This document shows positions 1 to 61,498 of a DNA stretch of 61,498 bases, piece after piece. Under the pieces are notes generated by a model. That model was not told the origin of the DNA and searched no databases. It worked only from the letters and a program-made list of their open reading frames with translations. This stretch comes from a virus (Duplodnaviria; Caudoviricetes): positions 1-61,498 of IMG/VR virus record IMGVR_UViG_3300042695_000123, one strand, 5' to 3'. Made by a program: the position numbers and the translations under genes. Position 1 is the first letter of the stretch. Every line of letters begins with the position of its first letter.

Positions 1-54
1 CGACTTGGTGTTCGTTACGAGCAACTTTTGGCATTTGTAATTGCCGCACTTTAA
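1..54 (+). CDS. Partial CDS: C-terminus of a tail fibre/tailspike, resembling the end of an intramolecular chaperone (peptidase S74) domain
   Basis: Frame 1 reads RLGVRYEQLLAFVIAAL-stop, similar to S74 chaperone C-termini; not in the ORF track. Confidence 0.6.
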   Translation, partial: RLGVRYEQLLAFVIAAL

Positions 55-73
55 TTAAACTGAAAGGTAAATC

Positions 74-295
74 ATGACCACTGAAATTATTACACCAACC
101 GCAGAAGAAATTGCTCGTCACTACAGTGCCGCAATGGACTCAGTAAATCTGATTAACGCAGGACAGCCAGAAGGCATGACTGCTGAAGATTGGTCTGATA
201 CTGTTGAAAGAAACCGTGAGCACCTAAAAATCATGCTGGCTAAAGATTTTTGGACTAGTGAAGATTTAGCGCCACTGCAAGCGGCATCAGCATAA
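74..295 (+). CDS. Small protein downstream of tail fibre, putative fibre assembly/accessory factor
   Basis: SD GAAAGG upstream; position after the fibre fragment. Confidence 0.55.
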   Translation: MTTEIITPTAEEIARHYSAAMDSVNLINAGQPEGMTAEDWSDTVERNREHLKIMLAKDFWTSEDLAPLQAASA

Positions 296-323
296 CGGGA
301 AGCCACCACCCGACCTTGGTGGC
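296..323 (+). promoter_or_regulatory. Putative RNA pseudoknot upstream of an RBS (allele A)
   Basis: GCCACCA 302-308 pairs with TGGTGGC 317-323; loop CCCG 309-312 pairs with CGGG 296-299; compensatory changes in the copy at 61108-61135. Confidence 0.6.
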
Positions 324-340
324 ACATTTTAGGAAAAATC

Positions 341-568
341 ATGGGAAAAAATGAAAAGACCCCTGTGACAATCGATGGCGTTGAGCACCAGTTTGAAGAC
401 CTGACACCCCAGCAGCAAGCGCTGTTGAACCATGTCGCAGATTTGGATCGCAAATTGGACTCAGCACGATTTAACGTAGACCAGCTCCAAGTAGGCCGCA
501 ACGCCTTCTTTGAGTTACTGAAGCAAGCTCTGGCCGAACCCAAGGTGTCGGACGTAGAACCTAAGTAA
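341..568 (+). CDS. Small coiled-coil phage protein, allele of 61153-61389
   Basis: SD AGGA; near-identical protein to 61153-61389. Confidence 0.8.
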   Translation: MGKNEKTPVTIDGVEHQFEDLTPQQQALLNHVADLDRKLDSARFNVDQLQVGRNAFFELLKQALAEPKVSDVEPK

Positions 569-677
569 CCTTGTCTGGGGGCTTCGGCCCCCGCTGTTTG
601 GTTACTGGAATTTGTTTTGAGTTGTACCTATGATTCCAATAGACCCGATAACAGCGTTAGAAGGACTACAGACTGCA
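551..677 (+). repeat. 127-nt exact repeat of the contig end (61372-61498)
   Basis: GACGTAGAAC...CAGACTGCA identical at both sites; length matches a common assembler k-mer. Confidence 0.9.
577..592 (+). terminator. GGGGGC-TTCG-GCCCCC hairpin, weak terminator or stabilising hairpin
   Basis: Perfect stem with UUCG loop but no clean U-tract. Confidence 0.45.
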
Positions 678-1130
678 ATCAGCGTAGTCAAAAAGGCAAG
701 CAAGGTCGCAAGTGATCTGGCTGGATTGGCTCCATCTATAGCCAAGATGTTTGATGCAAAGAGCACCGCTACCAAGGCGATGCTTCAGGCCAAGCGCACG
801 GGGGGTAAGTCCAACCTAGGGGCGGCGCTACAGATTGAGATGGCTTTGGATGAAGCCAAGCGGTTTGAGGAACAGTTAAAGATGCTGTTTATGCAGTCTG
901 GCCGTATAGACGTATGGAATGCAACCAAGGCTCGGCAAGCTGAGATGGATAGAGATGATGCCAGAGAGATGGCAGAGCTAAAGGCTGAAGAGAAGCGCCG
1001 CAAAGAAGAAGAACAAGAGCAGATGGCGTGGGCGATTGGAATTGTTGTGATTGTGATGCTCCTAGGCGCAGTTGGTTGGGGCATTGCTGAGATACAAGAC
1101 TACTGTGCCAAAACAAGGTGTGGTCGGTGA
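630..1130 (+). CDS. Coiled-coil protein with C-terminal TM helix, lysis region
   Basis: Charged helix then MAWAIGIVVIVMLLGAVGWGI. Confidence 0.7.
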   Translation: MIPIDPITALEGLQTAISVVKKASKVASDLAGLAPSIAKMFDAKSTATKAMLQAKRTGGKSNLGAALQIEMALDEAKRFEEQLKMLFMQSGRIDVWNATKARQAEMDRDDAREMAELKAEEKRRKEEEQEQMAWAIGIVVIVMLLGAVGWGIAEIQDYCAKTRCGR

Positions 1131-1276
1131 ATGAGTACCAAAAACAGTTTGACCTCTTCCTCAAAGTCTTTGTCAGGCTGTGCGTGGCGTGGTGGGTGCT
1201 TGGCCTGCTTCAGTATCTGCCTGATGAGCTTGCGGGCAAAATTGTAGATAAACTTCTTGGAATGATTGGACTTTAA
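1127..1276 (+). CDS. 49-aa membrane protein missed by the ORF track
   Basis: GTG start overlaps the upstream TGA; MNEYQKQFDLFLKVFVRLCVAWWVLGLLQYLPDELAGKIVDKLLGMIGL; fills the gap to 1277 exactly. Confidence 0.65.
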   Translation: MNEYQKQFDLFLKVFVRLCVAWWVLGLLQYLPDELAGKIVDKLLGMIGL

Positions 1277-1792
1277 ATGCTAACACTACTCTCAACCCTA
1301 ATCTCGTTTCTGATGGGCGGCCTGCCCAAAATTCTTGACTTCTTTCAAGACCGTTCAGATAAGAAGCACGAGCTAAACCTTGCCCAGATGCAGATACAGC
1401 GCGAGCTAGAACTACGCAAAGCTGGCTTTGAGGCACAAGAACGTATCGAGCATATCAAGTCAGAACAGCTTGAAACAGAGAGTGCGGCTAACACCAAGCA
1501 GATTCTGATCGGCGCTCAACAGGCTGAGATGCAGGCCATCTACGCCCACGATATGAGTTTAAACGAGGGAACCAGCGAATGGATGAAGAACCTTCGCGCC
1601 TCTGTTCGCCCAGTCATCACATACGGCTTCTTCTTCCTGTTAGTGTTTGTGGATGTAGGCTTGTTTGCCTATGGCTGGAGCCGTGGTGTGCCGTTCTCTG
1701 AGTTAGCCGAGATGCTGTGGGATCCCGAAACCCAAGCCCTGTTTGCCAGCATCATTGCTTTCCACTTTGGTGGCCGGGCGTTTGGCAAATGA
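1277..1792 (+). CDS. Putative holin
   Basis: Hydrophobic N-terminus, ASVRPVITY then TM segments, FHFGGR end; directly upstream of the lysozyme. Confidence 0.65.
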   Translation: MLTLLSTLISFLMGGLPKILDFFQDRSDKKHELNLAQMQIQRELELRKAGFEAQERIEHIKSEQLETESAANTKQILIGAQQAEMQAIYAHDMSLNEGTSEWMKNLRASVRPVITYGFFFLLVFVDVGLFAYGWSRGVPFSELAEMLWDPETQALFASIIAFHFGGRAFGK

Positions 1793-2265
1793 AAATATCA
1801 GCCAAGTGTTTAAACATGATTCGCCATCACGAGGGCGTGAGGCAGAATCCGTATAAATGCCCAGCAAAGTTGTGGACTGTGGGAGTTGGGCACGTAATGT
1901 TTCCAGAGCAGGGCAAGCTTAAGATAGACCAACGGGATGCGTTTATACCACCGCCAGAGGCCATGCGTAAACACTCAATGGAGGAAGTCGATGCAATACT
2001 TAGGGCAGACCTTGCTCGGTTTGAGAAAGGCGTGGCTACTTATTGTCCTGTGCCTCTTACTCAAGGACAGTTTGACGCATTGGTATCTTTTGCTTTCAAT
2101 GTAGGACTGGGCACTCTCCAGCGTTCTACCCTGCGCCAAAAGGTACTGCGTGGTGATATGGCCGGTGCAGCAGAAGAGTTGTTGAAATATTGCATGGCGG
2201 GGGGTAAAATTCTCAAAGGGCTACAGAATCGCCGTATTGACGAGCGGGCCGTGTTTTTATCCTAG
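1789..2265 (+). CDS. Endolysin, GH24 phage lysozyme
   Basis: HHEGVRQNPYKCPAKLWTVGVGH, QGQFDALVSFAFNVG, GLQNRRIDE; ATG 1789 overlaps the holin stop. Confidence 0.92.
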   Translation: MKISAKCLNMIRHHEGVRQNPYKCPAKLWTVGVGHVMFPEQGKLKIDQRDAFIPPPEAMRKHSMEEVDAILRADLARFEKGVATYCPVPLTQGQFDALVSFAFNVGLGTLQRSTLRQKVLRGDMAGAAEELLKYCMAGGKILKGLQNRRIDERAVFLS

Positions 2266-2273
2266 GACTGCCC

Positions 2274-4391
2274 ATGCCGCTAAAAAAACTAACCCTCAAA
2301 GCCGGTGTAAACAAAGAAAACACTCGCTATACATCGGAGAACGGCTGGTATGTCTCCGACAAGATGCGCTTTCGTCAGGGAACACCTGAGAAGATTGGCG
2401 GCTGGGTTCGCATCTCTGCCACGACATTCCTTGGCGTTTGCCGTTCTTTGTGGAACTGGGTCACTCTCGCCTCTCTCAATTTGATTGGCGTAGGCACTAA
2501 CTTAAAGTTTTACATTGAGTCTGGCGGTGCGTACAACGACATCACGCCTATCCGTACTACGGTCACCATTAATAACAATCCATTTGCGCTGACAGCTTCT
2601 ACAACAGTCACAGTCACAGACACGGCTCATGGATGCTACACGGGCGACTTCGTCACCTTCAGTGGGGCTACAGACATCGGCGGTGGCGGTACAAACGTGA
2701 CAGCTTCTATCCTGAACAAAAACTTTCAAGTCACTGTTGTTGATGAAAATACATACACAATTGTTATCTCTGTAATACCTAATGCTACAGCTATCGCAGG
2801 TTCGCCCGGTGGTGGTTCTGCTGTTATAGCAGCTTACGAGATTCATACTGGCCCAGCTTTTGCGGTTGCAGTGACAGGCTGGGGTGGTGGCGCTTGGGGC
2901 GCAGGCACTTGGGGTGTTGGCGCTGCGTCAGTCAATGCCATCCAATTGTGGAGCCAGAATAACTTTGGCGAAGACTTGATATATGCACCACGGGGCGGTG
3001 GTATCTATTACTGGTCTGCTCAGATTGGTGCTTCTTCATTACCGTTTACAGTCACTATTGCTTCTCCCGGTGTATTGACTGTGGCTTTAAGAAATGGCAC
3101 TGCGGTTTCTTTAAACACGACTGGTGCTTTGCCAACCGGCTTGTCTGTGGGTGTGGTCTATTATGTTGTAAACAGCACTGGCACAACTTGCAATCTATCT
3201 CTAACTTTTGGCGGTGCGGCTATTACCACCACTGGCACGCAGTCTGGTACTCAAACAATATCTGCTAGGGGCATTGACATTACCCAGCTTGGCGGTGCAT
3301 CCGACTGCCCCACCGTTCAAAACTTTATCTTTGTAGCCGACACCAGCAGGTTTGTGTTTGCGTTTGGCTGTAATGACTACGGCAGCACCATCCAAGATCC
3401 CATGCTCATTCGCTGGTCGGATCAAGAGTCGGTAACAAACTGGACTCCATCGGCCACAAACCAAGCGGGCAGCATCCGTCTGTCCCATGGCTCAGACATT
3501 GTTACTTGCGTACAGACCCGTCAGGAGATTGTGGTTTGGACAAACTCATCCTTGTATTCGCTTCAGTACCAAGGGCCACCAGCCGTTTGGTCTAGCCAAC
3601 TGCTAGGAGATAACATCTCTATCATTGGCCCCAATTCCGCAGTTGTTGCGTCTGGTGTGATTTACTGGATGGGCTTAGAAAAGTTCTACAAATACGATGG
3701 CCGCACACAGACATTGCGTTGCGATTTGCGCCAGCACATCTTCCAAGACATTAACTTGGCTCAGGCATCCCAAGTCTTTGCGGGTACTAACGAAGGCTTT
3801 AACGAAGTCTGGTGGTTCTACTGCTCACAAAATAGCAATGAAATTGACCTGTATGTAACATACAACTACTTAGAAGATGTCTGGGCTTATGGCACATTGG
3901 GACGCACAGCTTGGCTAGATTCTGGCCTGCGTCAATACCCACTGGCTGCGACATACAGCTACAACCTTGTTAACCATGAGCAGGGCAATGATGATAATCA
4001 GACCGGCACGCCAGCGCCTATTACTGCTGTGATTGGTTCTGCTGAGTTTGACATTGATGATGGCGATCACTTTGGCTTTGTCTGGAGGATGCTCCCTGAC
4101 ATCACATTCCGTGGGTCTAATGCGGCTTCTCCGCAAGTCACCATGACCTTGATCCCAATGCAGAACTCAGGCTCTGGTTACAACGATCCTATTTCGCTGG
4201 GCGGCAATCCAAATGCCACAGTGGCCCGTACATCTACGTCCGTCATTGAACAGTTTACTGGTCAGGTATATGTCAGGGTGCGTGGCCGTCAGATGATTCT
4301 TCAGGTTGAATCTAACCAACTGGGTTGTGCGTGGCAGTTGGGTAGTCCTCGTATTGATATTAAACAAGATGGCCGCAGAGGTAACTCATGA
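2274..4391 (+). CDS. Tail nozzle / tail tubular protein B-like (P22 gp10 / T7 gp12 analogue)
   Basis: Beta-rich 705 aa, DPMLIRWSDQE and WWFY motifs; precedes internal virion genes. Confidence 0.65.
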   Translation: MPLKKLTLKAGVNKENTRYTSENGWYVSDKMRFRQGTPEKIGGWVRISATTFLGVCRSLWNWVTLASLNLIGVGTNLKFYIESGGAYNDITPIRTTVTINNNPFALTASTTVTVTDTAHGCYTGDFVTFSGATDIGGGGTNVTASILNKNFQVTVVDENTYTIVISVIPNATAIAGSPGGGSAVIAAYEIHTGPAFAVAVTGWGGGAWGAGTWGVGAASVNAIQLWSQNNFGEDLIYAPRGGGIYYWSAQIGASSLPFTVTIASPGVLTVALRNGTAVSLNTTGALPTGLSVGVVYYVVNSTGTTCNLSLTFGGAAITTTGTQSGTQTISARGIDITQLGGASDCPTVQNFIFVADTSRFVFAFGCNDYGSTIQDPMLIRWSDQESVTNWTPSATNQAGSIRLSHGSDIVTCVQTRQEIVVWTNSSLYSLQYQGPPAVWSSQLLGDNISIIGPNSAVVASGVIYWMGLEKFYKYDGRTQTLRCDLRQHIFQDINLAQASQVFAGTNEGFNEVWWFYCSQNSNEIDLYVTYNYLEDVWAYGTLGRTAWLDSGLRQYPLAATYSYNLVNHEQGNDDNQTGTPAPITAVIGSAEFDIDDGDHFGFVWRMLPDITFRGSNAASPQVTMTLIPMQNSGSGYNDPISLGGNPNATVARTSTSVIEQFTGQVYVRVRGRQMILQVESNQLGCAWQLGSPRIDIKQDGRRGNS

Positions 4392-4729
4392 TTGTCATTT
4401 CTGAAAATGCACTGAATCAAGTTGCTGCACCTAACTTACCGCTGGCCCCAATGCAGTATGACCGGCAGTATGCCGATCAGCTAAACAACGTGTTGCGTCT
4501 GTACTTTAATCGTGTTGATGCCATTCTTGACCAGTTCAAGACAGACAGCATTGTTCCGGCCCTAACCAATTACACTGTGGCAACGTTACCAAGTGCGGTG
4601 ACATCTGGCAAAGGCGCAAGGTCTTTTGTAACGGATGCGTTATTGCCTACATTTGGATCGACTGTCGCTGGCGGCGGTGCAGTAGCTACGCCCGTATACT
4701 CTGACGGCACAAATTGGAAGGTCGGATAA
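4388..4729 (+). CDS. Small tail-associated protein
   Basis: YTVATLPSA...[11 protein letters not shown] fibre-like C-terminus. Confidence 0.6.
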
Positions 4730-7700
4730 TGGCACGTCGTAGCATGAATTACATGATGGATTACGAAGACACCGGTATTGATGGTGATACCTTTCGTGAT
4801 TATTCTGAACGTGATTTTGGTATTGCTTCATTGCCACAAGCCAAACCAGACATATTTGCGGCTGAAGCAGCTAGATTGGCTGAACTGGAAAATGCATTTT
4901 TTCAACAACAAGCTGAGGCTCAACGGCAAGCCGAATTAGAGCAGCAAGCAAGACAGGCAGAGGCTGCTAGGCAAGCGGCGTTAGCGCAGGAAAGGGCCGC
5001 CGCTGATGCTGCTCGTCAAGCTGCCGCCGCTCAAGCGGCTGCCGATAAAGCCGCTGCCGAAGCCGCCGCACGTGATGAAGCCGCAAGAACTGTTGCCCAA
5101 CAAGCTGCCGCTCGACGTGCTGCCGAAGCAGCCGCTCAGGCGCAAGCTGCTGCTGATCGGGCTGCTGCTGAAGCCGCTGCTCGACAAGAAGCCGCTAGGG
5201 TTGCAGCGCAACAAGAAGCGCAACGCCAAGCCGCAATAGCTGCTGAAGAAGCAAGGCGAAAAGCCGCTGAAGACGCATTTTTAGAACAACAGGCCAGAGC
5301 GCAGGCGGAACAGCAAGCGGAAGCACGCAGACAGGCTCAAATAGAAGCCGAACAACGAGCTTACGAAGATCAACAAAGAACTTACAGAGACGCTCAAGCT
5401 CGCCAAGAAGCACTTCGCGCTCAGAATGCCGCTAGATTAGCCGCAGAACAAGAAGCTGCAAGACAGGCGCAGTTAGCACAACAAGCTGAAGCACAAAGAC
5501 AGGCTGAAATAGCCGCTGAGGCCCAAAGACGCAAAGCCGCAGAAGATGCGTTTTTGGAGCAACAAGCCAGAGCGCAGGCCGAGCAACAGGCAGAACAACA
5601 GCGTCAAGCCCAAGCAGAAGCACAGCGTCAAGCTGAAGCTGCCGCCCGTCAGGCCGCTGCCGCACAAGAAGCCGCAACCAAAGCTGCCGCCGAAGCAGCA
5701 GCACGTGCCGAAGCTGCAAGAACAGCAGAACAACAAGCGGCTGCAAAGAGGGCTGCTGAAGCTGCTGCCGCTGCACAAGCTGCTGCTGATAAAGCTGCGG
5801 CTGAAGCCAAAGCTCAGGCTGATGCTGCGGCGCAAGCTGAAGCACAGGCCAAAGCCGATGCGGCAGCTAAGGCTGAAGCAGATGCCAGAGCCGCTGAGGC
5901 CACCAGAGTAACGCAACCTACAAACCGCTCAGATTTACAAATTGAAAGACAATTTACAGATGCTGATATTGAGGCTGGCATTGGTTCTTTGCCAGCAGCT
6001 AAAGCAGTTGCTCCTGCCAATAGCCAACAAACCGTTATTGACAAATTAACGCAGCAAATTCTTGGTCAAGGCACAACAAGTAAATGGTCTGGTCAAGGCT
6101 TTGGTTCTGCCGAAAAGAACGCAGCCGACATGGCTAAGATTTTGGCTGACACGGGCATTACAGACATTAAACAGTTTGGTAAATTTACAAAGACTGGTAT
6201 TAATGAAACTGTTACTTCAGATGGCAGGGGTGGTTTTGTAGATCAACGTGGCAACCCTGTAGATCCAAAATTAGTTACCTCTCAACTTGCAGGCGAAAGT
6301 GAAGGCGGCTATTACACCGAATACATGGCTCCCATTGGAAGCCAAGAGGTTTTTGGAAATAAAGAAACTAAAAAAGAAGTTGCCAATACTTACAGCGAAC
6401 GCCAGACTGGTAATTTCTTTGGCGGAACTTTTGAGGGCAAAGGCAACACGGGTTACGCTGTTCAGTTTGATGCTCAAGGTAATCCAATCTTCTACACGCA
6501 AGGTGCGTCTAGTAGCGATATCGGTCAGCTTGCACCTTTATTGGCGATTGCGTCTTTCATTCCTACGCTGGCTCCATTTGCTCAAGCTTTAAACGGAGCC
6601 ATTGCTCTTAAGAATGGCGACATTTTAGGCGGCATAGCTGCACTGGCTGGTGTGTCTGGTATGTCTGAGGTTTCCACAGGCTTGAAGGTTGTTAAGGCTG
6701 TTGAATCTGGCGATGTCATGGGTGTCGTTGGCGCTTTGATGTCCGATCCTAGCTTGGGTAAGTTGGCATCGACCACCATGATTGGTAATGGCGTGTCGTT
6801 TGCCGATGCTGGCAATACCTTAAAGATTGTTGACAATTTAAACAAGGGTAATTTGGTTGGTGCATTAAGTTCTGCTGGCGACATGTCAGGCAGTTCTGAT
6901 GTCAGAACAGCAGCGGCTGGTTTAAACCTTGTTAACGCCATCCAAAGTGGCGATATAACTAAGATTGCCAATGCGGCTGGTAGTTTAAACAACACACTCA
7001 ACGCAACCAATAATGTTGTGACCCAATTGCAGAAGGCAGGCTTGGCGGATACGAGCGCCAACACCGACACCAACATCCAAACTCTATTGGATAACATGTT
7101 GACTTTGGATGCCTCTGGAGCAAGTGATGTAGACGCAGCAGCCGACTTGGCTCAACAGCAAGGCTATAACAAATTCACTTTTGGCGGCAAGACATACAAC
7201 TTAGATTTAGACAACTCCGCAGCGACTATTGCTGATTTGGAAAACATTGTTAGGCAAGAAACTGAAGCCAAGAAGGCGGCAACAACAGCCGCCAATTTAG
7301 CTGGCGGTGAGTTTGCTGGTGTAGATGCTGCGATAGCTGCTCAAGCCAAGGCCAACAACGTAGTGATTGGCAATGCTGAAGCAGACACACCACAAGAAGC
7401 TGCTTACCTTGCCAAGCAACGTAACCCGAACGGAACATCATTTACCTTTGGCGGCCAGACTTACGAAATGGGCATTAATGATGCGACTGTAAACGCAGCA
7501 CTGGCAGAGACAAGAAAAACTGCTGCGTTGAATGATATTCAAAATGCACCAAACTTTAATACAGCTTATGCTGCCGCTCGTGAAGTTCTTGGCCCTAACC
7601 AGACGTTTACATGGAATGGCAAACAGTACAGCACTGCTACCGCCGCAGAGCGCCCAGATTTGTCTGGCCCCTCGATTGATCAGTTAAACAAAATCAATCT

Positions 7701-10278
7701 GGCTACAGTGACAGATGCGTCTAAAACTGTTGCCGCACAAAGCGATACCGCCGCACGAGCTACTGCCGCAGAAGAGCTTGCCAAACAACAAGCCGCTCAA
7801 AAATCCGCAATAGCGAATATGGAAAAGACTGGGTTTTGGAGTGGCTTGGGTTCTAAAATTCAAGAGACGATGAAGTTAAGTAGTGCGGAGGCTAATAAGT
7901 TTTTAAAAGAAAACCCTGACAGCCCGATCACAAAAAACGTAAGCACAGCATACGAAGCCGCTGGCAACTTAGAGAAGAACGTTGCAGGTGGCCTAGCTTT
8001 GTTGACGAACAACAAGCCATTGGCTGACGCTTTTGTAAAGAGTGGAGATGACCTGACTAAGCTTGGTCAAAGTTTGGGCAATGGTGTTGTAGACACCAAG
8101 AATTGGAACGACACCATGTCGTTGCTTCAAAATGCACAAGGATGGGAAAAGCTTGGTGTTATTGCTGGTCGAATCGCAGATGGCACAAGTGGTTTGGGTC
8201 GCCAGATAGAGATAGAACTAAGGCAAGAGTTGCCCGCTCTGTTCCTTGGCGGCGGTAGCGTCAAAGGTCTTATGGTTGCCAGCGGTGCAATGAATACCGC
8301 AGAGACTGGTGGTAATGCCGCATTAGATGCTTATGATGATGCCGTCAAGAAAGGCAAAACCCATAACGAAGCTTTGTCTGATGCTAGGGTAGCAGGCGCT
8401 GTTGCTGGTGCTACGGAAGCTGCCATTCAATTAACACTGGGCAAACTAGCCGACTTTGGTGTTGGCAAAATTAGTAACATAGGCACTAAAGCTGGCACTA
8501 AAATAGCTGGCGAGGGTATTGTTGAGGCGGGTCAAGAAGGCGGCGCTGCGGCGGCTGTAGATCTGGCGCTTGGCAATGCGATGGATCCAAACAAATATCT
8601 TACCCAAGCTATTGCAGGCGGGGTGGTTGGCAAAGGAACTGCCACCGTAACCTCGCCCACTGATATTGTTACATCAACTAATCAAGGCAAAGTTTTAGCT
8701 GTTGACCCAAATAGTGGTACTGCATTAATTCAAAATGCTTCTGGTGTAAATCAAGTAGTAAATGTAGGTGGTGATGTTAATGTAGGGTCAACAGTTACTC
8801 TTGCATCTACCCCTAAGACTGATACCACACAAACCTTAATAGATGCAGGTTTACAAAATACAGCCAGTCAACCTGCAATAGGAGAGATCACTTCAATTGT
8901 GAGTGGCACGGGCGCATCCACAGGCGCAACTACAGGAGCGTCCACGGGCGCAACTACGGGTGCAACCACCGGAGCTACAACTGGTTCGACTGTAGATGTT
9001 GCCACGGCTCAACAAATGATGGCAGATCTAGGATTAAATGTTTCTAATCAAACCGCTGTGTCTTTGGCATCACAAATTTCTAAAGCCAATACTGGAACAA
9101 CCGGGGCAAATGTTGTTACTGGGCCTACAACTGGCGCAAGCACTGGAGTGGCTGGGGCAAACACAGGCCTTGTCATTGCCACAGACACATCCGCAGGCAC
9201 TGCATTGGTCATAAATGACTCCGGCAAGACTCAGGTCGTAAGCTTATCAAGCCCCGCTTCTCCCGGCTCGCAAGTGACGCTTACCACCGATACATCTACA
9301 GGATCGATCACAGCGGCTCCAGCCACAACTGCCACCGCAGGCACTGACACCGCAACAAATGCTGCAACAGCCGCTACCACTGCGGCCAATACGGCTACAA
9401 CAGCGGCCAATAACACTGCGGCGAACGTCAGTACCAACAACAATACTGATGCGGTCGTTAATGCAGCTACCGCAACTGATGCGGCGGCACAGGCCAATAC
9501 TGCCGCTAATGTGGCAAACAATGTAGCGGCTACTACAAACTCACCCACCGCCACAGATGCAGCCGTGGCTGCAAATACAGCGGCTGACGTGGCAACGAAT
9601 GCGGCTGTAAATGCCAATACCAACGTTAACCCCAACGTTACTCCGGATACCACTGTTACTCCTAACGTGACCCCCGATGTTACTGTTACTCCTAGCGTGG
9701 GAGTAGATACCAACGTTAATCCGACGGTTACGCCAAACGTTAACCCAAATGTTAACCCTAACGTTAACCCTAACGTTAACCCGAATGTCAATCCAAATGT
9801 TAACGTTTCTACGCCTGACGTTATTAATGTGGGTGGCGTAGACATTCCCGGTGTTTACACGCCTCCTAGTGTGTTGCCGCCAACCACGCCAGCAACACCT
9901 GCAACTCCTGCTACCCCCGCAACGCCCGTCAAAAAGACACCGGCTAAAGCGGCAGATACGTCATCGACACCTTACCAATACCAACAACAAGTCAACCAAA
10001 ACATCATCCCTGAACTGGCCAATGTGTTCTATTACGGCAAGAACTTTGGGGGACAGCAACAGAAGCTGACACCCGAAGGTGAATTGATGATGTCTCCGTA
10101 CCATGAGTTGAGTGTGACGAAAGCTGGCGCAGAGCCAGCACCACAAGCTATTCCTGTTGCACAAGAGGAAAAAGGAGAGGAAAATGACGTATCCGCGTTA
10201 TTGCAACAAATTATGTCTTCTGGCAACAACAATATGACGGAAGAAGAGTTAATGCAAATTATTCAAGCAAGAGGTTAA
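4729..10278 (+). CDS. About 1850-aa low-complexity virion/ejection protein
   Basis: TAATG coupling at 4727-4731; Ala/Gln/Glu coiled coil, three FT(F/W)xGxxY motifs, GATT, NPNV and PAT repeats. Confidence 0.75.
9735..9805 (+). repeat. 12-nt coding tandem repeat (NPNV)n
   Basis: AACGTTAACCCN-like units. Confidence 0.8.
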
Positions 10279-10279
10279 T

Positions 10280-11293
10280 ATGGCAGACGATTACAGTGAC
10301 TACGGGCCTAGCGATGGATATGGCGCTCCGGGTACAAGCTACACGACTACGCCCGATACTCCTGCCACCGGCGGTAGTGTTTCAGACATATTTGGCTCTA
10401 TTGGTAACGTGTTATCTGGCGGTTCTGGATCCATGGCGCAGTTGGCTGGCCTTGGTGGTCTAGGTGCTTTAATCAATTCTATTGGTGGATCTGGCGGCAG
10501 TACTTACAAAGGCTTCCAAGGAAGCATACCTCAGTACACAGCTTCAAGATCACAACTACCCATTCCGCCAAGCGGATCACAAAGCGCCCTTGAAGGTGCA
10601 TCTACTGGCAAACGTAGGCCCGGCTCTGGGGGCGTGACGTATTTCACCCCAATGCAGTACACGCCAGCCGGTGCTGTAGAACAGCCAGCCGGTATTGCTA
10701 ATTTACCCGCCACGGGCGGTGCAATGGGTGCTGTACAACCAGCCCCTTTAGCTCAACCGATTGCACAAGATGATCCTTTTTTCCAATCTGCTGAGTACAA
10801 AGCGTTCCAAAACGACCCAAACAGCATGGTTGGCACTCACGATATGTACACGTCCCCATACTTTGGGCGCATGAGTTCTGGTTCGGTAGGGCAGGCTATG
10901 GATCGGGCTTACGAAAAATACAAAGGTATTACGCCACGCTCAAACCCAGTTAATTTCTCGCAGTTTGACTTTTCCTCAGATACTACAAACAGATTTGCTG
11001 CCGGGGGTATTGCAAATCTAGGTAGTTACTCTGATGGCGGTCGTTTACTTCGTGGCCCCGGTGATGGTGTATCGGATGATATCCCTGCCATCATTGGTCA
11101 GAAGCAACCCGCCCGTCTAGCCGACGGAGAGTTTGTGATTCCAGCCCGTATTGTTTCTGAGATCGGTAACGGATCCACAGACGCAGGAGCACGTAAACTA
11201 TATGCCATGATGGATCGCGTCCAAAAGGCACGTGGCAAAACTTTGAAAAACGTTGCAGCCAACTCCAAGGCTGACAAACATTTACCAGCGTAA
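10280..11293 (+). CDS. Internal virion protein with GPGDGVSDDIPA...LADGEFVIPA domain
   Basis: Motif seen in phage internal/tape-measure proteins, preceded by FAAGG and YSDGG. Confidence 0.7.
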   Translation: MADDYSDYGPSDGYGAPGTSYTTTPDTPATGGSVSDIFGSIGNVLSGGSGSMAQLAGLGGLGALINSIGGSGGSTYKGFQGSIPQYTASRSQLPIPPSGSQSALEGASTGKRRPGSGGVTYFTPMQYTPAGAVEQPAGIANLPATGGAMGAVQPAPLAQPIAQDDPFFQSAEYKAFQNDPNSMVGTHDMYTSPYFGRMSSGSVGQAMDRAYEKYKGITPRSNPVNFSQFDFSSDTTNRFAAGGIANLGSYSDGGRLLRGPGDGVSDDIPAIIGQKQPARLADGEFVIPARIVSEIGNGSTDAGARKLYAMMDRVQKARGKTLKNVAANSKADKHLPA

Positions 11294-11302
11294 GGTTTAA
11301 AC

Positions 11303-12196
11303 ATGGCTACTTTACCCGCAGCAATGACCCCCACAAGCGGTGGCTCATCCTCTTCTACCCTATCCGACTGGGCAGGCCCGTATGTAACCAATATGCTTGG
11401 CAAAGCCCAAGCTATTGCCAATGAGCCTTATCAGGTCTACCAAGGCCCAATGACTGCGGGTGAATCTGGCCTGCAATCTAAGGTGTTTCAGGGCTTGGGC
11501 AATCTGTCCTTCCCCGGCAACTTAGGTCAATCCTTTAGTTCTGCCGGTGCATATGCGCCTCCAACCATGGCTCCCGGTGCGTTTACACCTAGTTCTATAG
11601 GTGCAAATGCTCCAGCCGTAGGAGCGCCTCCTGCTGGTTCTCCTCCTGCTCCAACTGGTATTGCAGCCCAGTACATGAATCCATATTTGCAGTCTGTGCT
11701 TGATCCGCAGATGGCAGAGTTGCGCCGTCAGAATGACATTACCAACATGCAAACCAACGCCAAACTTACAGGCGCAGGCGCTTTCGGTGGTGGCCGTCAG
11801 GCAATCATGAACGCAGAGAACAACCGTAATCTCATGCAAGAGATGAACAAGACTGTGGGTCAAGGCTACGCAAATGCTTATGACAAGGCCATGGCTCAGT
11901 TCAACACCGAGCAAGGCCAAGCCAAGACTCTGGCTGACATGATGTCTGAGCAAGGCGGCCAACAGCGTAACATCGAACAGCAAGGCATCAGCGCAGATTA
12001 CAACGAGTTCCTTGCCCAGCGTGATGATCCAATGAAAAAGACGCAATACTTGCAATCTATGTTGCAAGGTCTGCCTATCTCTACGGTCACCAACACAGCC
12101 GCCCAACAAAGCGGTATTGGTCAGTTAGCTTCTACAGTGGGCGGCTTGGGTTCTATCTTTGATTCGCTCAAGAAATTTAATTTGACTGGCGGTTAA
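11303..12196 (+). CDS. Putative DNA ejection/pilot protein
   Basis: YMNPY and GAFGGGRQ motifs, Gln/Gly-rich. Confidence 0.65.
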   Translation: MATLPAAMTPTSGGSSSSTLSDWAGPYVTNMLGKAQAIANEPYQVYQGPMTAGESGLQSKVFQGLGNLSFPGNLGQSFSSAGAYAPPTMAPGAFTPSSIGANAPAVGAPPAGSPPAPTGIAAQYMNPYLQSVLDPQMAELRRQNDITNMQTNAKLTGAGAFGGGRQAIMNAENNRNLMQEMNKTVGQGYANAYDKAMAQFNTEQGQAKTLADMMSEQGGQQRNIEQQGISADYNEFLAQRDDPMKKTQYLQSMLQGLPISTVTNTAAQQSGIGQLASTVGGLGSIFDSLKKFNLTGG

Positions 12197-12198
12197 AC

Positions 12199-13776
12199 AT
12201 GAATCTGATCCAAGTACAAGAGCACCTCAAAGATTTACCCATGCGGGTAATCATGGAATATGCCAACGGGAAGAGTACTCAGGTTCCTCCCTATTTGGCG
12301 TTGGGAGAACTTAACCGCCGCAAGCAAATGGAGCAATCTGCGAAGACTGCCCAGCCTCCTCAAGGTACAGTCAAAGACAGGATTGAACAAGAGGTGACGG
12401 GCGGCCAGCCTCCCAATCCCATGCAGTCAGCAATGCAAGGCCAGCCTGCTCCCATGGCTATGCCGCAACAACAACCGCAGATGCCTGAAGGTGCTGAACC
12501 CATGCCTCAGATGGCGGGTGGTGGTTTAACTGCGCTGCCAGTGGGTGATATGTTTAAATTCGCTGCCGGTGGTGGCGTTGTGGCTTTTGCCGATGAAGGC
12601 TTGGTACGTGATCCCATGTCTGGCATGGTAATTAGTTCTGACGAACCATCCACCGATGACCGCACCCTCATGGAGCGACTGGGCATCTTTAATCCAGAGA
12701 ACCGCCGCGCCCTTGAGCGCGGTGCGCGTGCAGCCGCTGCCGCCAAAAATCCTCCTAAAGAAGAGCCTAAGAAAGAAGAAAAGAAAGCAGAACAGGGCGG
12801 CGCATATGACCCCGCTACAGCAACTCGTCGAGTTGACTTTATGCAACCACCTCCCGCTCCAGCCGCAGGCATCCCTGCTGCGATTGGTATGCCTAAAGCT
12901 CCCACTTTTGAAAAGCCTGATGTAAATGCATATAGCACGCAACTGGCTGCTTTTAAGAAAGCTAACCCCGGTGCGGTTGGTAGCGAGTTCCAAGGCTTGT
13001 TGGACAAGCTTGCCCAGCAAGATGAAGAAGATCGTGCCAAGTTTCTGACTCAAGAAAAAGGCCGTACACGTGCTGATTTCTGGCAGGCTTTGATTGATGC
13101 GGGTGAGTCTACCCGTGGTCAAAAAGGTCTGGGAGCTTTGTTTGGCGGCTTTGGCCGTTCTGCTATTGCGTCCCAAGCCAAGGCAGATGAGCGTGCAAAC
13201 GCACAGGCCAAGATGCGTCGTGACCAAGAACTCAACATGGCTAAGATGCGTGCTGAACTTGAAGCTGCTCGCCGTGCCGAAGCTCGTGGTGACTTTGAAG
13301 CTGCGTTTAAACATAAGCAAGACGCAGATAAGATTGCTCGTGACATAGAGCAGACCCAGTTCTCCAATAGGGTTGATCTGGCTAAGTTGGCTGAACAGGC
13401 TCGTGGCAACACCATCCAAGCTTCTACTGCCGCTCGTGCCCCTGCGCTCATTCAAATGGCTCAAGAGATTCAGCGCCAAAATGAGGGCATGACTTTCAAT
13501 GAAGCATTGGAGCGAGCAAGCGTGGCACAGCAAGGTGCTCAGTATCAGAACGCAGATGCTCGTCGTCAGCAGGCCATAGATAAGGCGTACCAAGAGGAAC
13601 GTCCATTTGATCCAAAAATGATCGAGTTTATGACTAAAGATCCTGCGGAGAAAAGGCGCATGTTGAAAGAAAATGAAGACGCTTACAACCGGATTCGTGC
13701 TAGATTCGGGGTAGGGCCAGCGGGTCAAACTGCACCCGCTCAAAACATCCCCGGTAAAGTTGAACGAGTTGGATAA
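12199..13776 (+). CDS. Putative ejection protein
   Basis: Helical, Pro/Gln-rich, MAGGG and FAAGG motifs; position in the internal protein block. Confidence 0.65.
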   Translation: MNLIQVQEHLKDLPMRVIMEYANGKSTQVPPYLALGELNRRKQMEQSAKTAQPPQGTVKDRIEQEVTGGQPPNPMQSAMQGQPAPMAMPQQQPQMPEGAEPMPQMAGGGLTALPVGDMFKFAAGGGVVAFADEGLVRDPMSGMVISSDEPSTDDRTLMERLGIFNPENRRALERGARAAAAAKNPPKEEPKKEEKKAEQGGAYDPATATRRVDFMQPPPAPAAGIPAAIGMPKAPTFEKPDVNAYSTQLAAFKKANPGAVGSEFQGLLDKLAQQDEEDRAKFLTQEKGRTRADFWQALIDAGESTRGQKGLGALFGGFGRSAIASQAKADERANAQAKMRRDQELNMAKMRAELEAARRAEARGDFEAAFKHKQDADKIARDIEQTQFSNRVDLAKLAEQARGNTIQASTAARAPALIQMAQEIQRQNEGMTFNEALERASVAQQGAQYQNADARRQQAIDKAYQEERPFDPKMIEFMTKDPAEKRRMLKENEDAYNRIRARFGVGPAGQTAPAQNIPGKVERVG

Positions 13777-13779
13777 CCC

Positions 13780-16700
13780 ATGGCAATTTATCAGTACACC
13801 GCTCCTGATGGACACAAGTATCGCGTAGAGGCTCCAGAGGGCGCTACTGATCAACAGGTGTATGGCCTTGTACTGCAAAATTTTCCATATGCAGGTCAGA
13901 CTACGCAAGAACTTGAGTCTGCCAAAAGAGCGCCAAGTACTTTAAAGGACGTTGGTTTAGCCGCAGGGCAAGGTTTAGCAGGGGGAATTCAGTCCCTTAC
14001 CAATCTTTTTGGTGTTGATAACGCAGCTTCCAGAGCTTTGGGTGATGTACAGCAGTCTGCGTTTGAAGCACTGTCCCCCGCCCGTAAAGAAGAAATTGCA
14101 CGTAGACAAGAACTGCAAGAGCGTGCCAAAGGTAATTTAGGCAAAGAGATTTCTACAGGCATCGGTGGCTTCTTAGAAGCCCCATTGCAGACAGGCATAC
14201 AAGCCTTAACTTCCAGTGCGCCCATTGTTGCCGGTGCTTTGATACCCGGCGGTCAAGTTGCCGCAGGCGCAAGCCTTGGAGCCAGAGCCTTGGCCGGTGC
14301 ACGTGGAGCCGGTGGTATTGGTGGCTTGATGGGCGTGGGTGGTCAGAAAGGCCAAGACTACGAAGCAGTCAAACAGGCCTTGATTAGTCAAGGCGTTGAT
14401 CCTGCTGTGGCAGAACAGAAAGCACAAGAAGCTTCAGCCTATTCATTACAGAATGCTCCCCGCCAGTTATTGGCTGGTGGTGCTGGCGCTTTGGAAGGTG
14501 TATTTGGTGTTGAACAGGTGCTGGCCAATGCGGCTAAAAAGATCAGCAAATCTCCCGGCGCACCATCTCTTGACGCTCCTACGTTTAAACGGGCTGTTGG
14601 TACATCTGTGGTTGGCGAAGCTGTGCCTGAAGCGGTGCAGGCCGGTGTCGGTCAGGTTGGAACTAACATTGCCTTGAATCAGGCTGGTGTGACCACAGAC
14701 CTTACAGAAGGTTTGGCTGGTACAGTGGCTCATGATGCATTGGTTGGCGCAGTATTGGGCCTTGCTGTTTCTCCAGCGCAGATGTCTAATCTGCAACGTC
14801 AACACAGACAGGCCAAGGCAGATGAACAAGCTAGAAAACAAGCTGAGTTTGACCGACAGCAAGAGGCGGCTAATCAAAAAGCAGAAGCCGAGCGTGCTGT
14901 TCTTCAGAAACAGACCGAAGAAATCCGTCAGCAAATGGAGCAACAGCAGGCTATTGCTTTGCCTGCGCCGTCTGAGGAAATCCCCGCTGAAGAAGTTTCA
15001 GCCGATCCGCTCAAGAATCCTTTAGGCAACATCCGTAAGGGAGAAGTACCCTTTGACATCTATAAACAAATCGATGACTACCGCAAGCAGGCTGGACTTC
15101 CCAAGCTCAAGGAGTACTCGATTGAGGACTTTGTGGATGCTATGCCGGGAGTCAACCCCAAGGCCGAGCAAGCTTTGCTTGACGAACTCATTACCGCTAA
15201 GTCTGGTTATGCCGGTGAGAAATACACCGCAGAAGATGTCATCAACCAAGCCAAGCGTAAGAACGTTGAAACAAAGACACAAGGCTTTACCGACTTCTTA
15301 GCCCGGACAACTGGTGTAAACGCACTAGAGAAAATGTCCCAGCCGCAGCTACATGCTGCGTTTAAAGCATTGGCTAACCTGCCAGAAGGCACAGATTTAA
15401 ACATCCTACCCGAAGGCACTAACGCACGCCGGTTTGATGAGAAGCAATACAACAACGCCCTTAAGGGTGTGGACATGTTGCTCAATGATTTGGGTGCTCC
15501 TGTTGACCCCAAGCAAGTGATCAACACCATCAAGGAATACACCAACCTTACAGAAGATTCGCACGCTGGCGCTATTCTGGATGCGGCCATTAAGAATGGT
15601 GACGTGGATCTGATCAAGACTCCCCGTTACGAAGTCTTTGATCCTAAGACCGGTAAGGCTCTGCCTTCCACCTACACATCCAAGACCGCTGCACAGGCTG
15701 CTGCCCAGAAGCGTGGTTTAAACGTTAGGCAGATTACAACTGATGCCATCGCTGCGCCGTCAACCTCCGCCACGCTGCCCGAAGGATTTGACATCCGTGA
15801 AGGTGCGTTTAAAGAGGGTGAAGCCCCAGCAGGCTTTGATGTGCTGGCCGGGGACGAAGTCCTGTTTAAAGCCAACACCATCGATGAAGCCAACGCCAAG
15901 AAGGACAGCTTTGAGCGTACCCGTGCCGGTATGGCTAACACTCGTGAGAATCAAATCACGCAGCTAAACAACGCCATCGAAGCCAGCCAGAAGCGTTTAA
16001 ACACTATGGAAGCTCAAGGTAAAGGTCAAACGACCGGTTACCAGAAAGCCGCTGGTAAGCACGCCAAACTGGTTGCAGACACTCAGGCAAAGATTGCCGC
16101 CCTGACAGAAGAGATCGCCAAGTTCGATCCTAAAACCACACCTCTCACAGTCAAGCCATCAGGCACTAAGTCCATTGGCCGTAAAGGCTACACAGTGTTT
16201 GAACAGGCTCAGGCAAGGGCTACCTACCCATCTAGACAAGCGGCTGAAGAAGGCATCTTGTCCGAGATGTCTGACAAGCAATTGCAAGAGCTTGCCCAAC
16301 AGCAAGGCCGTCGTGCTATTGGTAAGAAGGCTCAGGCTGAACTCGAACGCAGAACTCCTAAGGCTCCTACAGAAGCAGAAGCCAAACAGTTTGCCAGACA
16401 AAAGCCTGTCTCTGAAGTACTGAAGGGTATTGAAGAGAAGCAAGCCAAAGCCGAAGAAGCCAAGAAAACTCCCGGTGCTGACGAGCGTATTGCTCAGTTT
16501 GAAGCCTTACTCAAGCCCATGCTCAAGAAGTTTGGCTTGGGTGATGTTGGCTTAAAGATTGTAGAAGACCTGAATGCCGAAGGATCTTACAGCAAGAACC
16601 TAATCAAGATTGCTCTTGGCTTGCAAGACCCAATGAGGGTTCTGCGCCATGAGTCCATCCACGCCCTGAAAGAACTTGGGTTCTTTACGCCAGAGCAGTG

Positions 16701-19700
16701 GAAAGCTCTTACGCGCATGGCTAATGACCAGTGGATTGATCAGTTCCTGAAGAAGCGTAAAGCCAACCTTGATGGTCAGAACATGACCCGTTACGACGCT
16801 TACTTCAAGCTGTACAAGGGCAACAAGGACATGATCATGGAGGAGGCAATCGCTGATGCGTTTGCTTACTACGCCGAGACTAAACCACCAGCAGGAATGC
16901 TGGCAGCTTTGTTTAAACGTATGCAGGACTTCTTCACTGCGCTGCGTAATGCATTGAACGGTGCAGGCTTCCAGACCTACGAAGATGTATTTGGCAAGAT
17001 TGAGCGTGGCGAGTTGAAGGCTGGGACAGCTACACAGGGCGGTGAAAAATTTAGTGTTGCTCCGGAAGGAATACCTCAAAAGCTTTGGGATTTGCATAAC
17101 AAAGCTATGGCCGCTGATGAGGCGGCTAGTACTTGGAACGCTGGCTCCAGAAAAGCAAACGCAACCAAAGCAAGCAATCGTTTAGTTCGGGCTGTGGATG
17201 AATATTTCCCTGATGATTATCAGGCGCAAATGGACATCATGACCAGAATGAATGAAGAATCTAACAAGCGTGGCGAAGGTTTCTTTGGCACTACAAAGTT
17301 TAGTCTCTTCCCCGAAGGCGCTCCTCTGTCTACACGCAAGGTCATGGAGGCTGAGGACACCGCTGCGCGTGAAGCACTAGGTTTAAACACCACATCCAAA
17401 CGCGGCAGGTACAACAACGTCCGGGAAATCGCTCGTGCTTTAAACAACGATACGCTGAAGAACTTCGGCCCGATGGATCGCAAGCAGTTGACAGACGATG
17501 ATGTTGTCAAGATTGCTAACGCCATCGCTGATGAGGTGTCTTATCAGTTGGGCACAACCGCAGAAACCGGAACTGGTTTAGGTTGGTACTCAAACAACTA
17601 CCCCAACGCTGTCAAGCGTTTACAGTCCCGCTTCCCTGAGTTGGCTGACAACAAGCACGCCCGTTCAGTGTTCTCTGCCATCGTAGCCGTTACATCCAAT
17701 GGCGAGAAGGTAACCAAGAACATCGACAACGCAGTGCAGTTGTATTCCAAGCTTCGTGAAGGCAAGACCATGGTTGCCATGGGCAACCGCAGAGCCAGTG
17801 CTTTGGAGAACAACCTCCGCACCATCGAGCGTTTGCTTGAAGACCACGGCCAAGACTTTGAGAAGCATCTCTTGCAAGAGATCACAGTCAAAGACATGAA
17901 CGCTCGTCTGCGTGAGATGGGTGAGAAATCTGACGGAAGCTATCTGGCCGACACAGTTGTGCCACGTGCGGCTATCTACTTTGGCCCTAAACTGGGTGCG
18001 TTCTACGCTAACCTCTCAGGCTCAGAAGGCTACCTGACCATGGATCTGTGGTGGACTCGTTCCATCAACCGGATGCGTGGTCTGTTGATTCCTAAAGCCA
18101 CAGAAGCTTCTATTGAGAAGTTCCGTGACATGATGGGTCAGCCTGAGGCTGATCGTGATGAAGTGGCGGCGGCGGCTATTCCTCTGCGTAACAAGTACAA
18201 AGACTACGGCTTTACCACCGAACTTGAATACATCGCAGGCGGCAAAGAGCCAAGCACCAAGGCCAACAAGGATGCATGGTTTAAACGCGCAGAGAAGGCA
18301 GCCGGGGATGCTTACGAGCAGATGCTGTTTGAACACAACCTTGAGAAGATGGCTAACACCATCTACAAGAACGAATATGAGATGCTGGAAGAGGCTCCGT
18401 TTACAGCCACTGACCGAGCATTCATGTACAAGGCCGCACGTAACGCACAGAACACGTTGCGTAAAAGCGGCATTGACTTAACTTTGGCTGACATTCAGGC
18501 GGCTCTTTGGTACTATGAGAAACGCCTGTATGGCAAATTGAGCGGAGTAAAAGCAGATGACATCGGATATGAAGAAGCAATCATCGCCCAGTCCCGTGAG
18601 GGTGGTGGACGAGCAAGACCCTCTGTGGTCTTCGGTCGAGGATCTGACGGTGGGACTGACACCGGACGAGAGGTACAACGTGCTGAAGAAGCTGGACGAA
18701 AGCCTGCCGACGGCGAAAGACTGAGTCTTCAAGAAGCGTCTACTAATGTGCCTGCCGAGCCGGGCACAGAACCAATCCCTGATGGGATGGTTCGTTTGTA
18801 TCACCAGACAGATGCTAAATCTTTGGACAAGATTTCCAAAGAGGGCTTGTCGATTAAATATGCCAAAGGTATTGAAGGCCCGAAAGCTATTTATGCTGGA
18901 GAGCAACCGTTCTATGGCGCGGCAGATTCTCGCCCAACTTTAGAGTTCTATGTACCTAAGGCGCAGTGGGACGCTCCGTTTGTGCTTAAGGATGTACAGC
19001 CCGATCAGATTATTGCGGCTCATTATCCTTGGCATAAAACTGCCCGTTACTTAGAATCAGAGCCTGATTCCATGCAGAATGCATTAGACGGCCAGTTTGA
19101 CGATCTTAAAGATGAGGACACCGTCAAGGCTGTTCAATACATTAAGGACAAATACGGCAAGACTGACGAGCGCTTTAGCCTGCGTGAAGCACCCGACACG
19201 GCTGAGTTCAAAGAATGGTTTGGCGACAGCATGATGGTTGACAAAGACGGCAAGCCTAAGATTCTGTATCACGGAACAAGGAGTGACGTAGACACCTTCA
19301 AGGTGGGCGATGGTGCGTTTGGCCGTGGCATCTATGTGACTGAATACATCGATAGGACTAAGCAGTACTGGGGTGGCTTTGGCAAGATGGGCGAGACTGG
19401 TGGCCCACAGGGCGGCAACATCATGCCTATCTATGTCCGTATGGTTAATCCTAAGGTCATGGATACAGACATCTTTAAAGTCAAGCGCCCTGATGGCTCA
19501 AAAGTTGATCCGAGTCAGGCGGCTAAATACATTACGGATCAAGCTATTGCTGAAGGCTACGATGGCATCGTCAATATGTCCAACGGCAAAGTTTGGGAAG
19601 CGGTTGTCTTCAGCCCTGACCAAATCAAATCTGCTATCGGCAACAGCGGTGCGTACAGCAAGTACAACCCAAGCACCCGTTACAGCCTGCGTGACTCCAC

Positions 19701-22263
19701 CGACCCAGATATTGTTGGTCGTGTAAACGAGACAACAACCAGCCGGGAAGAGACTGGTTATGTAGATCGCATCACGAGAGCCTTCAGCGGAGACTCATTC
19801 TCTACATTGCGTCAGCAAGCTTTAAACAGATACCAGCGTCTTGCTGAGTACGACAAAGAACTAGCCGACCGCATGGGTGGCGTGCAGTTGATGGCTGATG
19901 CCAGTGCCGAAGCCGGAGCCTTGCAGTCTGACTTGGCCGCAGGCGTAACTGCATCTGCGTTAGGTGTTCATGACCGCAACGGCGGTATCCCTGTCTACGC
20001 CAATGGTGTAACTAAGGTGTTCAATGACAACGGCAAGATCAAAGGCCCAGTGGCTATCTTTGCCCCGCTGTCTAAGTACAACGATCCATTCGTTTATCAG
20101 CTTTACCAGTTCTGGGCTGCTGCCCAGCGCGGCTCTCGTTTAAACGCAGAAGGCCGTAAGGACATTTTCACCGAACCTGACCTGAAGAAAGCCGCGAAGT
20201 TATTGGAAGACTATCCTGAGTTTGAGCAGATCCAAAAGGAGTGGACTGTTTACAACAATGGACTGATGCAGTTCTTGGTGGATACAGGCGTTCTGTCTGA
20301 AGGTGATCGTGCCAAGTTCATTGAACATTCTGATTACATCCCGTTCTATCGTCAGATGGACGGAGAGACAACCATCGGGCCAAACTTGTTCCAGTCTATC
20401 TCTGGAGTCAAGAAGCCTAAGAAGCTTAAGTCAAGCGAGGAGAAGCCACCTCTGGCCGACTTCCTTGAAACGATTGTCCGTAACACGCAGTCTTCTATCC
20501 AGATGGGTATGAAGAACGTAGCGGCAAAGCGTGCCATTGACGTAGCCATGAAGATCGACATGGCCGAGCGTCTACCGCCTAACGCCAAGACAGGACTCGA
20601 CACAGTTCAGGTACTGGAGAACGGCCAAGTCGTCACTTATCAAGTCGCTGACCCGTTGTTCATCGAGGCTGTTAAGAGTTTAAACATGCCTGACCTGCCG
20701 TTCATCGGCCTGCTGTCCGGCCCTGCAAACTTCTTGCGTAACATGGTTACCAAGGATCCCGGATTCATGTTGGCTAACATGGTTCGTGACTCAATGGCCG
20801 CATTCGTTACAAGCGGTGTAAAGATGACTCCGGTGGTTGACACCATCAAGAACTTCGGCAGAGCCATGGCAAACACTTCGCCAGAGTACGAGGCGCTTTT
20901 AAACGCTGGTATCTTGGGCGGCTATGAGTTCTCTCAAAACATCGAGACGAGCGCTGAGGCTTTTGAGCGTGAGCTTAAGAAGAAATACTCCGGCAAGACG
21001 AACTTTGAGCGCCTCCTCAACCCCATGACTGCGCCTAGAGCGTTGTGGGATATGCTGGAGAAAGGCACAACTGCATCTGACGCTGCCACGAGGATGGAGG
21101 TGTATAAACGCACCCTCGCAGAAACCGGTAACGAGGCAGAGGCCCTGCACCGTGCTTTGGAAGTTATGAACTTTAACCGCAAGGGAAGTTCTGCCGTGGT
21201 GCGTATCATGACAGCGGCCATCCCGTTCTTGAACGCCCGTATGCAAGGCTTGGATGTTCTGTACCGTGCCGGTATCAGCCCCACGTTCCGTAAGTATGCC
21301 TATGGCGACACAGCCACAGACAGAGCCAAAGCAGTACAGAAAGCTTTCATTGTCCGTGGTTTGACCATGGCGGCTCTCTCTGCCATGTACTGGACTCTGA
21401 CCCATGACGATGAAGAGTACAAGCGTCAGGAACAGGAAACCAAGGACAACAACTGGCTGATCCCATCCTTGGGCATCAAGATCCCAATCCCGTTTGAGAT
21501 TGGTGTGATCTTCAAGGTCATCCCTGAGCGCATTATGGCTAGGACTTTGGGTGAGGATACAAACAAAGACTTCATGGACTCCATGGCTAGGAATCTGCGT
21601 TCGACACTGGCCATTGACTACTTACCGCAGACCATCAAGCCTTTTGTGGAGACACAGACTAACTTCTCGCTGTTTACACAAAGGCCTATTGTTGGCCAAG
21701 GTCTTGAAGGAGTTGCCCCGGAGTATCAAGTTGGCCCCGGAACTTCATCGCTTGCCGCTGGTCTAGGTTCTACCTTGGGCATGTCGCCCATGAAGATTGA
21801 CCATCTGATAGGCGGCTACACTGGAACGATTGGCATGTACATGGTCAGCGCCTTGGATGGCATCATGAACATGAACGCCGAGAATCCTAATGCGTCTAAA
21901 CGCTTTGAGCAGATGCCGTTCATCAAACGCTTTGCGTTGGATCCAGAGGCCAGAGGTACGGTCACCAGCTACTACGATCTGAAGAACGCCACAGACGAGG
22001 CCGTCAGAACTTCTAACTTGTTAGAGCGCACGATGGACTTCGAGGAACGTAACAAGTTCATGAGAGACAACATTAGGATGTTGGCTAACAAGGACTACAT
22101 CCTTGATCTAGAGAAGACCATGAAAGAGTTCCGTCAGGCTCAGGTCATGATCCGCAGTTCTAAGATGGATGCCGATGCCAAGCGGGATGCCTTGCTGAGA
22201 ATCAACCAAGCTCAGAATGCAATCACCGCCAACATCAACATGCTAAAAGCTAACGTAATGTAA
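13780..22263 (+). CDS. 2827-aa large polyvalent protein: zincin peptidase, glycosylase-like domain, two ADP-ribosyltransferase-like domains, LPD38-like C-terminus
   Basis: HESIH...EEAIADAF; GWY/PKLGAFYANL/TMDLWW/DIQAALW; LYHQTD...GLS...IY; FKEWFGDS...LYHGT...GIYVT...GYDG...QIKSA; IPFLNARMQG...IPIPFEIG. Confidence 0.75.
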   Translation: MAIYQYTAPDGHKYRVEAPEGATDQQVYGLVLQNFPYAGQTTQELESAKRAPSTLKDVGLAAGQGLAGGIQSLTNLFGVDNAASRALGDVQQSAFEALSPARKEEIARRQELQERAKGNLGKEISTGIGGFLEAPLQTGIQALTSSAPIVAGALIPGGQVAAGASLGARALAGARGAGGIGGLMGVGGQKGQDYEAVKQALISQGVDPAVAEQKAQEASAYSLQNAPRQLLAGGAGALEGVFGVEQVLANAAKKISKSPGAPSLDAPTFKRAVGTSVVGEAVPEAVQAGVGQVGTNIALNQAGVTTDLTEGLAGTVAHDALVGAVLGLAVSPAQMSNLQRQHRQAKADEQARKQAEFDRQQEAANQKAEAERAVLQKQTEEIRQQMEQQQAIALPAPSEEIPAEEVSADPLKNPLGNIRKGEVPFDIYKQIDDYRKQAGLPKLKEYSIEDFVDAMPGVNPKAEQALLDELITAKSGYAGEKYTAEDVINQAKRKNVETKTQGFTDFLARTTGVNALEKMSQPQLHAAFKALANLPEGTDLNILPEGTNARRFDEKQYNNALKGVDMLLNDLGAPVDPKQVINTIKEYTNLTEDSHAGAILDAAIKNGDVDLIKTPRYEVFDPKTGKALPSTYTSKTAAQAAAQKRGLNVRQITTDAIAAPSTSATLPEGFDIREGAFKEGEAPAGFDVLAGDEVLFKANTIDEANAKKDSFERTRAGMANTRENQITQLNNAIEASQKRLNTMEAQGKGQTTGYQKAAGKHAKLVADTQAKIAALTEEIAKFDPKTTPLTVKPSGTKSIGRKGYTVFEQAQARATYPSRQAAEEGILSEMSDKQLQELAQQQGRRAIGKKAQAELERRTPKAPTEAEAKQFARQKPVSEVLKGIEEKQAKAEEAKKTPGADERIAQFEALLKPMLKKFGLGDVGLKIVEDLNAEGSYSKNLIKIALGLQDPMRVLRHESIHALKELGFFTPEQWKALTRMANDQWIDQFLKKRKANLDGQNMTRYDAYFKLYKGNKDMIMEEAIADAFAYYAETKPPAGMLAALFKRMQDFFTALRNALNGAGFQTYEDVFGKIERGELKAGTATQGGEKFSVAPEGIPQKLWDLHNKAMAADEAASTWNAGSRKANATKASNRLVRAVDEYFPDDYQAQMDIMTRMNEESNKRGEGFFGTTKFSLFPEGAPLSTRKVMEAEDTAAREALGLNTTSKRGRYNNVREIARALNNDTLKNFGPMDRKQLTDDDVVKIANAIADEVSYQLGTTAETGTGLGWYSNNYPNAVKRLQSRFPELADNKHARSVFSAIVAVTSNGEKVTKNIDNAVQLYSKLREGKTMVAMGNRRASALENNLRTIERLLEDHGQDFEKHLLQEITVKDMNARLREMGEKSDGSYLADTVVPRAAIYFGPKLGAFYANLSGSEGYLTMDLWWTRSINRMRGLLIPKATEASIEKFRDMMGQPEADRDEVAAAAIPLRNKYKDYGFTTELEYIAGGKEPSTKANKDAWFKRAEKAAGDAYEQMLFEHNLEKMANTIYKNEYEMLEEAPFTATDRAFMYKAARNAQNTLRKSGIDLTLADIQAALWYYEKRLYGKLSGVKADDIGYEEAIIAQSREGGGRARPSVVFGRGSDGGTDTGREVQRAEEAGRKPADGERLSLQEASTNVPAEPGTEPIPDGMVRLYHQTDAKSLDKISKEGLSIKYAKGIEGPKAIYAGEQPFYGAADSRPTLEFYVPKAQWDAPFVLKDVQPDQIIAAHYPWHKTARYLESEPDSMQNALDGQFDDLKDEDTVKAVQYIKDKYGKTDERFSLREAPDTAEFKEWFGDSMMVDKDGKPKILYHGTRSDVDTFKVGDGAFGRGIYVTEYIDRTKQYWGGFGKMGETGGPQGGNIMPIYVRMVNPKVMDTDIFKVKRPDGSKVDPSQAAKYITDQAIAEGYDGIVNMSNGKVWEAVVFSPDQIKSAIGNSGAYSKYNPSTRYSLRDSTDPDIVGRVNETTTSREETGYVDRITRAFSGDSFSTLRQQALNRYQRLAEYDKELADRMGGVQLMADASAEAGALQSDLAAGVTASALGVHDRNGGIPVYANGVTKVFNDNGKIKGPVAIFAPLSKYNDPFVYQLYQFWAAAQRGSRLNAEGRKDIFTEPDLKKAAKLLEDYPEFEQIQKEWTVYNNGLMQFLVDTGVLSEGDRAKFIEHSDYIPFYRQMDGETTIGPNLFQSISGVKKPKKLKSSEEKPPLADFLETIVRNTQSSIQMGMKNVAAKRAIDVAMKIDMAERLPPNAKTGLDTVQVLENGQVVTYQVADPLFIEAVKSLNMPDLPFIGLLSGPANFLRNMVTKDPGFMLANMVRDSMAAFVTSGVKMTPVVDTIKNFGRAMANTSPEYEALLNAGILGGYEFSQNIETSAEAFERELKKKYSGKTNFERLLNPMTAPRALWDMLEKGTTASDAATRMEVYKRTLAETGNEAEALHRALEVMNFNRKGSSAVVRIMTAAIPFLNARMQGLDVLYRAGISPTFRKYAYGDTATDRAKAVQKAFIVRGLTMAALSAMYWTLTHDDEEYKRQEQETKDNNWLIPSLGIKIPIPFEIGVIFKVIPERIMARTLGEDTNKDFMDSMARNLRSTLAIDYLPQTIKPFVETQTNFSLFTQRPIVGQGLEGVAPEYQVGPGTSSLAAGLGSTLGMSPMKIDHLIGGYTGTIGMYMVSALDGIMNMNAENPNASKRFEQMPFIKRFALDPEARGTVTSYYDLKNATDEAVRTSNLLERTMDFEERNKFMRDNIRMLANKDYILDLEKTMKEFRQAQVMIRSSKMDADAKRDALLRINQAQNAITANINMLKANVM

Positions 22264-22537
22264 GATGACCCCGCTCAAAGAGCCATCCAATGGTTCTTCG
22301 GTGGGCTTCATCCCAAGCTTTAAACTTGGCATCCTTCGTCCATTCATAGCCCTGATCAATCTTGGCGTGGCATGTGTAGCACAGTGCCGCGATTCTGTAG
22401 TCGTGGGCTTTGATGCCCATTCCCTTGCCGTCGCGCTGTTGATTGGAATGTGCGGCAACCACCGTGCCATCCTGTGCCCCGCACATCTGACAGGGTGATT
22501 CCCGCACAAGGTCAAGCAGTTTCCTATTTCGGTACAT
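22250..22537 (-). CDS. Zn-binding HNH-like nuclease (DUF1364/YbcO-like)
   Basis: CQMC, VVAAHSN, GKGMGIKAHD, CYTCH. Confidence 0.7.
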   Translation of the reverse strand: MYRNRKLLDLVRESPCQMCGAQDGTVVAAHSNQQRDGKGMGIKAHDYRIAALCYTCHAKIDQGYEWTKDAKFKAWDEAHRRTIGWLFERGHLTLR

Positions 22538-22736
22538 CTTGCTCAGACAGAAATTGGATGTAGTTGGCTATCTCTTTACCGGTGTAATCGATGTCGCCAT
22601 AAGCTGCAAATCTCTTTGCTAGTCGTTTAAACACAGCCTGCTGGGCTGCCTGCCAAACTTCGTAGCTCCATCCCTCGTCGTCTTCAAAGGCGCGGCTGCC
22701 AACAAAATCGCAGTATTCTTGTTTACACGCATTCAT
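22524..22736 (-). CDS. Hypothetical phage protein
   Basis: Coupled to neighbours in the operon. Confidence 0.6.
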   Translation of the reverse strand: MNACKQEYCDFVGSRAFEDDEGWSYEVWQAAQQAVFKRLAKRFAAYGDIDYTGKEIANYIQFLSEQDVPK

Positions 22737-22963
22737 AGCAGCGCCTGAAACTCTGCCAGCTTTTGAGCGTAATGACGGGCTTTCTCGCTATCGTGAGAAC
22801 CCTCCTTATGCCCTTGCCGCATAGCGTATTTAATGATGTTGCCTTTGAGGAATCCTACAAATTCCTCAGGCGTTAGTACTGCCTCCATCACAGACCATGG
22901 TTGCATCTCCATGTCTTTGTAATGGCGGCCATCTATTTGGTAATCATCTGCTCTTTGAATCAT
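22733..22963 (-). CDS. DUF3310 (T7 gp1.7/SaV-like) protein
   Basis: QIDGRHYK, GFLKGNIIKYAMR, DSEKARHY. Confidence 0.8.
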   Translation of the reverse strand: MIQRADDYQIDGRHYKDMEMQPWSVMEAVLTPEEFVGFLKGNIIKYAMRQGHKEGSHDSEKARHYAQKLAEFQALL

Positions 22964-23132
22964 CTGGTTCCTTTAGCTTTAACATGTAGTAGGGGGTTGA
23001 AAACTTTGCTTTCTTCTTGACCATGGTACGTAGCCACTCTGCCCCGCCAAGATCTTGAAACATCAACCACTCAAGATCAGACATCCTAATCTGACGACCC
23101 TTCAGGGGCATAGGAGGTTTAGGTCTTGGCAT
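22944..23132 (-). CDS. Small putative DNA-binding protein (RHH-like)
   Basis: RQIRMSDLEW...LGGAEWLR. Confidence 0.5.
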   Translation of the reverse strand: MPRPKPPMPLKGRQIRMSDLEWLMFQDLGGAEWLRTMVKKKAKFSTPYYMLKLKEPDDSKSR

Positions 23133-23307
23133 TCTTTGGCCTCCGTGTAGCCCTGTGTGCCCAACAAGAAGCGCAGTACCATTTGTTAGGACTCATCTGA
23201 ATCCCACCTTCTGGTGCTTTTGTTTCTTCGCAGCGGGCGCAGTGTTTAAACTGATGTATCGGCTGCTTGCTACCAATTTCTAACTGCTGTTTGGCAAAGC
23301 CATTCAT
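23119..23307 (-). CDS. Small zinc-finger protein
   Basis: CARC...CASC. Confidence 0.6.
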   Translation of the reverse strand: MNGFAKQQLEIGSKQPIHQFKHCARCEETKAPEGGIQMSPNKWYCASCWAHRATRRPKNAKT

Positions 23308-23537
23308 CGCTTTAAACTCCGTACATATATGGCAAAACTTGCCGTGGTGTCGCCACCGTTAGTCATCTTGTCAAATTCTTTAGCCACCTCTTCTAAGACT
23401 GCATTACGCTGAGAAGGGGATACAAAAACATCGTAGTGGTATGGCTGACCAAGATCACGCAGTATCTGCTTGCCAAGGTTGCTGTGCTTCTCTACCTCGT
23501 TAAAGGCTTCGTCTTCTTCGCTTGTCCAGTCAGTCAT
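23304..23537 (-). CDS. Hypothetical phage protein
   Basis: RNAVLEEVA motif; ATGA coupling. Confidence 0.65.
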   Translation of the reverse strand: MTDWTSEEDEAFNEVEKHSNLGKQILRDLGQPYHYDVFVSPSQRNAVLEEVAKEFDKMTNGGDTTASFAIYVRSLKR

Positions 23538-23866
23538 GCTTGTCCCCTTGCTCGGATGATGTTGGCGCAGTCAGATGGTGTCGGCCATTTCTCGTCGGGT
23601 ACAAGAAGTTTTTCGCACTGCTCCTCAAGCGAATCACACACCCTTGCACACGCCTCACGCTCGGCTAAACGCCCTGCTTTCATGCCTTCTTGGTACGACA
23701 TGAAATTGCTTGGGTCAATGTTAGAAAGCGTGTGCTGTGCTACTAGCTTGGCAAATCGTTCCATTACATCTACCACAGTCAAAGTTGGCGGCTCAGTAAC
23801 AAAACCAATCGGGGTGACAATGGCCCCAGAATTCCGCAACATCTTAATGATTTCATCTTGTGTCAT
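23534..23866 (-). CDS. EREACA...IRARGQA family protein (copy 1)
   Basis: Shares termini with 29294-29557 and 23863-24195. Confidence 0.7.
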   Translation of the reverse strand: MTQDEIIKMLRNSGAIVTPIGFVTEPPTLTVVDVMERFAKLVAQHTLSNIDPSNFMSYQEGMKAGRLAEREACARVCDSLEEQCEKLLVPDEKWPTPSDCANIIRARGQA

Positions 23867-24195
23867 GCTTGCCCCCTTGCTCGAATGGCTTCGGCACAGG
23901 CTTCAGCCAAGTTGTATGGCGTTCCATCATTTGTCTGCTCACACACCTTTGCACACGCCTCACGCTCGGTTAGGACTGCGTCATCAAGGCGCTGTTTAAA
24001 CGCCCCAAGAACCCAGTCCACAAATACCTTGCCGCTTTCAGAGAGTTCGCCTTCAAAGTGCATTTTTCCATCGTTGAAGTCAAACGTGCCAATTTGTTTG
24101 CCTCCATTGTGAAAGCTCAACATGTAGTTTGGCTTAGACGCTGTAAAGCTAAATTGACTTGTTGGGTAGTTAATTTCAGTAGATTCTTGTGTCAT
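23863..24195 (-). CDS. EREACA...IRARGQA family protein (copy 2)
   Basis: Start reassigned to ATG 24195 (ATGA overlap). Confidence 0.7.
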   Translation of the reverse strand: MTQESTEINYPTSQFSFTASKPNYMLSFHNGGKQIGTFDFNDGKMHFEGELSESGKVFVDWVLGAFKQRLDDAVLTEREACAKVCEQTNDGTPYNLAEACAEAIRARGQA

Positions 24196-24425
24196 TCTTC
24201 CCTCGCTTTCAGCATTGCGTCTGCAACTGCATAAGAATCTAAACAAACATCTTCAATTTTTATTTGCTCACGCGCAAGGGCAATAAGATTTTCACGTATT
24301 GATAACTGCCCTTGCATAGCTTTAGCCGCAAAGTAGTCACGCAAGGTCATGCCGGTGTTGTAAATGGTTGACGGGTGACTAAAATGTTCTGTGTTTATCT
24401 TTGTTGGAAATGCTGGTTGATTCAT
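24192..24425 (-). CDS. Conserved small phage protein (PAFP...GMTLRDYFAAKAMQ family)
   Basis: Widespread phage motif; SD GGAGG before ATG 24425. Confidence 0.75.
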   Translation of the reverse strand: MNQPAFPTKINTEHFSHPSTIYNTGMTLRDYFAAKAMQGQLSIRENLIALAREQIKIEDVCLDSYAVADAMLKAREE

Positions 24426-24604
24426 ACTTCCTCCTGTAGTGATATTGGAATATAAAAGCAAGCTTTACTCTTGCTGTCTTGTACATTGACTACGCCGTTG
24501 CCGCGAGTCTGCTCAGGGTGATTAATCCACCGCTTACAGTTCTCGCACTTGTCGTTGTAAACCACTGGTTTACACCTTGTGTATTCATGCGATAGGGGTG
24601 TCAT
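24422..24604 (-). CDS. Small Cys-containing protein
   Basis: C...CENC...C; coupled to next gene. Confidence 0.55.
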   Translation of the reverse strand: MTPLSHEYTRCKPVVYNDKCENCKRWINHPEQTRGNGVVNVQDSKSKACFYIPISLQEEV

Positions 24605-24612
24605 GGTGTACC

Positions 24613-24819
24613 TTATTTGTTTAATTCGGTCAACATTTCGTCCGTCAGTTCTCTCACTCGCAGCAACGCGGATTCCATGTCTGCCTTGTGTTTAAACTCT
24701 CGTGTAATGGCCAGCTTGATGTTGGCCAGTGTTGCGTACATATCTGCACCCTTCACGGCAAACATCAGCTTGTGCTCATCCTCTGGATAGTCAAACTCCA
24801 GTATGGCTTTTGACTTCAT
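24613..24819 (-). CDS. Hypothetical phage protein
   Basis: MKSKAILEFDYPED start, ATGA coupling. Confidence 0.65.
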   Translation of the reverse strand: MKSKAILEFDYPEDEHKLMFAVKGADMYATLANIKLAITREFKHKADMESALLRVRELTDEMLTELNK

Positions 24820-25019
24820 GGTGTGTAAACATTCATAAATAAAACCAGAGCCGCTATAGCCAGACAGCAGATGCAAGTCCAGATTAAGTTCTCGTCATAT
24901 TGTGAATCACCCAACAGCGCAGATTGAATCCACAGTTCTTCAGGTGTAGGCACAGGAGGCGGTGGTATATACATGCACCCGATGGATACTTTGCCAGTGT
25001 TATATGGTGTGGTTTTCAT
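24816..25019 (-). CDS. Small membrane protein
   Basis: TPYNTGKVSIGC plus C-terminal TM. Confidence 0.6.
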   Translation of the reverse strand: MKTTPYNTGKVSIGCMYIPPPPVPTPEELWIQSALLGDSQYDENLIWTCICCLAIAALVLFMNVYTP

Positions 25020-25254
25020 AAGTCTCTTTCTTACGTTCACGTCTAAGCCAAAAGCCCCTCTTGTTCTTAACCATCTTCTTGGCTAACATTTCTGCGGGGG
25101 TGGCACAGCGTCTGTCCTTGCCGTGTTCTCCAATGCGGTGCATGTCAAACGACTCGTTGCTAGAGAAGTATTCATCACATCCACTGCATTGGTTTCTTGT
25201 TCCGCTAAGTTTCACTTGGAACCTCCAATCTGCGTTCGACTGCAAGCTCTTCAA
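25000..25254 (-). CDS. FDxHR-type zinc-binding phage protein (start uncertain)
   Basis: CSGC...FDMHR...RRC. Confidence 0.7.
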   Translation of the reverse strand: MKSLQSNADWRFQVKLSGTRNQCSGCDEYFSSNESFDMHRIGEHGKDRRCATPAEMLAKKMVKNKRGFWLRRERKKETYENHTI

Positions 25255-25513
25255 TGATCAGTTCAGCAAATGATTTACCTGACGGGAATCTCATCTTGGC
25301 CGCATTGTTCTTATTGACAACGTCAATGGCCTTCTCAAGCCCCGCATTGAAGCCTGAGGTGTATGGATCTCCGACCGACAGGCGACTGTCAATCGCCTCC
25401 CGAATCATTTGAGCCATCGTGATCTTCTTAAGCTTGGCAAACTTCTTCATGCGTATGTGCTCGTCTTCGGAGACATACGTCATGAACGGTTTAAACTTCT
25501 TAAAATGGGTCAT
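25205..25513 (-). CDS. Ribbon-helix-helix (CopG-like) protein
   Basis: FMTYVSEDEHIRMKKFA...ITMAQMIREAID. Confidence 0.6.
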   Translation of the reverse strand: MTHFKKFKPFMTYVSEDEHIRMKKFAKLKKITMAQMIREAIDSRLSVGDPYTSGFNAGLEKAIDVVNKNNAAKMRFPSGKSFAELIIEELAVERRLEVPSET

Positions 25514-25892
25514 CGATTACTTTCGTTTTTTCGTATGCATTAACTAAGGCATCAAACTTAGCCTTGGCCGGTACGTTGCCATGAAGCTCGGTGCGGGACT
25601 CAATGCCACAGCGTTTACACAACATATGTGTAGCGTCTGTCTCGTTGTCGCACGACAGGAAATCTTGGAAGTCAGGATCACGGCAAAGCATTCCGGCCTT
25701 TTGAACTCGGTTGTCATATGGCGTGGGTGACTCATCATCTTGGATGCGAACCACCGCACAGGCATATCTCGCCCCAACAAAGTCACGCAGAATCTCTTCC
25801 GGTACTTCGTCAGGGTGCAGAGAGAGCGTCAAGATAAAACCAGTGCGGTCTTGCTTGAGCGCTACCTTACGGGCTTCAAACTGTAGTGCCAT
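25500..25892 (-). CDS. Conserved hypothetical phage protein
   Basis: AGMLCRDPDFQ...CGIESRTEL. Confidence 0.65.
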   Translation of the reverse strand: MALQFEARKVALKQDRTGFILTLSLHPDEVPEEILRDFVGARYACAVVRIQDDESPTPYDNRVQKAGMLCRDPDFQDFLSCDNETDATHMLCKRCGIESRTELHGNVPAKAKFDALVNAYEKTKVIDDPF

Positions 25893-26244
25893 CTTTTTCT
25901 TTGATACCAAGGCGTGACTCAAGGTAAGAGATGATGTACTCAAGGCCTGAGTGGTGAAGCTTTAGTTCTCGGTTGTGCTTGAAGCAATCATTGGCTCGAC
26001 GCTCTTGAAACTCAGCCGCATTTTTCCACTGTTCTAATTCTTTGTTTAAACGAGTAATCTCTTTACGCAGCACCTCTTGACCGGCAGTTGGTGTAGCTAC
26101 CGGCTTGTCCTGTTTGACTTTTACTTTATGTAGTACTTGGTACACATAAGCAACCGTTGCATTACACGCATCCGCAATTTTGTTGAGGGGCGCAGAAGGA
26201 TTGGCTTCTTTAAACTCTCGTATTTGTTTTGCTTTGTTAATCAT
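25876..26244 (-). CDS. HTH plus coiled-coil protein
   Basis: LNKIADACNATVAYVYQV; SD GAGGAG. Confidence 0.6.
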   Translation of the reverse strand: MINKAKQIREFKEANPSAPLNKIADACNATVAYVYQVLHKVKVKQDKPVATPTAGQEVLRKEITRLNKELEQWKNAAEFQERRANDCFKHNRELKLHHSGLEYIISYLESRLGIKEKDGTTV

Positions 26245-26253
26245 GTTCTCTCC

Positions 26254-26553
26254 TCAAAAAGGAATATCTTTATCGTCAGCGGGGAAGTCTTGTGCTTGGT
26301 TCTCGTAGCGAGTACCGCCTTGTTGTTGGGGGACGAATCGGTTCACAGCCAAAGACAGATACGTCTTGCCGTTCTTACCAATCTTCTTCCAACCGGAGAG
26401 CTTGACGTAGGTCAGGCCGTTCTCGGTCTTGATGCCTGTCAGATCCTTTAGATTGATGGCAATCGTTCCGGAGTAGTCGGGAGACTTGGGGTTCTTCTTG
26501 CTAGTCTCTGCGAACAGAGAGCCAGTGTCGGGGCGTGTTTCAAAATCACTCAT
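26254..26553 (-). CDS. Single-stranded DNA-binding protein (DUF736-like)
   Basis: GSLF, PDYSG, LSGW, YLSL, acidic DIPF tail. Confidence 0.7.
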   Translation of the reverse strand: MSDFETRPDTGSLFAETSKKNPKSPDYSGTIAINLKDLTGIKTENGLTYVKLSGWKKIGKNGKTYLSLAVNRFVPQQQGGTRYENQAQDFPADDKDIPF

Positions 26554-27236
26554 TTCTTTTCCTCAGTTAGTTGTAGCTTCAATGTCTTGAAGCGGGTTAA
26601 AACCTCTTCGTACAAAGAGGGGTGCGTGACCTTCAGCGAATCAAGCTGAAGCTCATTGCTCTTCCAGTAGCTGTTTAAACCTGCTACGGTGGTGCAGTGG
26701 GATGTATACTCAATCATTCCGTCTGCGAACAACTTACGGCTCTCGTCAGAGTTGTCCCATTCAGTGGGTTGCGCCTTCTTAGGCGCGGTCTTAGTCAAGA
26801 TCTTCTCGTACTTCGGCCCATCTTCCTTTTTAGTCAGTTCGCCCATGGTGGTAGGGGCATCGTCTGACTGCGGCAAATCATCACCGCTATAGATGTACAG
26901 GCCAAGGCCGTGGAGGGCTAAAGCTTTGGTCATGCATCGCATGATGGCCGTGTTGACTTGGAAAGCGTCAGGGCTTTGGATAGGTTGGTTACGGTGGTTC
27001 ATCACAGGCAACATGCATGTACGGCCTTGGCCAAACATGGTGACGGTGACCCATACCATGCCTGTGCCGTTTACATCCATGTAAGGTTTGTCAGCAAACG
27101 TGTGGACAATGAATGACGCAGTGGAGTCAGCCTTGAGAGCCTCAGCCCATGCCCACGCCCACGACAGGTACGTTAAGCCATTCTTCTTCTCGGTGTGCTC
27201 GTTGACGTTGAGCTTCAATAAATCATGCGGGGACAT
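26550..27236 (-). CDS. Sak / Rad52-like single-strand annealing protein (DUF1071)
   Basis: LTYLSWAWAW, RCMTKALALHGLGLYIYSGDDLP. Confidence 0.85.
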   Translation of the reverse strand: MSPHDLLKLNVNEHTEKKNGLTYLSWAWAWAEALKADSTASFIVHTFADKPYMDVNGTGMVWVTVTMFGQGRTCMLPVMNHRNQPIQSPDAFQVNTAIMRCMTKALALHGLGLYIYSGDDLPQSDDAPTTMGELTKKEDGPKYEKILTKTAPKKAQPTEWDNSDESRKLFADGMIEYTSHCTTVAGLNSYWKSNELQLDSLKVTHPSLYEEVLTRFKTLKLQLTEEKK

Positions 27237-28089
27237 TGATCTCTCCTTGGTACTGTTTACACCACTTGCTGACTCCACAGAAATCTCCTGTGCATCGCTT
27301 GGGTTCGCCTTTGCGGATTTCGACATAGCCTTTTTCCTTTTCTGCCAACTCGGTGGCTTCTTCTAAAGTTTTAAATACTCTGATCGCAGTCTTGCGACCC
27401 TCCCTCTTCGTTGCGTAAGTTGTTTCACTCATCCAACGTTCTTCATCGGTGCAAGCCTGTAGCTCCTCACCAAACTCATGGTGCACCTTGGCATTGCGGT
27501 GCATCTCTAAGCGCTTACGCACATAGGCCTCTGTGGTTACAGAGTCCCACATGGGTATGTCTAGCATCACGGCCTCGGCTTCGGGATAGCCTTCTGAGGT
27601 GTCGTGGGCTGAGTAGTCCTTGATAATCGCGCAGATCTGTAAGCCTTTGACTGGCACACGCTTGACAGACTCCACTAGCCACTTGTAAATGTTCAACTGC
27701 GTTGTCCAGTCATCCTTGCCTTGCTTGACCGACCACGCCTTAACAAACTTGTAATCGATGATTACAACTCCGCCATCTACGTGTTGTTGTAGGTCAATCG
27801 CACCGCTGATCACAACGCCATCGATCTCAGTAAAGATGCGTTCCTCGTTGGTGTAGCCCTCAACTTCTTTGGCCTCAAGCTTGCCGTGCATGAATGTTCC
27901 AAGCTGAGAGGCAATCATTTTGGTAACGTCAATCTCCATGTCAGCATCGTACTGTTCGCGTAACCTTCTGATCTTTGGTGGCGACATTAACTCAGTCACG
28001 CTATACTGTGAAGCACCCTTGCTGTAGTAGTTACGTGAGAGCAAAGCCACTAACGGTGCGGGTAGATTCTGTTTGTTCGTTATCTTCAT
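27223..28089 (-). CDS. PD-(D/E)xK (Cas4-like) exonuclease
   Basis: GTFMH, E, ISGAID, IIDYK, QLNIY, C-terminal cysteines; adjacent to Sak. Confidence 0.8.
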   Translation of the reverse strand: MKITNKQNLPAPLVALLSRNYYSKGASQYSVTELMSPPKIRRLREQYDADMEIDVTKMIASQLGTFMHGKLEAKEVEGYTNEERIFTEIDGVVISGAIDLQQHVDGGVVIIDYKFVKAWSVKQGKDDWTTQLNIYKWLVESVKRVPVKGLQICAIIKDYSAHDTSEGYPEAEAVMLDIPMWDSVTTEAYVRKRLEMHRNAKVHHEFGEELQACTDEERWMSETTYATKREGRKTAIRVFKTLEEATELAEKEKGYVEIRKGEPKRCTGDFCGVSKWCKQYQGEINVPA

Positions 28090-28108
28090 CTTCTCTCCAA
28101 GGTTGTTT

Positions 28109-28603
28109 ATGAATCCGAATCTCAATAATAGTGATGTTACATCAGAATTGCAAGTGCTATTACAAATTATTTTTGGTGAGCCAGCTTCGAAAGCAAATTC
28201 GAGGAGGGTTGTTCGCTTCGGTGGTATGTCTAGACTGATTAAGTCTAAGAAAGCATTAACTTACGCTGATGTTTTTAGGCAACAGTGCAAGCCGTTATCT
28301 ACACTAATGACAGGGGACTTGCGAATTACTCTGCATATTTTTTATGCATCACGCAGACCCGACTTGGATGAGAGCCTGATCCTAGACCTGATGCAAGGCC
28401 TTATATATGAGAACGATCGTCAGGTTAAAGAGAGACATTGTTACTGGGGGCTTGACCCTGACAACCCTCGTACAGAGATGATCATTGAGAAGATCCCTGA
28501 GGTAGCGCCCAAAAAAAACCCCGCCAAGCGAACCGGACGGGGTAAACCCAACATAGCAACTGCGGGGAGGAGAGTAGAAAAACAATCTACGCCTCCATTG
28601 TAA
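28109..28603 (+). CDS. RusA-like Holliday junction resolvase
   Basis: PASKANSRR, RRPDLD, ILDLMQG..YENDRQV. Confidence 0.8.
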   Translation: MNPNLNNSDVTSELQVLLQIIFGEPASKANSRRVVRFGGMSRLIKSKKALTYADVFRQQCKPLSTLMTGDLRITLHIFYASRRPDLDESLILDLMQGLIYENDRQVKERHCYWGLDPDNPRTEMIIEKIPEVAPKKNPAKRTGRGKPNIATAGRRVEKQSTPPL

Positions 28604-28730
28604 ATAGTTTCGTCAGTTTTGTCAGCCCCGTTTTCGGCCTTTCCGGAGAATTTCGGCTGCCCCGGTTTGCTGGTTGATGTTTAAACGTACCAAAATGCTT
28701 CGCCGGGTTGAGCTTTTTCTGTTTAAACGC

Positions 28731-28772
28731 ACCCGCCGAGACGTACCTAAAACCCGCCAAGACGTACCTTAA
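28731..28772. repeat. 21-bp tandem direct repeat upstream of a promoter
   Basis: ACCCGCCGAGACGTACCTAAA / ACCCGCCAAGACGTACCTTAA. Confidence 0.75.
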
Positions 28773-28791
28773 AAAATATTTTTGATACCGC

Positions 28792-28822
28792 TTGACACAA
28801 CCTGAAAAGATGTGCTTATAAT
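28792..28822 (+). promoter_or_regulatory. Sigma70-like promoter with 19-bp spacer
   Basis: TTGACA 28792-28797 and TATAAT 28817-28822. Confidence 0.6.
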
Positions 28823-28828
28823 TAAATC

Positions 28829-28927
28829 GTTGCCGTGAGAAGCGACAGATTGAAGCCACTTAATTCTACTCTCGCCCTTGGTTTTTGCCGCAGGGTTCTC
28901 ACCGAGGGTAGAGCTAAGTGGCTTTTT
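28829..28927 (+). ncRNA. Structured leader/attenuator with loop-bulge complementarity
   Basis: Loop GTGAGAA 28835-28841 complementary to bulge TTCTCAC 28896-28902 within stem AAGCCACTTA/TAAGTGGCTT, followed by a T-run. Confidence 0.55.
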
Positions 28928-28935
28928 CTGTTTTT

Positions 28936-29021
28936 GAGACTGGGACTGTGCAATGGGTTAGCGCCATTGTGACTTCCTTTCGTTTTGAAACACACTGCTT
29001 TATGTGAGCAGTTCTAGTCTC
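28936..29021 (+). ncRNA. Multibranched (cloverleaf-like) small RNA
   Basis: 13-bp closing stem GAGACTGGGACTG/CAGTTCTAGTCTC enclosing three hairpins. Confidence 0.5.
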
Positions 29022-29089
29022 ACCCCTCCTACGACAACCGTACTCCAGACGTTACTAAGGGGTAGAAATCTGCCTGCGTGGAAGCAAAG

Positions 29090-29277
29090 GGTTACGTGGT
29101 ATGCCGTAAGGCTAGGGGGCAGTTCCCGAACAATCCACGGTGCTGGTCGAATCTGCAAGCATAGGGGTCAGCTAACGCTGACATGCAGAAGCCGAAAGGC
29201 GGTGAAACCATCCCTCTCTACTCCTTGGGGTAGGGGGGTCTATGGGTGAAAATAAGCACAAGCCCCGCAAAGGGGCG
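29090..29277 (+). ncRNA. Putative structured RNA with GNRA hairpins
   Basis: GCC-GTAA-GGC, GTCAGC-TAAC-GCTGAC, GCC-GAAA-GGC, CGTGG/CCACG, TCTGCA/TGCAGA. Confidence 0.45.
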
Positions 29278-29293
29278 TTAACAGGAGAGAGTA

Positions 29294-29557
29294 ATGACAC
29301 AAGATGAAATCATTGAGATGGGAATAAAGGCCGATCTTTGCGATGAGCACGGGACGATTAACTTGGAGTACGGCTACCTTAACGAGATCATTGCATTTGC
29401 CAAGCTAGTAGCACAGCATGAGCGTGAGGCGTGTGCCGAAGTTTGTAAGAAACACGCTGATGTTTATGCGGGGCTTGAGCAAAACCCAACAACGCAGTCG
29501 GCATGGGCGGCTTGTATTGATAACCGTGATGCCATCCGAGCAAGGGGACAAGCATGA
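29294..29557 (+). CDS. EREACA...IRARGQA family protein (copy 3)
   Basis: SD AGGAG; MTQDEII start shared with 23534-23866. Confidence 0.7.
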   Translation: MTQDEIIEMGIKADLCDEHGTINLEYGYLNEIIAFAKLVAQHEREACAEVCKKHADVYAGLEQNPTTQSAWAACIDNRDAIRARGQA

Positions 29558-29817
29558 GCAAAGGTTTGCTTGACGACATACCAATCTACAACAAAGCCCG
29601 CGACGAGGCATGGGGAGCGTTCATCAAACGCAAGGATGTGAAGCACCTAGTCAAGCATGGCTTATTTGACAAAGGCTTTCCCTTGTACGGGGGTTACTAC
29701 GAACTGTGGTGTCAGGCATGGGATCGTGCATGGACTGCGGGGTTTACAGATGGTTACGATTCTGGATGGGCATCATGCGACTTGCTAACAAAAAAAATTA
29801 AGCGGAAGAAAACATGA
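29554..29817 (+). CDS. Hypothetical phage protein
   Basis: ATGA coupling. Confidence 0.6.
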   Translation: MSKGLLDDIPIYNKARDEAWGAFIKRKDVKHLVKHGLFDKGFPLYGGYYELWCQAWDRAWTAGFTDGYDSGWASCDLLTKKIKRKKT

Positions 29818-30017
29818 AGCAACGTGTTTACACGATCGGTGTCGGTGATCAGGTCAGACTGATCCGTGCATCCAACCGCAGACAAGCGATAGCGCATGTG
29901 TCATTAGGGATTATGACAATACGAGTCGCCACACAAGAAGACATAATTAATCAACTAGACAAAGGAGTACCTATCGAGAACTACACAGCACCAGAACAAA
30001 TTGAATTGGATATTTAA
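29814..30017 (+). CDS. Hypothetical phage protein
   Basis: RLIRASNRRQAIAHV; ATGA coupling. Confidence 0.65.
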   Translation: MKQRVYTIGVGDQVRLIRASNRRQAIAHVSLGIMTIRVATQEDIINQLDKGVPIENYTAPEQIELDI

Positions 30018-30050
30018 ACAACACAACTAGATACTTAAACGGAGAGAAAA

Positions 30051-30527
30051 ATGGATCTTGCACAACTGCGGTCTAATTGGGAACATACAAAACAAAATGA
30101 CGGAGGCCATTGCCCTGTCTGCGATCGGTGGGGAAAGATATACCCACGTGGTATCAACCGAACAATGGCGAGGTCATTGATATGGTTGGCCTCTAGAAGC
30201 GAGGCCGGTAACTGGGTGGACGTACCCAACACCGCACCCGCATGGGTGCTACGCTCAAATCAACTGCCCACGCTCAGGTGGTGGGACTTGGTGGAGCGCA
30301 ATGACTCAGAGAAAAGCCCTGAGAATAAACACTCCGGAATGTGGAGGGCAACGGAGTACGGAAAACAGTTTGCGGCTAACAAAATATCAGCCCCAAGCAA
30401 GGTGTTTACATACAATGGTGAGGTGGTCGCCAAAAGCACAAGCCTGTGCAACATCGTCTCTTGCTTTGAGTTCGATTTTGACTACCATGAGGTTTTCAAT
30501 TCGTTCACCAACTACGATACAAAGTAA
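30051..30527 (+). CDS. Hypothetical protein, CxxC plus possible winged helix
   Basis: CPVC, LRWWDLVE, GMWRATEYG; SD GGAG. Confidence 0.65.
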   Translation: MDLAQLRSNWEHTKQNDGGHCPVCDRWGKIYPRGINRTMARSLIWLASRSEAGNWVDVPNTAPAWVLRSNQLPTLRWWDLVERNDSEKSPENKHSGMWRATEYGKQFAANKISAPSKVFTYNGEVVAKSTSLCNIVSCFEFDFDYHEVFNSFTNYDTK

Positions 30528-30535
30528 GGACTACC

Positions 30536-30787
30536 ATGCCACGCAATTACAAACAAGAGTACGAAAACTACGACGGCACTGAGGCGGTCAAGAAGAAACG
30601 AGCGCAGAGAAACAAAGCACGCAGAATGCTTGAAGCAACAGGCGCAGTGCATAAGGGAGATGGCAAAGACGTTGACCACAAAAAACCCCTGAGCAAGGGG
30701 GGGACTACGGTCATCAGCAATCTGCGTGCAAAACCGGCGGCTGCCAACCGTTCGTTTAAACGCACATCGTCGGGTGCTATGAAATGA
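30536..30787 (+). CDS. Small HNH protein
   Basis: DVDHKKPLSKGG...SNLR...NRS. Confidence 0.8.
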   Translation: MPRNYKQEYENYDGTEAVKKKRAQRNKARRMLEATGAVHKGDGKDVDHKKPLSKGGTTVISNLRAKPAAANRSFKRTSSGAMK

Positions 30788-32463
30788 ACCAAGCCTTTGT
30801 GGAACAATTCCACTTCAACGAATCAACAAGGGTAGCTTGCCCTTATTGTTCGACAGAACGCAAGAAGGCCAATTCAAAAGACATGACCCTAACCCGCAAA
30901 CAAGACGGTGCGGTTGTGTTTCATTGCCACCATTGCCAAACAAGCGGATCAGTACAACCCCAACAGGAGAGAACATTGTCAGCAGTACCCAACCCAACGA
31001 TTGTCTCGAACAAGCTAGAGCGTTTACACTACGACTGGCTACAGCAGCGAGGCATTTCTCAACAAACCGCAGACAGGATGAAACTGTTTGCCGCAGAGAA
31101 GTATTTTAGTAAGCTTGGTAAAAGCAACGAAGCCATCGGCTTTCCTTACTTCCGCAACGGTGCATTGGTAGCGGCCAAGTACAGATCATTCCCCGACAAA
31201 GACTTCACCCAAGACTCAGGCGGTGCACATGATTTCTTTGGCATCGACATGGTCAAGAAAGGCGAGCCTCTGATCATCGTAGAAGGAGAGATCGATTGCT
31301 TGACCCTTCTCGAACTAGGCATAGAGAACGTGGTCAGTGTCCCATCAGGTGCTCCGATCAAGGTAGCCGATGGCAAGGTTCTGCCATCCGAGGACAAGAA
31401 GTTTGCTTATGTATGGAACGCACGTGAGATTATCGATGCCGCACCCTACGTAGTTCTTGCCACAGATCAGGACAATGCGGGTCAAGCACTCGCAGAAGAA
31501 CTTGCCCGAAGAATTGGAAAAGAGAAATGCCGTCTGGCCAAGTTTGCAAAGAAGGATTTAAACGAGGTGCATTTAGATGACCCGGCTCGGACGGAGGTGT
31601 TTAAAGTCATAGAGTCTGCCGCTGCGTACCCAATTTCTGGAATTTCTGATGCTGGGACGTACTTTGATCGTTTAAATGATCTATACAACAAAGGCACGGG
31701 CAAGGGGTTCTCAACGGGTTATTCATCGGTCGATAGCGTTTACACAGTCGCACCAGCACAACTTACAGTCGTCACAGGTTACCCATCATCGGGTAAGTCC
31801 AACTTCATTGATCAGATCATGGTCAACCTTGCACGTGACCATGACTGGAAATTCGCAGTGTGTTCATTTGAGAATCAACCTGAGATTCACATCAGCCGCC
31901 TCATGGAAATTTACACAAAGCGCAGATTCTTTGAGGGCAAAGACAGGATGTCAGAGGCAGACAAAGACATCGCGTTTAAATTCGTCAAGGATCATTTCTT
32001 GTTCATTGATACGAATGGCGAAGAGCCAAGCACATTGGACTCAATCTTGGAGCGGGCACGTGCCGCAGTCAAACGCATGGGCGTGAGAGGGTTGGTCATT
32101 GACCCATATAACTATATAGAGTTACCCAAGGGTGACGGCACAGAAACAAATGCCATCAGCGATATGCTGACGAGGGTGCAGAAGTTTTGCAAGGCACATG
32201 ACGTTCATACTTGGTTCATTGCTCACCCATCTAAGATCACCCGACAGGGTGTAGAGCAACCCCGCCCCGATGGTATGTCGATCGCGGGATCAATGGCTTG
32301 GTGGGCAAAGACCGACTGCGGGCTGACTGTCCATCGCAAAGAGCACCACGTTGAGATCGCGGTATGGAAATGTCGTTATCGTTGGGTTGGGACACAAGGG
32401 GAAACAACAATGCTTTACAACAAAACCGCAGGAACTTACTCGGAGAATCTCGATGCCTTCTAA
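30784..32463 (+). CDS. Primase-helicase (T7 gp4/Twinkle-like)
   Basis: CPYC/CHHC zinc finger, TOPRIM EGEID and DQDNAG, Walker A GYPSSGKS, VIDPYN, IAHP. Confidence 0.92.
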   Translation: MNQAFVEQFHFNESTRVACPYCSTERKKANSKDMTLTRKQDGAVVFHCHHCQTSGSVQPQQERTLSAVPNPTIVSNKLERLHYDWLQQRGISQQTADRMKLFAAEKYFSKLGKSNEAIGFPYFRNGALVAAKYRSFPDKDFTQDSGGAHDFFGIDMVKKGEPLIIVEGEIDCLTLLELGIENVVSVPSGAPIKVADGKVLPSEDKKFAYVWNAREIIDAAPYVVLATDQDNAGQALAEELARRIGKEKCRLAKFAKKDLNEVHLDDPARTEVFKVIESAAAYPISGISDAGTYFDRLNDLYNKGTGKGFSTGYSSVDSVYTVAPAQLTVVTGYPSSGKSNFIDQIMVNLARDHDWKFAVCSFENQPEIHISRLMEIYTKRRFFEGKDRMSEADKDIAFKFVKDHFLFIDTNGEEPSTLDSILERARAAVKRMGVRGLVIDPYNYIELPKGDGTETNAISDMLTRVQKFCKAHDVHTWFIAHPSKITRQGVEQPRPDGMSIAGSMAWWAKTDCGLTVHRKEHHVEIAVWKCRYRWVGTQGETTMLYNKTAGTYSENLDAF

Positions 32464-32851
32464 CAGTTTAAACAAGGGTAGCTCATCTGGTGAGCTTGCA
32501 GGTGATCTGGCCAGCAGTCAGCGTTTAAACGCAAACGGCGGAAAAGCAGGAAATCTGGACGCGCAGGCAAATCGTTTAAACAATGACATACGGGAGCATC
32601 TCAACGATATGTTTGAGGGCTTGCTCTTTTTGTCAGAGCGGGAATTTGATGCGGCTATCTTGGGGGTTGCAGAGAGAATTGGGATGAGTCCGATCGTTGC
32701 CTATGACACGGCTAAGATCCTTGACATTCTGTGCGAGAGGGACGGCATGGAGGGTGACGAGGCCTTAGAGTTCTTTGAGTTCAACATTGCGGGGGCTTAC
32801 GTGGGTGATCGCACCCCAATTTTCATCGGCCAAATTCATAGCATTTTGTAA
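32453..32851 (+). CDS. Conserved phage protein (start uncertain)
   Basis: FDAAILG...EFFEFNIAGAYVGDRTPIF; 5' part carries three GTTTAAAC. Confidence 0.65.
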   Translation: MPSNSLNKGSSSGELAGDLASSQRLNANGGKAGNLDAQANRLNNDIREHLNDMFEGLLFLSEREFDAAILGVAERIGMSPIVAYDTAKILDILCERDGMEGDEALEFFEFNIAGAYVGDRTPIFIGQIHSIL

Positions 32852-32910
32852 AAGAAAAGGGGGCTAAATGCCCCCTGTTTAAACGCCTACAGCAGCCAGC
32901 AGCCGCTGCG

Positions 32911-33156
32911 TCATCTGTTTAAACGTGCATGAAATGCTGCACGCATAATTGTGTCGTACTGACCACAGTAGCGGGGCACTCTGTCCTTCCCCATTTTATA
33001 AACTCGGAAACCTTTAGGCGCGGCATACGTGATGTAGGCCTCGCCTGTTTCAATGAATCGCTCATGGTTCATAAGGTCAATGATGTTCCCGTGTTTGTAA
33101 GCGGCTTTGAGGAAGTCAGGTGCATGATGGGTAATGGCTTTAACCTTGAACATCAA
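32911..33156 (-). CDS. Hypothetical early protein
   Basis: Last gene of the coupled leftward operon. Confidence 0.55.
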   Translation of the reverse strand: MMFKVKAITHHAPDFLKAAYKHGNIIDLMNHERFIETGEAYITYAAPKGFRVYKMGKDRVPRYCGQYDTIMRAAFHARLNR

Positions 33157-33392
33157 TGCACTTCGCCCGATGGGGGACGCATCATTAGTTCCATTTCAAA
33201 AGTGACACCCATCACCTCCAAAATATCCTCTTTTGATACGTTATTCGTCACGGCCAAGGCCGCTGAGGCCTTGAGCAGTAGACCAAGGGTTTCCCTACCA
33301 TCAACGTCATTGCCTCCGATCCATTCAATCAGCCCCGCATAGGCCTTGTATATCTTCTCGAATTCGTGGTCTTTGGGGGTTCTAATCTTCAT
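33153..33392 (-). CDS. Hypothetical early protein
   Basis: Coupled ORF. Confidence 0.6.
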   Translation of the reverse strand: MKIRTPKDHEFEKIYKAYAGLIEWIGGNDVDGRETLGLLLKASAALAVTNNVSKEDILEVMGVTFEMELMMRPPSGEVH

Positions 33393-33645
33393 GGCTCTTC
33401 TCCATGTAGGCCACCAAGGCCATGGCCTCAGCGTTGCCGTGCATCTTCTGAATAATCTCGAACATCTGCGGGGCGATCGCTATCAGTCGGGCATTAGCCC
33501 TCTGAGTCGCTATGGGGGTGTTCTTGCTGAAACAGTCGGCCACGATCGGAATGCCGTGGTCACCCTCATATCCCCACACTGAGTTACTGGTCGTCAGGCC
33601 TCTGCGGCCTACAGTCCAAGGGTGAGATGTAATGTGTTTAAACAT
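33382..33645 (-). CDS. Phage protein with ANARLIAIAP motif
   Basis: HPW...ANARLIAIAPQM; SD GGAGG. Confidence 0.7.
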   Translation of the reverse strand: MFKHITSHPWTVGRRGLTTSNSVWGYEGDHGIPIVADCFSKNTPIATQRANARLIAIAPQMFEIIQKMHGNAEAMALVAYMEKSHED

Positions 33646-33735
33646 ATCAAGGCCTCCAATAAAACAAGTCAAGCAGTAAAACAATCATACCGATCAAGAA
33701 CACGGCACGTTCTATTTTGTCCCATAGTGAGTGGT

Positions 33736-34020
33736 TCATTTGGCATCCCTCAAAGCTTGGAGGTAGCCCTCAACCCATAGCATCCGATCATCATCGGATA
33801 ATTCGGAGTCATCCTCATAATTCAGCTTCTCCCATTCATAGAATGCGGCATTGGCCTTGCTCCAGTTTGTTTGCCCCTCTGAGGGCTTCTCAAGCCCCCA
33901 CGCGAGGGCACTAGCTTCTACAAAGGTGTCGAATAGGTTATCGCCCTTGTCATCGCAAAGGTAATCGCCATTGGGCAGTTGCACCATGTAGCCGTCATTG
34001 GTCTTGATAATTTCTCTCAT
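33736..34020 (-). CDS. Hypothetical early protein
   Basis: Acidic; SD GGAG. Confidence 0.6.
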   Translation of the reverse strand: MREIIKTNDGYMVQLPNGDYLCDDKGDNLFDTFVEASALAWGLEKPSEGQTNWSKANAAFYEWEKLNYEDDSELSDDDRMLWVEGYLQALRDAK

Positions 34021-34190
34021 TGCTTTTCTCCATCATTGTTTAAACGTATAACGCGCAGTACGTCTTTTGCAAACTGCACGTCAAGGTGTACGTGCTCGAT
34101 CCAAGAGCCGTCATCGATGTATCGATCAGCCGACTCGGCCAAGTTTTTAAGTGCGGTCGTGAGGTAGACCACCCGCTCGCGGTCAGTCAT
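34017..34190 (-). CDS. 57-aa protein missed by the ORF track
   Basis: MTDRERVVYLTTALKNLAESADRYIDDG...; SD GAGG, overlaps both neighbours. Confidence 0.55.
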   Translation of the reverse strand: MTDRERVVYLTTALKNLAESADRYIDDGSWIEHVHLDVQFAKDVLRVIRLNNDGEKQ

Positions 34191-34371
34191 TGGTCACCTC
34201 GCTCACTGAGTCGATAGACCAATCGCCACCGATGCCCTGATCCACAGGGATAAAAGCGCCTCCATCCATGGCCTTGGCTATGGTGTAGGCTTCGTCTTCG
34301 CTATTGGCCTCTACGTGCTCGAAAAAGTACGTAGTCAGCGAGGCAATCACTTTGTAGGTTTTCATGTCCAT
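34183..34371 (-). CDS. Small phage protein (VEANSEDEA motif)
   Basis: MKTYKV...VEANSEDEAY; resembles next ORF. Confidence 0.65.
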   Translation of the reverse strand: MDMKTYKVIASLTTYFFEHVEANSEDEAYTIAKAMDGGAFIPVDQGIGGDWSIDSVSEVTND

Positions 34372-34595
34372 TGCTCCACGTCAGTTACTGTTAATTCAGT
34401 GACAAGCATTCCCTGAATTTCCACTTTATCTAGGGCTGAGGCCTCGGCCTCCTCTCTACTGGCGGCATCAATGACAATGTCAACGTAACCCTCCACGGCC
34501 ACTGAGACGGTGTAGGTTTTTGTTTTGCCTTGCTCGGCCAGTCTGCGCTCATTGGCAACCCATAGAGCGGAATAATGTGCGTCTAGTCCTTGCAT
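34362..34595 (-). CDS. Small phage protein (IDAASREEA motif)
   Basis: KTYTVSV...IDAASREEAE. Confidence 0.6.
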   Translation of the reverse strand: MQGLDAHYSALWVANERRLAEQGKTKTYTVSVAVEGYVDIVIDAASREEAEASALDKVEIQGMLVTELTVTDVEQWT

Positions 34596-34762
34596 TACTC
34601 TTCTCCTTTTAAAATTTCTTCGTCTAAGCTTTCGGTGACTACGTAGCCTTTGCTCTCACCCAACTTTTCCAGTGCGGGTAGGCAAGCCATATAGGTTTCT
34701 TCGCTATCAAATCGAGCGACTACGTGAGCACCCGCTTTGGCTTCAAAATAAACAGTGACCAT
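34595..34762 (-). CDS. Hypothetical early protein
   Basis: Start reassigned to ATG 34762 with SD AGGAG. Confidence 0.6.
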   Translation of the reverse strand: MVTVYFEAKAGAHVVARFDSEETYMACLPALEKLGESKGYVVTESLDEEILKGEE

Positions 34763-34778
34763 GATTTGGCTCTCCTGT

Positions 34779-34967
34779 TTAAACGTTAATGTTGTAGTCG
34801 CCATTGGTGCGGAGGTCGTCCATCTCATCGAGGTAACGCTCGATCTCCTCGCGCAGATAGTCGGGCAAGGTCGGGGCGAGGTCTTCGGTCGCGCCATCGT
34901 TCCAAGTGACAATCAATTTGCAGTCCACGATCGCGTGGGTGAATTTGCTATGTGGCTCACGTTTCAT
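34779..34967 (-). CDS. Hypothetical early protein
   Basis: ATG 34967 with SD AGGAG. Confidence 0.6.
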   Translation of the reverse strand: MKREPHSKFTHAIVDCKLIVTWNDGATEDLAPTLPDYLREEIERYLDEMDDLRTNGDYNINV

Positions 34968-35029
34968 AATTTTGCTCCTAGTGTTTAAACGGTTATCTTC
35001 TACTACGGTCATCAAGGGGAAAGCCCCCC

Positions 35030-35716
35030 TCAGGCGGCAAGCTTAAGCTTGGTGAATGTGACACGTCCAAGGTCTTCCAGTGAATCAATTTGGACGTTGT
35101 TGGGATAGACGTGGGACACGTCAGCATTGATGCCAATGCCGATCGTGGTCACGCCTAGGCGGGCGGCTGAGGCCACTTGAGCCTTAGCCTGTTGAATGTC
35201 GCCTTGGCCGTCAGTCAGCACAAAGCAGATACGTCTTTGCTCAGGCCGCTTGTAGAGCATCTGATGCACGTGCGCGAGGGCGGTCGCATCATCAGAGCCG
35301 CCTTGGCCGTCTATGTGCTCCAACATGGTGATGGCCTTGCGGTAATGCATTGACCAAGGCTTGAGTACTGAGGTGTAGTCGTCAAAGGTCACAAGGGAGG
35401 TCGCCACTTGAGCCGCTGACAGGGTTTCAAGCAAGGCCGCACACACTGGGGCGGCTGAGGCCATGCGGGTTGTGCGGGGCTTGCCAAAGCCCGTGCTGAT
35501 GCCGTCATACATCGAGCCTGATACATCAAGCAAGATCACCACGGCAGAGTCGATGCCCTCCTCTTCATACCTACGCTGAAACAGGTTTTCGCTGATCGAG
35601 TGCTTGGTCAGTGCTCTGACGTTTAAACGGCCTGTCTTGAGGTTGCGCTCGAATGATTCACAAGCGGTATTTTCGAACAGGCGTTTTACTTCATAGCGTA
35701 ATTTTGCGGGGATCAT
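35030..35716 (-). CDS. VWA domain protein (CobT/NorD C-terminal-like)
   Basis: GRLN, MIDAS DVSGS, VLTDG, IGIGI. Confidence 0.85.
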   Translation of the reverse strand: MIPAKLRYEVKRLFENTACESFERNLKTGRLNVRALTKHSISENLFQRRYEEEGIDSAVVILLDVSGSMYDGISTGFGKPRTTRMASAAPVCAALLETLSAAQVATSLVTFDDYTSVLKPWSMHYRKAITMLEHIDGQGGSDDATALAHVHQMLYKRPEQRRICFVLTDGQGDIQQAKAQVASAARLGVTTIGIGINADVSHVYPNNVQIDSLEDLGRVTFTKLKLAA

Positions 35717-35719
35717 GGT

Positions 35720-36799
35720 TCAACCTTTCAAAGCAAATCGTTTTTCATCGCCCACGTGATAGGCATCACGCGCCAAGCGGAACTGTGCAGAGTAAGTGCC
35801 TTGCGACTCAGTGCCACGAGGGGCGGTGTTGCGCGGCTCTACAGGCTCGGCATAGACGCGAACAGGGGGACGTGCTACCCCTCCCCCGCCTTGGCCGTCA
35901 TCATCGCCCTCGCCCTCTCCTTCACCTTCGCCTTCGCCTTCACCCTCGCCCTCGGCATCGCCTTGGCCTTGGTCGCCTTGCTCATCGCCTTGGTCGCCTT
36001 GGCCGTCTTCGCCCTCGCCATTGCCCTTGTCGCCTTGCTCGCTTTCTTCGCCATCGGTTGGCTCGCCATCATCACAGGGCTGACCATCATCCGCGCCTTC
36101 CTCTTGAGGTTTGTCAGAGGGGCGGCCACGTGGGGGCGGCTCAGGGTTCACAGGCGGCTGAGGGGGCGGCTGATCAACAACCATCAATTGCTCATACACC
36201 CACACGGCCACGGCCAAGGTGTCGTAAGAATCATTGCACTGGGCAGTGCGCTTGACGGCCTCAGTAAAGATGGGCTTCAAGCCCTTTGCCATTGGCACTT
36301 TCACAGTCGCATGAGGGCGGGCATGAACGGCCAAAACAAAGGGGTACTGCGCGGGATCTGACCAATCAATTTTCGAGCCATCGCGTTGGACGTGCTCAAG
36401 GGCTTGCGTTGTCATGTCGTCAATCAACGTGCCCAGTAACTCGGCAATGTTGCCAGTGAGGTTTGCGTTGATGGCCTTGGACTCGATCCAAGCGTCCTCG
36501 ATGGCATTGTGAAGTTGATCAATGTACTGGTTTGCACCGCGCACGTTGAAGTTGGTGTACTTGCGGTGAAGCAGTTCATGGATCACAAAACCCACATACT
36601 TGGCAAGATCTTTGCGGGTGAGGATCGCGTCATCACGCACGTTCGCCAAGCGGATCTTGCCGCGCGAATTGATGGCCGCAGTTTGAGTGCCATCAGTCCA
36701 CTCGATGGTCACGTCAGGCAGTGACAAGGCCGCGCAGATTTTGTGCGCGAACAGTGCCACTGCGGGGCGGAACTCATAACCAAAATATTTGTTTTTCAT
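35720..36799 (-). CDS. CobT N-terminal-like HExxH domain with acidic Gly/Glu linker
   Basis: HELLH, NAIEDAWIE, EGEGEG tract; in frame with the VWA ORF. Confidence 0.75.
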   Translation of the reverse strand: MKNKYFGYEFRPAVALFAHKICAALSLPDVTIEWTDGTQTAAINSRGKIRLANVRDDAILTRKDLAKYVGFVIHELLHRKYTNFNVRGANQYIDQLHNAIEDAWIESKAINANLTGNIAELLGTLIDDMTTQALEHVQRDGSKIDWSDPAQYPFVLAVHARPHATVKVPMAKGLKPIFTEAVKRTAQCNDSYDTLAVAVWVYEQLMVVDQPPPQPPVNPEPPPRGRPSDKPQEEGADDGQPCDDGEPTDGEESEQGDKGNGEGEDGQGDQGDEQGDQGQGDAEGEGEGEGEGEGEGEGDDDGQGGGGVARPPVRVYAEPVEPRNTAPRGTESQGTYSAQFRLARDAYHVGDEKRFALKG

Positions 36800-36814
36800 G
36801 TTTAAACACTCCTA

Positions 36815-38233
36815 TTAAATTAACTTGCTGATCAGCTTTTCATCGATGCATGAAAGCTTGATTGACTCCAACACTGGGGCTGACTCAGAGGGCTGACGTG
36901 CGGCCACTGTGGTCTTCCATGCCTCACCCACAGGCATCACCTTCACGGCACGTATAAAGGCCATCACAGAGCGAATTGAGGGGGCTTCCACAATGTCCCC
37001 ATCCTGAGCCTTAGAACGCGCCACGTTGATGGCTCTGAGCACGTGCTCGGCCAAGCGGGGGTCGCACCCTGTGCGGTTGACCACGGCCTTGGTTTCCAAG
37101 TCGATGGGCATGAACGTGAAAGGGACAATGCGGGAGAACCGATCGAGGGTTGCTGAGTTCATCGCGTTTGTGCCTGAGTAGCGGCCTGTCTCATCGCCAT
37201 TGCCGAATGTATTGTCAGCCCCAAAGATCATCACGCCCTGAGCCTTGCGGTGAGTCATGCCGCCATAGTTCACCACGGCATCAGCTTCCAAAAAGCCGTT
37301 CAATGTGGCAAGGTTTCCCGCCTTGGCAAAGCTGATCTCATCGAGCAGAATCACAGTCGCGGGGGACACGTAGGCCTGTAGGAAGTCACCACGTTTAAAC
37401 ACTGATGAACCTTGCTCCAAGGCCTGTGCTCCCGCATAGTCGTCAGCAGTGGTTTGCTGATGGAAGTTATAGCGCACGTAGGGACGGCCTGTGCGAGCCG
37501 CCCACTGAGAGGCGGTCTGACTCTTGCCAGTGCCTTTATCGCCTCCCATGAACGTGTTTTCGCCTGTCTCTTGAGACAAAATCAAGTGACGCAAGATGGC
37601 CTCTTGCCACACAAAGTGGGGATCGATGGGAGGGGCAGACTGTGCGTTGTAAATGTCAACCATCATTGGGTTGCCCTTCATGTCGCGCAGATCAATGCCG
37701 AAAACGTCAACGCAAGGCAGACGGTCAACCTTATGGACTGCGGTCATGGCCGCCACTGCGGCATGAGAGCCAGTGGCTTCTACGGCCTCGGCAAAGGGCT
37801 TGAATGCATCGGCCACGGCCTTGGTCACTTGCGCTTGCACTGAGGCGGTATCAACGCCCTGAGCGGGGCGGTTGACAATGGTCTTCACCTCATCGATCAA
37901 CTCTTTAACCACGCTCTCAAGGTTGCCCGCCATGTTCTCAGCCTTGATGCCGACTCGGAGGGCATCGAGTGCCACTGTCTCAGCACGTGCGGCCACTTTG
38001 CTTGCGGCCTGTACCAAGGCGGGATCAACGGCCTCGGTTGCGGTGATGGCCGCCTCAGGGGCGGCTTGGATCATCTCAAGGGTGATCGATCCATTGAGCA
38101 CCATGTCAGCGAGCACTTCCATGGCCTCGGTTTTGTTGGCCATGGGGCGGTTGGCGAATTGGAGCATTGCTCCATTGAGCACAGTGTTTTTGACACGTGC
38201 AATTTGCAGTCTGATGTTTTGAGTTGTTGCCAT
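36815..38233 (-). CDS. MoxR/CobS/CbbQ-family AAA+ ATPase
   Basis: GDKGTGKS, ILLDE, ATLDRF, PSIRS. Confidence 0.88.
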   Translation of the reverse strand: MATTQNIRLQIARVKNTVLNGAMLQFANRPMANKTEAMEVLADMVLNGSITLEMIQAAPEAAITATEAVDPALVQAASKVAARAETVALDALRVGIKAENMAGNLESVVKELIDEVKTIVNRPAQGVDTASVQAQVTKAVADAFKPFAEAVEATGSHAAVAAMTAVHKVDRLPCVDVFGIDLRDMKGNPMMVDIYNAQSAPPIDPHFVWQEAILRHLILSQETGENTFMGGDKGTGKSQTASQWAARTGRPYVRYNFHQQTTADDYAGAQALEQGSSVFKRGDFLQAYVSPATVILLDEISFAKAGNLATLNGFLEADAVVNYGGMTHRKAQGVMIFGADNTFGNGDETGRYSGTNAMNSATLDRFSRIVPFTFMPIDLETKAVVNRTGCDPRLAEHVLRAINVARSKAQDGDIVEAPSIRSVMAFIRAVKVMPVGEAWKTTVAARQPSESAPVLESIKLSCIDEKLISKLI

Positions 38234-38251
38234 GATGAGTCTTTCCTACGT

Positions 38252-38845
38252 TTAAACGAGTGCCAAGGTATCGCCACAGGGGCAGATGGGGAGGCGGGGG
38301 TTGCCATAAGGATCAAATGCCCACTTAGCCGTCAGGCGAACGGTGTATGAACACGATGGGCATGAGGCCTTGAGCATTCGAGTGCCTTGAGTCTTACGCG
38401 CAGATAGATCCAAGGGGGCATGAGGGTACTCTCCCAACCCCTCAATGATTGACCCATAAGCGGCCATAAACGTGGGAGCACCGATCGTGGCTTTCCATGA
38501 GTTGGTCGCGGGTATCAAGAGCATGGCCTCAGCAAGCTTGCGAAAGTTCACGCCATGATTCATGCATCCCTTGGCGGTGTGGCACAGTTCATGGATCAGC
38601 ACATCAAAGACACGTGCGGGGTCAGCCAAAGTGGGGCTGATGAAAATTTCAAAGTGGCCGTCACTTGAGCGGGTGTCAGCCCAACACTCACCGATCGCGC
38701 CACTGCGCTTGGCATTAGAGGGCAGAGCGCATGACACGCGAATAGCCAAAGGGAGGGTGTGGCCGTTGGCAGAGAATGAGGGGCGTAGTTCCTCAACTGC
38801 GGCCTGTAGGTAGGTTTCTCTCTCAGTGTGAATCAGCATTTTCAA
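38252..38845 (-). CDS. SprT-like zinc metalloprotease with C-terminal zinc ribbon
   Basis: HELCH...H, CPSC, CPC. Confidence 0.8.
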   Translation of the reverse strand: MKMLIHTERETYLQAAVEELRPSFSANGHTLPLAIRVSCALPSNAKRSGAIGECWADTRSSDGHFEIFISPTLADPARVFDVLIHELCHTAKGCMNHGVNFRKLAEAMLLIPATNSWKATIGAPTFMAAYGSIIEGLGEYPHAPLDLSARKTQGTRMLKASCPSCSYTVRLTAKWAFDPYGNPRLPICPCGDTLALV

Positions 38846-39004
38846 GATCCTTTTTAAGCACTACCAAAATCGGTAGAACCCCGATTTAAACACAAATGAT
38901 ATTGGGGGCACAAGCCCCCTGATATTTAGTTGACTAAGTTGTAGGGTTATTACAAAACAGGGTTTTCTAGGCAATCAATAAAGAAATCAGGCGCGCACGC
39001 GCGT

Positions 39005-39021
39005 AGCACGATGCGTGCCAA
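39005..39021 (-). promoter_or_regulatory. Sigma54-like -24/-12 element facing the leftward operon
   Basis: Minus strand TTGGCACGCATCGTGCT, GG-N10-GC. Confidence 0.5.
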
Positions 39022-39181
39022 GAGGCTAAAAATGGCCTGTTTTTGGGCGTGGTTTAAAAACAACAAACCGCGTATACGAGGCGATCGGGAGGCGGGTGAG
39101 GGTAGGGTAGCCACTTTGGAAAACGGACGCTTCTAGGGGTCTTAAAATCGATCCTAGAGGCCATAGGGTTAACCCTGATTT

Positions 39182-39330
39182 TGTGGATAACTACCCCGTT
39201 TTTGTCCACATTTTGTGGGGATAACTTTTAGTCTGCTGTGGATAACGTGGGTAAACCCTAACTGCACCAAAATGAATAACCTGTGGATAAGTTTTAGGGT
39301 TATCCACAGGCTTGGATAACTTGTGGATAA
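39182..39330. promoter_or_regulatory. DnaA-box cluster, putative origin or DnaA sink
   Basis: Perfect TTATCCACA/TGTGGATAA at 39182, 39237, 39282, 39300, 39322; one-mismatch boxes at 39202, 39216. Confidence 0.8.
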
Positions 39331-39409
39331 CATATAATGCGAACAGTTCACGTATTGAACTAAGTGAATATTAATTGAACTGCACAGTCACAATTTGGAG
39401 GCGGGGATC

Positions 39410-40057
39410 ATGGGCAAGACCACAAAGGCTGAGTATCAGGCGGCATTGGCCGAGGCGGGGGATCACTGGGAGAAACAGAGCGCAGTCGAACAGAGCGAAG
39501 CGGAACAGTTTGCCCATGCTCTAGCACGTAATGCTCCAAAGCCTAGGAGGAGAGTAGATGGACTACCAGTGGCAAGTGAGCATAGGAGAGGGCAACCCTT
39601 GACCATAGGTCAGCAAAGGTTCATAGCGGGTGTTATCAGAGGGCAGAGCCTGCGATCCAGTTACCGAGAGGCCTTTCAGAATGACACTGGAAGCGATGCA
39701 AGCATCAGCGCATCAGCCAACAAGCTTATGAAAGATCCAAGGGTGCAAGAGGCCTTAAAAGAGGCATGGGGAGAGACGATCGAGCACCTAGTAGATGACG
39801 TTGTGGCGAGTAAAAGGTATGTGCTCAAGGGACTGCTTGCACTAAGCAAGAGCGGCAAGCAAGAGGGCACTCAATTAAAAGCCCTTGAACTGATGGGCAA
39901 AGCCTGTGGCCTGTTTACACCAACAGAGGTGCAAGACAAAGCACCAGTGACCGCAGACCAATTAAAGCGGGAACTTGCGGGGCACTTGAAGCTATTGCGT
40001 GGTGAGGTTGCATCAGTGCAAGACGTGGAAGCGACATCGTTTAAACAGAGGGGGTAG
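39410..40057 (+). CDS. terS: Terminase small subunit (putative)
   Basis: LTIGQQRF...SYREAF...ANKLMKDPRV, KALELMGKACGLF; upstream of TerL. Confidence 0.7.
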   Translation: MGKTTKAEYQAALAEAGDHWEKQSAVEQSEAEQFAHALARNAPKPRRRVDGLPVASEHRRGQPLTIGQQRFIAGVIRGQSLRSSYREAFQNDTGSDASISASANKLMKDPRVQEALKEAWGETIEHLVDDVVASKRYVLKGLLALSKSGKQEGTQLKALELMGKACGLFTPTEVQDKAPVTADQLKRELAGHLKLLRGEVASVQDVEATSFKQRG

Positions 40058-40268
40058 GCTTGTGATGTGTGTGTATGTGTGCGCCCCACCGCCCCCGTAC
40101 CCCCCATGCAGGCCGTTGACCACCCGCCCGTCTATTACGCTCTATTCCACTCTTCCCAACATTTCTCCACAAACACCCCCCCCCATCCAATCCAAATCGC
40201 CAACCCCCCCCCTATATATATTTTCGTTTAAACAGTTGCGAACGTTCTCATTATCGTTTAAACTGTGT

Positions 40269-40508
40269 GTGTTGGTGGTAGCGTAATAGGAAACCTGTGC
40301 GCGAAGGATTGGGAGAACCCGGTCGCCATCAACACCTACACGCATGGGGATTGGTTACAAGTAACACAATGGTTAGTTCGCTGACTTGGATGTTGCGCCA
40401 GTCTCCAGCCGTGTTGGTGGCTGTGCAACCAAGCACGAGGCGCTCATGGGCTAGTGGTGGGGTAGCCGTTCAACTCGGCAACCCGGCGCTGTTGGGATGC
40501 CACCAACA
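40269..40508 (+). ncRNA. Three abutting stem-closed RNA modules, partly tRNA-like
   Basis: Stems 40269-79/40325-35, 40345-54/40398-407, 40412-21/40499-508; GCCG-TTCAACT-CGGC T-arm-like hairpin. Confidence 0.45.
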
Positions 40509-40524
40509 TCTTTAAAGGACTGAA

Positions 40525-41148
40525 ATGAAACGCAGAGATTTCTTAGCTTCATTGCTTGCAGGTGCAGCAGCGACAGTGCTGCCTGCGGGAGCCTTTGCTT
40601 CTAACACCGTGTGGAATACCGCAACCCTGACGGGTATGCTTGAGAACATGTTTGCTTGTCAAATGGGGCCGCCATGGGCGTTCTTTGAGGTGACGGCTGC
40701 TGGGAAAATCCTAACGCCCAATGAAAAGCTCAGTGTGCCAATCAACCGGTACATCTACGAGACTTACGTAGCTGCTGTTAAAGGTGGCACTGCCGAGGAG
40801 GCTGAGGCAAAGCTTGCCAAGCATTTCTATGAGCAGTTTGAAAAGGTTCCTGCGGGGCAATTGGTTTGGAGAACTAAACCAACCTTCTCAAGTCATGAGG
40901 TGGTGGAGTTTGGTGAGACTTGGCTGACCAGCGAGGCCATAGAGGATTCAAATGAAAAAGCTCCTTTCATGCCGCAGGGGGTTGAGTATGACTTTGCTAC
41001 TGGCAATTACCGGTTTGTCAAAGAGAAGTACACCCTTCATAAGATGAGAATGCGACTGGTGCTGCCTGACGTGTACGACGAAGAAGCACCTGCCATTGCA
41101 AGTTTGTTTAAACCTGAAGGCAATCCTGTGGTTGTAAATGTTGTTTAA
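40525..41148 (+). CDS. Protein with twin-arginine (Tat) signal peptide
   Basis: MKRRDFL, hydrophobic core, AFA cleavage site; SD AAGGA. Confidence 0.7.
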   Translation: MKRRDFLASLLAGAAATVLPAGAFASNTVWNTATLTGMLENMFACQMGPPWAFFEVTAAGKILTPNEKLSVPINRYIYETYVAAVKGGTAEEAEAKLAKHFYEQFEKVPAGQLVWRTKPTFSSHEVVEFGETWLTSEAIEDSNEKAPFMPQGVEYDFATGNYRFVKEKYTLHKMRMRLVLPDVYDEEAPAIASLFKPEGNPVVVNVV

Positions 41149-41150
41149 AC

Positions 41151-41381
41151 ATGACCAAGCATCGCCAGTTAGTACTAGACTTCATACGTGCCTACATCAG
41201 GTTGCACGGAGTTCCTCCGTCCTATGAAGTTATTGCTAAAGGAATTGGATTGAGTTCTAAGTCAAACGTTCACCGGATTGTTCATCGTCTGAAGGAAGAT
41301 GGCCATTTGACCATCCGGCCTTATAAGTTTCATTCGATCAAGTTGGTGGACAAGTCTGTCAAAGAGATGGCTGCGCTATGA
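41151..41381 (+). CDS. LexA DNA-binding-domain-only regulator
   Basis: VLDFIRAYI...PPSYEVIAKGIGLSSKSNVHRIVHRLKEDGHL; no peptidase domain. Confidence 0.85.
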   Translation: MTKHRQLVLDFIRAYIRLHGVPPSYEVIAKGIGLSSKSNVHRIVHRLKEDGHLTIRPYKFHSIKLVDKSVKEMAAL

Positions 41382-42880
41382 GTCTATTAACCCACGCAGA
41401 AGTTAAAGACTACATGGAGGCTTTGGACAATCCAAAGATTGATGCCGGGACGAGAAGTAAGATCAAGACGTTGATTGAGATGGACAAGGTTGAGAAGTCC
41501 AAGGAATCATTCTTGTTCTTTGTTAAGCAGATGTGGCCTGTGTTTATCTCTGGTAAGCACCATGCAATCATGGCAGATGCTTTTGAAAGGGTCGCTAGGG
41601 GCGACCTTAAGAGGTTGATTATTAATATGCCCCCTAGGCATACCAAGTCTGAGTTTGCTTCTTATCTGCTGCCGTCGTGGTTCTTGGGTAAGTTTCCTGA
41701 GAAGAAGATCATTCAGACTGCACACACCGCAGAATTAGCTACCGGATTTGGTCGAAAGGTTAGGAATCTTGTCTCCTCAGAGAATTATCAGAAGGTATTT
41801 GACACAAAGCTATCGAGTGATTCGAAAGCCGCAGGTCGCTGGAACACTAACATGGGCGGTGATTACTTCGCTATCGGTGTTGGCGGCGCTGTTACAGGTA
41901 AGGGCGCTGATCTATTGATCATTGATGACCCTCATTCTGAGCAGGAAGCTAAACAGGGTAACCCTGCGGTGTTTGATAATGTCTATGAGTGGTTCACATC
42001 TGGCCCGCGCCAGCGTTTACAGCCGGGTGGAGCCATCATCATTGTGATGACTCGCTGGTCAAAACGTGACTTAACAGGCCAAATTCTCAAAAACGCAGGA
42101 AAAGACGGTGTAGATCAGTGGGAAATCATTGATTTCCCGGCAATCATGCCATCTGGTGTGCCTTTATGGCCTGCTTTTTGGGCAAAAGACGCGCTAGAAG
42201 CGCTCAAAGCAGAGCTTCCAGTCTCTAAATGGGAAGCTCAATATCAACAAAACCCCACATCTGAAGAAGGCGCGATCATTAAGCGCGACCAATGGTCAAT
42301 TTGGGAAAAAGATACTGCTCCTGCATGTGAATACATCATCCAATCTTGGGATACAGCCTTTGAAAAGAACAATCGGGCTGACTATTCAGCCTGTACAACA
42401 TGGGGTGTCTTCCAACACCCCAATAAACACGGAGATATGAGGCCTAACATCATTCTTTTGGATGCGTTTAAACAACGTATGGAGTTCCCAGAGCTTAAGA
42501 AGATGGCTTTGGAACTTTGGCAGGAATGGGAGCCGGATACATTAATCGTTGAGAAGAGGGCCGCAGGCGCTCCGTTGATCTATGAGATGCGAAAGATGGG
42601 AATCCCTCTGTCTGAGTTTACACCGGGTAAAGGAAACGATAAGATCTCGCGTGTAAACGCAATCTCCGATCTGTTTGCTTCAGGTGTTGTCTGGTGTCCA
42701 GAGACTCGTTGGGCTGAAGAAGTGATGGATGAACTGGCCTCCTTCCCTAACGGCGATCATGACGACCTTGTTGACTCTTCAAGCCAAGCTCTGATGAGAT
42801 TCCGTCAAGGAGGATTCATTACCATCGAATCAGATGAGCCGGATGAACCCGTATATCGCAGACGCATGGAATATTATTAA
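41378..42880 (+). CDS. terL: Terminase large subunit
   Basis: MPPRHTKS, LLIIDDP, MTRW, SWDTAF, HDDLVDS. Confidence 0.95.
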   Translation: MSLLTHAEVKDYMEALDNPKIDAGTRSKIKTLIEMDKVEKSKESFLFFVKQMWPVFISGKHHAIMADAFERVARGDLKRLIINMPPRHTKSEFASYLLPSWFLGKFPEKKIIQTAHTAELATGFGRKVRNLVSSENYQKVFDTKLSSDSKAAGRWNTNMGGDYFAIGVGGAVTGKGADLLIIDDPHSEQEAKQGNPAVFDNVYEWFTSGPRQRLQPGGAIIIVMTRWSKRDLTGQILKNAGKDGVDQWEIIDFPAIMPSGVPLWPAFWAKDALEALKAELPVSKWEAQYQQNPTSEEGAIIKRDQWSIWEKDTAPACEYIIQSWDTAFEKNNRADYSACTTWGVFQHPNKHGDMRPNIILLDAFKQRMEFPELKKMALELWQEWEPDTLIVEKRAAGAPLIYEMRKMGIPLSEFTPGKGNDKISRVNAISDLFASGVVWCPETRWAEEVMDELASFPNGDHDDLVDSSSQALMRFRQGGFITIESDEPDEPVYRRRMEYY

Positions 42881-42888
42881 GGACTCAC

Positions 42889-45270
42889 ATGAGTATCGAC
42901 AAAGCAATCAGCCAAGCCCCTATGGGTCTTTCCGAACTTCTTGAGGACATTGGCGTGGACGTTGAATTAGACGATCCCGTCATCATTGAAGAGGAAAGCG
43001 TTGAGATTATCCTATCGCCTGACTCAGACTACGACAGTGATTTTGATGACAACCTCGCAGAAATCCTAGATGAAGGCACATTAGGCAAGATTGCTTCTGA
43101 ACTGGTGGAGCTTGTAGAGGCTGACATCATGTCCCGCAAAGACTGGGCTGAAAGCTTTGTCAAAGGCTTGGAAGTTTTGGGAGTTAACTACGAAGAACGT
43201 ACAGAACCATGGAACGGAGCCTGCGGGGTTTACTCCACAGTCTTGACTGAAGCTGCAATTAGGTTCCAGTCTGAGTCCATCATGGAGACATTCCCTGCCG
43301 CTGGCCCTGTCAAGACAGAGATCATCGGAGCGATTGACCGCCTGAAGGAAGAAGCAGCCGACCGAGTTCAGGCTGACATGAACTTTAAGCTGACCGAGGA
43401 AATGCCTGAGTACCGCCCAGAGCATGAGCGCATGTTGTACTCCTTAGGTCTGGCTGGCGCGGCATTTAAGAAGGTCTACTACGACCCAGCCCTTGAGCGT
43501 CAGGTCGCAGTCTTTATCCCTGCCGAAGACATGATTGTTCCGTATGGAGCTTCTAATCTTCAGAACGCAGAACGTGTTACTCATGTGATGCGTAAGACCA
43601 AGAATGAAATGCGCCGCCTACAAGTCAGCGGTTTCTACAGAGACATTGACCTTGGCGAGCCTGTTCAGTACCTATCTGATATTGAAAAGAAAAAAGCTGA
43701 CCAGCAAGGCTACAAAGCGACTGATGACGATAGATTCCAACTCTTGGAAGTCCATGTTTACTGGGACTTAGAAGGGTTTGAAGATGAAGACTCTGAGGGA
43801 GAGCAAACAGGTATTGGCCTGCCTTATGTCATCACAATTGATCGCGGCACTAATAAGGTTCTGGCTATCCGACGTAACTGGATAGAGAACGACGGCAAGA
43901 AAGCCAAACGTCAGCATTTCGTAGATTACTGCTATATCCCCGGCTTTGGTTTCTACGGCATGGGTTTGATCCACATCATCGGTGGCTACGCCCGTGCAGG
44001 CACATCTTTGATCCGTCAGTTGGTAGACGCAGGTACTCTGGCCAACCTCCCCGGAGGTTTGAAAGCCCGTGGCGCTCGCATCAAGGGTGACGATACACCC
44101 ATCCAACCGGGTGAGTTCAGGGACGTAGATGTCCCAAGTGGTGTCATCAAAGATAACATCATGACGCTGCCTTACAAAGAGCCAAGCGGCACTTTGTTAA
44201 CTTTGTTAGATCGCATCACAGAAGAAGGCCGCCGTCTAGGTTCTATCTCTGACATGAAGATCTCTGACATGAGCGCTAACGCGCCAGTCGGTACAACTCT
44301 GGCCTTGTTAGAAAGAACCTTGAAGACCATGGGCGCAGTACAAGCCCGTGTCCATTACTCGATGAAGCAGGAGTTTAAACTCCTCAAGAGCATCATCAGA
44401 GACTACTCGCCTGCCGAGTATGAGTACGATCCACAAGGCAACGACCGCCAAGTTAAGCAGTCTGACTACGACCTAGTTGAAGTCATTCCTGTATCTGATC
44501 CCAACAGTTCCACAATGGCCCAAAGGATCATGCAGTATCAGGCTGTGATCCAGTTGGCTCAGGGTGCTCCGCAGATCTATGATCTGCCATTGCTGCACCG
44601 CCAGATGATTGAGGTTCTGGGTATCAAGAACGCAGACAAACTGATCCCCGGCGCAGAAGATCAGACACCTAAAGATCCGATCAGTGAGAACATGGCATTC
44701 CTCAACGGAAAGCCAACCAAAGCATTCATTTATCAGGATCATGAGGCGCACATTGCAGCGCACACATCCTTCATGCAGGATCCAATGATTGCCGCTCAGA
44801 TTGGTCAAAACCCAATGGCACAGAAGATTCAAGCGTCAGCGATGGCTCACATAGCAGAACACTTGGCGTTCTTGTACCGCAAGAAAGTCGAAGAGCAGGT
44901 CGGAGTTCCTCTCCCCGCTCCAGATGCCAAACTACCAGAAGACGTGGAAGTTCAATTGTCCCGTCTGGTTGCCCAAGGCTCCGCCCAGTTACTCCAGCTT
45001 AACCAAGCTCAACAGCAACAACAGCAAGCCCAGCAGCAAGCACAAGATCCGCTCATCCAGATGCAACAAGCTGAACTCCAGCTTAAGGGTCAGGCCGAGC
45101 AGACCAAGGCGCAGAAAATTGCCGCCGATATTGAAATGGCAAAAGCCAAACTCGAACTTGAGAACAAGCGGATCGACACGCAGGCTCAACTCGACATGGC
45201 TCGTATCCAAGCGCAGGAAAAACAACACAACCAAAAGGTTCAAGTTGACCTGTTTAAACGAGGAGCATAA
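42889..45270 (+). CDS. Portal protein
   Basis: 793 aa after TerL, FKKVYYD, Gln-rich C-terminal coil. Confidence 0.85.
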   Translation: MSIDKAISQAPMGLSELLEDIGVDVELDDPVIIEEESVEIILSPDSDYDSDFDDNLAEILDEGTLGKIASELVELVEADIMSRKDWAESFVKGLEVLGVNYEERTEPWNGACGVYSTVLTEAAIRFQSESIMETFPAAGPVKTEIIGAIDRLKEEAADRVQADMNFKLTEEMPEYRPEHERMLYSLGLAGAAFKKVYYDPALERQVAVFIPAEDMIVPYGASNLQNAERVTHVMRKTKNEMRRLQVSGFYRDIDLGEPVQYLSDIEKKKADQQGYKATDDDRFQLLEVHVYWDLEGFEDEDSEGEQTGIGLPYVITIDRGTNKVLAIRRNWIENDGKKAKRQHFVDYCYIPGFGFYGMGLIHIIGGYARAGTSLIRQLVDAGTLANLPGGLKARGARIKGDDTPIQPGEFRDVDVPSGVIKDNIMTLPYKEPSGTLLTLLDRITEEGRRLGSISDMKISDMSANAPVGTTLALLERTLKTMGAVQARVHYSMKQEFKLLKSIIRDYSPAEYEYDPQGNDRQVKQSDYDLVEVIPVSDPNSSTMAQRIMQYQAVIQLAQGAPQIYDLPLLHRQMIEVLGIKNADKLIPGAEDQTPKDPISENMAFLNGKPTKAFIYQDHEAHIAAHTSFMQDPMIAAQIGQNPMAQKIQASAMAHIAEHLAFLYRKKVEEQVGVPLPAPDAKLPEDVEVQLSRLVAQGSAQLLQLNQAQQQQQQAQQQAQDPLIQMQQAELQLKGQAEQTKAQKIAADIEMAKAKLELENKRIDTQAQLDMARIQAQEKQHNQKVQVDLFKRGA

Positions 45271-45272
45271 CT

Positions 45273-45473
45273 ATGTATGAAGGTCAGAGTTTTAAATATC
45301 TTTTAACTGATCTTCAAGAGAAGGAGAAAAACCTTCTTGAAAGTCTTGGAGGTGGGGCAGCGCAAGATTACCCCGCCTATCGAGAGATGTGCGGGCAAAT
45401 TCGAGGTCTACTGTACGCACAGTCTTTAATCAATGACCTTGTTCGAAAACTTGAAAGATATGAAGATGACTGA
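45273..45473 (+). CDS. Conserved small head-region protein
   Basis: DYPAYREMCGQIRGL. Confidence 0.7.
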   Translation: MYEGQSFKYLLTDLQEKEKNLLESLGGGAAQDYPAYREMCGQIRGLLYAQSLINDLVRKLERYEDD

Positions 45474-45873
45474 ATTCGATGTCAGTGCAGTGGATTTAGC
45501 TGGTGTACTTAACAAATCATCAGAGGAAAAGGCAAAACAAGTGCCCGATCCAGCCACATACCATCTCCTCTGTATGCTTCCGAAAGCAGAAGAAGAGCTT
45601 GGTGAATCCGGTTTGTTGTACAAAACCGCTACCATGATGCATCATGAGGAGCTTCTTTCTCCCGTGTTGTTTGTGGCAAAAATGGGGCCTGATGCGTTTA
45701 AAGACGAAAAAAGGTTTCCTTCTGGCCCATCCTGCAAGGTTGGCGACTTCATCATTACCCGCCCTAACAGCGGTACACGGATGAAGATTCATGGTACTGA
45801 GTGGCGTTTGATCAATGACGATAGCGTAGAAGCTGTGGTTCAAGATCCTCGCGGTATTCAGCGCCCCTTCTAA
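45466..45873 (+). CDS. GroES-like co-chaperonin
   Basis: SGLL, VAKMGPDAF, CKVGDFI, RLINDDSVEAVV. Confidence 0.8.
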   Translation: MTEFDVSAVDLAGVLNKSSEEKAKQVPDPATYHLLCMLPKAEEELGESGLLYKTATMMHHEELLSPVLFVAKMGPDAFKDEKRFPSGPSCKVGDFIITRPNSGTRMKIHGTEWRLINDDSVEAVVQDPRGIQRPF

Positions 45874-45882
45874 GGAGCAACC

Positions 45883-46857
45883 ATGGCAGAATTAGACAAG
45901 ACAGAATATGAGTTTCCCGATGAAATCGAGGAAAAGCAGTCTCGTTTAGGTAGTAAGGTTGTAGAACCTGAGCCTGAAGAGAAGGTCGTAGACGAACCTG
46001 AGATAGAGATCGTTGACGACACACCGGATGAAGACCGTGGCCGAAAGCCCATGGAAACCCCTCCACAAGAGCCAACCGACGAGGAACTGGCTGCATATTC
46101 CCAGCGTGACCGCAACAAACTTCGTGAATTTACGAAGGGCTATCACGACGAACGCAGAGCTAAAGAAGCTGCGATCAGGGAAAAAGAAGAGGCTATTCGC
46201 ATTGCTCAAGCAGTTTATGAAGAGAATCAAAAACTCAAAAGCAATGTGCACAGCAGTCAAAGTGCCCTGCTAGAGCAGGCTAAAAAAGTTGTTTCGCAAG
46301 AGGTTGAAGAAGCCAAGCGCCGCTACAAATCAGCATATGAGTCAGGAGACGCAGATGCCCTTGTACAGGCTCAAGAGGACTTAACCACTGCCAAGATGAA
46401 GGCAGAGCGTGTAAACAATTTTAAGCCTACCCCTTTACAGGAAGAAAAAACTGTTGTACAACCCGCATATCAGCAAGCACCTCGCGTTGATACTAAAGCT
46501 GTTGAATGGCAACAAGCCAATAAATGGTTTGGTACTGACAAGGAAATGACCGGATTCGCTCTGGCGGTGCATGAAAAGCTGGTTAACGACGAGGGTTTAG
46601 ATCCTCAGAGTGACGAATACTACAGACGCATCAACGGTAGAGTGCGTCAAGTGTTTCCAGATAAGTTTGAATCTGCGGAACCCGCTGATACGACGCAGCG
46701 TAGGAAATCAAACGTTGTTGCTTCTGCGACACGCAGCGTGGCTCCTAAAAAGATCACGTTGTCTGCATCAGAAGTGGCTATTGCCAAGCGGCTAGGCCTT
46801 CCTCTGGAACGCTATGCTCGTGAGGTTGCGATATTAAGAAGGAAAGAAAATGGCTGA
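45883..46857 (+). CDS. Capsid scaffolding protein (putative)
   Basis: Acidic N-terminus, coiled coil, between portal and capsid genes. Confidence 0.7.
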   Translation: MAELDKTEYEFPDEIEEKQSRLGSKVVEPEPEEKVVDEPEIEIVDDTPDEDRGRKPMETPPQEPTDEELAAYSQRDRNKLREFTKGYHDERRAKEAAIREKEEAIRIAQAVYEENQKLKSNVHSSQSALLEQAKKVVSQEVEEAKRRYKSAYESGDADALVQAQEDLTTAKMKAERVNNFKPTPLQEEKTVVQPAYQQAPRVDTKAVEWQQANKWFGTDKEMTGFALAVHEKLVNDEGLDPQSDEYYRRINGRVRQVFPDKFESAEPADTTQRRKSNVVASATRSVAPKKITLSASEVAIAKRLGLPLERYAREVAILRRKENG

Positions 46858-47299
46858 ACAAATTCGTGAAAAAAGAGCTACAGAGTCCCGTGCAAGTTTT
46901 GAGCGTCCTTCGAAATGGATGCCCGCTTCGTTGCTGCCAGATCCCGAACCAGAAGCTGGTTGGAATTTCCGGTGGATTCGCCTTGCTAATTTAAACAATC
47001 CTGATCCGTCAAATATTTCCTCCAAATTACGCGAAGGTTGGGAGCCTGTTAAAGCCTCAGATCAACCCAAACTCCAACTGTTAACCAACCCTAACGGTCG
47101 CTTTCCAGATGGAATTGAAATTGGTGGACTGTTGCTTTGCAAGACCCCTTCTGAGTTTGTTGAACAGCGGAACGCCCACTACCAGAAAATTTCTGATGGG
47201 CAGATGCAGTCAGTAGACAACACCTACATGCGCGAAAGTCATCCTAAGATGCCTTTGTTCAAAGAACGAAGCTCTGAGGTAACTTTCGGAAGACGGTAA
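46850..47299 (+). CDS. Conserved head-region protein
   Basis: FRWIR, REGWEPV, GGLLLCK. Confidence 0.7.
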   Translation: MAEQIREKRATESRASFERPSKWMPASLLPDPEPEAGWNFRWIRLANLNNPDPSNISSKLREGWEPVKASDQPKLQLLTNPNGRFPDGIEIGGLLLCKTPSEFVEQRNAHYQKISDGQMQSVDNTYMRESHPKMPLFKERSSEVTFGRR

Positions 47300-47320
47300 T
47301 TAAATTTTTTGGAGACTTAA

Positions 47321-47923
47321 ATGTCAACTACCAATGCTCCTTATGGGCTACGTCCCATCAATCGTAACGACGGTATGCCTTATGCCGGTGCTACGAGTCA
47401 GTTCTTGATTGACCCAGCAGGCCTTAATTCCAACTTGTTCTACGGACAAGCTGTTCTTATCAATGCTAACGGTTATATCGCTTTGTCCACCGCCACCGGC
47501 GCAGACTTAACTACCAACAACCTTGGTGGCGACAGTATGGGTGCTTGGGGTGTTTTTGTTGGTGCATCCTACATCAACTCACAAGGTCAACAGATTTACG
47601 GCCAGTACTATCCCTCCGGCACAACCGGCGTGGTGACTGCATACGTGATCACTGACCCTAACGTTACTTTCCAAGCTCAATTGGATGGTCAAGTTACTCA
47701 AGCCGCTCTTGGCGCAAACACCTTCTTTGCTGCTGCACAGTCTACTTCTACAGGTTCTACCCGTACAGGTAACTCTACCAGCGCCTTGGAGAGCACAGTT
47801 GTAACGACTGCCGCTGCGTTCAAAATCATTGGTTTCGCCTCTCCATTGACTGACAGCTTCACTGAAGTGTTTGTTAAGTTCAATCCCGGCGCTTCTGCTT
47901 TCACTAACGCCGTTGGCATCTAA
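47321..47923 (+). CDS. Capsid decoration/cement protein (putative)
   Basis: APYGLRP, beta-rich, directly before the capsid gene. Confidence 0.6.
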   Translation: MSTTNAPYGLRPINRNDGMPYAGATSQFLIDPAGLNSNLFYGQAVLINANGYIALSTATGADLTTNNLGGDSMGAWGVFVGASYINSQGQQIYGQYYPSGTTGVVTAYVITDPNVTFQAQLDGQVTQAALGANTFFAAAQSTSTGSTRTGNSTSALESTVVTTAAAFKIIGFASPLTDSFTEVFVKFNPGASAFTNAVGI

Positions 47924-47934
47924 GGAGCTAAATC

Positions 47935-48843
47935 ATGGCTATTTCACGCGCACAACTACTTAAAGAGTTGCTCCCCGGCCTGAACGCTTTGTTCGGTCTT
48001 GAGTATGCACGCTACGGCGAAGAGCACAAAGAAATCTACGAAACAGAGACTTCTGAGCGTTCTTTTGAAGAAGAGACAAAACTGTCAGGCTTTGCTGCTG
48101 CACCAGTCAAAAACGAGGGCGCTGCCATCGCTTATGACAATGCACAGGAAGCATTCACTGCACGTTACACCCACGAAACCATTGCGATGGGCTTCTCCAT
48201 CACAGAGGAAGCTGTGGAAGATAACTTGTATGACAGCTTGTCTTCACGTTATACCAAGGCTTTGGCCCGTGGTATGGCTTACACCAAGCAGGTTAAAGCC
48301 GCTTTTGTGTTGAACAACGCCTTCACTGGCGGCCCAACATACGGCGACGGCGTGGTGCTTTGCTCTACCGCTCACCCCTTGGTTTCTGGTGGCACTAACA
48401 GTAACACTCCCGCTACTCCTTCCGATTTGAATGAGACTTCTCTTGAGAATGCCGTTATTCAGATCGCTGCTTGGACAGACGAGCGTGGTTTGCTGATTGC
48501 TGCTAAACCTAGAAAGTTGATTGTTCCGCCTGCTTTGATGTTCGTGTCTACACGTTTGCTTGAAACCGAACTCCGTGTTTCTACAGCCGACAATGACATT
48601 AACGCATTGAAGAATAACGGTTCAATCCCTGAAGGTTATACCGTCAACCACTATCTGACAGATCCAAATGCTTGGTTCCTGTGTACAGATGTGCCTAACG
48701 GTTTGAAGCATTTTGTACGTACCCCCATGTCTACAGGCATGGACGGTGACTTTGATACCGGCAACGTCCGTTACAAAGCCCGTGAGCGTTACAGCTTCGG
48801 CGTATCTGATCCTTTGGGCATCTTCGGTTCACCCGGAGCCTAA
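47935..48843 (+). CDS. Major capsid protein, Mu gpT-like
   Basis: AISRAQLLKELLPGLNALFG, LIVPPAL, YKARERYSFG. Confidence 0.9.
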   Translation: MAISRAQLLKELLPGLNALFGLEYARYGEEHKEIYETETSERSFEEETKLSGFAAAPVKNEGAAIAYDNAQEAFTARYTHETIAMGFSITEEAVEDNLYDSLSSRYTKALARGMAYTKQVKAAFVLNNAFTGGPTYGDGVVLCSTAHPLVSGGTNSNTPATPSDLNETSLENAVIQIAAWTDERGLLIAAKPRKLIVPPALMFVSTRLLETELRVSTADNDINALKNNGSIPEGYTVNHYLTDPNAWFLCTDVPNGLKHFVRTPMSTGMDGDFDTGNVRYKARERYSFGVSDPLGIFGSPGA

Positions 48844-48856
48844 TAGGAAAAAAAAG

Positions 48857-48880
48857 AAAGGGGCTTCGGCCCCTTTTTTT
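48857..48880 (+). terminator. Intrinsic terminator, likely bidirectional
   Basis: A-run, GGGGC-TTCG-GCCCC, T7. Confidence 0.85.
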
Positions 48881-48881
48881 G

Positions 48882-48910
48882 TTGCATTGGTTTAAACAGA
48901 GTGGTATAAA
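48882..48910 (+). promoter_or_regulatory. Sigma70-like promoter with GTTTAAAC in its spacer
   Basis: TTGCAT, 17 bp, TATAAA with TG extension. Confidence 0.55.
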
Positions 48911-48919
48911 CATGTTAAT

Positions 48920-48993
48920 CCGGGCTTATCCGGTGCATTAGACAGTCCCGGCTGACGACATACAGACTGATGCACTTAACTTGTATGTAAGGA
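48920..48993 (+). ncRNA. Pseudoknotted RNA downstream of the capsid gene, candidate Mu-gpT-DE motif
   Basis: CCGGG/CCCGG, GTGCATTAG/CTGATGCAC, ACATACA/TGTATGT abutting the SD. Confidence 0.6.
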
Positions 48994-49000
48994 ATACATC

Positions 49001-49540
49001 ATGGCACGTACTACGTTTCAAGGCCCAGTTCGTTCATTGGGCGGCATTTATCAACAAGGCCCAGCGTCTATTGTTGACATCACAACAAGCACCACATTAA
49101 GCCCAGAAGCTCACGGCGGTCGTATCATCGCAGTTGGCGGTTCTTTGGCCGCAGCAGTCACTTTGACTTTGCCAGCAATCAACGTTTCAACAAACTCTGT
49201 TACATCTGGCCCCGGTCAAGACCCAAGCACAGCTAACAACGAAGGCGTTGTTTACACAATCTGGGTTCCCACTACCATCTCTACAAGCTCTTTGAAGATT
49301 GGTACTAACGGCACTGACAAATTTGTTGGTTCTTTGATTTCTGTTGATACAGATACATCTGGCGCAGTTGTTGGTTTTACAGCCGGAGCATCTAACGATT
49401 TCATTAACTTGAACGGCACAACAACTGGTGGCGTGGCAGGAACATGTATTCAAATCGTTGCAATTGCAGCTAACAAATACATGGTTCAAGGCCAATTGCT
49501 TGGTTCTGGCATTGTCGCCACACCTTTCGCAGATTCCTAA
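49001..49540 (+). CDS. Virion structural protein (capsid fibre/decoration-like)
   Basis: MARTTFQGPVRS, TLTLPA, ATPFADS. Confidence 0.7.
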   Translation: MARTTFQGPVRSLGGIYQQGPASIVDITTSTTLSPEAHGGRIIAVGGSLAAAVTLTLPAINVSTNSVTSGPGQDPSTANNEGVVYTIWVPTTISTSSLKIGTNGTDKFVGSLISVDTDTSGAVVGFTAGASNDFINLNGTTTGGVAGTCIQIVAIAANKYMVQGQLLGSGIVATPFADS

Positions 49541-49547
49541 TCAACCC

Positions 49548-49569
49548 AAGGGGCTTCGGCCCCTTTTTT
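49548..49569 (+). terminator. Intrinsic terminator
   Basis: AAGGGGC-TTCG-GCCCCTTTTTT. Confidence 0.8.
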
Positions 49570-49583
49570 AAAGGAGATTGATT

Positions 49584-50099
49584 ATGATGCAAACTGACGT
49601 TAAGCAAGGGCATTTAAACCAAAGTGGTTTTTTTGTTCTTGGACGAAATCGCGTTAAAGGCATTTCGTTTTTTGGTTCTGGCACGGATGGCACTTTAGTG
49701 TTGTTTGATACCGCTTCTGTACCTGTAACGGCTAGTGTTACTTATGCTCGCTCTGGTACAACTGTGACGGTGACAAAGACTGCTCACGGCTTGTCTACAG
49801 GCGCTGTTGTTGGTATTCACTTTGACAGCAATACAAGTCAATCAGCAACTGATGGAAATTACACTATCACTCGCACAGGCGCGGATACATTTACGCTAAC
49901 AGACATTAACACCGGAACAATTACTTCTACTGCGGCTTCGTATGTAAGTGGCGGCGGTCGGTGGCTGATGACTTACGAAATAGACGGCACTGATACTTTT
50001 AGTAATGCACCCGTTATTCCGGGCGAAGGTGTGTTAGCTACTCAAGGTATTTATGCACTGATGACTGCTATTGATTCAGTGCAGATTTATTATGGCTAA
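49584..50099 (+). CDS. Virion structural protein
   Basis: TVTVTKTAHGL beta insert similar to that in 2274-4391. Confidence 0.65.
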   Translation: MMQTDVKQGHLNQSGFFVLGRNRVKGISFFGSGTDGTLVLFDTASVPVTASVTYARSGTTVTVTKTAHGLSTGAVVGIHFDSNTSQSATDGNYTITRTGADTFTLTDINTGTITSTAASYVSGGGRWLMTYEIDGTDTFSNAPVIPGEGVLATQGIYALMTAIDSVQIYYG

Positions 50100-50337
50100 G
50101 AGTCCAGCATGGCAGAGGAAAGAAGGCAAGTCCGAGAAGGGCGGCTTGAACGCCAAAGGTCGAGCCTCTGCGAAAGCGCAAGGCATGAACTTGAAACCTC
50201 CCCAGCCGGAAGGCGGCTCACGGCGCGACTCTTTCTGTGCAAGGATGAGTGGCATGAAGAAGAAGCTGACAAGTGCAAAGACGGCAAACGACCCGGATTC
50301 ACGGATCAATAAAGCATTGAGGGCATGGAATTGTTAG
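50092..50337 (+). CDS. Small basic protein (DUF6321-like)
   Basis: GGLNAKGRAS, RRDSFCARM, SRINKALRAWNC. Confidence 0.7.
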   Translation: MAKSPAWQRKEGKSEKGGLNAKGRASAKAQGMNLKPPQPEGGSRRDSFCARMSGMKKKLTSAKTANDPDSRINKALRAWNC

Positions 50338-50573
50338 ATCTCAATACCGCTTGGTCTGCCATCCTATCTTTAGTGATTGGATTGTTAGGTTACATGATGA
50401 ACGAAAAGTTCAGGGAACTGGCACGTGTCACGATCCTGTTGAACAAAACTCGTGAGGAGGTAGCACGTGATAACGTTACTCAAGCAGAAGTTGACCGCAT
50501 TACAAGTCATATTGACCAACGCTTTAACAAGCTTGAAGAAAAAATTGACCAGCTTATTCGGCAAGGACGATAA
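50325..50573 (+). CDS. Small membrane/coiled-coil protein
   Basis: N-terminal TM, LLNKTREEVA, FNKLEEKIDQL. Confidence 0.7.
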   Translation: MELLDLNTAWSAILSLVIGLLGYMMNEKFRELARVTILLNKTREEVARDNVTQAEVDRITSHIDQRFNKLEEKIDQLIRQGR

Positions 50574-51037
50574 TGCCAAGTAAAAGTAAAGCTCAACATA
50601 ATTTCATGGCCGCGATAGCTAATTCGCCATCGTTCGCTAAGAAAGCCGGAGTGCCCATGTCAGTGGGTAAAGACTTTGTAACTGCCGATAAAGGCAAGAA
50701 ATTTTCTAAAGGTGGCGATATGAAAAAAATGAACATGGGCGGATACGCATCAGGCGGTTTAAACATGGTCAACAAAGGCGGCAAAATGGTTCCTGACTTT
50801 GCTGCTGATGGTGTTGGCAAGATGGCTAAAGGCGGTATGGCTCACAAAGACGTAAAGATGGACAAGAAGATGATGCAAAAGGCCGTGAACAAACACGAAG
50901 GCCGTTTGCATAAAGGTCAGCCCATGACCAAGTTGGCTGCTGGTGGCGCATTCCGCAAATCAGCTAATGGCATTGCTTCAAAAGGCAAAACCAAGGGCAC
51001 AATGATTACCATGAACAAAGGCGGCATGGCCTGCTAA
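50573..51037 (+). CDS. Basic protein with multiple xxxGG motifs and C-terminal tag
   Basis: Seven GG motifs; SANGIASKGKTKG. Confidence 0.75.
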   Translation: MPSKSKAQHNFMAAIANSPSFAKKAGVPMSVGKDFVTADKGKKFSKGGDMKKMNMGGYASGGLNMVNKGGKMVPDFAADGVGKMAKGGMAHKDVKMDKKMMQKAVNKHEGRLHKGQPMTKLAAGGAFRKSANGIASKGKTKGTMITMNKGGMAC

Positions 51038-51046
51038 GGAGTTGAT

Positions 51047-52018
51047 ATGGCTACGAGAAAACCAATGAAGAAGTTTAAACGCTACGATGAGGGTGGCGAT
51101 GTTTCTGAATCTAGAGCCAAACAACGTGGCCTAGAACTTTCTAACAAAGAAGAGCCTGTTGGCTTCTTTGAGCGTATCCGCATGGGTAACATTGATCAGC
51201 CCGGATCAGAAGCATACAACCGCTTTGGCGCTGGCCGTGGTTATGCCAAGACCATGGAAGAAGAGAGTGAAGCCGCTCGCGCACCTATGCGTGCGCCCGC
51301 CGCTGCTCCTGCACCTTCTGCACGCCCTATGTCTGATGACATGTATTCGGACTATGGTTCAAGCTCTGGTTCTGGTGCTGCCGGTACAAGCGAAACAATC
51401 AAGCCTACTCGTCAGGTGATGACTAAGCCTACATTGCCTGCGTCTAAGCCTACTGCCCCTGCCGCAGCCGCAGTTCCCAGTTTGCGTAACACTGGCCCTA
51501 TGCGTGGTGACTTGGCAAACAAGCCTGCCACAACCGCTAACTACAGCAATGAAGGCCGTAGCAGACCTGCTCCAGTCGCTCCTGCGAAGCCTTCCATGGA
51601 TGTGCCCGGCATGAGAGAAAGCGCTAAAACCGCTTTGGCCGATGATCCCACTGCATTGATTGGCGGCGCTGGAGCCGCTGCTGCCGCTTTATTGGCACGT
51701 AGCAAGCTGGGCAAAATGTTTAGAGGCGCAAAGAAAGCTGCCGATAAATCTCCGTACCTCAAAGAAATTGGTATGGAACCCAAAAAGCTGACTGGCTCTA
51801 AACGTACGGATAGTGAAAGTAAAAAAGCCGATAAAGCATATGACAAACTGAAAAACAGCAAATTCACTAAAAAAAGTGATGATGATGTTACCGATGTTAC
51901 GGCTAAAAAACGCGGCGGCATGGTTAAGAAGTATGCCTCAGGCGGAATGGTTTCATCTGCGTCTAAACGTGCTGACGGTATTGCCACTAAAGGCAAGACT
52001 CGTTGCAAGATTTGCTAA
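51047..52018 (+). CDS. Low-complexity protein with GG/RADG C-terminal tag
   Basis: YASGGMVSSASKRADGIATKGKTRCKIC. Confidence 0.75.
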   Translation: MATRKPMKKFKRYDEGGDVSESRAKQRGLELSNKEEPVGFFERIRMGNIDQPGSEAYNRFGAGRGYAKTMEEESEAARAPMRAPAAAPAPSARPMSDDMYSDYGSSSGSGAAGTSETIKPTRQVMTKPTLPASKPTAPAAAAVPSLRNTGPMRGDLANKPATTANYSNEGRSRPAPVAPAKPSMDVPGMRESAKTALADDPTALIGGAGAAAAALLARSKLGKMFRGAKKAADKSPYLKEIGMEPKKLTGSKRTDSESKKADKAYDKLKNSKFTKKSDDDVTDVTAKKRGGMVKKYASGGMVSSASKRADGIATKGKTRCKIC

Positions 52019-52027
52019 AGGATTAAC

Positions 52028-52474
52028 ATGAAACGCAGTGTAAACGACTACGATAAAACCTCAGGTGGCGGTTATCAAATTCCACGCACTCAGACCAAAA
52101 GTCGAGATCAAGAAGCGTTGGATTACTTAGGGGGCGGTTTAGGGCTTGCAGGTGCTGCTGCAACCGCAGCAATGGCTATGAGTCCTAAAAGGACAAATGA
52201 AGATCGTCGTGAAGCTGCTGAAGCTGCCAAACGTGAATCTGATGCTGCAATGAAGCGTGAAATGCGAGGCGTTCAAAAGCCTGCTAACTTTGATGCAATC
52301 GAAGAAGCCAAGCGTGATGCTAAAGATGCACGTGACCGCAAGAAGATTAGCGACATGGGTTACAAAAGCGGTGGCAAAGTTTCTTCCGCATCTAGCCGTG
52401 CTGATGGTTGCGCCACAAAAGGTAAAACTAAAGGCACTATGATTACCATGAAAGGCGGCGGCTACGCCTGTTAA
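52028..52474 (+). CDS. Protein with GG/RADG C-terminal tag
   Basis: YKSGGKVSSASSRADGCATKGKTKG. Confidence 0.75.
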   Translation: MKRSVNDYDKTSGGGYQIPRTQTKSRDQEALDYLGGGLGLAGAAATAAMAMSPKRTNEDRREAAEAAKRESDAAMKREMRGVQKPANFDAIEEAKRDAKDARDRKKISDMGYKSGGKVSSASSRADGCATKGKTKGTMITMKGGGYAC

Positions 52475-52477
52475 ATT

Positions 52478-52753
52478 ATGATGGCAAGCCGTGGTATGGG
52501 AGCCATGCTCCCCAGCAAAATGCCCAAAGGTGTACGCAAGGGACGTAAGGACAATACCGATTTCACGCAGTATGCTGAAGGCGGTAAGGTCAACGCTGCT
52601 GGTAACTACACCAAGCCCGGCCTGCGTAAGCGAATTGTGTCTCAGGTCAAAGCTGCGGCAACTCACGGCACTGGCGCAGGCCAATGGTCTGCTCGTAAAG
52701 CGCAACTTGTTGCTAAGAAATACAAAGAAGCTGGCGGAGGGTACAGAGATTGA
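52478..52753 (+). CDS. Basic protein, DUF5872 N-half-like
   Basis: YAEGG then NYTKPGLR...GQWSARKAQL...GGGY. Confidence 0.7.
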   Translation: MMASRGMGAMLPSKMPKGVRKGRKDNTDFTQYAEGGKVNAAGNYTKPGLRKRIVSQVKAAATHGTGAGQWSARKAQLVAKKYKEAGGGYRD

Positions 52754-52983
52754 AAGCTCCTCAGAAATCGCTAAAAGATTGGGGCGACCAGAAATGGCGC
52801 ACTAAGTCTGGTAAACCGTCAAGCAAGACGGGTGAGCGATATTTGCCTGAAGCAGCAATTAAATCTTTGTCCCCCCAAGAGTATGCGGCCACAACCAAGG
52901 CCAAACGTGCTGGTAAAGCATCTGGCAAACAGTTTGTAGCCCAACCCAAAGCAATAGCAAAGAAAACGGCAGGATACAGATAA
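52750..52983 (+). CDS. Basic protein, DUF5872 C-half-like
   Basis: QKSLKDW...ERYLP...KQFVAQP; TTG start. Confidence 0.7.
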   Translation: MKAPQKSLKDWGDQKWRTKSGKPSSKTGERYLPEAAIKSLSPQEYAATTKAKRAGKASGKQFVAQPKAIAKKTAGYR

Positions 52984-53363
52984 TGGCTAGAAATACACCT
53001 TACTTTGACGATCAATCCAAAGGTGGCGGTGGCGCTGCTGTTGGTGGTAGGGGCAATCCTAATGTAACGGCTAACACAGTAGCAGTTAAAAACGCTGAAA
53101 AAAATAAAACGTCTGTTGTTGATGAACAGATTAAAATGGAAAAGCTGTTGCAAGCAAAGCGTGAAATTGAAGCCGCTAAAGCTAGACCTGAACGCAAAGA
53201 AGCGGCAAGCAAAGCAACAACCAGAGAAGAAGGCGGCGTAAAAATAACCGAATATCCGTATGCCGGTAAAAACGAGTTTAAAAAAGGCGGCAGTATTCGT
53301 TCAGCATCCAGTCGCGCAGACGGTATTGCAGCACGCGGTAAAACTCGTGGAAAGATGTATTAA
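52983..53363 (+). CDS. Protein with GG/RADG C-terminal tag
   Basis: FKKGGSIRSASSRADGIAARGKTRGKMY. Confidence 0.75.
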   Translation: MARNTPYFDDQSKGGGGAAVGGRGNPNVTANTVAVKNAEKNKTSVVDEQIKMEKLLQAKREIEAAKARPERKEAASKATTREEGGVKITEYPYAGKNEFKKGGSIRSASSRADGIAARGKTRGKMY

Positions 53364-53365
53364 AA

Positions 53366-54295
53366 ATGACAACTACCGGCTCAACCCTCTTTAATCTTGA
53401 CTTCACGGAAATTGCCGAGGAAGCATGGGAGCGTGCGGGTCGTGAGATGCGTTCAGGCTATGACTTGCGTACAGCACGCAGATCAATGAACCTGATGACC
53501 ATTGAGTGGCAAAACCGTGGCATCAATATGTGGACGATGGAGCAAGGGTTTATTAACCTGACTCCGGGTCTGGCAACCTATGCGTTGCCGACAGACACAA
53601 TTGATTTGCTGGAACAGTTGATTCGCACTGGCGCAAATACAGCTTCAACTCAGGCTGATCTGACCATCACCCGTATTAGTGTTTCTACCTATGCCACTAT
53701 TCCAAACAAACTCCAACAAGCAAGACCAATCCAAGTCTGGGTTCAGAGGTTGTCTGGCGAAGTTAATCCAACAGCTTCGGTGCTTGACGGAGCCATCACT
53801 TCCACGGACACCACGCTCACGCTTAACACGGTGGTTGGACTAGCCGGTTCAGGCTTTCTCCGTTTGGGTACAGAAGATATTTACTACACCTACATATCAG
53901 GGAATACCCTTGGTGGTGTATTCCGTGGCCAGAACAACAGTACAGCCGCTGCACATGCAGATGGTACTGCGGTGTTTGTTCCTCAACTTCCTGCGGTTAC
54001 TGTGTGGCCTACGCCAGACAATTCAACGCCATACCAGTTTGTTTACTGGAGACTGCGCCGAGTCCAAGATGCTGGCGCTGGTATGGAGACAGCAGACATG
54101 AACTTCCGCTTCCTGCCTTGTTTGGTTGCAGGCCTAGCCTACTACATTGCCATGAAAGTGCCTGAGTTGCAGGGACGTTTGGACATGCTCAAGGCCGCAT
54201 ACAACGAGCAATTTGATCTTGCCGCTGGTGAAGACAGGGAAAAAGCTGCTGTTAGATTTGTGCCCCGTCAGATGTTTATTGGTGGGAGTATGTAA
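53366..54295 (+). CDS. Head-tail adaptor / tail tubular protein A-like
   Basis: ARRSMNLM..EWQNRG, VWPTPD, RFLPCLVAGLAYY. Confidence 0.7.
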   Translation: MTTTGSTLFNLDFTEIAEEAWERAGREMRSGYDLRTARRSMNLMTIEWQNRGINMWTMEQGFINLTPGLATYALPTDTIDLLEQLIRTGANTASTQADLTITRISVSTYATIPNKLQQARPIQVWVQRLSGEVNPTASVLDGAITSTDTTLTLNTVVGLAGSGFLRLGTEDIYYTYISGNTLGGVFRGQNNSTAAAHADGTAVFVPQLPAVTVWPTPDNSTPYQFVYWRLRRVQDAGAGMETADMNFRFLPCLVAGLAYYIAMKVPELQGRLDMLKAAYNEQFDLAAGEDREKAAVRFVPRQMFIGGSM

Positions 54296-54678
54296 TGGGT
54301 AACCGATTTGCATCCGGCAAGATAGCGATTGCTGAATGTGATCGGTGCGGCCAGCAATACAAACTCAAGCAGCTTAAGACTGAGATCATTAAGCAGCGTC
54401 AATTTCAGTTGTTGGTGTGCCCAGAATGCTGGGATCCAGATCAACCGCAGTTAATGCTAGGAACATTCCCAGTGGATGATCCGCAAGCCCTACGCAATCC
54501 GCGTAAAGATACAACGTATGTCACCTCTGGTGTAAACGTTAACGGTAATTTGTCTGGTGGTTCACGAGACATTCAGTGGGGCTGGCAGCCTGTTGGTGGA
54601 GCCAGTTTAAATGATGCAGGATTGACACCAAACTACTTGGTGGCAACGACATTTGTTGGTACAGTAACGATATCTTAA
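54295..54678 (+). CDS. Zinc-ribbon protein
   Basis: CDRC...CPEC, DPQALRNPR. Confidence 0.7.
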   Translation: MGNRFASGKIAIAECDRCGQQYKLKQLKTEIIKQRQFQLLVCPECWDPDQPQLMLGTFPVDDPQALRNPRKDTTYVTSGVNVNGNLSGGSRDIQWGWQPVGGASLNDAGLTPNYLVATTFVGTVTIS

Positions 54679-54689
54679 GGAGTTTAAAC

Positions 54690-54878
54690 ATGGCTTACAC
54701 ACGATCAGCCGACGGCATTGCTAAAAAAGGCAAAACTGAAGGAAAAAATTTGGGCAATAGCGGCCCAAACCAAAAGGAAATGATGGGCGGCACGGGCAAA
54801 GGTAAGGGTAAAACCAATGCCGATATGTTGTCTATGGGTCGTAACTTGGCAAAGATTGCCGCACAGAAACGAGGCTAA
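54690..54878 (+). CDS. Small basic protein with N-terminal ADG tag
   Basis: RSADGIAKKGKTEG; SD AAGGAG. Confidence 0.7.
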   Translation: MAYTRSADGIAKKGKTEGKNLGNSGPNQKEMMGGTGKGKGKTNADMLSMGRNLAKIAAQKRG

Positions 54879-54880
54879 TC

Positions 54881-55144
54881 ATGGCTACATTTAGCAAAAA
54901 AATGATGGGCAAAGAAGTTGGTGATGCCAAAGTCTATGCCACACCACACACAATGACTGGTAAGGTTGTTAAAGCTTCTGAAAACCCCGGCAGTGGTGCT
55001 GACCACAGCGATGCTGGAACAGTCAATATGGCTGTAGGTAACGTTTATCGCCGTGCACAGCCAGCAGCTAAAACAACTGGCATCAAAATGCGTGGCGCAG
55101 GTGCAGCTACCAAAGGCGTTATGAGCAGAGGCCCAATGGCATGA
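54881..55144 (+). CDS. Small basic protein
   Basis: MRGAGAATKG...RGPMA. Confidence 0.7.
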   Translation: MATFSKKMMGKEVGDAKVYATPHTMTGKVVKASENPGSGADHSDAGTVNMAVGNVYRRAQPAAKTTGIKMRGAGAATKGVMSRGPMA

Positions 55145-55980
55145 ATTACGCCGACCTTGTCACGCAGGTAAGCGATTACTGCGAGAACTCTTTCCCAACT
55201 GACAATATGAATACGTTCATTCGTCAGGCGGAGCAGCGCATCTATAACACCGCGCAGCCTGCTAACTTGCGAAAGAACGTGACAGGCGTATTGACCACTG
55301 GCAATAAATACCTTGAGTGTCCTTCAGACTTTCTGTCGGTATATAGCCTTGCCGTATACCCTTACAACACCACAACCGCCACGGGAACGGCTGGTCAAAA
55401 GACTATTGTGGTGGCAAGCACAACAGGGATTGCTGTAGACCAGCAGGTTACAGGCACAGGTATTGGAACAAATGCACAGGTTCGTAGTATCGCGGGCACA
55501 ACCATTACACTGACTGTTGCCAACAGCGGCGCAGTGTCTGGCTCTGTGGTGTTTCAGGGTGATTATCTGTATTTGCTGAACAAGGACGTAAACTTTATCC
55601 GTGAAGCCTATCCTTTGTCTGCACAGGTAAGTGAGCCTAAGCACTACGCAATCTTTGGCCCCCGGTCAGACAATGTGAATGAGTTGTCTTTCATAGTTGG
55701 CCCAACACCAAGCGCAGCATATTACGCAGAGCTTCATTACAACTACTACCCAGAGTCTATTGTCACAGCCGGAACCACATGGCTCGGTGATAACTTTGAT
55801 TCTGTGCTGTTGTACGGAACCATCTGCGAAGCAATGGTATACATGAAGGGCGACCAAAATATGCTACAGGTTGCTCAAGAGCGTTATGTACAAGCTATTG
55901 CTTTGTATAAAAACTTGGCAGATGGCAAACAGCGTGCTGATGCTTATCGTGATGGCCAGTTTAGAACGGCGGTTGCATGA
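55141..55980 (+). CDS. Second adaptor/neck protein
   Basis: FIRQAEQRI, GPTP, LLYGTICEA. Confidence 0.7.
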   Translation: MNYADLVTQVSDYCENSFPTDNMNTFIRQAEQRIYNTAQPANLRKNVTGVLTTGNKYLECPSDFLSVYSLAVYPYNTTTATGTAGQKTIVVASTTGIAVDQQVTGTGIGTNAQVRSIAGTTITLTVANSGAVSGSVVFQGDYLYLLNKDVNFIREAYPLSAQVSEPKHYAIFGPRSDNVNELSFIVGPTPSAAYYAELHYNYYPESIVTAGTTWLGDNFDSVLLYGTICEAMVYMKGDQNMLQVAQERYVQAIALYKNLADGKQRADAYRDGQFRTAVA

Positions 55981-56393
55981 GTAACATTCTGCAAACCCAG
56001 ACCACTAGCTTTAAAACAGAGCTATATACAGGCGTTCATAACTTAGCTACCAATACGCTAAAGATTGCTCTGTATACGGCTAACGCTAATTTAAACGAGG
56101 CAACAACTGTTTACACGACAACCGCAGAGGTTGCTGGCGGCGGTTATGTGGCGGGTGGTGTAACGCTAACAGGCGTAACCATTAGCTCTTCTGGGTATAC
56201 AGCTTTTGTAGACTTTGCTGATGTAGTGTTTAACGCCTCAGTCACTGCTCGTTGTGCGTTGATCTATAACGCCACGCAGGGTAATAAATCTATTGCGGTG
56301 TTGGACTTTGGGTCTGACAAAACGTCTACAAATTTCACCATCACAATGCCTGCGAATACAGCAACAGCAGCGTTGATTCGTTCTTCTAATTAA
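55977..56393 (+). CDS. Tail protein
   Basis: SFKTEL, KIALYT, LDFGSDK. Confidence 0.65.
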   Translation: MSNILQTQTTSFKTELYTGVHNLATNTLKIALYTANANLNEATTVYTTTAEVAGGGYVAGGVTLTGVTISSSGYTAFVDFADVVFNASVTARCALIYNATQGNKSIAVLDFGSDKTSTNFTITMPANTATAALIRSSN

Positions 56394-56402
56394 GGAGTCA
56401 GT

Positions 56403-56981
56403 ATGACCACGGAAAAACTAAAAGCTATCGACCACGTTTCGAGTGGTTTTATTGCCGGTACACAGTCAGGCGAAGAAGCCAAGGCTACAGGCGTTTATCA
56501 CGTTGAGTGCCATGACAAAGACGGCAATCTAAAGTGGTCTGCTGAGACAAAGAACTTGGTTGTTAATGCTGGTCTGGCTTACATGGCTGGTACTGCTTTG
56601 ACTTCAGTGACCCAGATTACCACTTGGTACATTGGCCTGTATGGCGCTGGCGCTTCTAATACACCTGCGGCTGGCGATACTATGGCTTCCCATGCTGGCT
56701 GGACTGAAGTTACTGCATACAGCAACGCAACCCGTGTGGCCGCTACATTTGTAACAGCAACGACTGCTAACCCATCTGTGGTAACTAACGCAGCTTCTCC
56801 AGCAACATTCAACATCAACGGTACAACAACTGTTGGCGGTGCGTTCCTGACAAGCGGTAGTGCTAAAGGCGGTACAACTGGTACGTTGTTCTCTGCGGCT
56901 GACTTCAGTGCGCCCGGTGATCGCTCGGTTGTGTCTGGCGACATTATCTCTGTAACCTACACGTTCAGCCTCGCTGCTTGA
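56403..56981 (+). CDS. Tail protein
   Basis: NLVVNAG, WYIGL, GTLFS. Confidence 0.65.
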   Translation: MTTEKLKAIDHVSSGFIAGTQSGEEAKATGVYHVECHDKDGNLKWSAETKNLVVNAGLAYMAGTALTSVTQITTWYIGLYGAGASNTPAAGDTMASHAGWTEVTAYSNATRVAATFVTATTANPSVVTNAASPATFNINGTTTVGGAFLTSGSAKGGTTGTLFSAADFSAPGDRSVVSGDIISVTYTFSLAA

Positions 56982-56988
56982 GGTCTAA

Positions 56989-57771
56989 ATGGCTGAAGGC
57001 GGCTGGGGTTCTGGCACATGGGGTCAGGCTGGCTGGGGTGATTCAGTCTATGACCGGAGTGTTGCTGAAACTGCGACAGGGACAGATGCCGTCGCCTCAG
57101 TTGTTAGTATTCTGGCTAGTGTTGCTGAGACAGCTACAGGGTCGGATGCAATTAGTTCGCTGGTTACGGTTCCCGCTTCGGTATCAGAGACAAGTACAGG
57201 CTCAGACGCAATAAGCGCAACAGCAGCCTTCGGGGCTGCGGTCAGTGAGAGCAGCACGGGATCAGATGAGATTAGTGCTATCCCAACGTATGGGGTATCT
57301 GTTTCCGAGACAGCGACAGGCTCTGACACAGACGCAGCTTTTGCCAACTTCTTAGGTCAGATTCTTGAGAGCGCAACAGCCACGGATGCTACTGCATCAG
57401 CTTTCACATTCTTGGCGTTTATTGTTGAGAGTGTGACGGGATCAGACGAGGTGTCTGGTAGTTTGACTATCGGTGCTTCGGTTAGCGAGACAGCAACAGG
57501 GGCGGATGCAATAGCGGCTGGGGTGACATTTAAAGGTGTGATTTCAGAGAGCGCGACTGGGTCTGATGTAGATGCGGCAGTGGCAAGCTTTCAGGCTTCT
57601 GTTGTAGAGTTGGCAACAATCTCGGATTTATTACTTGGGCGGCCACTGTGGGAAATTATTGATGACACACAGACCGCAAACTGGCAAAATATCAACAATG
57701 TTCAGTCGTCAGGTTGGACACAGGTTAGTGATACTCAGAGTGCTGGGTGGACACAGATCGACACGAATTAG
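56989..57771 (+). CDS. Tail protein with about 19-aa VxETATGxD repeats
   Basis: About ten repeats, Trp-rich termini. Confidence 0.7.
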   Translation: MAEGGWGSGTWGQAGWGDSVYDRSVAETATGTDAVASVVSILASVAETATGSDAISSLVTVPASVSETSTGSDAISATAAFGAAVSESSTGSDEISAIPTYGVSVSETATGSDTDAAFANFLGQILESATATDATASAFTFLAFIVESVTGSDEVSGSLTIGASVSETATGADAIAAGVTFKGVISESATGSDVDAAVASFQASVVELATISDLLLGRPLWEIIDDTQTANWQNINNVQSSGWTQVSDTQSAGWTQIDTN

Positions 57772-57780
57772 GAGTTTTAA

Positions 57781-60471
57781 ATGACTACAGGCGCAACGGC
57801 ACAATTAGGTTTAGCTCTACCAGTACAGGGCGAACTCTCCGGCACATGGGGCGACACCGTAAACAACGGTATTACGCAATACACAAACATTGCCATTGCG
57901 GGAACTTTGACCCTGACCAATGACGGTGCAGTCACTTTGGCCAATACCACGGGCGATGCTTCAGCTTCTAACATTACATCCAGTCTGACAGGCGCGGGCA
58001 CAGTCACAGCGCAGTTTGCTATTGTGCGAGTCACAGGTACGCTTACTACTGCCAAGGTAGTCACAGGCCCAAGTTACAGCAAGACATATACAGTGGTGAA
58101 CGCTGCCACGGGCGGTATAGTAACGTTTAAAGCATCAGGCCAGACCGGTGTTTCTATCGCTGTAGGCGAGACAGCATTTGTTTATTTCAACGGTACAGAC
58201 TATGTGAAGGTTGTTGGTACAGCCACGGCTGGTGCTGCTGGTGGCTCTAACACTCAAGTTCAGTTCAACAGTTCTGGTGTGTTGGCTGGTTCTTCAAACA
58301 TGACGTTTAACGGAACCACGTTAACTGTCAATGACCTGACTGATTCGTCTTTGACGGCTACTCGTGTTGTATATGCTGGTGCATCAGGTAATTTGGTTGA
58401 TTCTGCCAATTTAACATTTGACGGCACTACGCTGACAGCAAACGCTTTGACGGTTACAAACGCTGTAACCCTCTCTGGAGGTACTGCCAACGGAGTAGCG
58501 TATTTAAACGGCTCTAAGGTTGTTACAAGCGGTTCTGCGCTTACTTTTGATGGGACTACATTAAGCAATTCGGTAAGCGGAACGCCTTTAAGCCTAAATA
58601 GAACTGGTGCAGGGACTGCGTTAATTGAACTCAAACAAAGCGGTACTGTTGGCAGTTACATTGGAACAAGTGGTTCTAGCGATGTAATTTTCTTTAATGG
58701 TTCTGCTTCTGAATTGATGCGCTTAAATGGCACAGGTCTGGGTATTGGTACAAGTAGTCCTGCGGCAAAACTTGATGTTCTTGGTGCAAGTGCAGGGGCA
58801 ACAGTTTCTCAATTTACCTCTAATGAAACTGGAACAACTACATCTTTGGCGGTGTTTCAAAGATCAGGTGGGGCTGTTGCTGCTGCGATTAAATACAACG
58901 CAACAAATTCTCCGCTAACAATTGATTTTGGCACTACCACTTCTCATGCATTAACATTTTTGACCGCAAACACAGAACGTGCCCGTATAGACTCAAGCGG
59001 TAACTTTATGGTGGGGACTACAAGTGCTACTAGATTTATTGACTTTGAGAAAAATCAAAACGCAAGCACTATTCTCCGAGTTGGGAATACAACATCTGGG
59101 ACAGGCGCATATTCCGCTTTGCAACTTTCGTCAAGTACTACAAGTTATCTGTATAACTTTAGCAATGCCTACACGACAAGCGGAATTTTTGTGGCTGGCG
59201 CTACTGTATTGGATGCAGGTGGTTCTGGAGGACTTTTATTTAATGCTGCATCTGTTGGTATTCTTTTTAATACTGGTTCTACAGAACGTGTCCGTATAGA
59301 CTCAAGCGGTAATGTAGGTATTGGTACAAGTAGTCCTTCCACATATTCTGTTGCTCCAAATCTTGTGGTTGCTGCAAGCGGCGGCGGTGGCATGACCATC
59401 AGAACAAGCAACGCTAGTTACGGCGGTGTGTTTTTTGCCGATGGAACAACAGGAGACGAGCAATATCGTGGTTTTGTTCAATACAACCATAACTATGCTG
59501 GCGTTGTTGATTCTTTGCTGTTTGGTACAGCAGGAGTAGGGAGGATGACCCTTGACTCATCAGGCAATCTGGGTATTGGTACAAGTAGTCCTAGCCAACG
59601 ACTGGCTTTGCAAGGCAGTTCCACAACATACGCTTTAGCCGAAACAACAGGAACAGGGACAAGTTCTGGCTTCCGAATGAAGGCGGGTGCATCTTCTGAC
59701 TACACATTGTATACAACACAAGGCGTAAATCAGTTTTCTATTTATGATAACGTTGCGTCAGCAGACCGTTTGACGATTTCGTCATCAGGCAATGTAGGTA
59801 TTAGTACAACTACGCCTGCGGCTAAATTGCATATTGCTGTTGCAGATGCGGCAGTTGATGGAACTAAAGGGGTAAGGATAACTAACCCCGCAGGGACAAT
59901 CGTAGTCCTTGAGTGTGGTGTTTCTAGTGATAGTTTTGTTGGAACAACAAGCGGAAGTGATTTCAGTATTCGCAGTAATAATATAGAAAGACTTAAATTT
60001 CCAAATGCTGGTGGTGTTCAAGCAGTAACAACAATTTCTGTTGGTAACGCTACACCTTCAGCAAGCGGTGCAGGCATCACATTCCCAGCAACTCAATCAG
60101 CATCATCAAACGCCAACACGCTAGATGACTATGAGGAGGGTACTTGGACTCCAAATCAAGGCTCAGGGCTTACAGTTGTTGGCACTTTTCAATCTGCTGG
60201 TTACTACACAAAAATAGGCAATCTTGTAACAATTACAGGTTATGTAAGAGGTACAACTAGTGTTGCCTGCGCTGCGGCAGGAATTATTTGCACAAATGCG
60301 CCTTTTGCTGGTGCTGTAGCGGGTATTTTTTGGGTCGGTTCGGTTATTAATTGGAGCGCAGATTCTGGGGCATCTTGCGCTGTTCAACAAGATACATCAA
60401 ATATCTATAATGGAACGGCAGTTACAGCAAGTGACAGGCTTTCATTTTCTATAACTTATAGAGCAGCTTAA
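57781..60471 (+). CDS. Tail fibre / receptor-binding protein
   Basis: Repeated RxDSSGNVGIGTSSP units, LDDYEEGTWTP, YTKIGNLVT. Confidence 0.85.
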   Translation: MTTGATAQLGLALPVQGELSGTWGDTVNNGITQYTNIAIAGTLTLTNDGAVTLANTTGDASASNITSSLTGAGTVTAQFAIVRVTGTLTTAKVVTGPSYSKTYTVVNAATGGIVTFKASGQTGVSIAVGETAFVYFNGTDYVKVVGTATAGAAGGSNTQVQFNSSGVLAGSSNMTFNGTTLTVNDLTDSSLTATRVVYAGASGNLVDSANLTFDGTTLTANALTVTNAVTLSGGTANGVAYLNGSKVVTSGSALTFDGTTLSNSVSGTPLSLNRTGAGTALIELKQSGTVGSYIGTSGSSDVIFFNGSASELMRLNGTGLGIGTSSPAAKLDVLGASAGATVSQFTSNETGTTTSLAVFQRSGGAVAAAIKYNATNSPLTIDFGTTTSHALTFLTANTERARIDSSGNFMVGTTSATRFIDFEKNQNASTILRVGNTTSGTGAYSALQLSSSTTSYLYNFSNAYTTSGIFVAGATVLDAGGSGGLLFNAASVGILFNTGSTERVRIDSSGNVGIGTSSPSTYSVAPNLVVAASGGGGMTIRTSNASYGGVFFADGTTGDEQYRGFVQYNHNYAGVVDSLLFGTAGVGRMTLDSSGNLGIGTSSPSQRLALQGSSTTYALAETTGTGTSSGFRMKAGASSDYTLYTTQGVNQFSIYDNVASADRLTISSSGNVGISTTTPAAKLHIAVADAAVDGTKGVRITNPAGTIVVLECGVSSDSFVGTTSGSDFSIRSNNIERLKFPNAGGVQAVTTISVGNATPSASGAGITFPATQSASSNANTLDDYEEGTWTPNQGSGLTVVGTFQSAGYYTKIGNLVTITGYVRGTTSVACAAAGIICTNAPFAGAVAGIFWVGSVINWSADSGASCAVQQDTSNIYNGTAVTASDRLSFSITYRAA

Positions 60472-60516
60472 TTTATTTGATCCAAACTGACACAAAATCA
60501 ACTTTAAGGAAAAATC

Positions 60517-60777
60517 ATGTCAACATTTACCGAAGTCATTTACATCTCTCAGTTTGACATCCAGCCCAACGGGTGCATTGGCGTTCGAAAGACCACCGAT
60601 GTCCTGAAGGATGGTGTTGTCATCTCGTCAACCTACTGGCGCACAACACTTGTGCCAAACGACCCAACAGCATCAACGGTGCTGGATGAGGCGTACTACG
60701 CCAACATTGCTACATACGCTTGGAGCCAACCATCGCCCCAGCCATATGACCCTAACCCACCACAAATTGGAGCCTAA
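60517..60777 (+). CDS. Tail-fibre accessory protein
   Basis: KDGVVISSTYWR; follows the fibre. Confidence 0.6.
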   Translation: MSTFTEVIYISQFDIQPNGCIGVRKTTDVLKDGVVISSTYWRTTLVPNDPTASTVLDEAYYANIATYAWSQPSPQPYDPNPPQIGA

Positions 60778-60780
60778 ACC

Positions 60781-61107
60781 ATGACTACGACTACAACTTG
60801 GACAGTTACAGCAATGGACTGCTACCCACAAGAAGACGGCAACACCGATGTTGTGTTCACCGTTCACTGGACTTGCTCTGGTACAGACGGTACATACAAC
60901 GCTTCTGTGTACAGCACTTGCGGCATTCCCTTGACCGCTGGCACATTCACGCCCTACGCACAGCTTACTCAAGCTCAAGTATTGGGTTGGATTTGGGCTA
61001 ACGGTGTTGACCAGACTGCCACTGAAGCCGCTGTTGCACAGCAGATCCAAAACCAAATTACCCCTCCAGTGGTGACTCCTGCACTGCCTTGGGCAACTAC
61101 AGTTTAA
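60781..61107 (+). CDS. Tail-fibre accessory protein
   Basis: VFTVHW, FTPYAQLTQAQVLGW, LPW. Confidence 0.65.
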   Translation: MTTTTTWTVTAMDCYPQEDGNTDVVFTVHWTCSGTDGTYNASVYSTCGIPLTAGTFTPYAQLTQAQVLGWIWANGVDQTATEAAVAQQIQNQITPPVVTPALPWATTV

Positions 61108-61135
61108 CGGGAAGCTGCCACCCGACCTTGGCAGC
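61108..61135 (+). promoter_or_regulatory. Putative RNA pseudoknot upstream of an RBS (allele B)
   Basis: GCTGCCA/TGGCAGC stem and CGGG/CCCG pairing. Confidence 0.6.
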
Positions 61136-61152
61136 GCATTAAAGGAAACATC

Positions 61153-61389
61153 ATGGGAAAAAATGAAAAGACCCCTGTGACAATCGATGGCGTTGAGTAC
61201 AAGTTTGAAGACATGACGCAGCAGCAACAGATACTGTTAAACCATGTTGCAGATCTTGATCGCAAATTAGACTCAGCCCGGTTCAATGTAGATCAGTTGC
61301 AAGTTGGCAGAGATGCTTTCTTCACAATGTTAAAGACAGCGTTAGAAGCCAAGCCTGAAGAGGCTGTGTCTGACGTAGAACCTAAGTAA
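61153..61389 (+). CDS. Small coiled-coil phage protein, allele of 341-568
   Basis: SD AAGGA; near-identical to 341-568. Confidence 0.8.
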   Translation: MGKNEKTPVTIDGVEYKFEDMTQQQQILLNHVADLDRKLDSARFNVDQLQVGRDAFFTMLKTALEAKPEEAVSDVEPK

Positions 61390-61498
61390 CCTTGTCTGGG
61401 GGCTTCGGCCCCCGCTGTTTGGTTACTGGAATTTGTTTTGAGTTGTACCTATGATTCCAATAGACCCGATAACAGCGTTAGAAGGACTACAGACTGCA
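61372..61498 (+). repeat. 127-nt exact repeat of 551-677 closing the circle
   Basis: Direct comparison. Confidence 0.9.

Follow-up and report, generated by a model that had tools for sequence, protein, structure and literature searches.

Dispersed short DNA words address DNA-organising proteins to a replicon in the chromosome-wide ParB-parS, MatP-matS, Noc/SlmA and KOPS-FtsK systems, and in Cluster A mycobacteriophages the stoperators and operators are read by repressors of the L5 gp71 type. In cyanobacteria, the octamer palindrome HIP1 (GCGATCGC) is hyper-abundant, genic as well as intergenic, and kept by selection, as far as the accessible part of the source describes it (PMC5861425). ArdC of plasmid R388, in which a DNA-binding domain is combined with a Spartan-like metalloprotease, counters type I restriction in the recipient, and its protease mutant E229A is still functional, according to the accessible part of that report (PMC7213743). 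A resemblance to Spartan is also described, in the available portion of the AZ preprint, for an actinophage homologue of P0001, the protein considered below.

Here we describe an iterated word, GTTTAAAC, in a 61.5-kb freshwater phage genome, analysed as one stretch of 61,498 nucleotides (the window). The array is like the Cluster A stoperators in comprising dozens of one short word throughout a genome with a phage-encoded, in our case putative, DNA-binding reader, and it shares with HIP1 the features listed above. P0001, the candidate reader, is like Spartan (SPRTN/Wss1; 6MDW) in that an HExxH protease of the minigluzincin type is followed by a zinc-binding, DNA-binding sub-domain.

Selection retains the word at the DNA level

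An exact-match count over the whole window gave 49 copies of GTTTAAAC, the top-ranking 8-mer in the genome; the runner-up among palindromic 8-mers had 5. A previous, sequence-only reading of this DNA had claimed at least 48 copies, with about one expected. All 48 starts that it listed are correct, it overlooked the copy at 13305, and 100 dinucleotide-preserving shuffles gave a mean of 1.01 and a maximum of 4, none reaching 49. The enrichment survived a Markov-3 model (2.85 expected in the window). It also survived 1000 within-gene synonymous-codon shuffles, which gave 3.94 ± 1.75 intragenic copies (maximum 10) against the 33 found using our own heuristic gene calls, bearing out the earlier statement that protein sequence does not explain the copies. 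Among places where the encoded residues permit the word, it was used at 13 of 23 x-L-N and 20 of 22 x-F-K-[LPHQR] sites. The 49 copies divide into 13 in the xLN frame, 20 in the xFK frame and 16 that are intergenic or at gene boundaries, although three of these 16 (32466, 32523 and 32574) fall, as we read it, in the xLN frame of a further ORF, 32453-32851. Four copies (23994, 38250, 40226 and 41143) overlap a stop codon as GTT-TAA. The settings noted previously were LN, FK and V-stop.

The suggestion that the copies concentrate at control points holds in part: 16/49 lie in the approximately 6% of the genome that is non-coding (the coding share is about 94% by the heuristic calls), but two thirds or more are intragenic. 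Four copies do lie immediately 5' of an ATG, as had been stated (11295, 36800, 41143 and 54682). However, the placement of one copy in a promoter spacer was not confirmed, no sigma-70-like promoter match in the window overlapping any copy. No copy occurs beyond 54690, again as described, and the GTTTAAAC-free gap of 8.4 kb running from there through the end to 1556 had a permutation P of about 0.04.

Two aligned relatives, G001 and G002, kept GTTTAAAC well above background: 24 of 32 aligned copies were kept in G001 (79% identity), compared with 23% for all 8-mers, and 3 of 5 in G002, compared with 7%. The word was missing from four distant relatives. An origin in library or assembly artefacts, which had been raised as a possible refutation, was also checked; the word was dense in 80/80 independent related metagenome loci, in 5/5 larger related contigs and in isolate phage genomes, ruling out an assembly artefact. 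Selection for the DNA word itself retains GTTTAAAC, in the face of both codon usage and sequence divergence.

Positions of the copies

The palindromic copies are given here without strand. The array starts at 1557-1564 in ORF 1277-1792 (+; S-L-N) and 1808-1815 in the lysozyme gene 1717-2265 (+; C-L-N-M), and continues in the 1854-aa gene at 6920-6927 (G-L-N; not kept in G001) and 6983-6990 (S-L-N; ATTTAAAC in G001). The copies at 11295-11302 (intergenic, abutting the ATG at 11303) and 13305-13312 (gene 12199-13776; A-F-K-H) are both kept in G001. Within the polyvalent-protein gene 13780-22263, G001 keeps those at 14583-14590 (T-F-K-R), 15716-15723 (G-L-N), 15995-16002 (R-L-N) and 20678-20685 (S-L-N-M) but not those at 16911-16918 (L-F-K-R), 18279-18286 (W-F-K-R) and 20138-20145 (R-L-N); a further copy is at 17381-17388 (G-L-N).

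In minus-strand genes, copies kept in G001 lie at 22625-22632 (ORF 22524-22736; V-F-K-R), 23244-23251 (ORF 23119-23307; Q-F-K-H), 24690-24697 (ORF 24613-24876; E-F-K-H), 25489-25496 (ORF 25205-25513; K-F-K-P), 26673-26680 (a Sak-like annealing-protein gene; G-L-N), 33636-33643 (ORF 33382-33684; M-F-K-H) and 37393-37400 (the MoxR-type AAA gene 36815-38233; V-F-K-R). Minus-strand genes also carry copies at 28679-28686 and 28721-28728 (ORF 28587-28859; T-F-K-H and A-F-K-Q), 34038-34045 (ORF 34017-34190; R-L-N), 34777-34784 (ORF 34595-34912; T-F-K-Q) and 35621-35628 (the VWA gene 35030-35716; R-L-N), and at 38250-38257 a copy takes in the stop codon of the SprT-like gene, again as GTT-TAA. The copy at 23994-24001 ends ORF 23436-23999 (GTT-TAA), that at 30754-30761 lies in ORF 30536-30787 (+; S-F-K-R; kept in G001), and ORF 32453-32851 contains 32466-32473 (S-L-N; kept in G001), 32523-32530 and 32574-32581 (both R-L-N).

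Between genes, copies occur at 26044-26051 (intergenic by our gene calls), at 34983-34990, and at 36800-36807, abutting the start codon of the minus-strand gene 35720-36799. Intergenic copies kept in G001 are 32877-32884, directly 3' of a G+C-rich hairpin, 32917-32924, 4 nt 5' of the ATG at 32929, 40256-40263 and 48890-48897. In the remaining genes, 40039-40046 (small-terminase-like gene 39395-40057; S-F-K-Q), 40226-40233 (stop of ORF 40067-40231) and 41143-41150 (stop of ORF 40525-41148, abutting the ATG at 41151 of a LexA-like gene) are kept in G001, and 41106-41113 also lies in ORF 40525-41148 (L-F-K-P). The copy at 42466-42473 in the large-terminase gene (A-F-K-Q) is kept in G002 but not in G001, and those in the portal gene at 44373-44380 (E-F-K-L) and 45252-45259 (L-F-K-R) are kept in both. 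These are followed by 50757-50764 (ORF 50573-51037; G-L-N-M), 51073-51080 (ORF 51047-52018; K-F-K-R), which is present in G001 but shifted by an alignment gap, and the intergenic 54682-54689, which abuts the ATG at 54690, is not kept in G001 and is the last before the motif-free tail module.

A single one-letter variant is also enriched

The earlier remark that near matches are also common was correct. The sole strongly enriched one-letter variant of GTTTAAAC was GTGTAAAC (or its reverse complement GTTTACAC), with 22 copies in the window compared with 2.8 expected. It lies on the plus strand at 2305-2312, 15314-15321, 19721-19728, 24823-24830, 42651-42658, 46409-46416, 52038-52045 and 54530-54537, where G002 has GTTTAAAC. 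On the minus strand, reading GTTTACAC on the plus strand, it lies at 9853-9860, 11581-11588, 21672-21679, 22721-22728, 24568-24575, 25613-25620, 27255-27262, 29826-29833, 31022-31029, 31738-31745, 39913-39920, 42616-42623, 49250-49257 and 56109-56116. Because a change is tolerated at position 3 only, variants at positions 2 and 4 are depleted, and the flanks of GTTTAAAC are biased (Y at -1 in 34/49 and R at +8 in 41/49), the array has a defined specificity, with the consensus Y-GT[T/G]TAAAC-R. In actinophages, the doubly changed palindrome GTGTACAC occurs in 0-1 copies, whereas the non-palindromic GTGTAAAC dominates. None of the residues in the tail domain described below was found to co-vary with the T/G choice at position 3.

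The word tracks a zinc-ribbon tail across unrelated phages

Homologues of P0001 were present in 164 of 50,697 phage records. When 8-mers were ranked without bias in 15 genomes with such a homologue, GTTTAAAC was among the top two in the window, in Venkman (34 copies; 34% G+C), and in Mica, R26L and HeidiAbel, and GTGTAAAC headed the ranking in Zeta1847, Powerpuff, Bogota and 4A. With a fixed criterion, one or other word was enriched in 9/11 genomes bearing the C-terminal tail of P0001 but in 0/8 tail-less genomes, of which four had divergent tails and four had no homologue (Fisher P = 7e-4, ignoring kinship among the genomes). The genomes are not phylogenetically independent; by our reading, those with an SprT-like protein fall into about six lineages that are positive and two that are negative. 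The two misses, Mano and HeidiAbel, had 4 and 6 copies of GTTTAAAC (0.13 and 0.51 expected). Phages of a single Microbacterium strain, M. foliorum NRRL B-24224, have either the one-letter variant or neither word: SuMoo and Cen1621 have 16 and 28 copies of GTGTAAAC, whereas there is none in Dismas or Armstrong, which encode SprT-like proteins devoid of the tail.

For the reverse test, 119 viral stretches were chosen solely by three clustered copies of GTTTAAAC. The tail was encoded within the fetched stretch in 51/86 that were motif-dense, compared with 4/33 others, and in 15/34 further motif-dense contigs searched whole. The 19 dense contigs without it were all fragments (at most 61% complete), and complete contigs were positive in 3/3 cases. 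Overall, 66 of 85 motif-dense viral contigs encoded the tail, which in some of them was a mini-protein on its own. It was absent from all 14 tandem-repeat control contigs and present in just one of 120 genome_contigs loci, itself motif-dense. Across unrelated phages, and in both directions of testing, the presence of GTTTAAAC therefore tracks the tail domain.

Among 66 motif-dense loci without DNA similarity to the window, P0001 had more homologues (26) than any other protein of the window; TerL had 23. The sequence-only reading had named three other candidates, the LexA-like protein (41151-41381) and the products of 25205-25513 and 22944-23132; each had no homologue in the same 66 loci, and none of the three is supported as the reader.

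The arrays differed in layout, with even spacing in R26L, Powerpuff and Bogota, slight clustering in the window and strong clustering in Venkman, so that any single mechanism has to explain both arrangements. As a separate observation, the SprT-like/tail gene lies next to a gene for SSB in Persinger, Mano and HeidiAbel, a sigma-like HTH protein in actinophages and the MoxR ATPase in the window.

The candidate reader, P0001

P0001 (38252-38845, minus strand; 197 aa) is a SprT-like zinc metalloprotease with a C-terminal zinc-ribbon tail. Its translation contains an HExxH metal-binding/catalytic motif, HELCH, at residues 85-89 (38579-38593, minus strand). The tail, the proposed reader of GTTTAAAC, comprises residues 148-197 (38255-38404, minus strand), with a K-x-Q-x-T-R arm and a zinc ribbon (CPSC...CPC). 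The match to Pfam SprT-like (E = 1.3e-4; 22.2 bits) was under the 25.6 cut-off, and that to phrog_6361, annotated in PHROG as of unknown function, had E = 3e-33. The AF2 model had a pLDDT of 96.4 (85.7 for the tail alone), and its best Foldseek match was Spartan (6MDW; E = 4.8e-3, probability 0.95, TM about 0.3). For the tail, Foldseek retrieved nothing beyond zinc ribbons of a generic kind (MCM, TFIIE; best E = 0.29), and by this fold search it belongs to no known family of sequence-specific readers.

Several findings point to the tail, rather than the protease, as the partner in the association. Seventeen of the ORFs with a tail encode mini-proteins, their stop-to-stop length being no more than 111 codons, and such stand-alone tails occur in motif-dense contigs. 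HExxH, intact in P0001, is destroyed in G001 (IAQLAC), which has 46 copies of GTTTAAAC although the motif is lost, and 14 of 150 representatives of the P0001 family keep the tail without it. In two alignments, Q153, T155, R156, C162, R170, W175, P186 and C188 in the tail were 90-100% conserved, and the conservation of HExxH in the family alignment was below that of these residues.

P0001 was predicted to form a dimer with a score of 0.69 (best of three controls, 0.00); contacts agreed by at least 95% between runs, with a partner pLDDT of at least 85. The mark used for this score was reached by 20/30 proteins solved as same-chain pairs and 1/23 single-chain proteins, and is a rough guide here as our own alignment was used. 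A symmetric dimer of this kind fits a palindromic site. However, the interface is predicted to lie in the protease domain, so tail-only proteins would need another way of reading the palindrome.

Discussion

We propose, with a probability of roughly 0.58, that the 49 copies of GTTTAAAC and 22 of GTGTAAAC form a dispersed array of docking sites for the KxQxTR zinc-ribbon tail of P0001. Because the word is shared by unrelated phages that have the tail domain, its copies are probably docking sites for that protein; we infer binding from this correlation, and regard the docking-site reading as the most likely. The core of the earlier proposal, a genome-wide mark for a DNA-binding protein, is the reading with the best support, selection acting on the DNA word and not on the encoded proteins; the proteins named, a host origin and a modifying enzyme are not supported. 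We found no published description of the link between motif and tail gene.

That a different phage protein, travelling with the SprT-like/tail gene, reads the sites while the tail acts otherwise, e.g., by nonspecific DNA binding like that of Spartan, seems unlikely. The reader was indeed assigned by correlation, and actinophage homologues adjoin other DNA-binding genes. However, no window protein co-occurs with the motif better than P0001, the neighbouring genes vary by lineage (SSB, sigma-like HTH or MoxR ATPase), and the tail-only mini-ORFs of dense contigs implicate the tail itself. In Armstrong, moreover, the KxQxTR tail is missing from the SprT-like protein and the motif is absent; this phage belongs to cluster EB according to an abstract, and EB phages have, in the available portion of the AZ preprint, the AZ layout including the HTH gene. 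A target for a DNA modification or restriction-type enzyme, multiplied as a modification self-mark or a decoy, is quite improbable. An 8-bp palindrome is the style of target expected for a type II enzyme, GTTTAAAC is the PmeI/MssI site, and Venkman and Powerpuff have annotated DNA methyltransferases. Yet restriction sites are usually avoided, and here the word is multiplied; the dominance of non-palindromic GTGTAAAC in actinophages fits such a target poorly; and a Pfam scan of 50 window proteins, giant virion proteins included, revealed no DNA methyltransferase or restriction domain, which argues against the modifying protein suggested earlier.

The LexA-like winged-helix protein at 41151-41381 matches LexA_DNA_bind (E = 1e-9) and phrog_362, a transcriptional repressor, and a copy of GTTTAAAC abuts its start codon. 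A stoperator-like operator array for this or another small repressor is nevertheless very improbable: the protein lacks homologues in the 66 unrelated loci, the motif-rich Venkman, R26L and actinophages were found via the SprT-like gene and not the LexA-like one, and 33-36 of 49 copies are intragenic, in two frames. The AT-rich, bendable core of the word and the even spacing in several phages could instead suggest that a physical property is selected, a flexible TTTAAA core aiding packaging or bending with no dedicated protein. This has a very slim chance of being right, since such a property would need neither exact G/C ends nor depletion of variants at positions 2 and 4, and would not follow one protein domain. 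Slimmer again is the chance that the phage passively shares a bias in the mutation or repair of its host, or a word of the HIP1 or uptake-sequence kind that the host recognises, a host link being among the options that the sequence-only reading had entertained. HIP1 is a precedent for an iterated octamer palindrome, at least in the accessible part of its source (PMC5861425). However, the enriched phages have hosts among the Actinomycetota and the Alpha-, Beta- and Gammaproteobacteria, whose genomic G+C ranges from 34 to 71%; phages of the same strain differ (16 and 28 copies versus 0 and 0); four distant relatives lack the word; and a MAG co-binned with a related fragment is not enriched (41 copies versus 45 for the reversed control).

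If the copies are docking sites, P0001 would be expressed from the leftward early gene block and would bind at intervals of about 0.9 kb, the form on the palindrome probably being a symmetric dimer. In this way it would mark the phage's own DNA. Where HExxH is intact, as in P0001, binding might hold a DNA-dependent metalloprotease of the Spartan/ArdC kind on phage DNA. The tethered protease could conceivably clear host proteins sitting on or tracking along that DNA, perhaps restriction or other defence complexes, or silencers. Because the arrays persist with versions that are protease-dead or reduced to the tail, occupancy itself would have to be useful, e.g., as a roadblock or shield.

Stoperators are asymmetric 13-14-mers, mainly intergenic, whose orientation follows transcription and which an HTH immunity repressor recognises within one cluster; GTTTAAAC is an 8-10-bp palindrome, largely intragenic, in phages whose hosts belong to different phyla, and its proposed reader is a zinc-ribbon tail, usually on a protease. 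ParB-parS, MatP-matS, Noc/SlmA and KOPS-FtsK share the dispersed array, and the even spacing in some phages recalls arrays of the coverage type, but these systems are cellular and use other reader folds, and none with a protease is known. P0001 matches Spartan weakly, with a TM of about 0.3 and a Pfam score under the cut-off; Spartan is not known as a sequence reader, and unlike Spartan the P0001 family has lost the catalytic motif repeatedly. P0001 also gave no ArdC-type match in the Pfam scan, although the activity of ArdC E229A, as given in the accessible part of that report, parallels the protease-dead and tail-only versions of the P0001 family (PMC7213743). Finally, whereas HIP1, in the accessible part of its description, is a property of the host chromosome and lineage (PMC5861425), GTTTAAAC is a property of the phage, differing among phages of the same strain and accompanied by a candidate reader gene.

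Iteration of the Palindrome in Coding and Non-Coding DNA

The palindromic octamer GTTTAAAC occurs 49 times in the window, where the sequence-only reading had claimed at least 48 copies and listed 48, missing the one at 13305. No other 8-mer comes close to this count, the runner-up among palindromic 8-mers having 5 copies, and dinucleotide shuffles yielded a mean of 1.01 copies and a maximum of 4. The enrichment also survives a codon-aware null model, which that reading had proposed as the test of its claim: 33 copies lie in genes, against 3.94 ± 1.75 in 1000 synonymous-codon shuffles within each gene, the largest shuffled count being 10. Where the encoded protein permits the word, it is used at 20 of 22 places for x-F-K-[LPHQR] and at 13 of 23 for x-L-N. 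Gene calls in the window, ~94% of which is coding, are heuristic; the in-gene copies amount to 33–36 of 49, and of the 16 placed between genes or at gene ends, 3 fall in a further ORF. As with HIP1-type words, this octamer palindrome is many-fold over-represented in coding and non-coding DNA alike.

Four copies abut start codons, as had been described, and the reported absence of the word from the tail/fibre module was upheld, corresponding to an 8.4-kb motif-free stretch that is marginally unusual (P ~0.04). A copy said to lie in a promoter spacer was not borne out, no sigma-70-like promoter match overlapping any copy of GTTTAAAC.

Conservation and Specificity of the Word in Related Phages

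Close relatives of the window are abundant in IMG/VR (552 of 566 candidate stretches were confirmed), and GTTTAAAC was present in all 80 related loci examined, the best 80 of those 552, at densities of 0.13–1.53 per kb. Five larger relatives carry 46, 18, 25, 19 and 12 copies, versus 0, 0, 1, 0 and 0 copies of a control word, GTTTAAAC reversed. In G001, a complete relative with 79% identity over 36.8 kb, the exact word is kept at 24 of 32 aligned copies, compared with 23% of all 8-mers. Sites also turn over, since G001 has six aligned copies of its own that the window lacks. The corresponding figures for a second relative, G002 (70% identity), are 3 of 5 copies versus 7%. In 50 kb from each of four distant terminase relatives, the counts are 3, 0, 0 and 1, which is no more than expected.

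The sole strongly enriched one-letter variant in the window is GTGTAAAC/GTTTACAC (22 copies versus 2.8 expected), which shows no strand preference (8 versus 14), whereas variants at positions 2 and 4 are depleted (0–2 copies versus 2.7–3.6 expected). The flanks are also non-random, with Y before 34 of the 49 copies and R after 41. This one-letter neighbourhood looks like a binding specificity and, on the evidence of these genome comparisons, GTTTAAAC is under selection, with narrow specificity, as a trait of the lineage. Two Microbacterium phages show strong and opposite strand bias of the variant, i.e., 4 forward and 24 reverse copies in Cen1621 (ON970568), and 13 forward and 3 reverse in SuMoo (PQ184831).

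From Gene to Word

Homologues of P0001, the SprT-like protein of the window (38252–38845, minus strand), were found by tblastn in 164 of 50,697 phage records; the hosts of these phages include Arthrobacter, Microbacterium, Streptomyces, Bordetella, Pseudomonas, Escherichia, Dinoroseobacter, Burkholderia and others. We ranked all 8-mers against Markov-3 expectation in the window and in 14 homologue-bearing records spanning genera. GTTTAAAC ranked first or second in the window (49 copies), Methylophilales phage Venkman (34; 34% G+C), Burkholderia phage Mica (7 versus 0.12 expected), Dinoroseobacter phage R26L (20 versus 0.41) and E. coli phage HeidiAbel (6 versus 0.51), while Persinger and Mano had 4 copies each versus ~0.1 expected. 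GTGTAAAC ranked first in Zeta1847 (22), Powerpuff (27), Bogota (39) and phage 4A (13). MW2, Epa5, Dismas and Armstrong had neither word.

The proteins of all enriched genomes, and of G001 and G002, have a C-terminal tail in common (K-x-Q-x-T-R-(M/L)-x-K ... C ... G-Y-x-x-R-x-(T/S)-x-K-W ... C-P). The four exceptions can be explained by the alignment, because their proteins are without the QxTR arm and the first cysteine knuckle. With the three words counted together and a fixed cut-off of Poisson P < 1e-3, enrichment was seen in 9 of 11 genomes with the tail versus none of 8 without it (Fisher P = 7e-4, uncorrected and inflated by relatedness). Dismas (NC_042099) and Armstrong (NC_048090), whose SprT-like tail is different, share an enriched 8-mer of their own, CTCGGTGA, with 17 copies each versus ~3 expected; this 8-mer may serve their tail variant as its word, or have nothing to do with it.

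From Word to Gene

A scan of IMG/VR for three clustered copies of GTTTAAAC, made independently of the gene, returned at least 119 stretches. Among the stretches listed, 86 were densely and dispersedly seeded, with 1 or more copies per kb, and up to 4.7, across no fewer than 4 kb-bins; of these, 66 have no DNA similarity to the window. Of the stretches listed, 51 of the 86 dense ones and 4 of the 33 others contain an ORF matched by an HMM of the tail domain, and two seed versions of the HMM matched the same 55 loci. A whole-contig search with the tail alignment was positive for 15 of 34 further dense contigs; the 19 tail-less ones were all at most 61% complete, and the complete contigs were positive in three cases out of three. 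In total, 66 of 85 dense contigs among the stretches listed were tail-positive, and none of 14 tandem-repeat control contigs (3 complete) had the tail. An equivalent scan of genome contigs returned 120 stretches; because these were nearly all tandem or CRISPR-like arrays, it was uninformative about the host. One of the 120 has the tail, and this contig (L139) is itself rich in the word (6 copies over 1.5 kb).

Of all window proteins, the SprT-like protein has the most homologues (26) in the 66 dense loci unrelated to the window; TerL has 23 and the primase-helicase 8. The LexA-like protein that the sequence-only reading had put forward as a candidate reader (41151–41381) had no homologue in any of them, and co-occurrence lends this suggestion no support. 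As judged from gene and word content, the word and the tail domain co-occur in both directions, across unrelated phages and hosts.

Host Inheritance and Restriction as Alternative Explanations

Over-representation in coding and non-coding DNA would also be expected of a HIP1-type trait of a cellular genome shared with its phages. A phage fragment related to the window (L110), picked up by the scan of genome contigs, is binned in a Burkholderiaceae MAG, and this MAG is unenriched, with 41 copies of GTTTAAAC versus 45 control words. The decisive contrast comes from phages of a single strain, Microbacterium foliorum NRRL B-24224: SuMoo, in which the tail is present, has 16 copies of GTGTAAAC and Cen1621 has 28, whereas Dismas and Armstrong have none. 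Because phages of one strain either have or lack the variant, inheritance of the word from the host, as a shared cellular trait, is very unlikely. A type II restriction-modification target is also unlikely, although GTTTAAAC is the PmeI/MssI site: no cognate methyltransferase or endonuclease came up when 50 window proteins were compared with Pfam, a set that omits ~30 small or structural ORFs.

Both L110, which matches the primase-helicase end of the window, and L139, which encodes a tail-domain ORF and is binned in a Microbacteriaceae MAG, are short, motif-dense, phage-like contigs, and are probably mis-binned viral DNA.

The SprT-like Protein and Its Tail

P0001 has 197 aa, with an HExxH zinc-binding catalytic motif (HELCH, residues 85–89) and a C-terminal CPSC...CPC ribbon. 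It scores 22.2 bits against the Pfam SprT-like family (PF10263), below the cut-off of 25.6 (E = 1.3e-4), and depositors annotate its homologues in phage records as 'SprT-like protease'. The protein falls in phrog_6361 (function unknown), and its family comprises 2,901 clusters at 50% identity (E ≤ 1e-3). The AlphaFold2 model is confident (pLDDT 96.4, pTM 0.83), and its top Foldseek match in the PDB is human Spartan (6MDW; E = 4.8e-3, probability 0.95, TM 0.29–0.31, rmsd 12 Å), followed by the minigluzincins abylysin and selecase. The tail modeled alone (residues 148–197; pLDDT 85.7) matched generic zinc ribbons (MCM, TFIIE), none of them significantly (best E = 0.29).

In a 64-sequence alignment, tail residues Q153, T155, R156, C162, R170, W175, P186 and C188 are conserved at 90%–100%, whereas HExxH is not. 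In the G001 homologue (~28785–29393; L081–L084), IAQLAC replaces HELCH and the tail is kept, in a genome with 46 copies of the word; the tail is likewise found without HExxH in 14 of the 150 closest family representatives. Moreover, 17 tail-bearing ORFs in dense contigs are mini-proteins of 53–111 codons from stop to stop, with little beyond the tail. Across the sequences compared, the constant partner of the word is the tail, not the protease. No tail residue determining T or G at position 3 was evident.

Prediction with two copies of P0001 gave a score of 0.69 versus 0.00 for the best of three controls, with runs agreeing in at least 95% of contacts and a partner pLDDT of at least 85. Among proteins solved as one-chain pairs, 20 of 30 attained this mark, as did 1 of 23 solved as single chains; these counts are rough because our own alignment was used. 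The prediction supports a symmetric homodimer, with an interface in the N-terminal domain (residues 8–14, 36–74 and 142–147) that would place two tails side by side for reading a palindrome.

In four proteobacterial phages that are P2-like or Arya-like and have few sites, Persinger (22326), Mano (23249), HeidiAbel (25365) and Mica (at 20 nt), one copy of GTTTAAAC lies ~20–27 nt upstream of the start of the SprT-like gene, which hints at autoregulation. The SprT-like gene of the window has no copy upstream and one on its stop codon.

Spacing of the Sites

The sites in R26L, Powerpuff, Bogota, Mica, HeidiAbel and 4A are evenly spaced, with coefficients of variation (CV) of 0.36–0.58 versus ~0.9 for random placement; in R26L (PP882867), Powerpuff (MN703413) and Bogota (OQ938579) the values are 0.36, 0.53 and 0.52 (permutation P ≤ 2e-4). 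This suggests selection for coverage. However, the window array is slightly clustered (CV 1.21) and that of Venkman strongly so (CV 2.18), and the layout rule is therefore not universal.

Genomic Context

The window is an entire virus record of 61,498 bp from a tailed phage. It encodes a large terminase (TerL, 41378–42880), a portal (42889–45270), a small-terminase-like protein (39395–40057), a primase-helicase (30784–32463), a Sak-like annealing protein, a PD-(D/E)XK exonuclease, RusA and a lysozyme. A polyvalent virion protein of 2,827 aa (13780–22263), with ART-PolyVal (ADP-ribosyltransferase) and LPD38 domains, is encoded by a gene that holds 9 copies of the motif; the neighbouring 1,854-aa protein matched no family. 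The SprT-like gene heads a minus-strand gene row (35030–38845) that also holds a MoxR-type AAA ATPase (36815–38233, minus strand), an unknown 359-aa protein (35720–36799, minus strand) and a VWA protein (35030–35716, minus strand). A tRNA search of the window found none, and no integrase was seen among the proteins scanned.

Megablast of 20 kb of the window against the phage collection found no near-identical record, and the closest named phages (023Pt_psg01, Pelagibacter HTVC027P and HTVC023P, DSL-LC04 and Planktothrix Pag-Yong1) have terminase identities of just 46%–57%. The annotation of Pag-Yong1 includes a similar ATPase and VWA pair. Three records under different cyanobacterial host names (OL906435, OQ594354 and PP438419; Planktothrix, Synechococcus and Planktothricoides) are each 65,014 bp long and have an identical terminase match; Pag-Yong1 has 68.5% G+C, unusual for those hosts, and the stated hosts may be worth checking.

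A cluster of DnaA boxes (39182–39330) lies in the interval from the SprT-like gene block to the small-terminase-like gene, with five perfect copies of TTATCCACA and two with one mismatch in ~150 bp; TTATCCACA is repeated 5–6 times in several relatives (L029, L033, L040, L046, L053, L074 and L077). The cluster is likely to be a DnaA-dependent origin or a DnaA trap, and the ORF called at 39169–39351 may not be a real gene. Reading the group of GTTTAAAC copies at 32466–32917 as an origin or iterons was rejected, three of these copies lying inside an ORF and the DnaA-box cluster being the better origin candidate. That ORF (32453–32851) is a probable unannotated gene of 132 aa that overlaps the end of the primase-helicase gene, and its product has a low-complexity N terminus with three motif copies. 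Because all three read (S/R)-L-N, the DNA word appears to shape the protein encoded there.

Discussion

A far-reaching reading, to which we give a probability of about 0.3, is that a portable zinc-ribbon module of ~45 residues (the KxQxTR arm plus ribbon) is an unrecognized, sequence-specific reader of Y-GT[T/G]TAAAC-R, and that phages infecting four or more classes of bacteria have scattered this site over their own genomes, in numbers ranging from 4 to over 70 and with even spacing in some phages. The address would hold a DNA-activated, Spartan-type protease, or a bare reader, on phage DNA, as a 'self-address' that clears or blocks host proteins acting on the incoming DNA, and phage lineages would have exchanged the reader together with its array. 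For the window, the most likely account is that the tail would bind Y-GT[T/G]TAAAC-R, that P0001 would coat the genome at ~71 sites, one per ~0.9 kb, and that the intact protease would act on proteins bound to, or moving along, phage DNA.

If the link is causal, it would provide a role for the large, function-unknown family phrog_6361, with its 2,901 clusters at 50% identity, and the tail would be a new, very small DNA-reading domain with 8–10-bp specificity. The array shows that maintaining an address on its own DNA can cost a phage visibly in codon usage and even in the proteins encoded. The link would also point to a possible mode of counter-defence in which a protease or roadblock is tethered to the invader genome. 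The idea is readily testable because word and gene occur together in cultured phages that infect E. coli, Microbacterium and Arthrobacter, with CGTTTAAACG, GTGTAAAC and GTGTACAC as site versions to set beside position-2 and position-4 mutants; PmeI/MssI will cut the DNA of array-bearing phages into many pieces.

A literature search for GTTTAAAC, GTGTAAAC and GTTTACAC in phages found no paper on the array, although a mention in supplementary files is possible. [quoted passage not shown] The window array can be classed as a kind of dispersed protein-site array in phages, and the candidate reader module and effector match no described system. In stoperator arrays, as in the window, a single site is scattered in many copies over a phage genome. 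However, stoperators are asymmetric, oriented with transcription and mostly intergenic, whereas the window word is palindromic, lies mainly in genes and has an unoriented variant; they are read by an HTH immunity repressor, whereas the candidate reader here is a zinc ribbon, and the LexA-like protein does not co-occur. Spartan (6MDW) combines protease and zinc-binding sub-domains; the similarity to it of P0001, a candidate protease, is weak, and the Pfam score of P0001 is sub-threshold. The nearest studied analogue, and the nearest relative of the counter-defence mode proposed here, is plasmid ArdC. P0001 has no ArdC-type Pfam match, and the order of its domains is reversed, ArdC having an N-terminal single-stranded DNA-binding domain followed by a C-terminal metalloprotease, according to the published account (PMC7213743). 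ArdC is reported there to bind DNA, to resemble Spartan and to overcome type I restriction, and to remain functional when its protease is mutated, which parallels the protease-dead and tail-only forms found here (PMC7213743).
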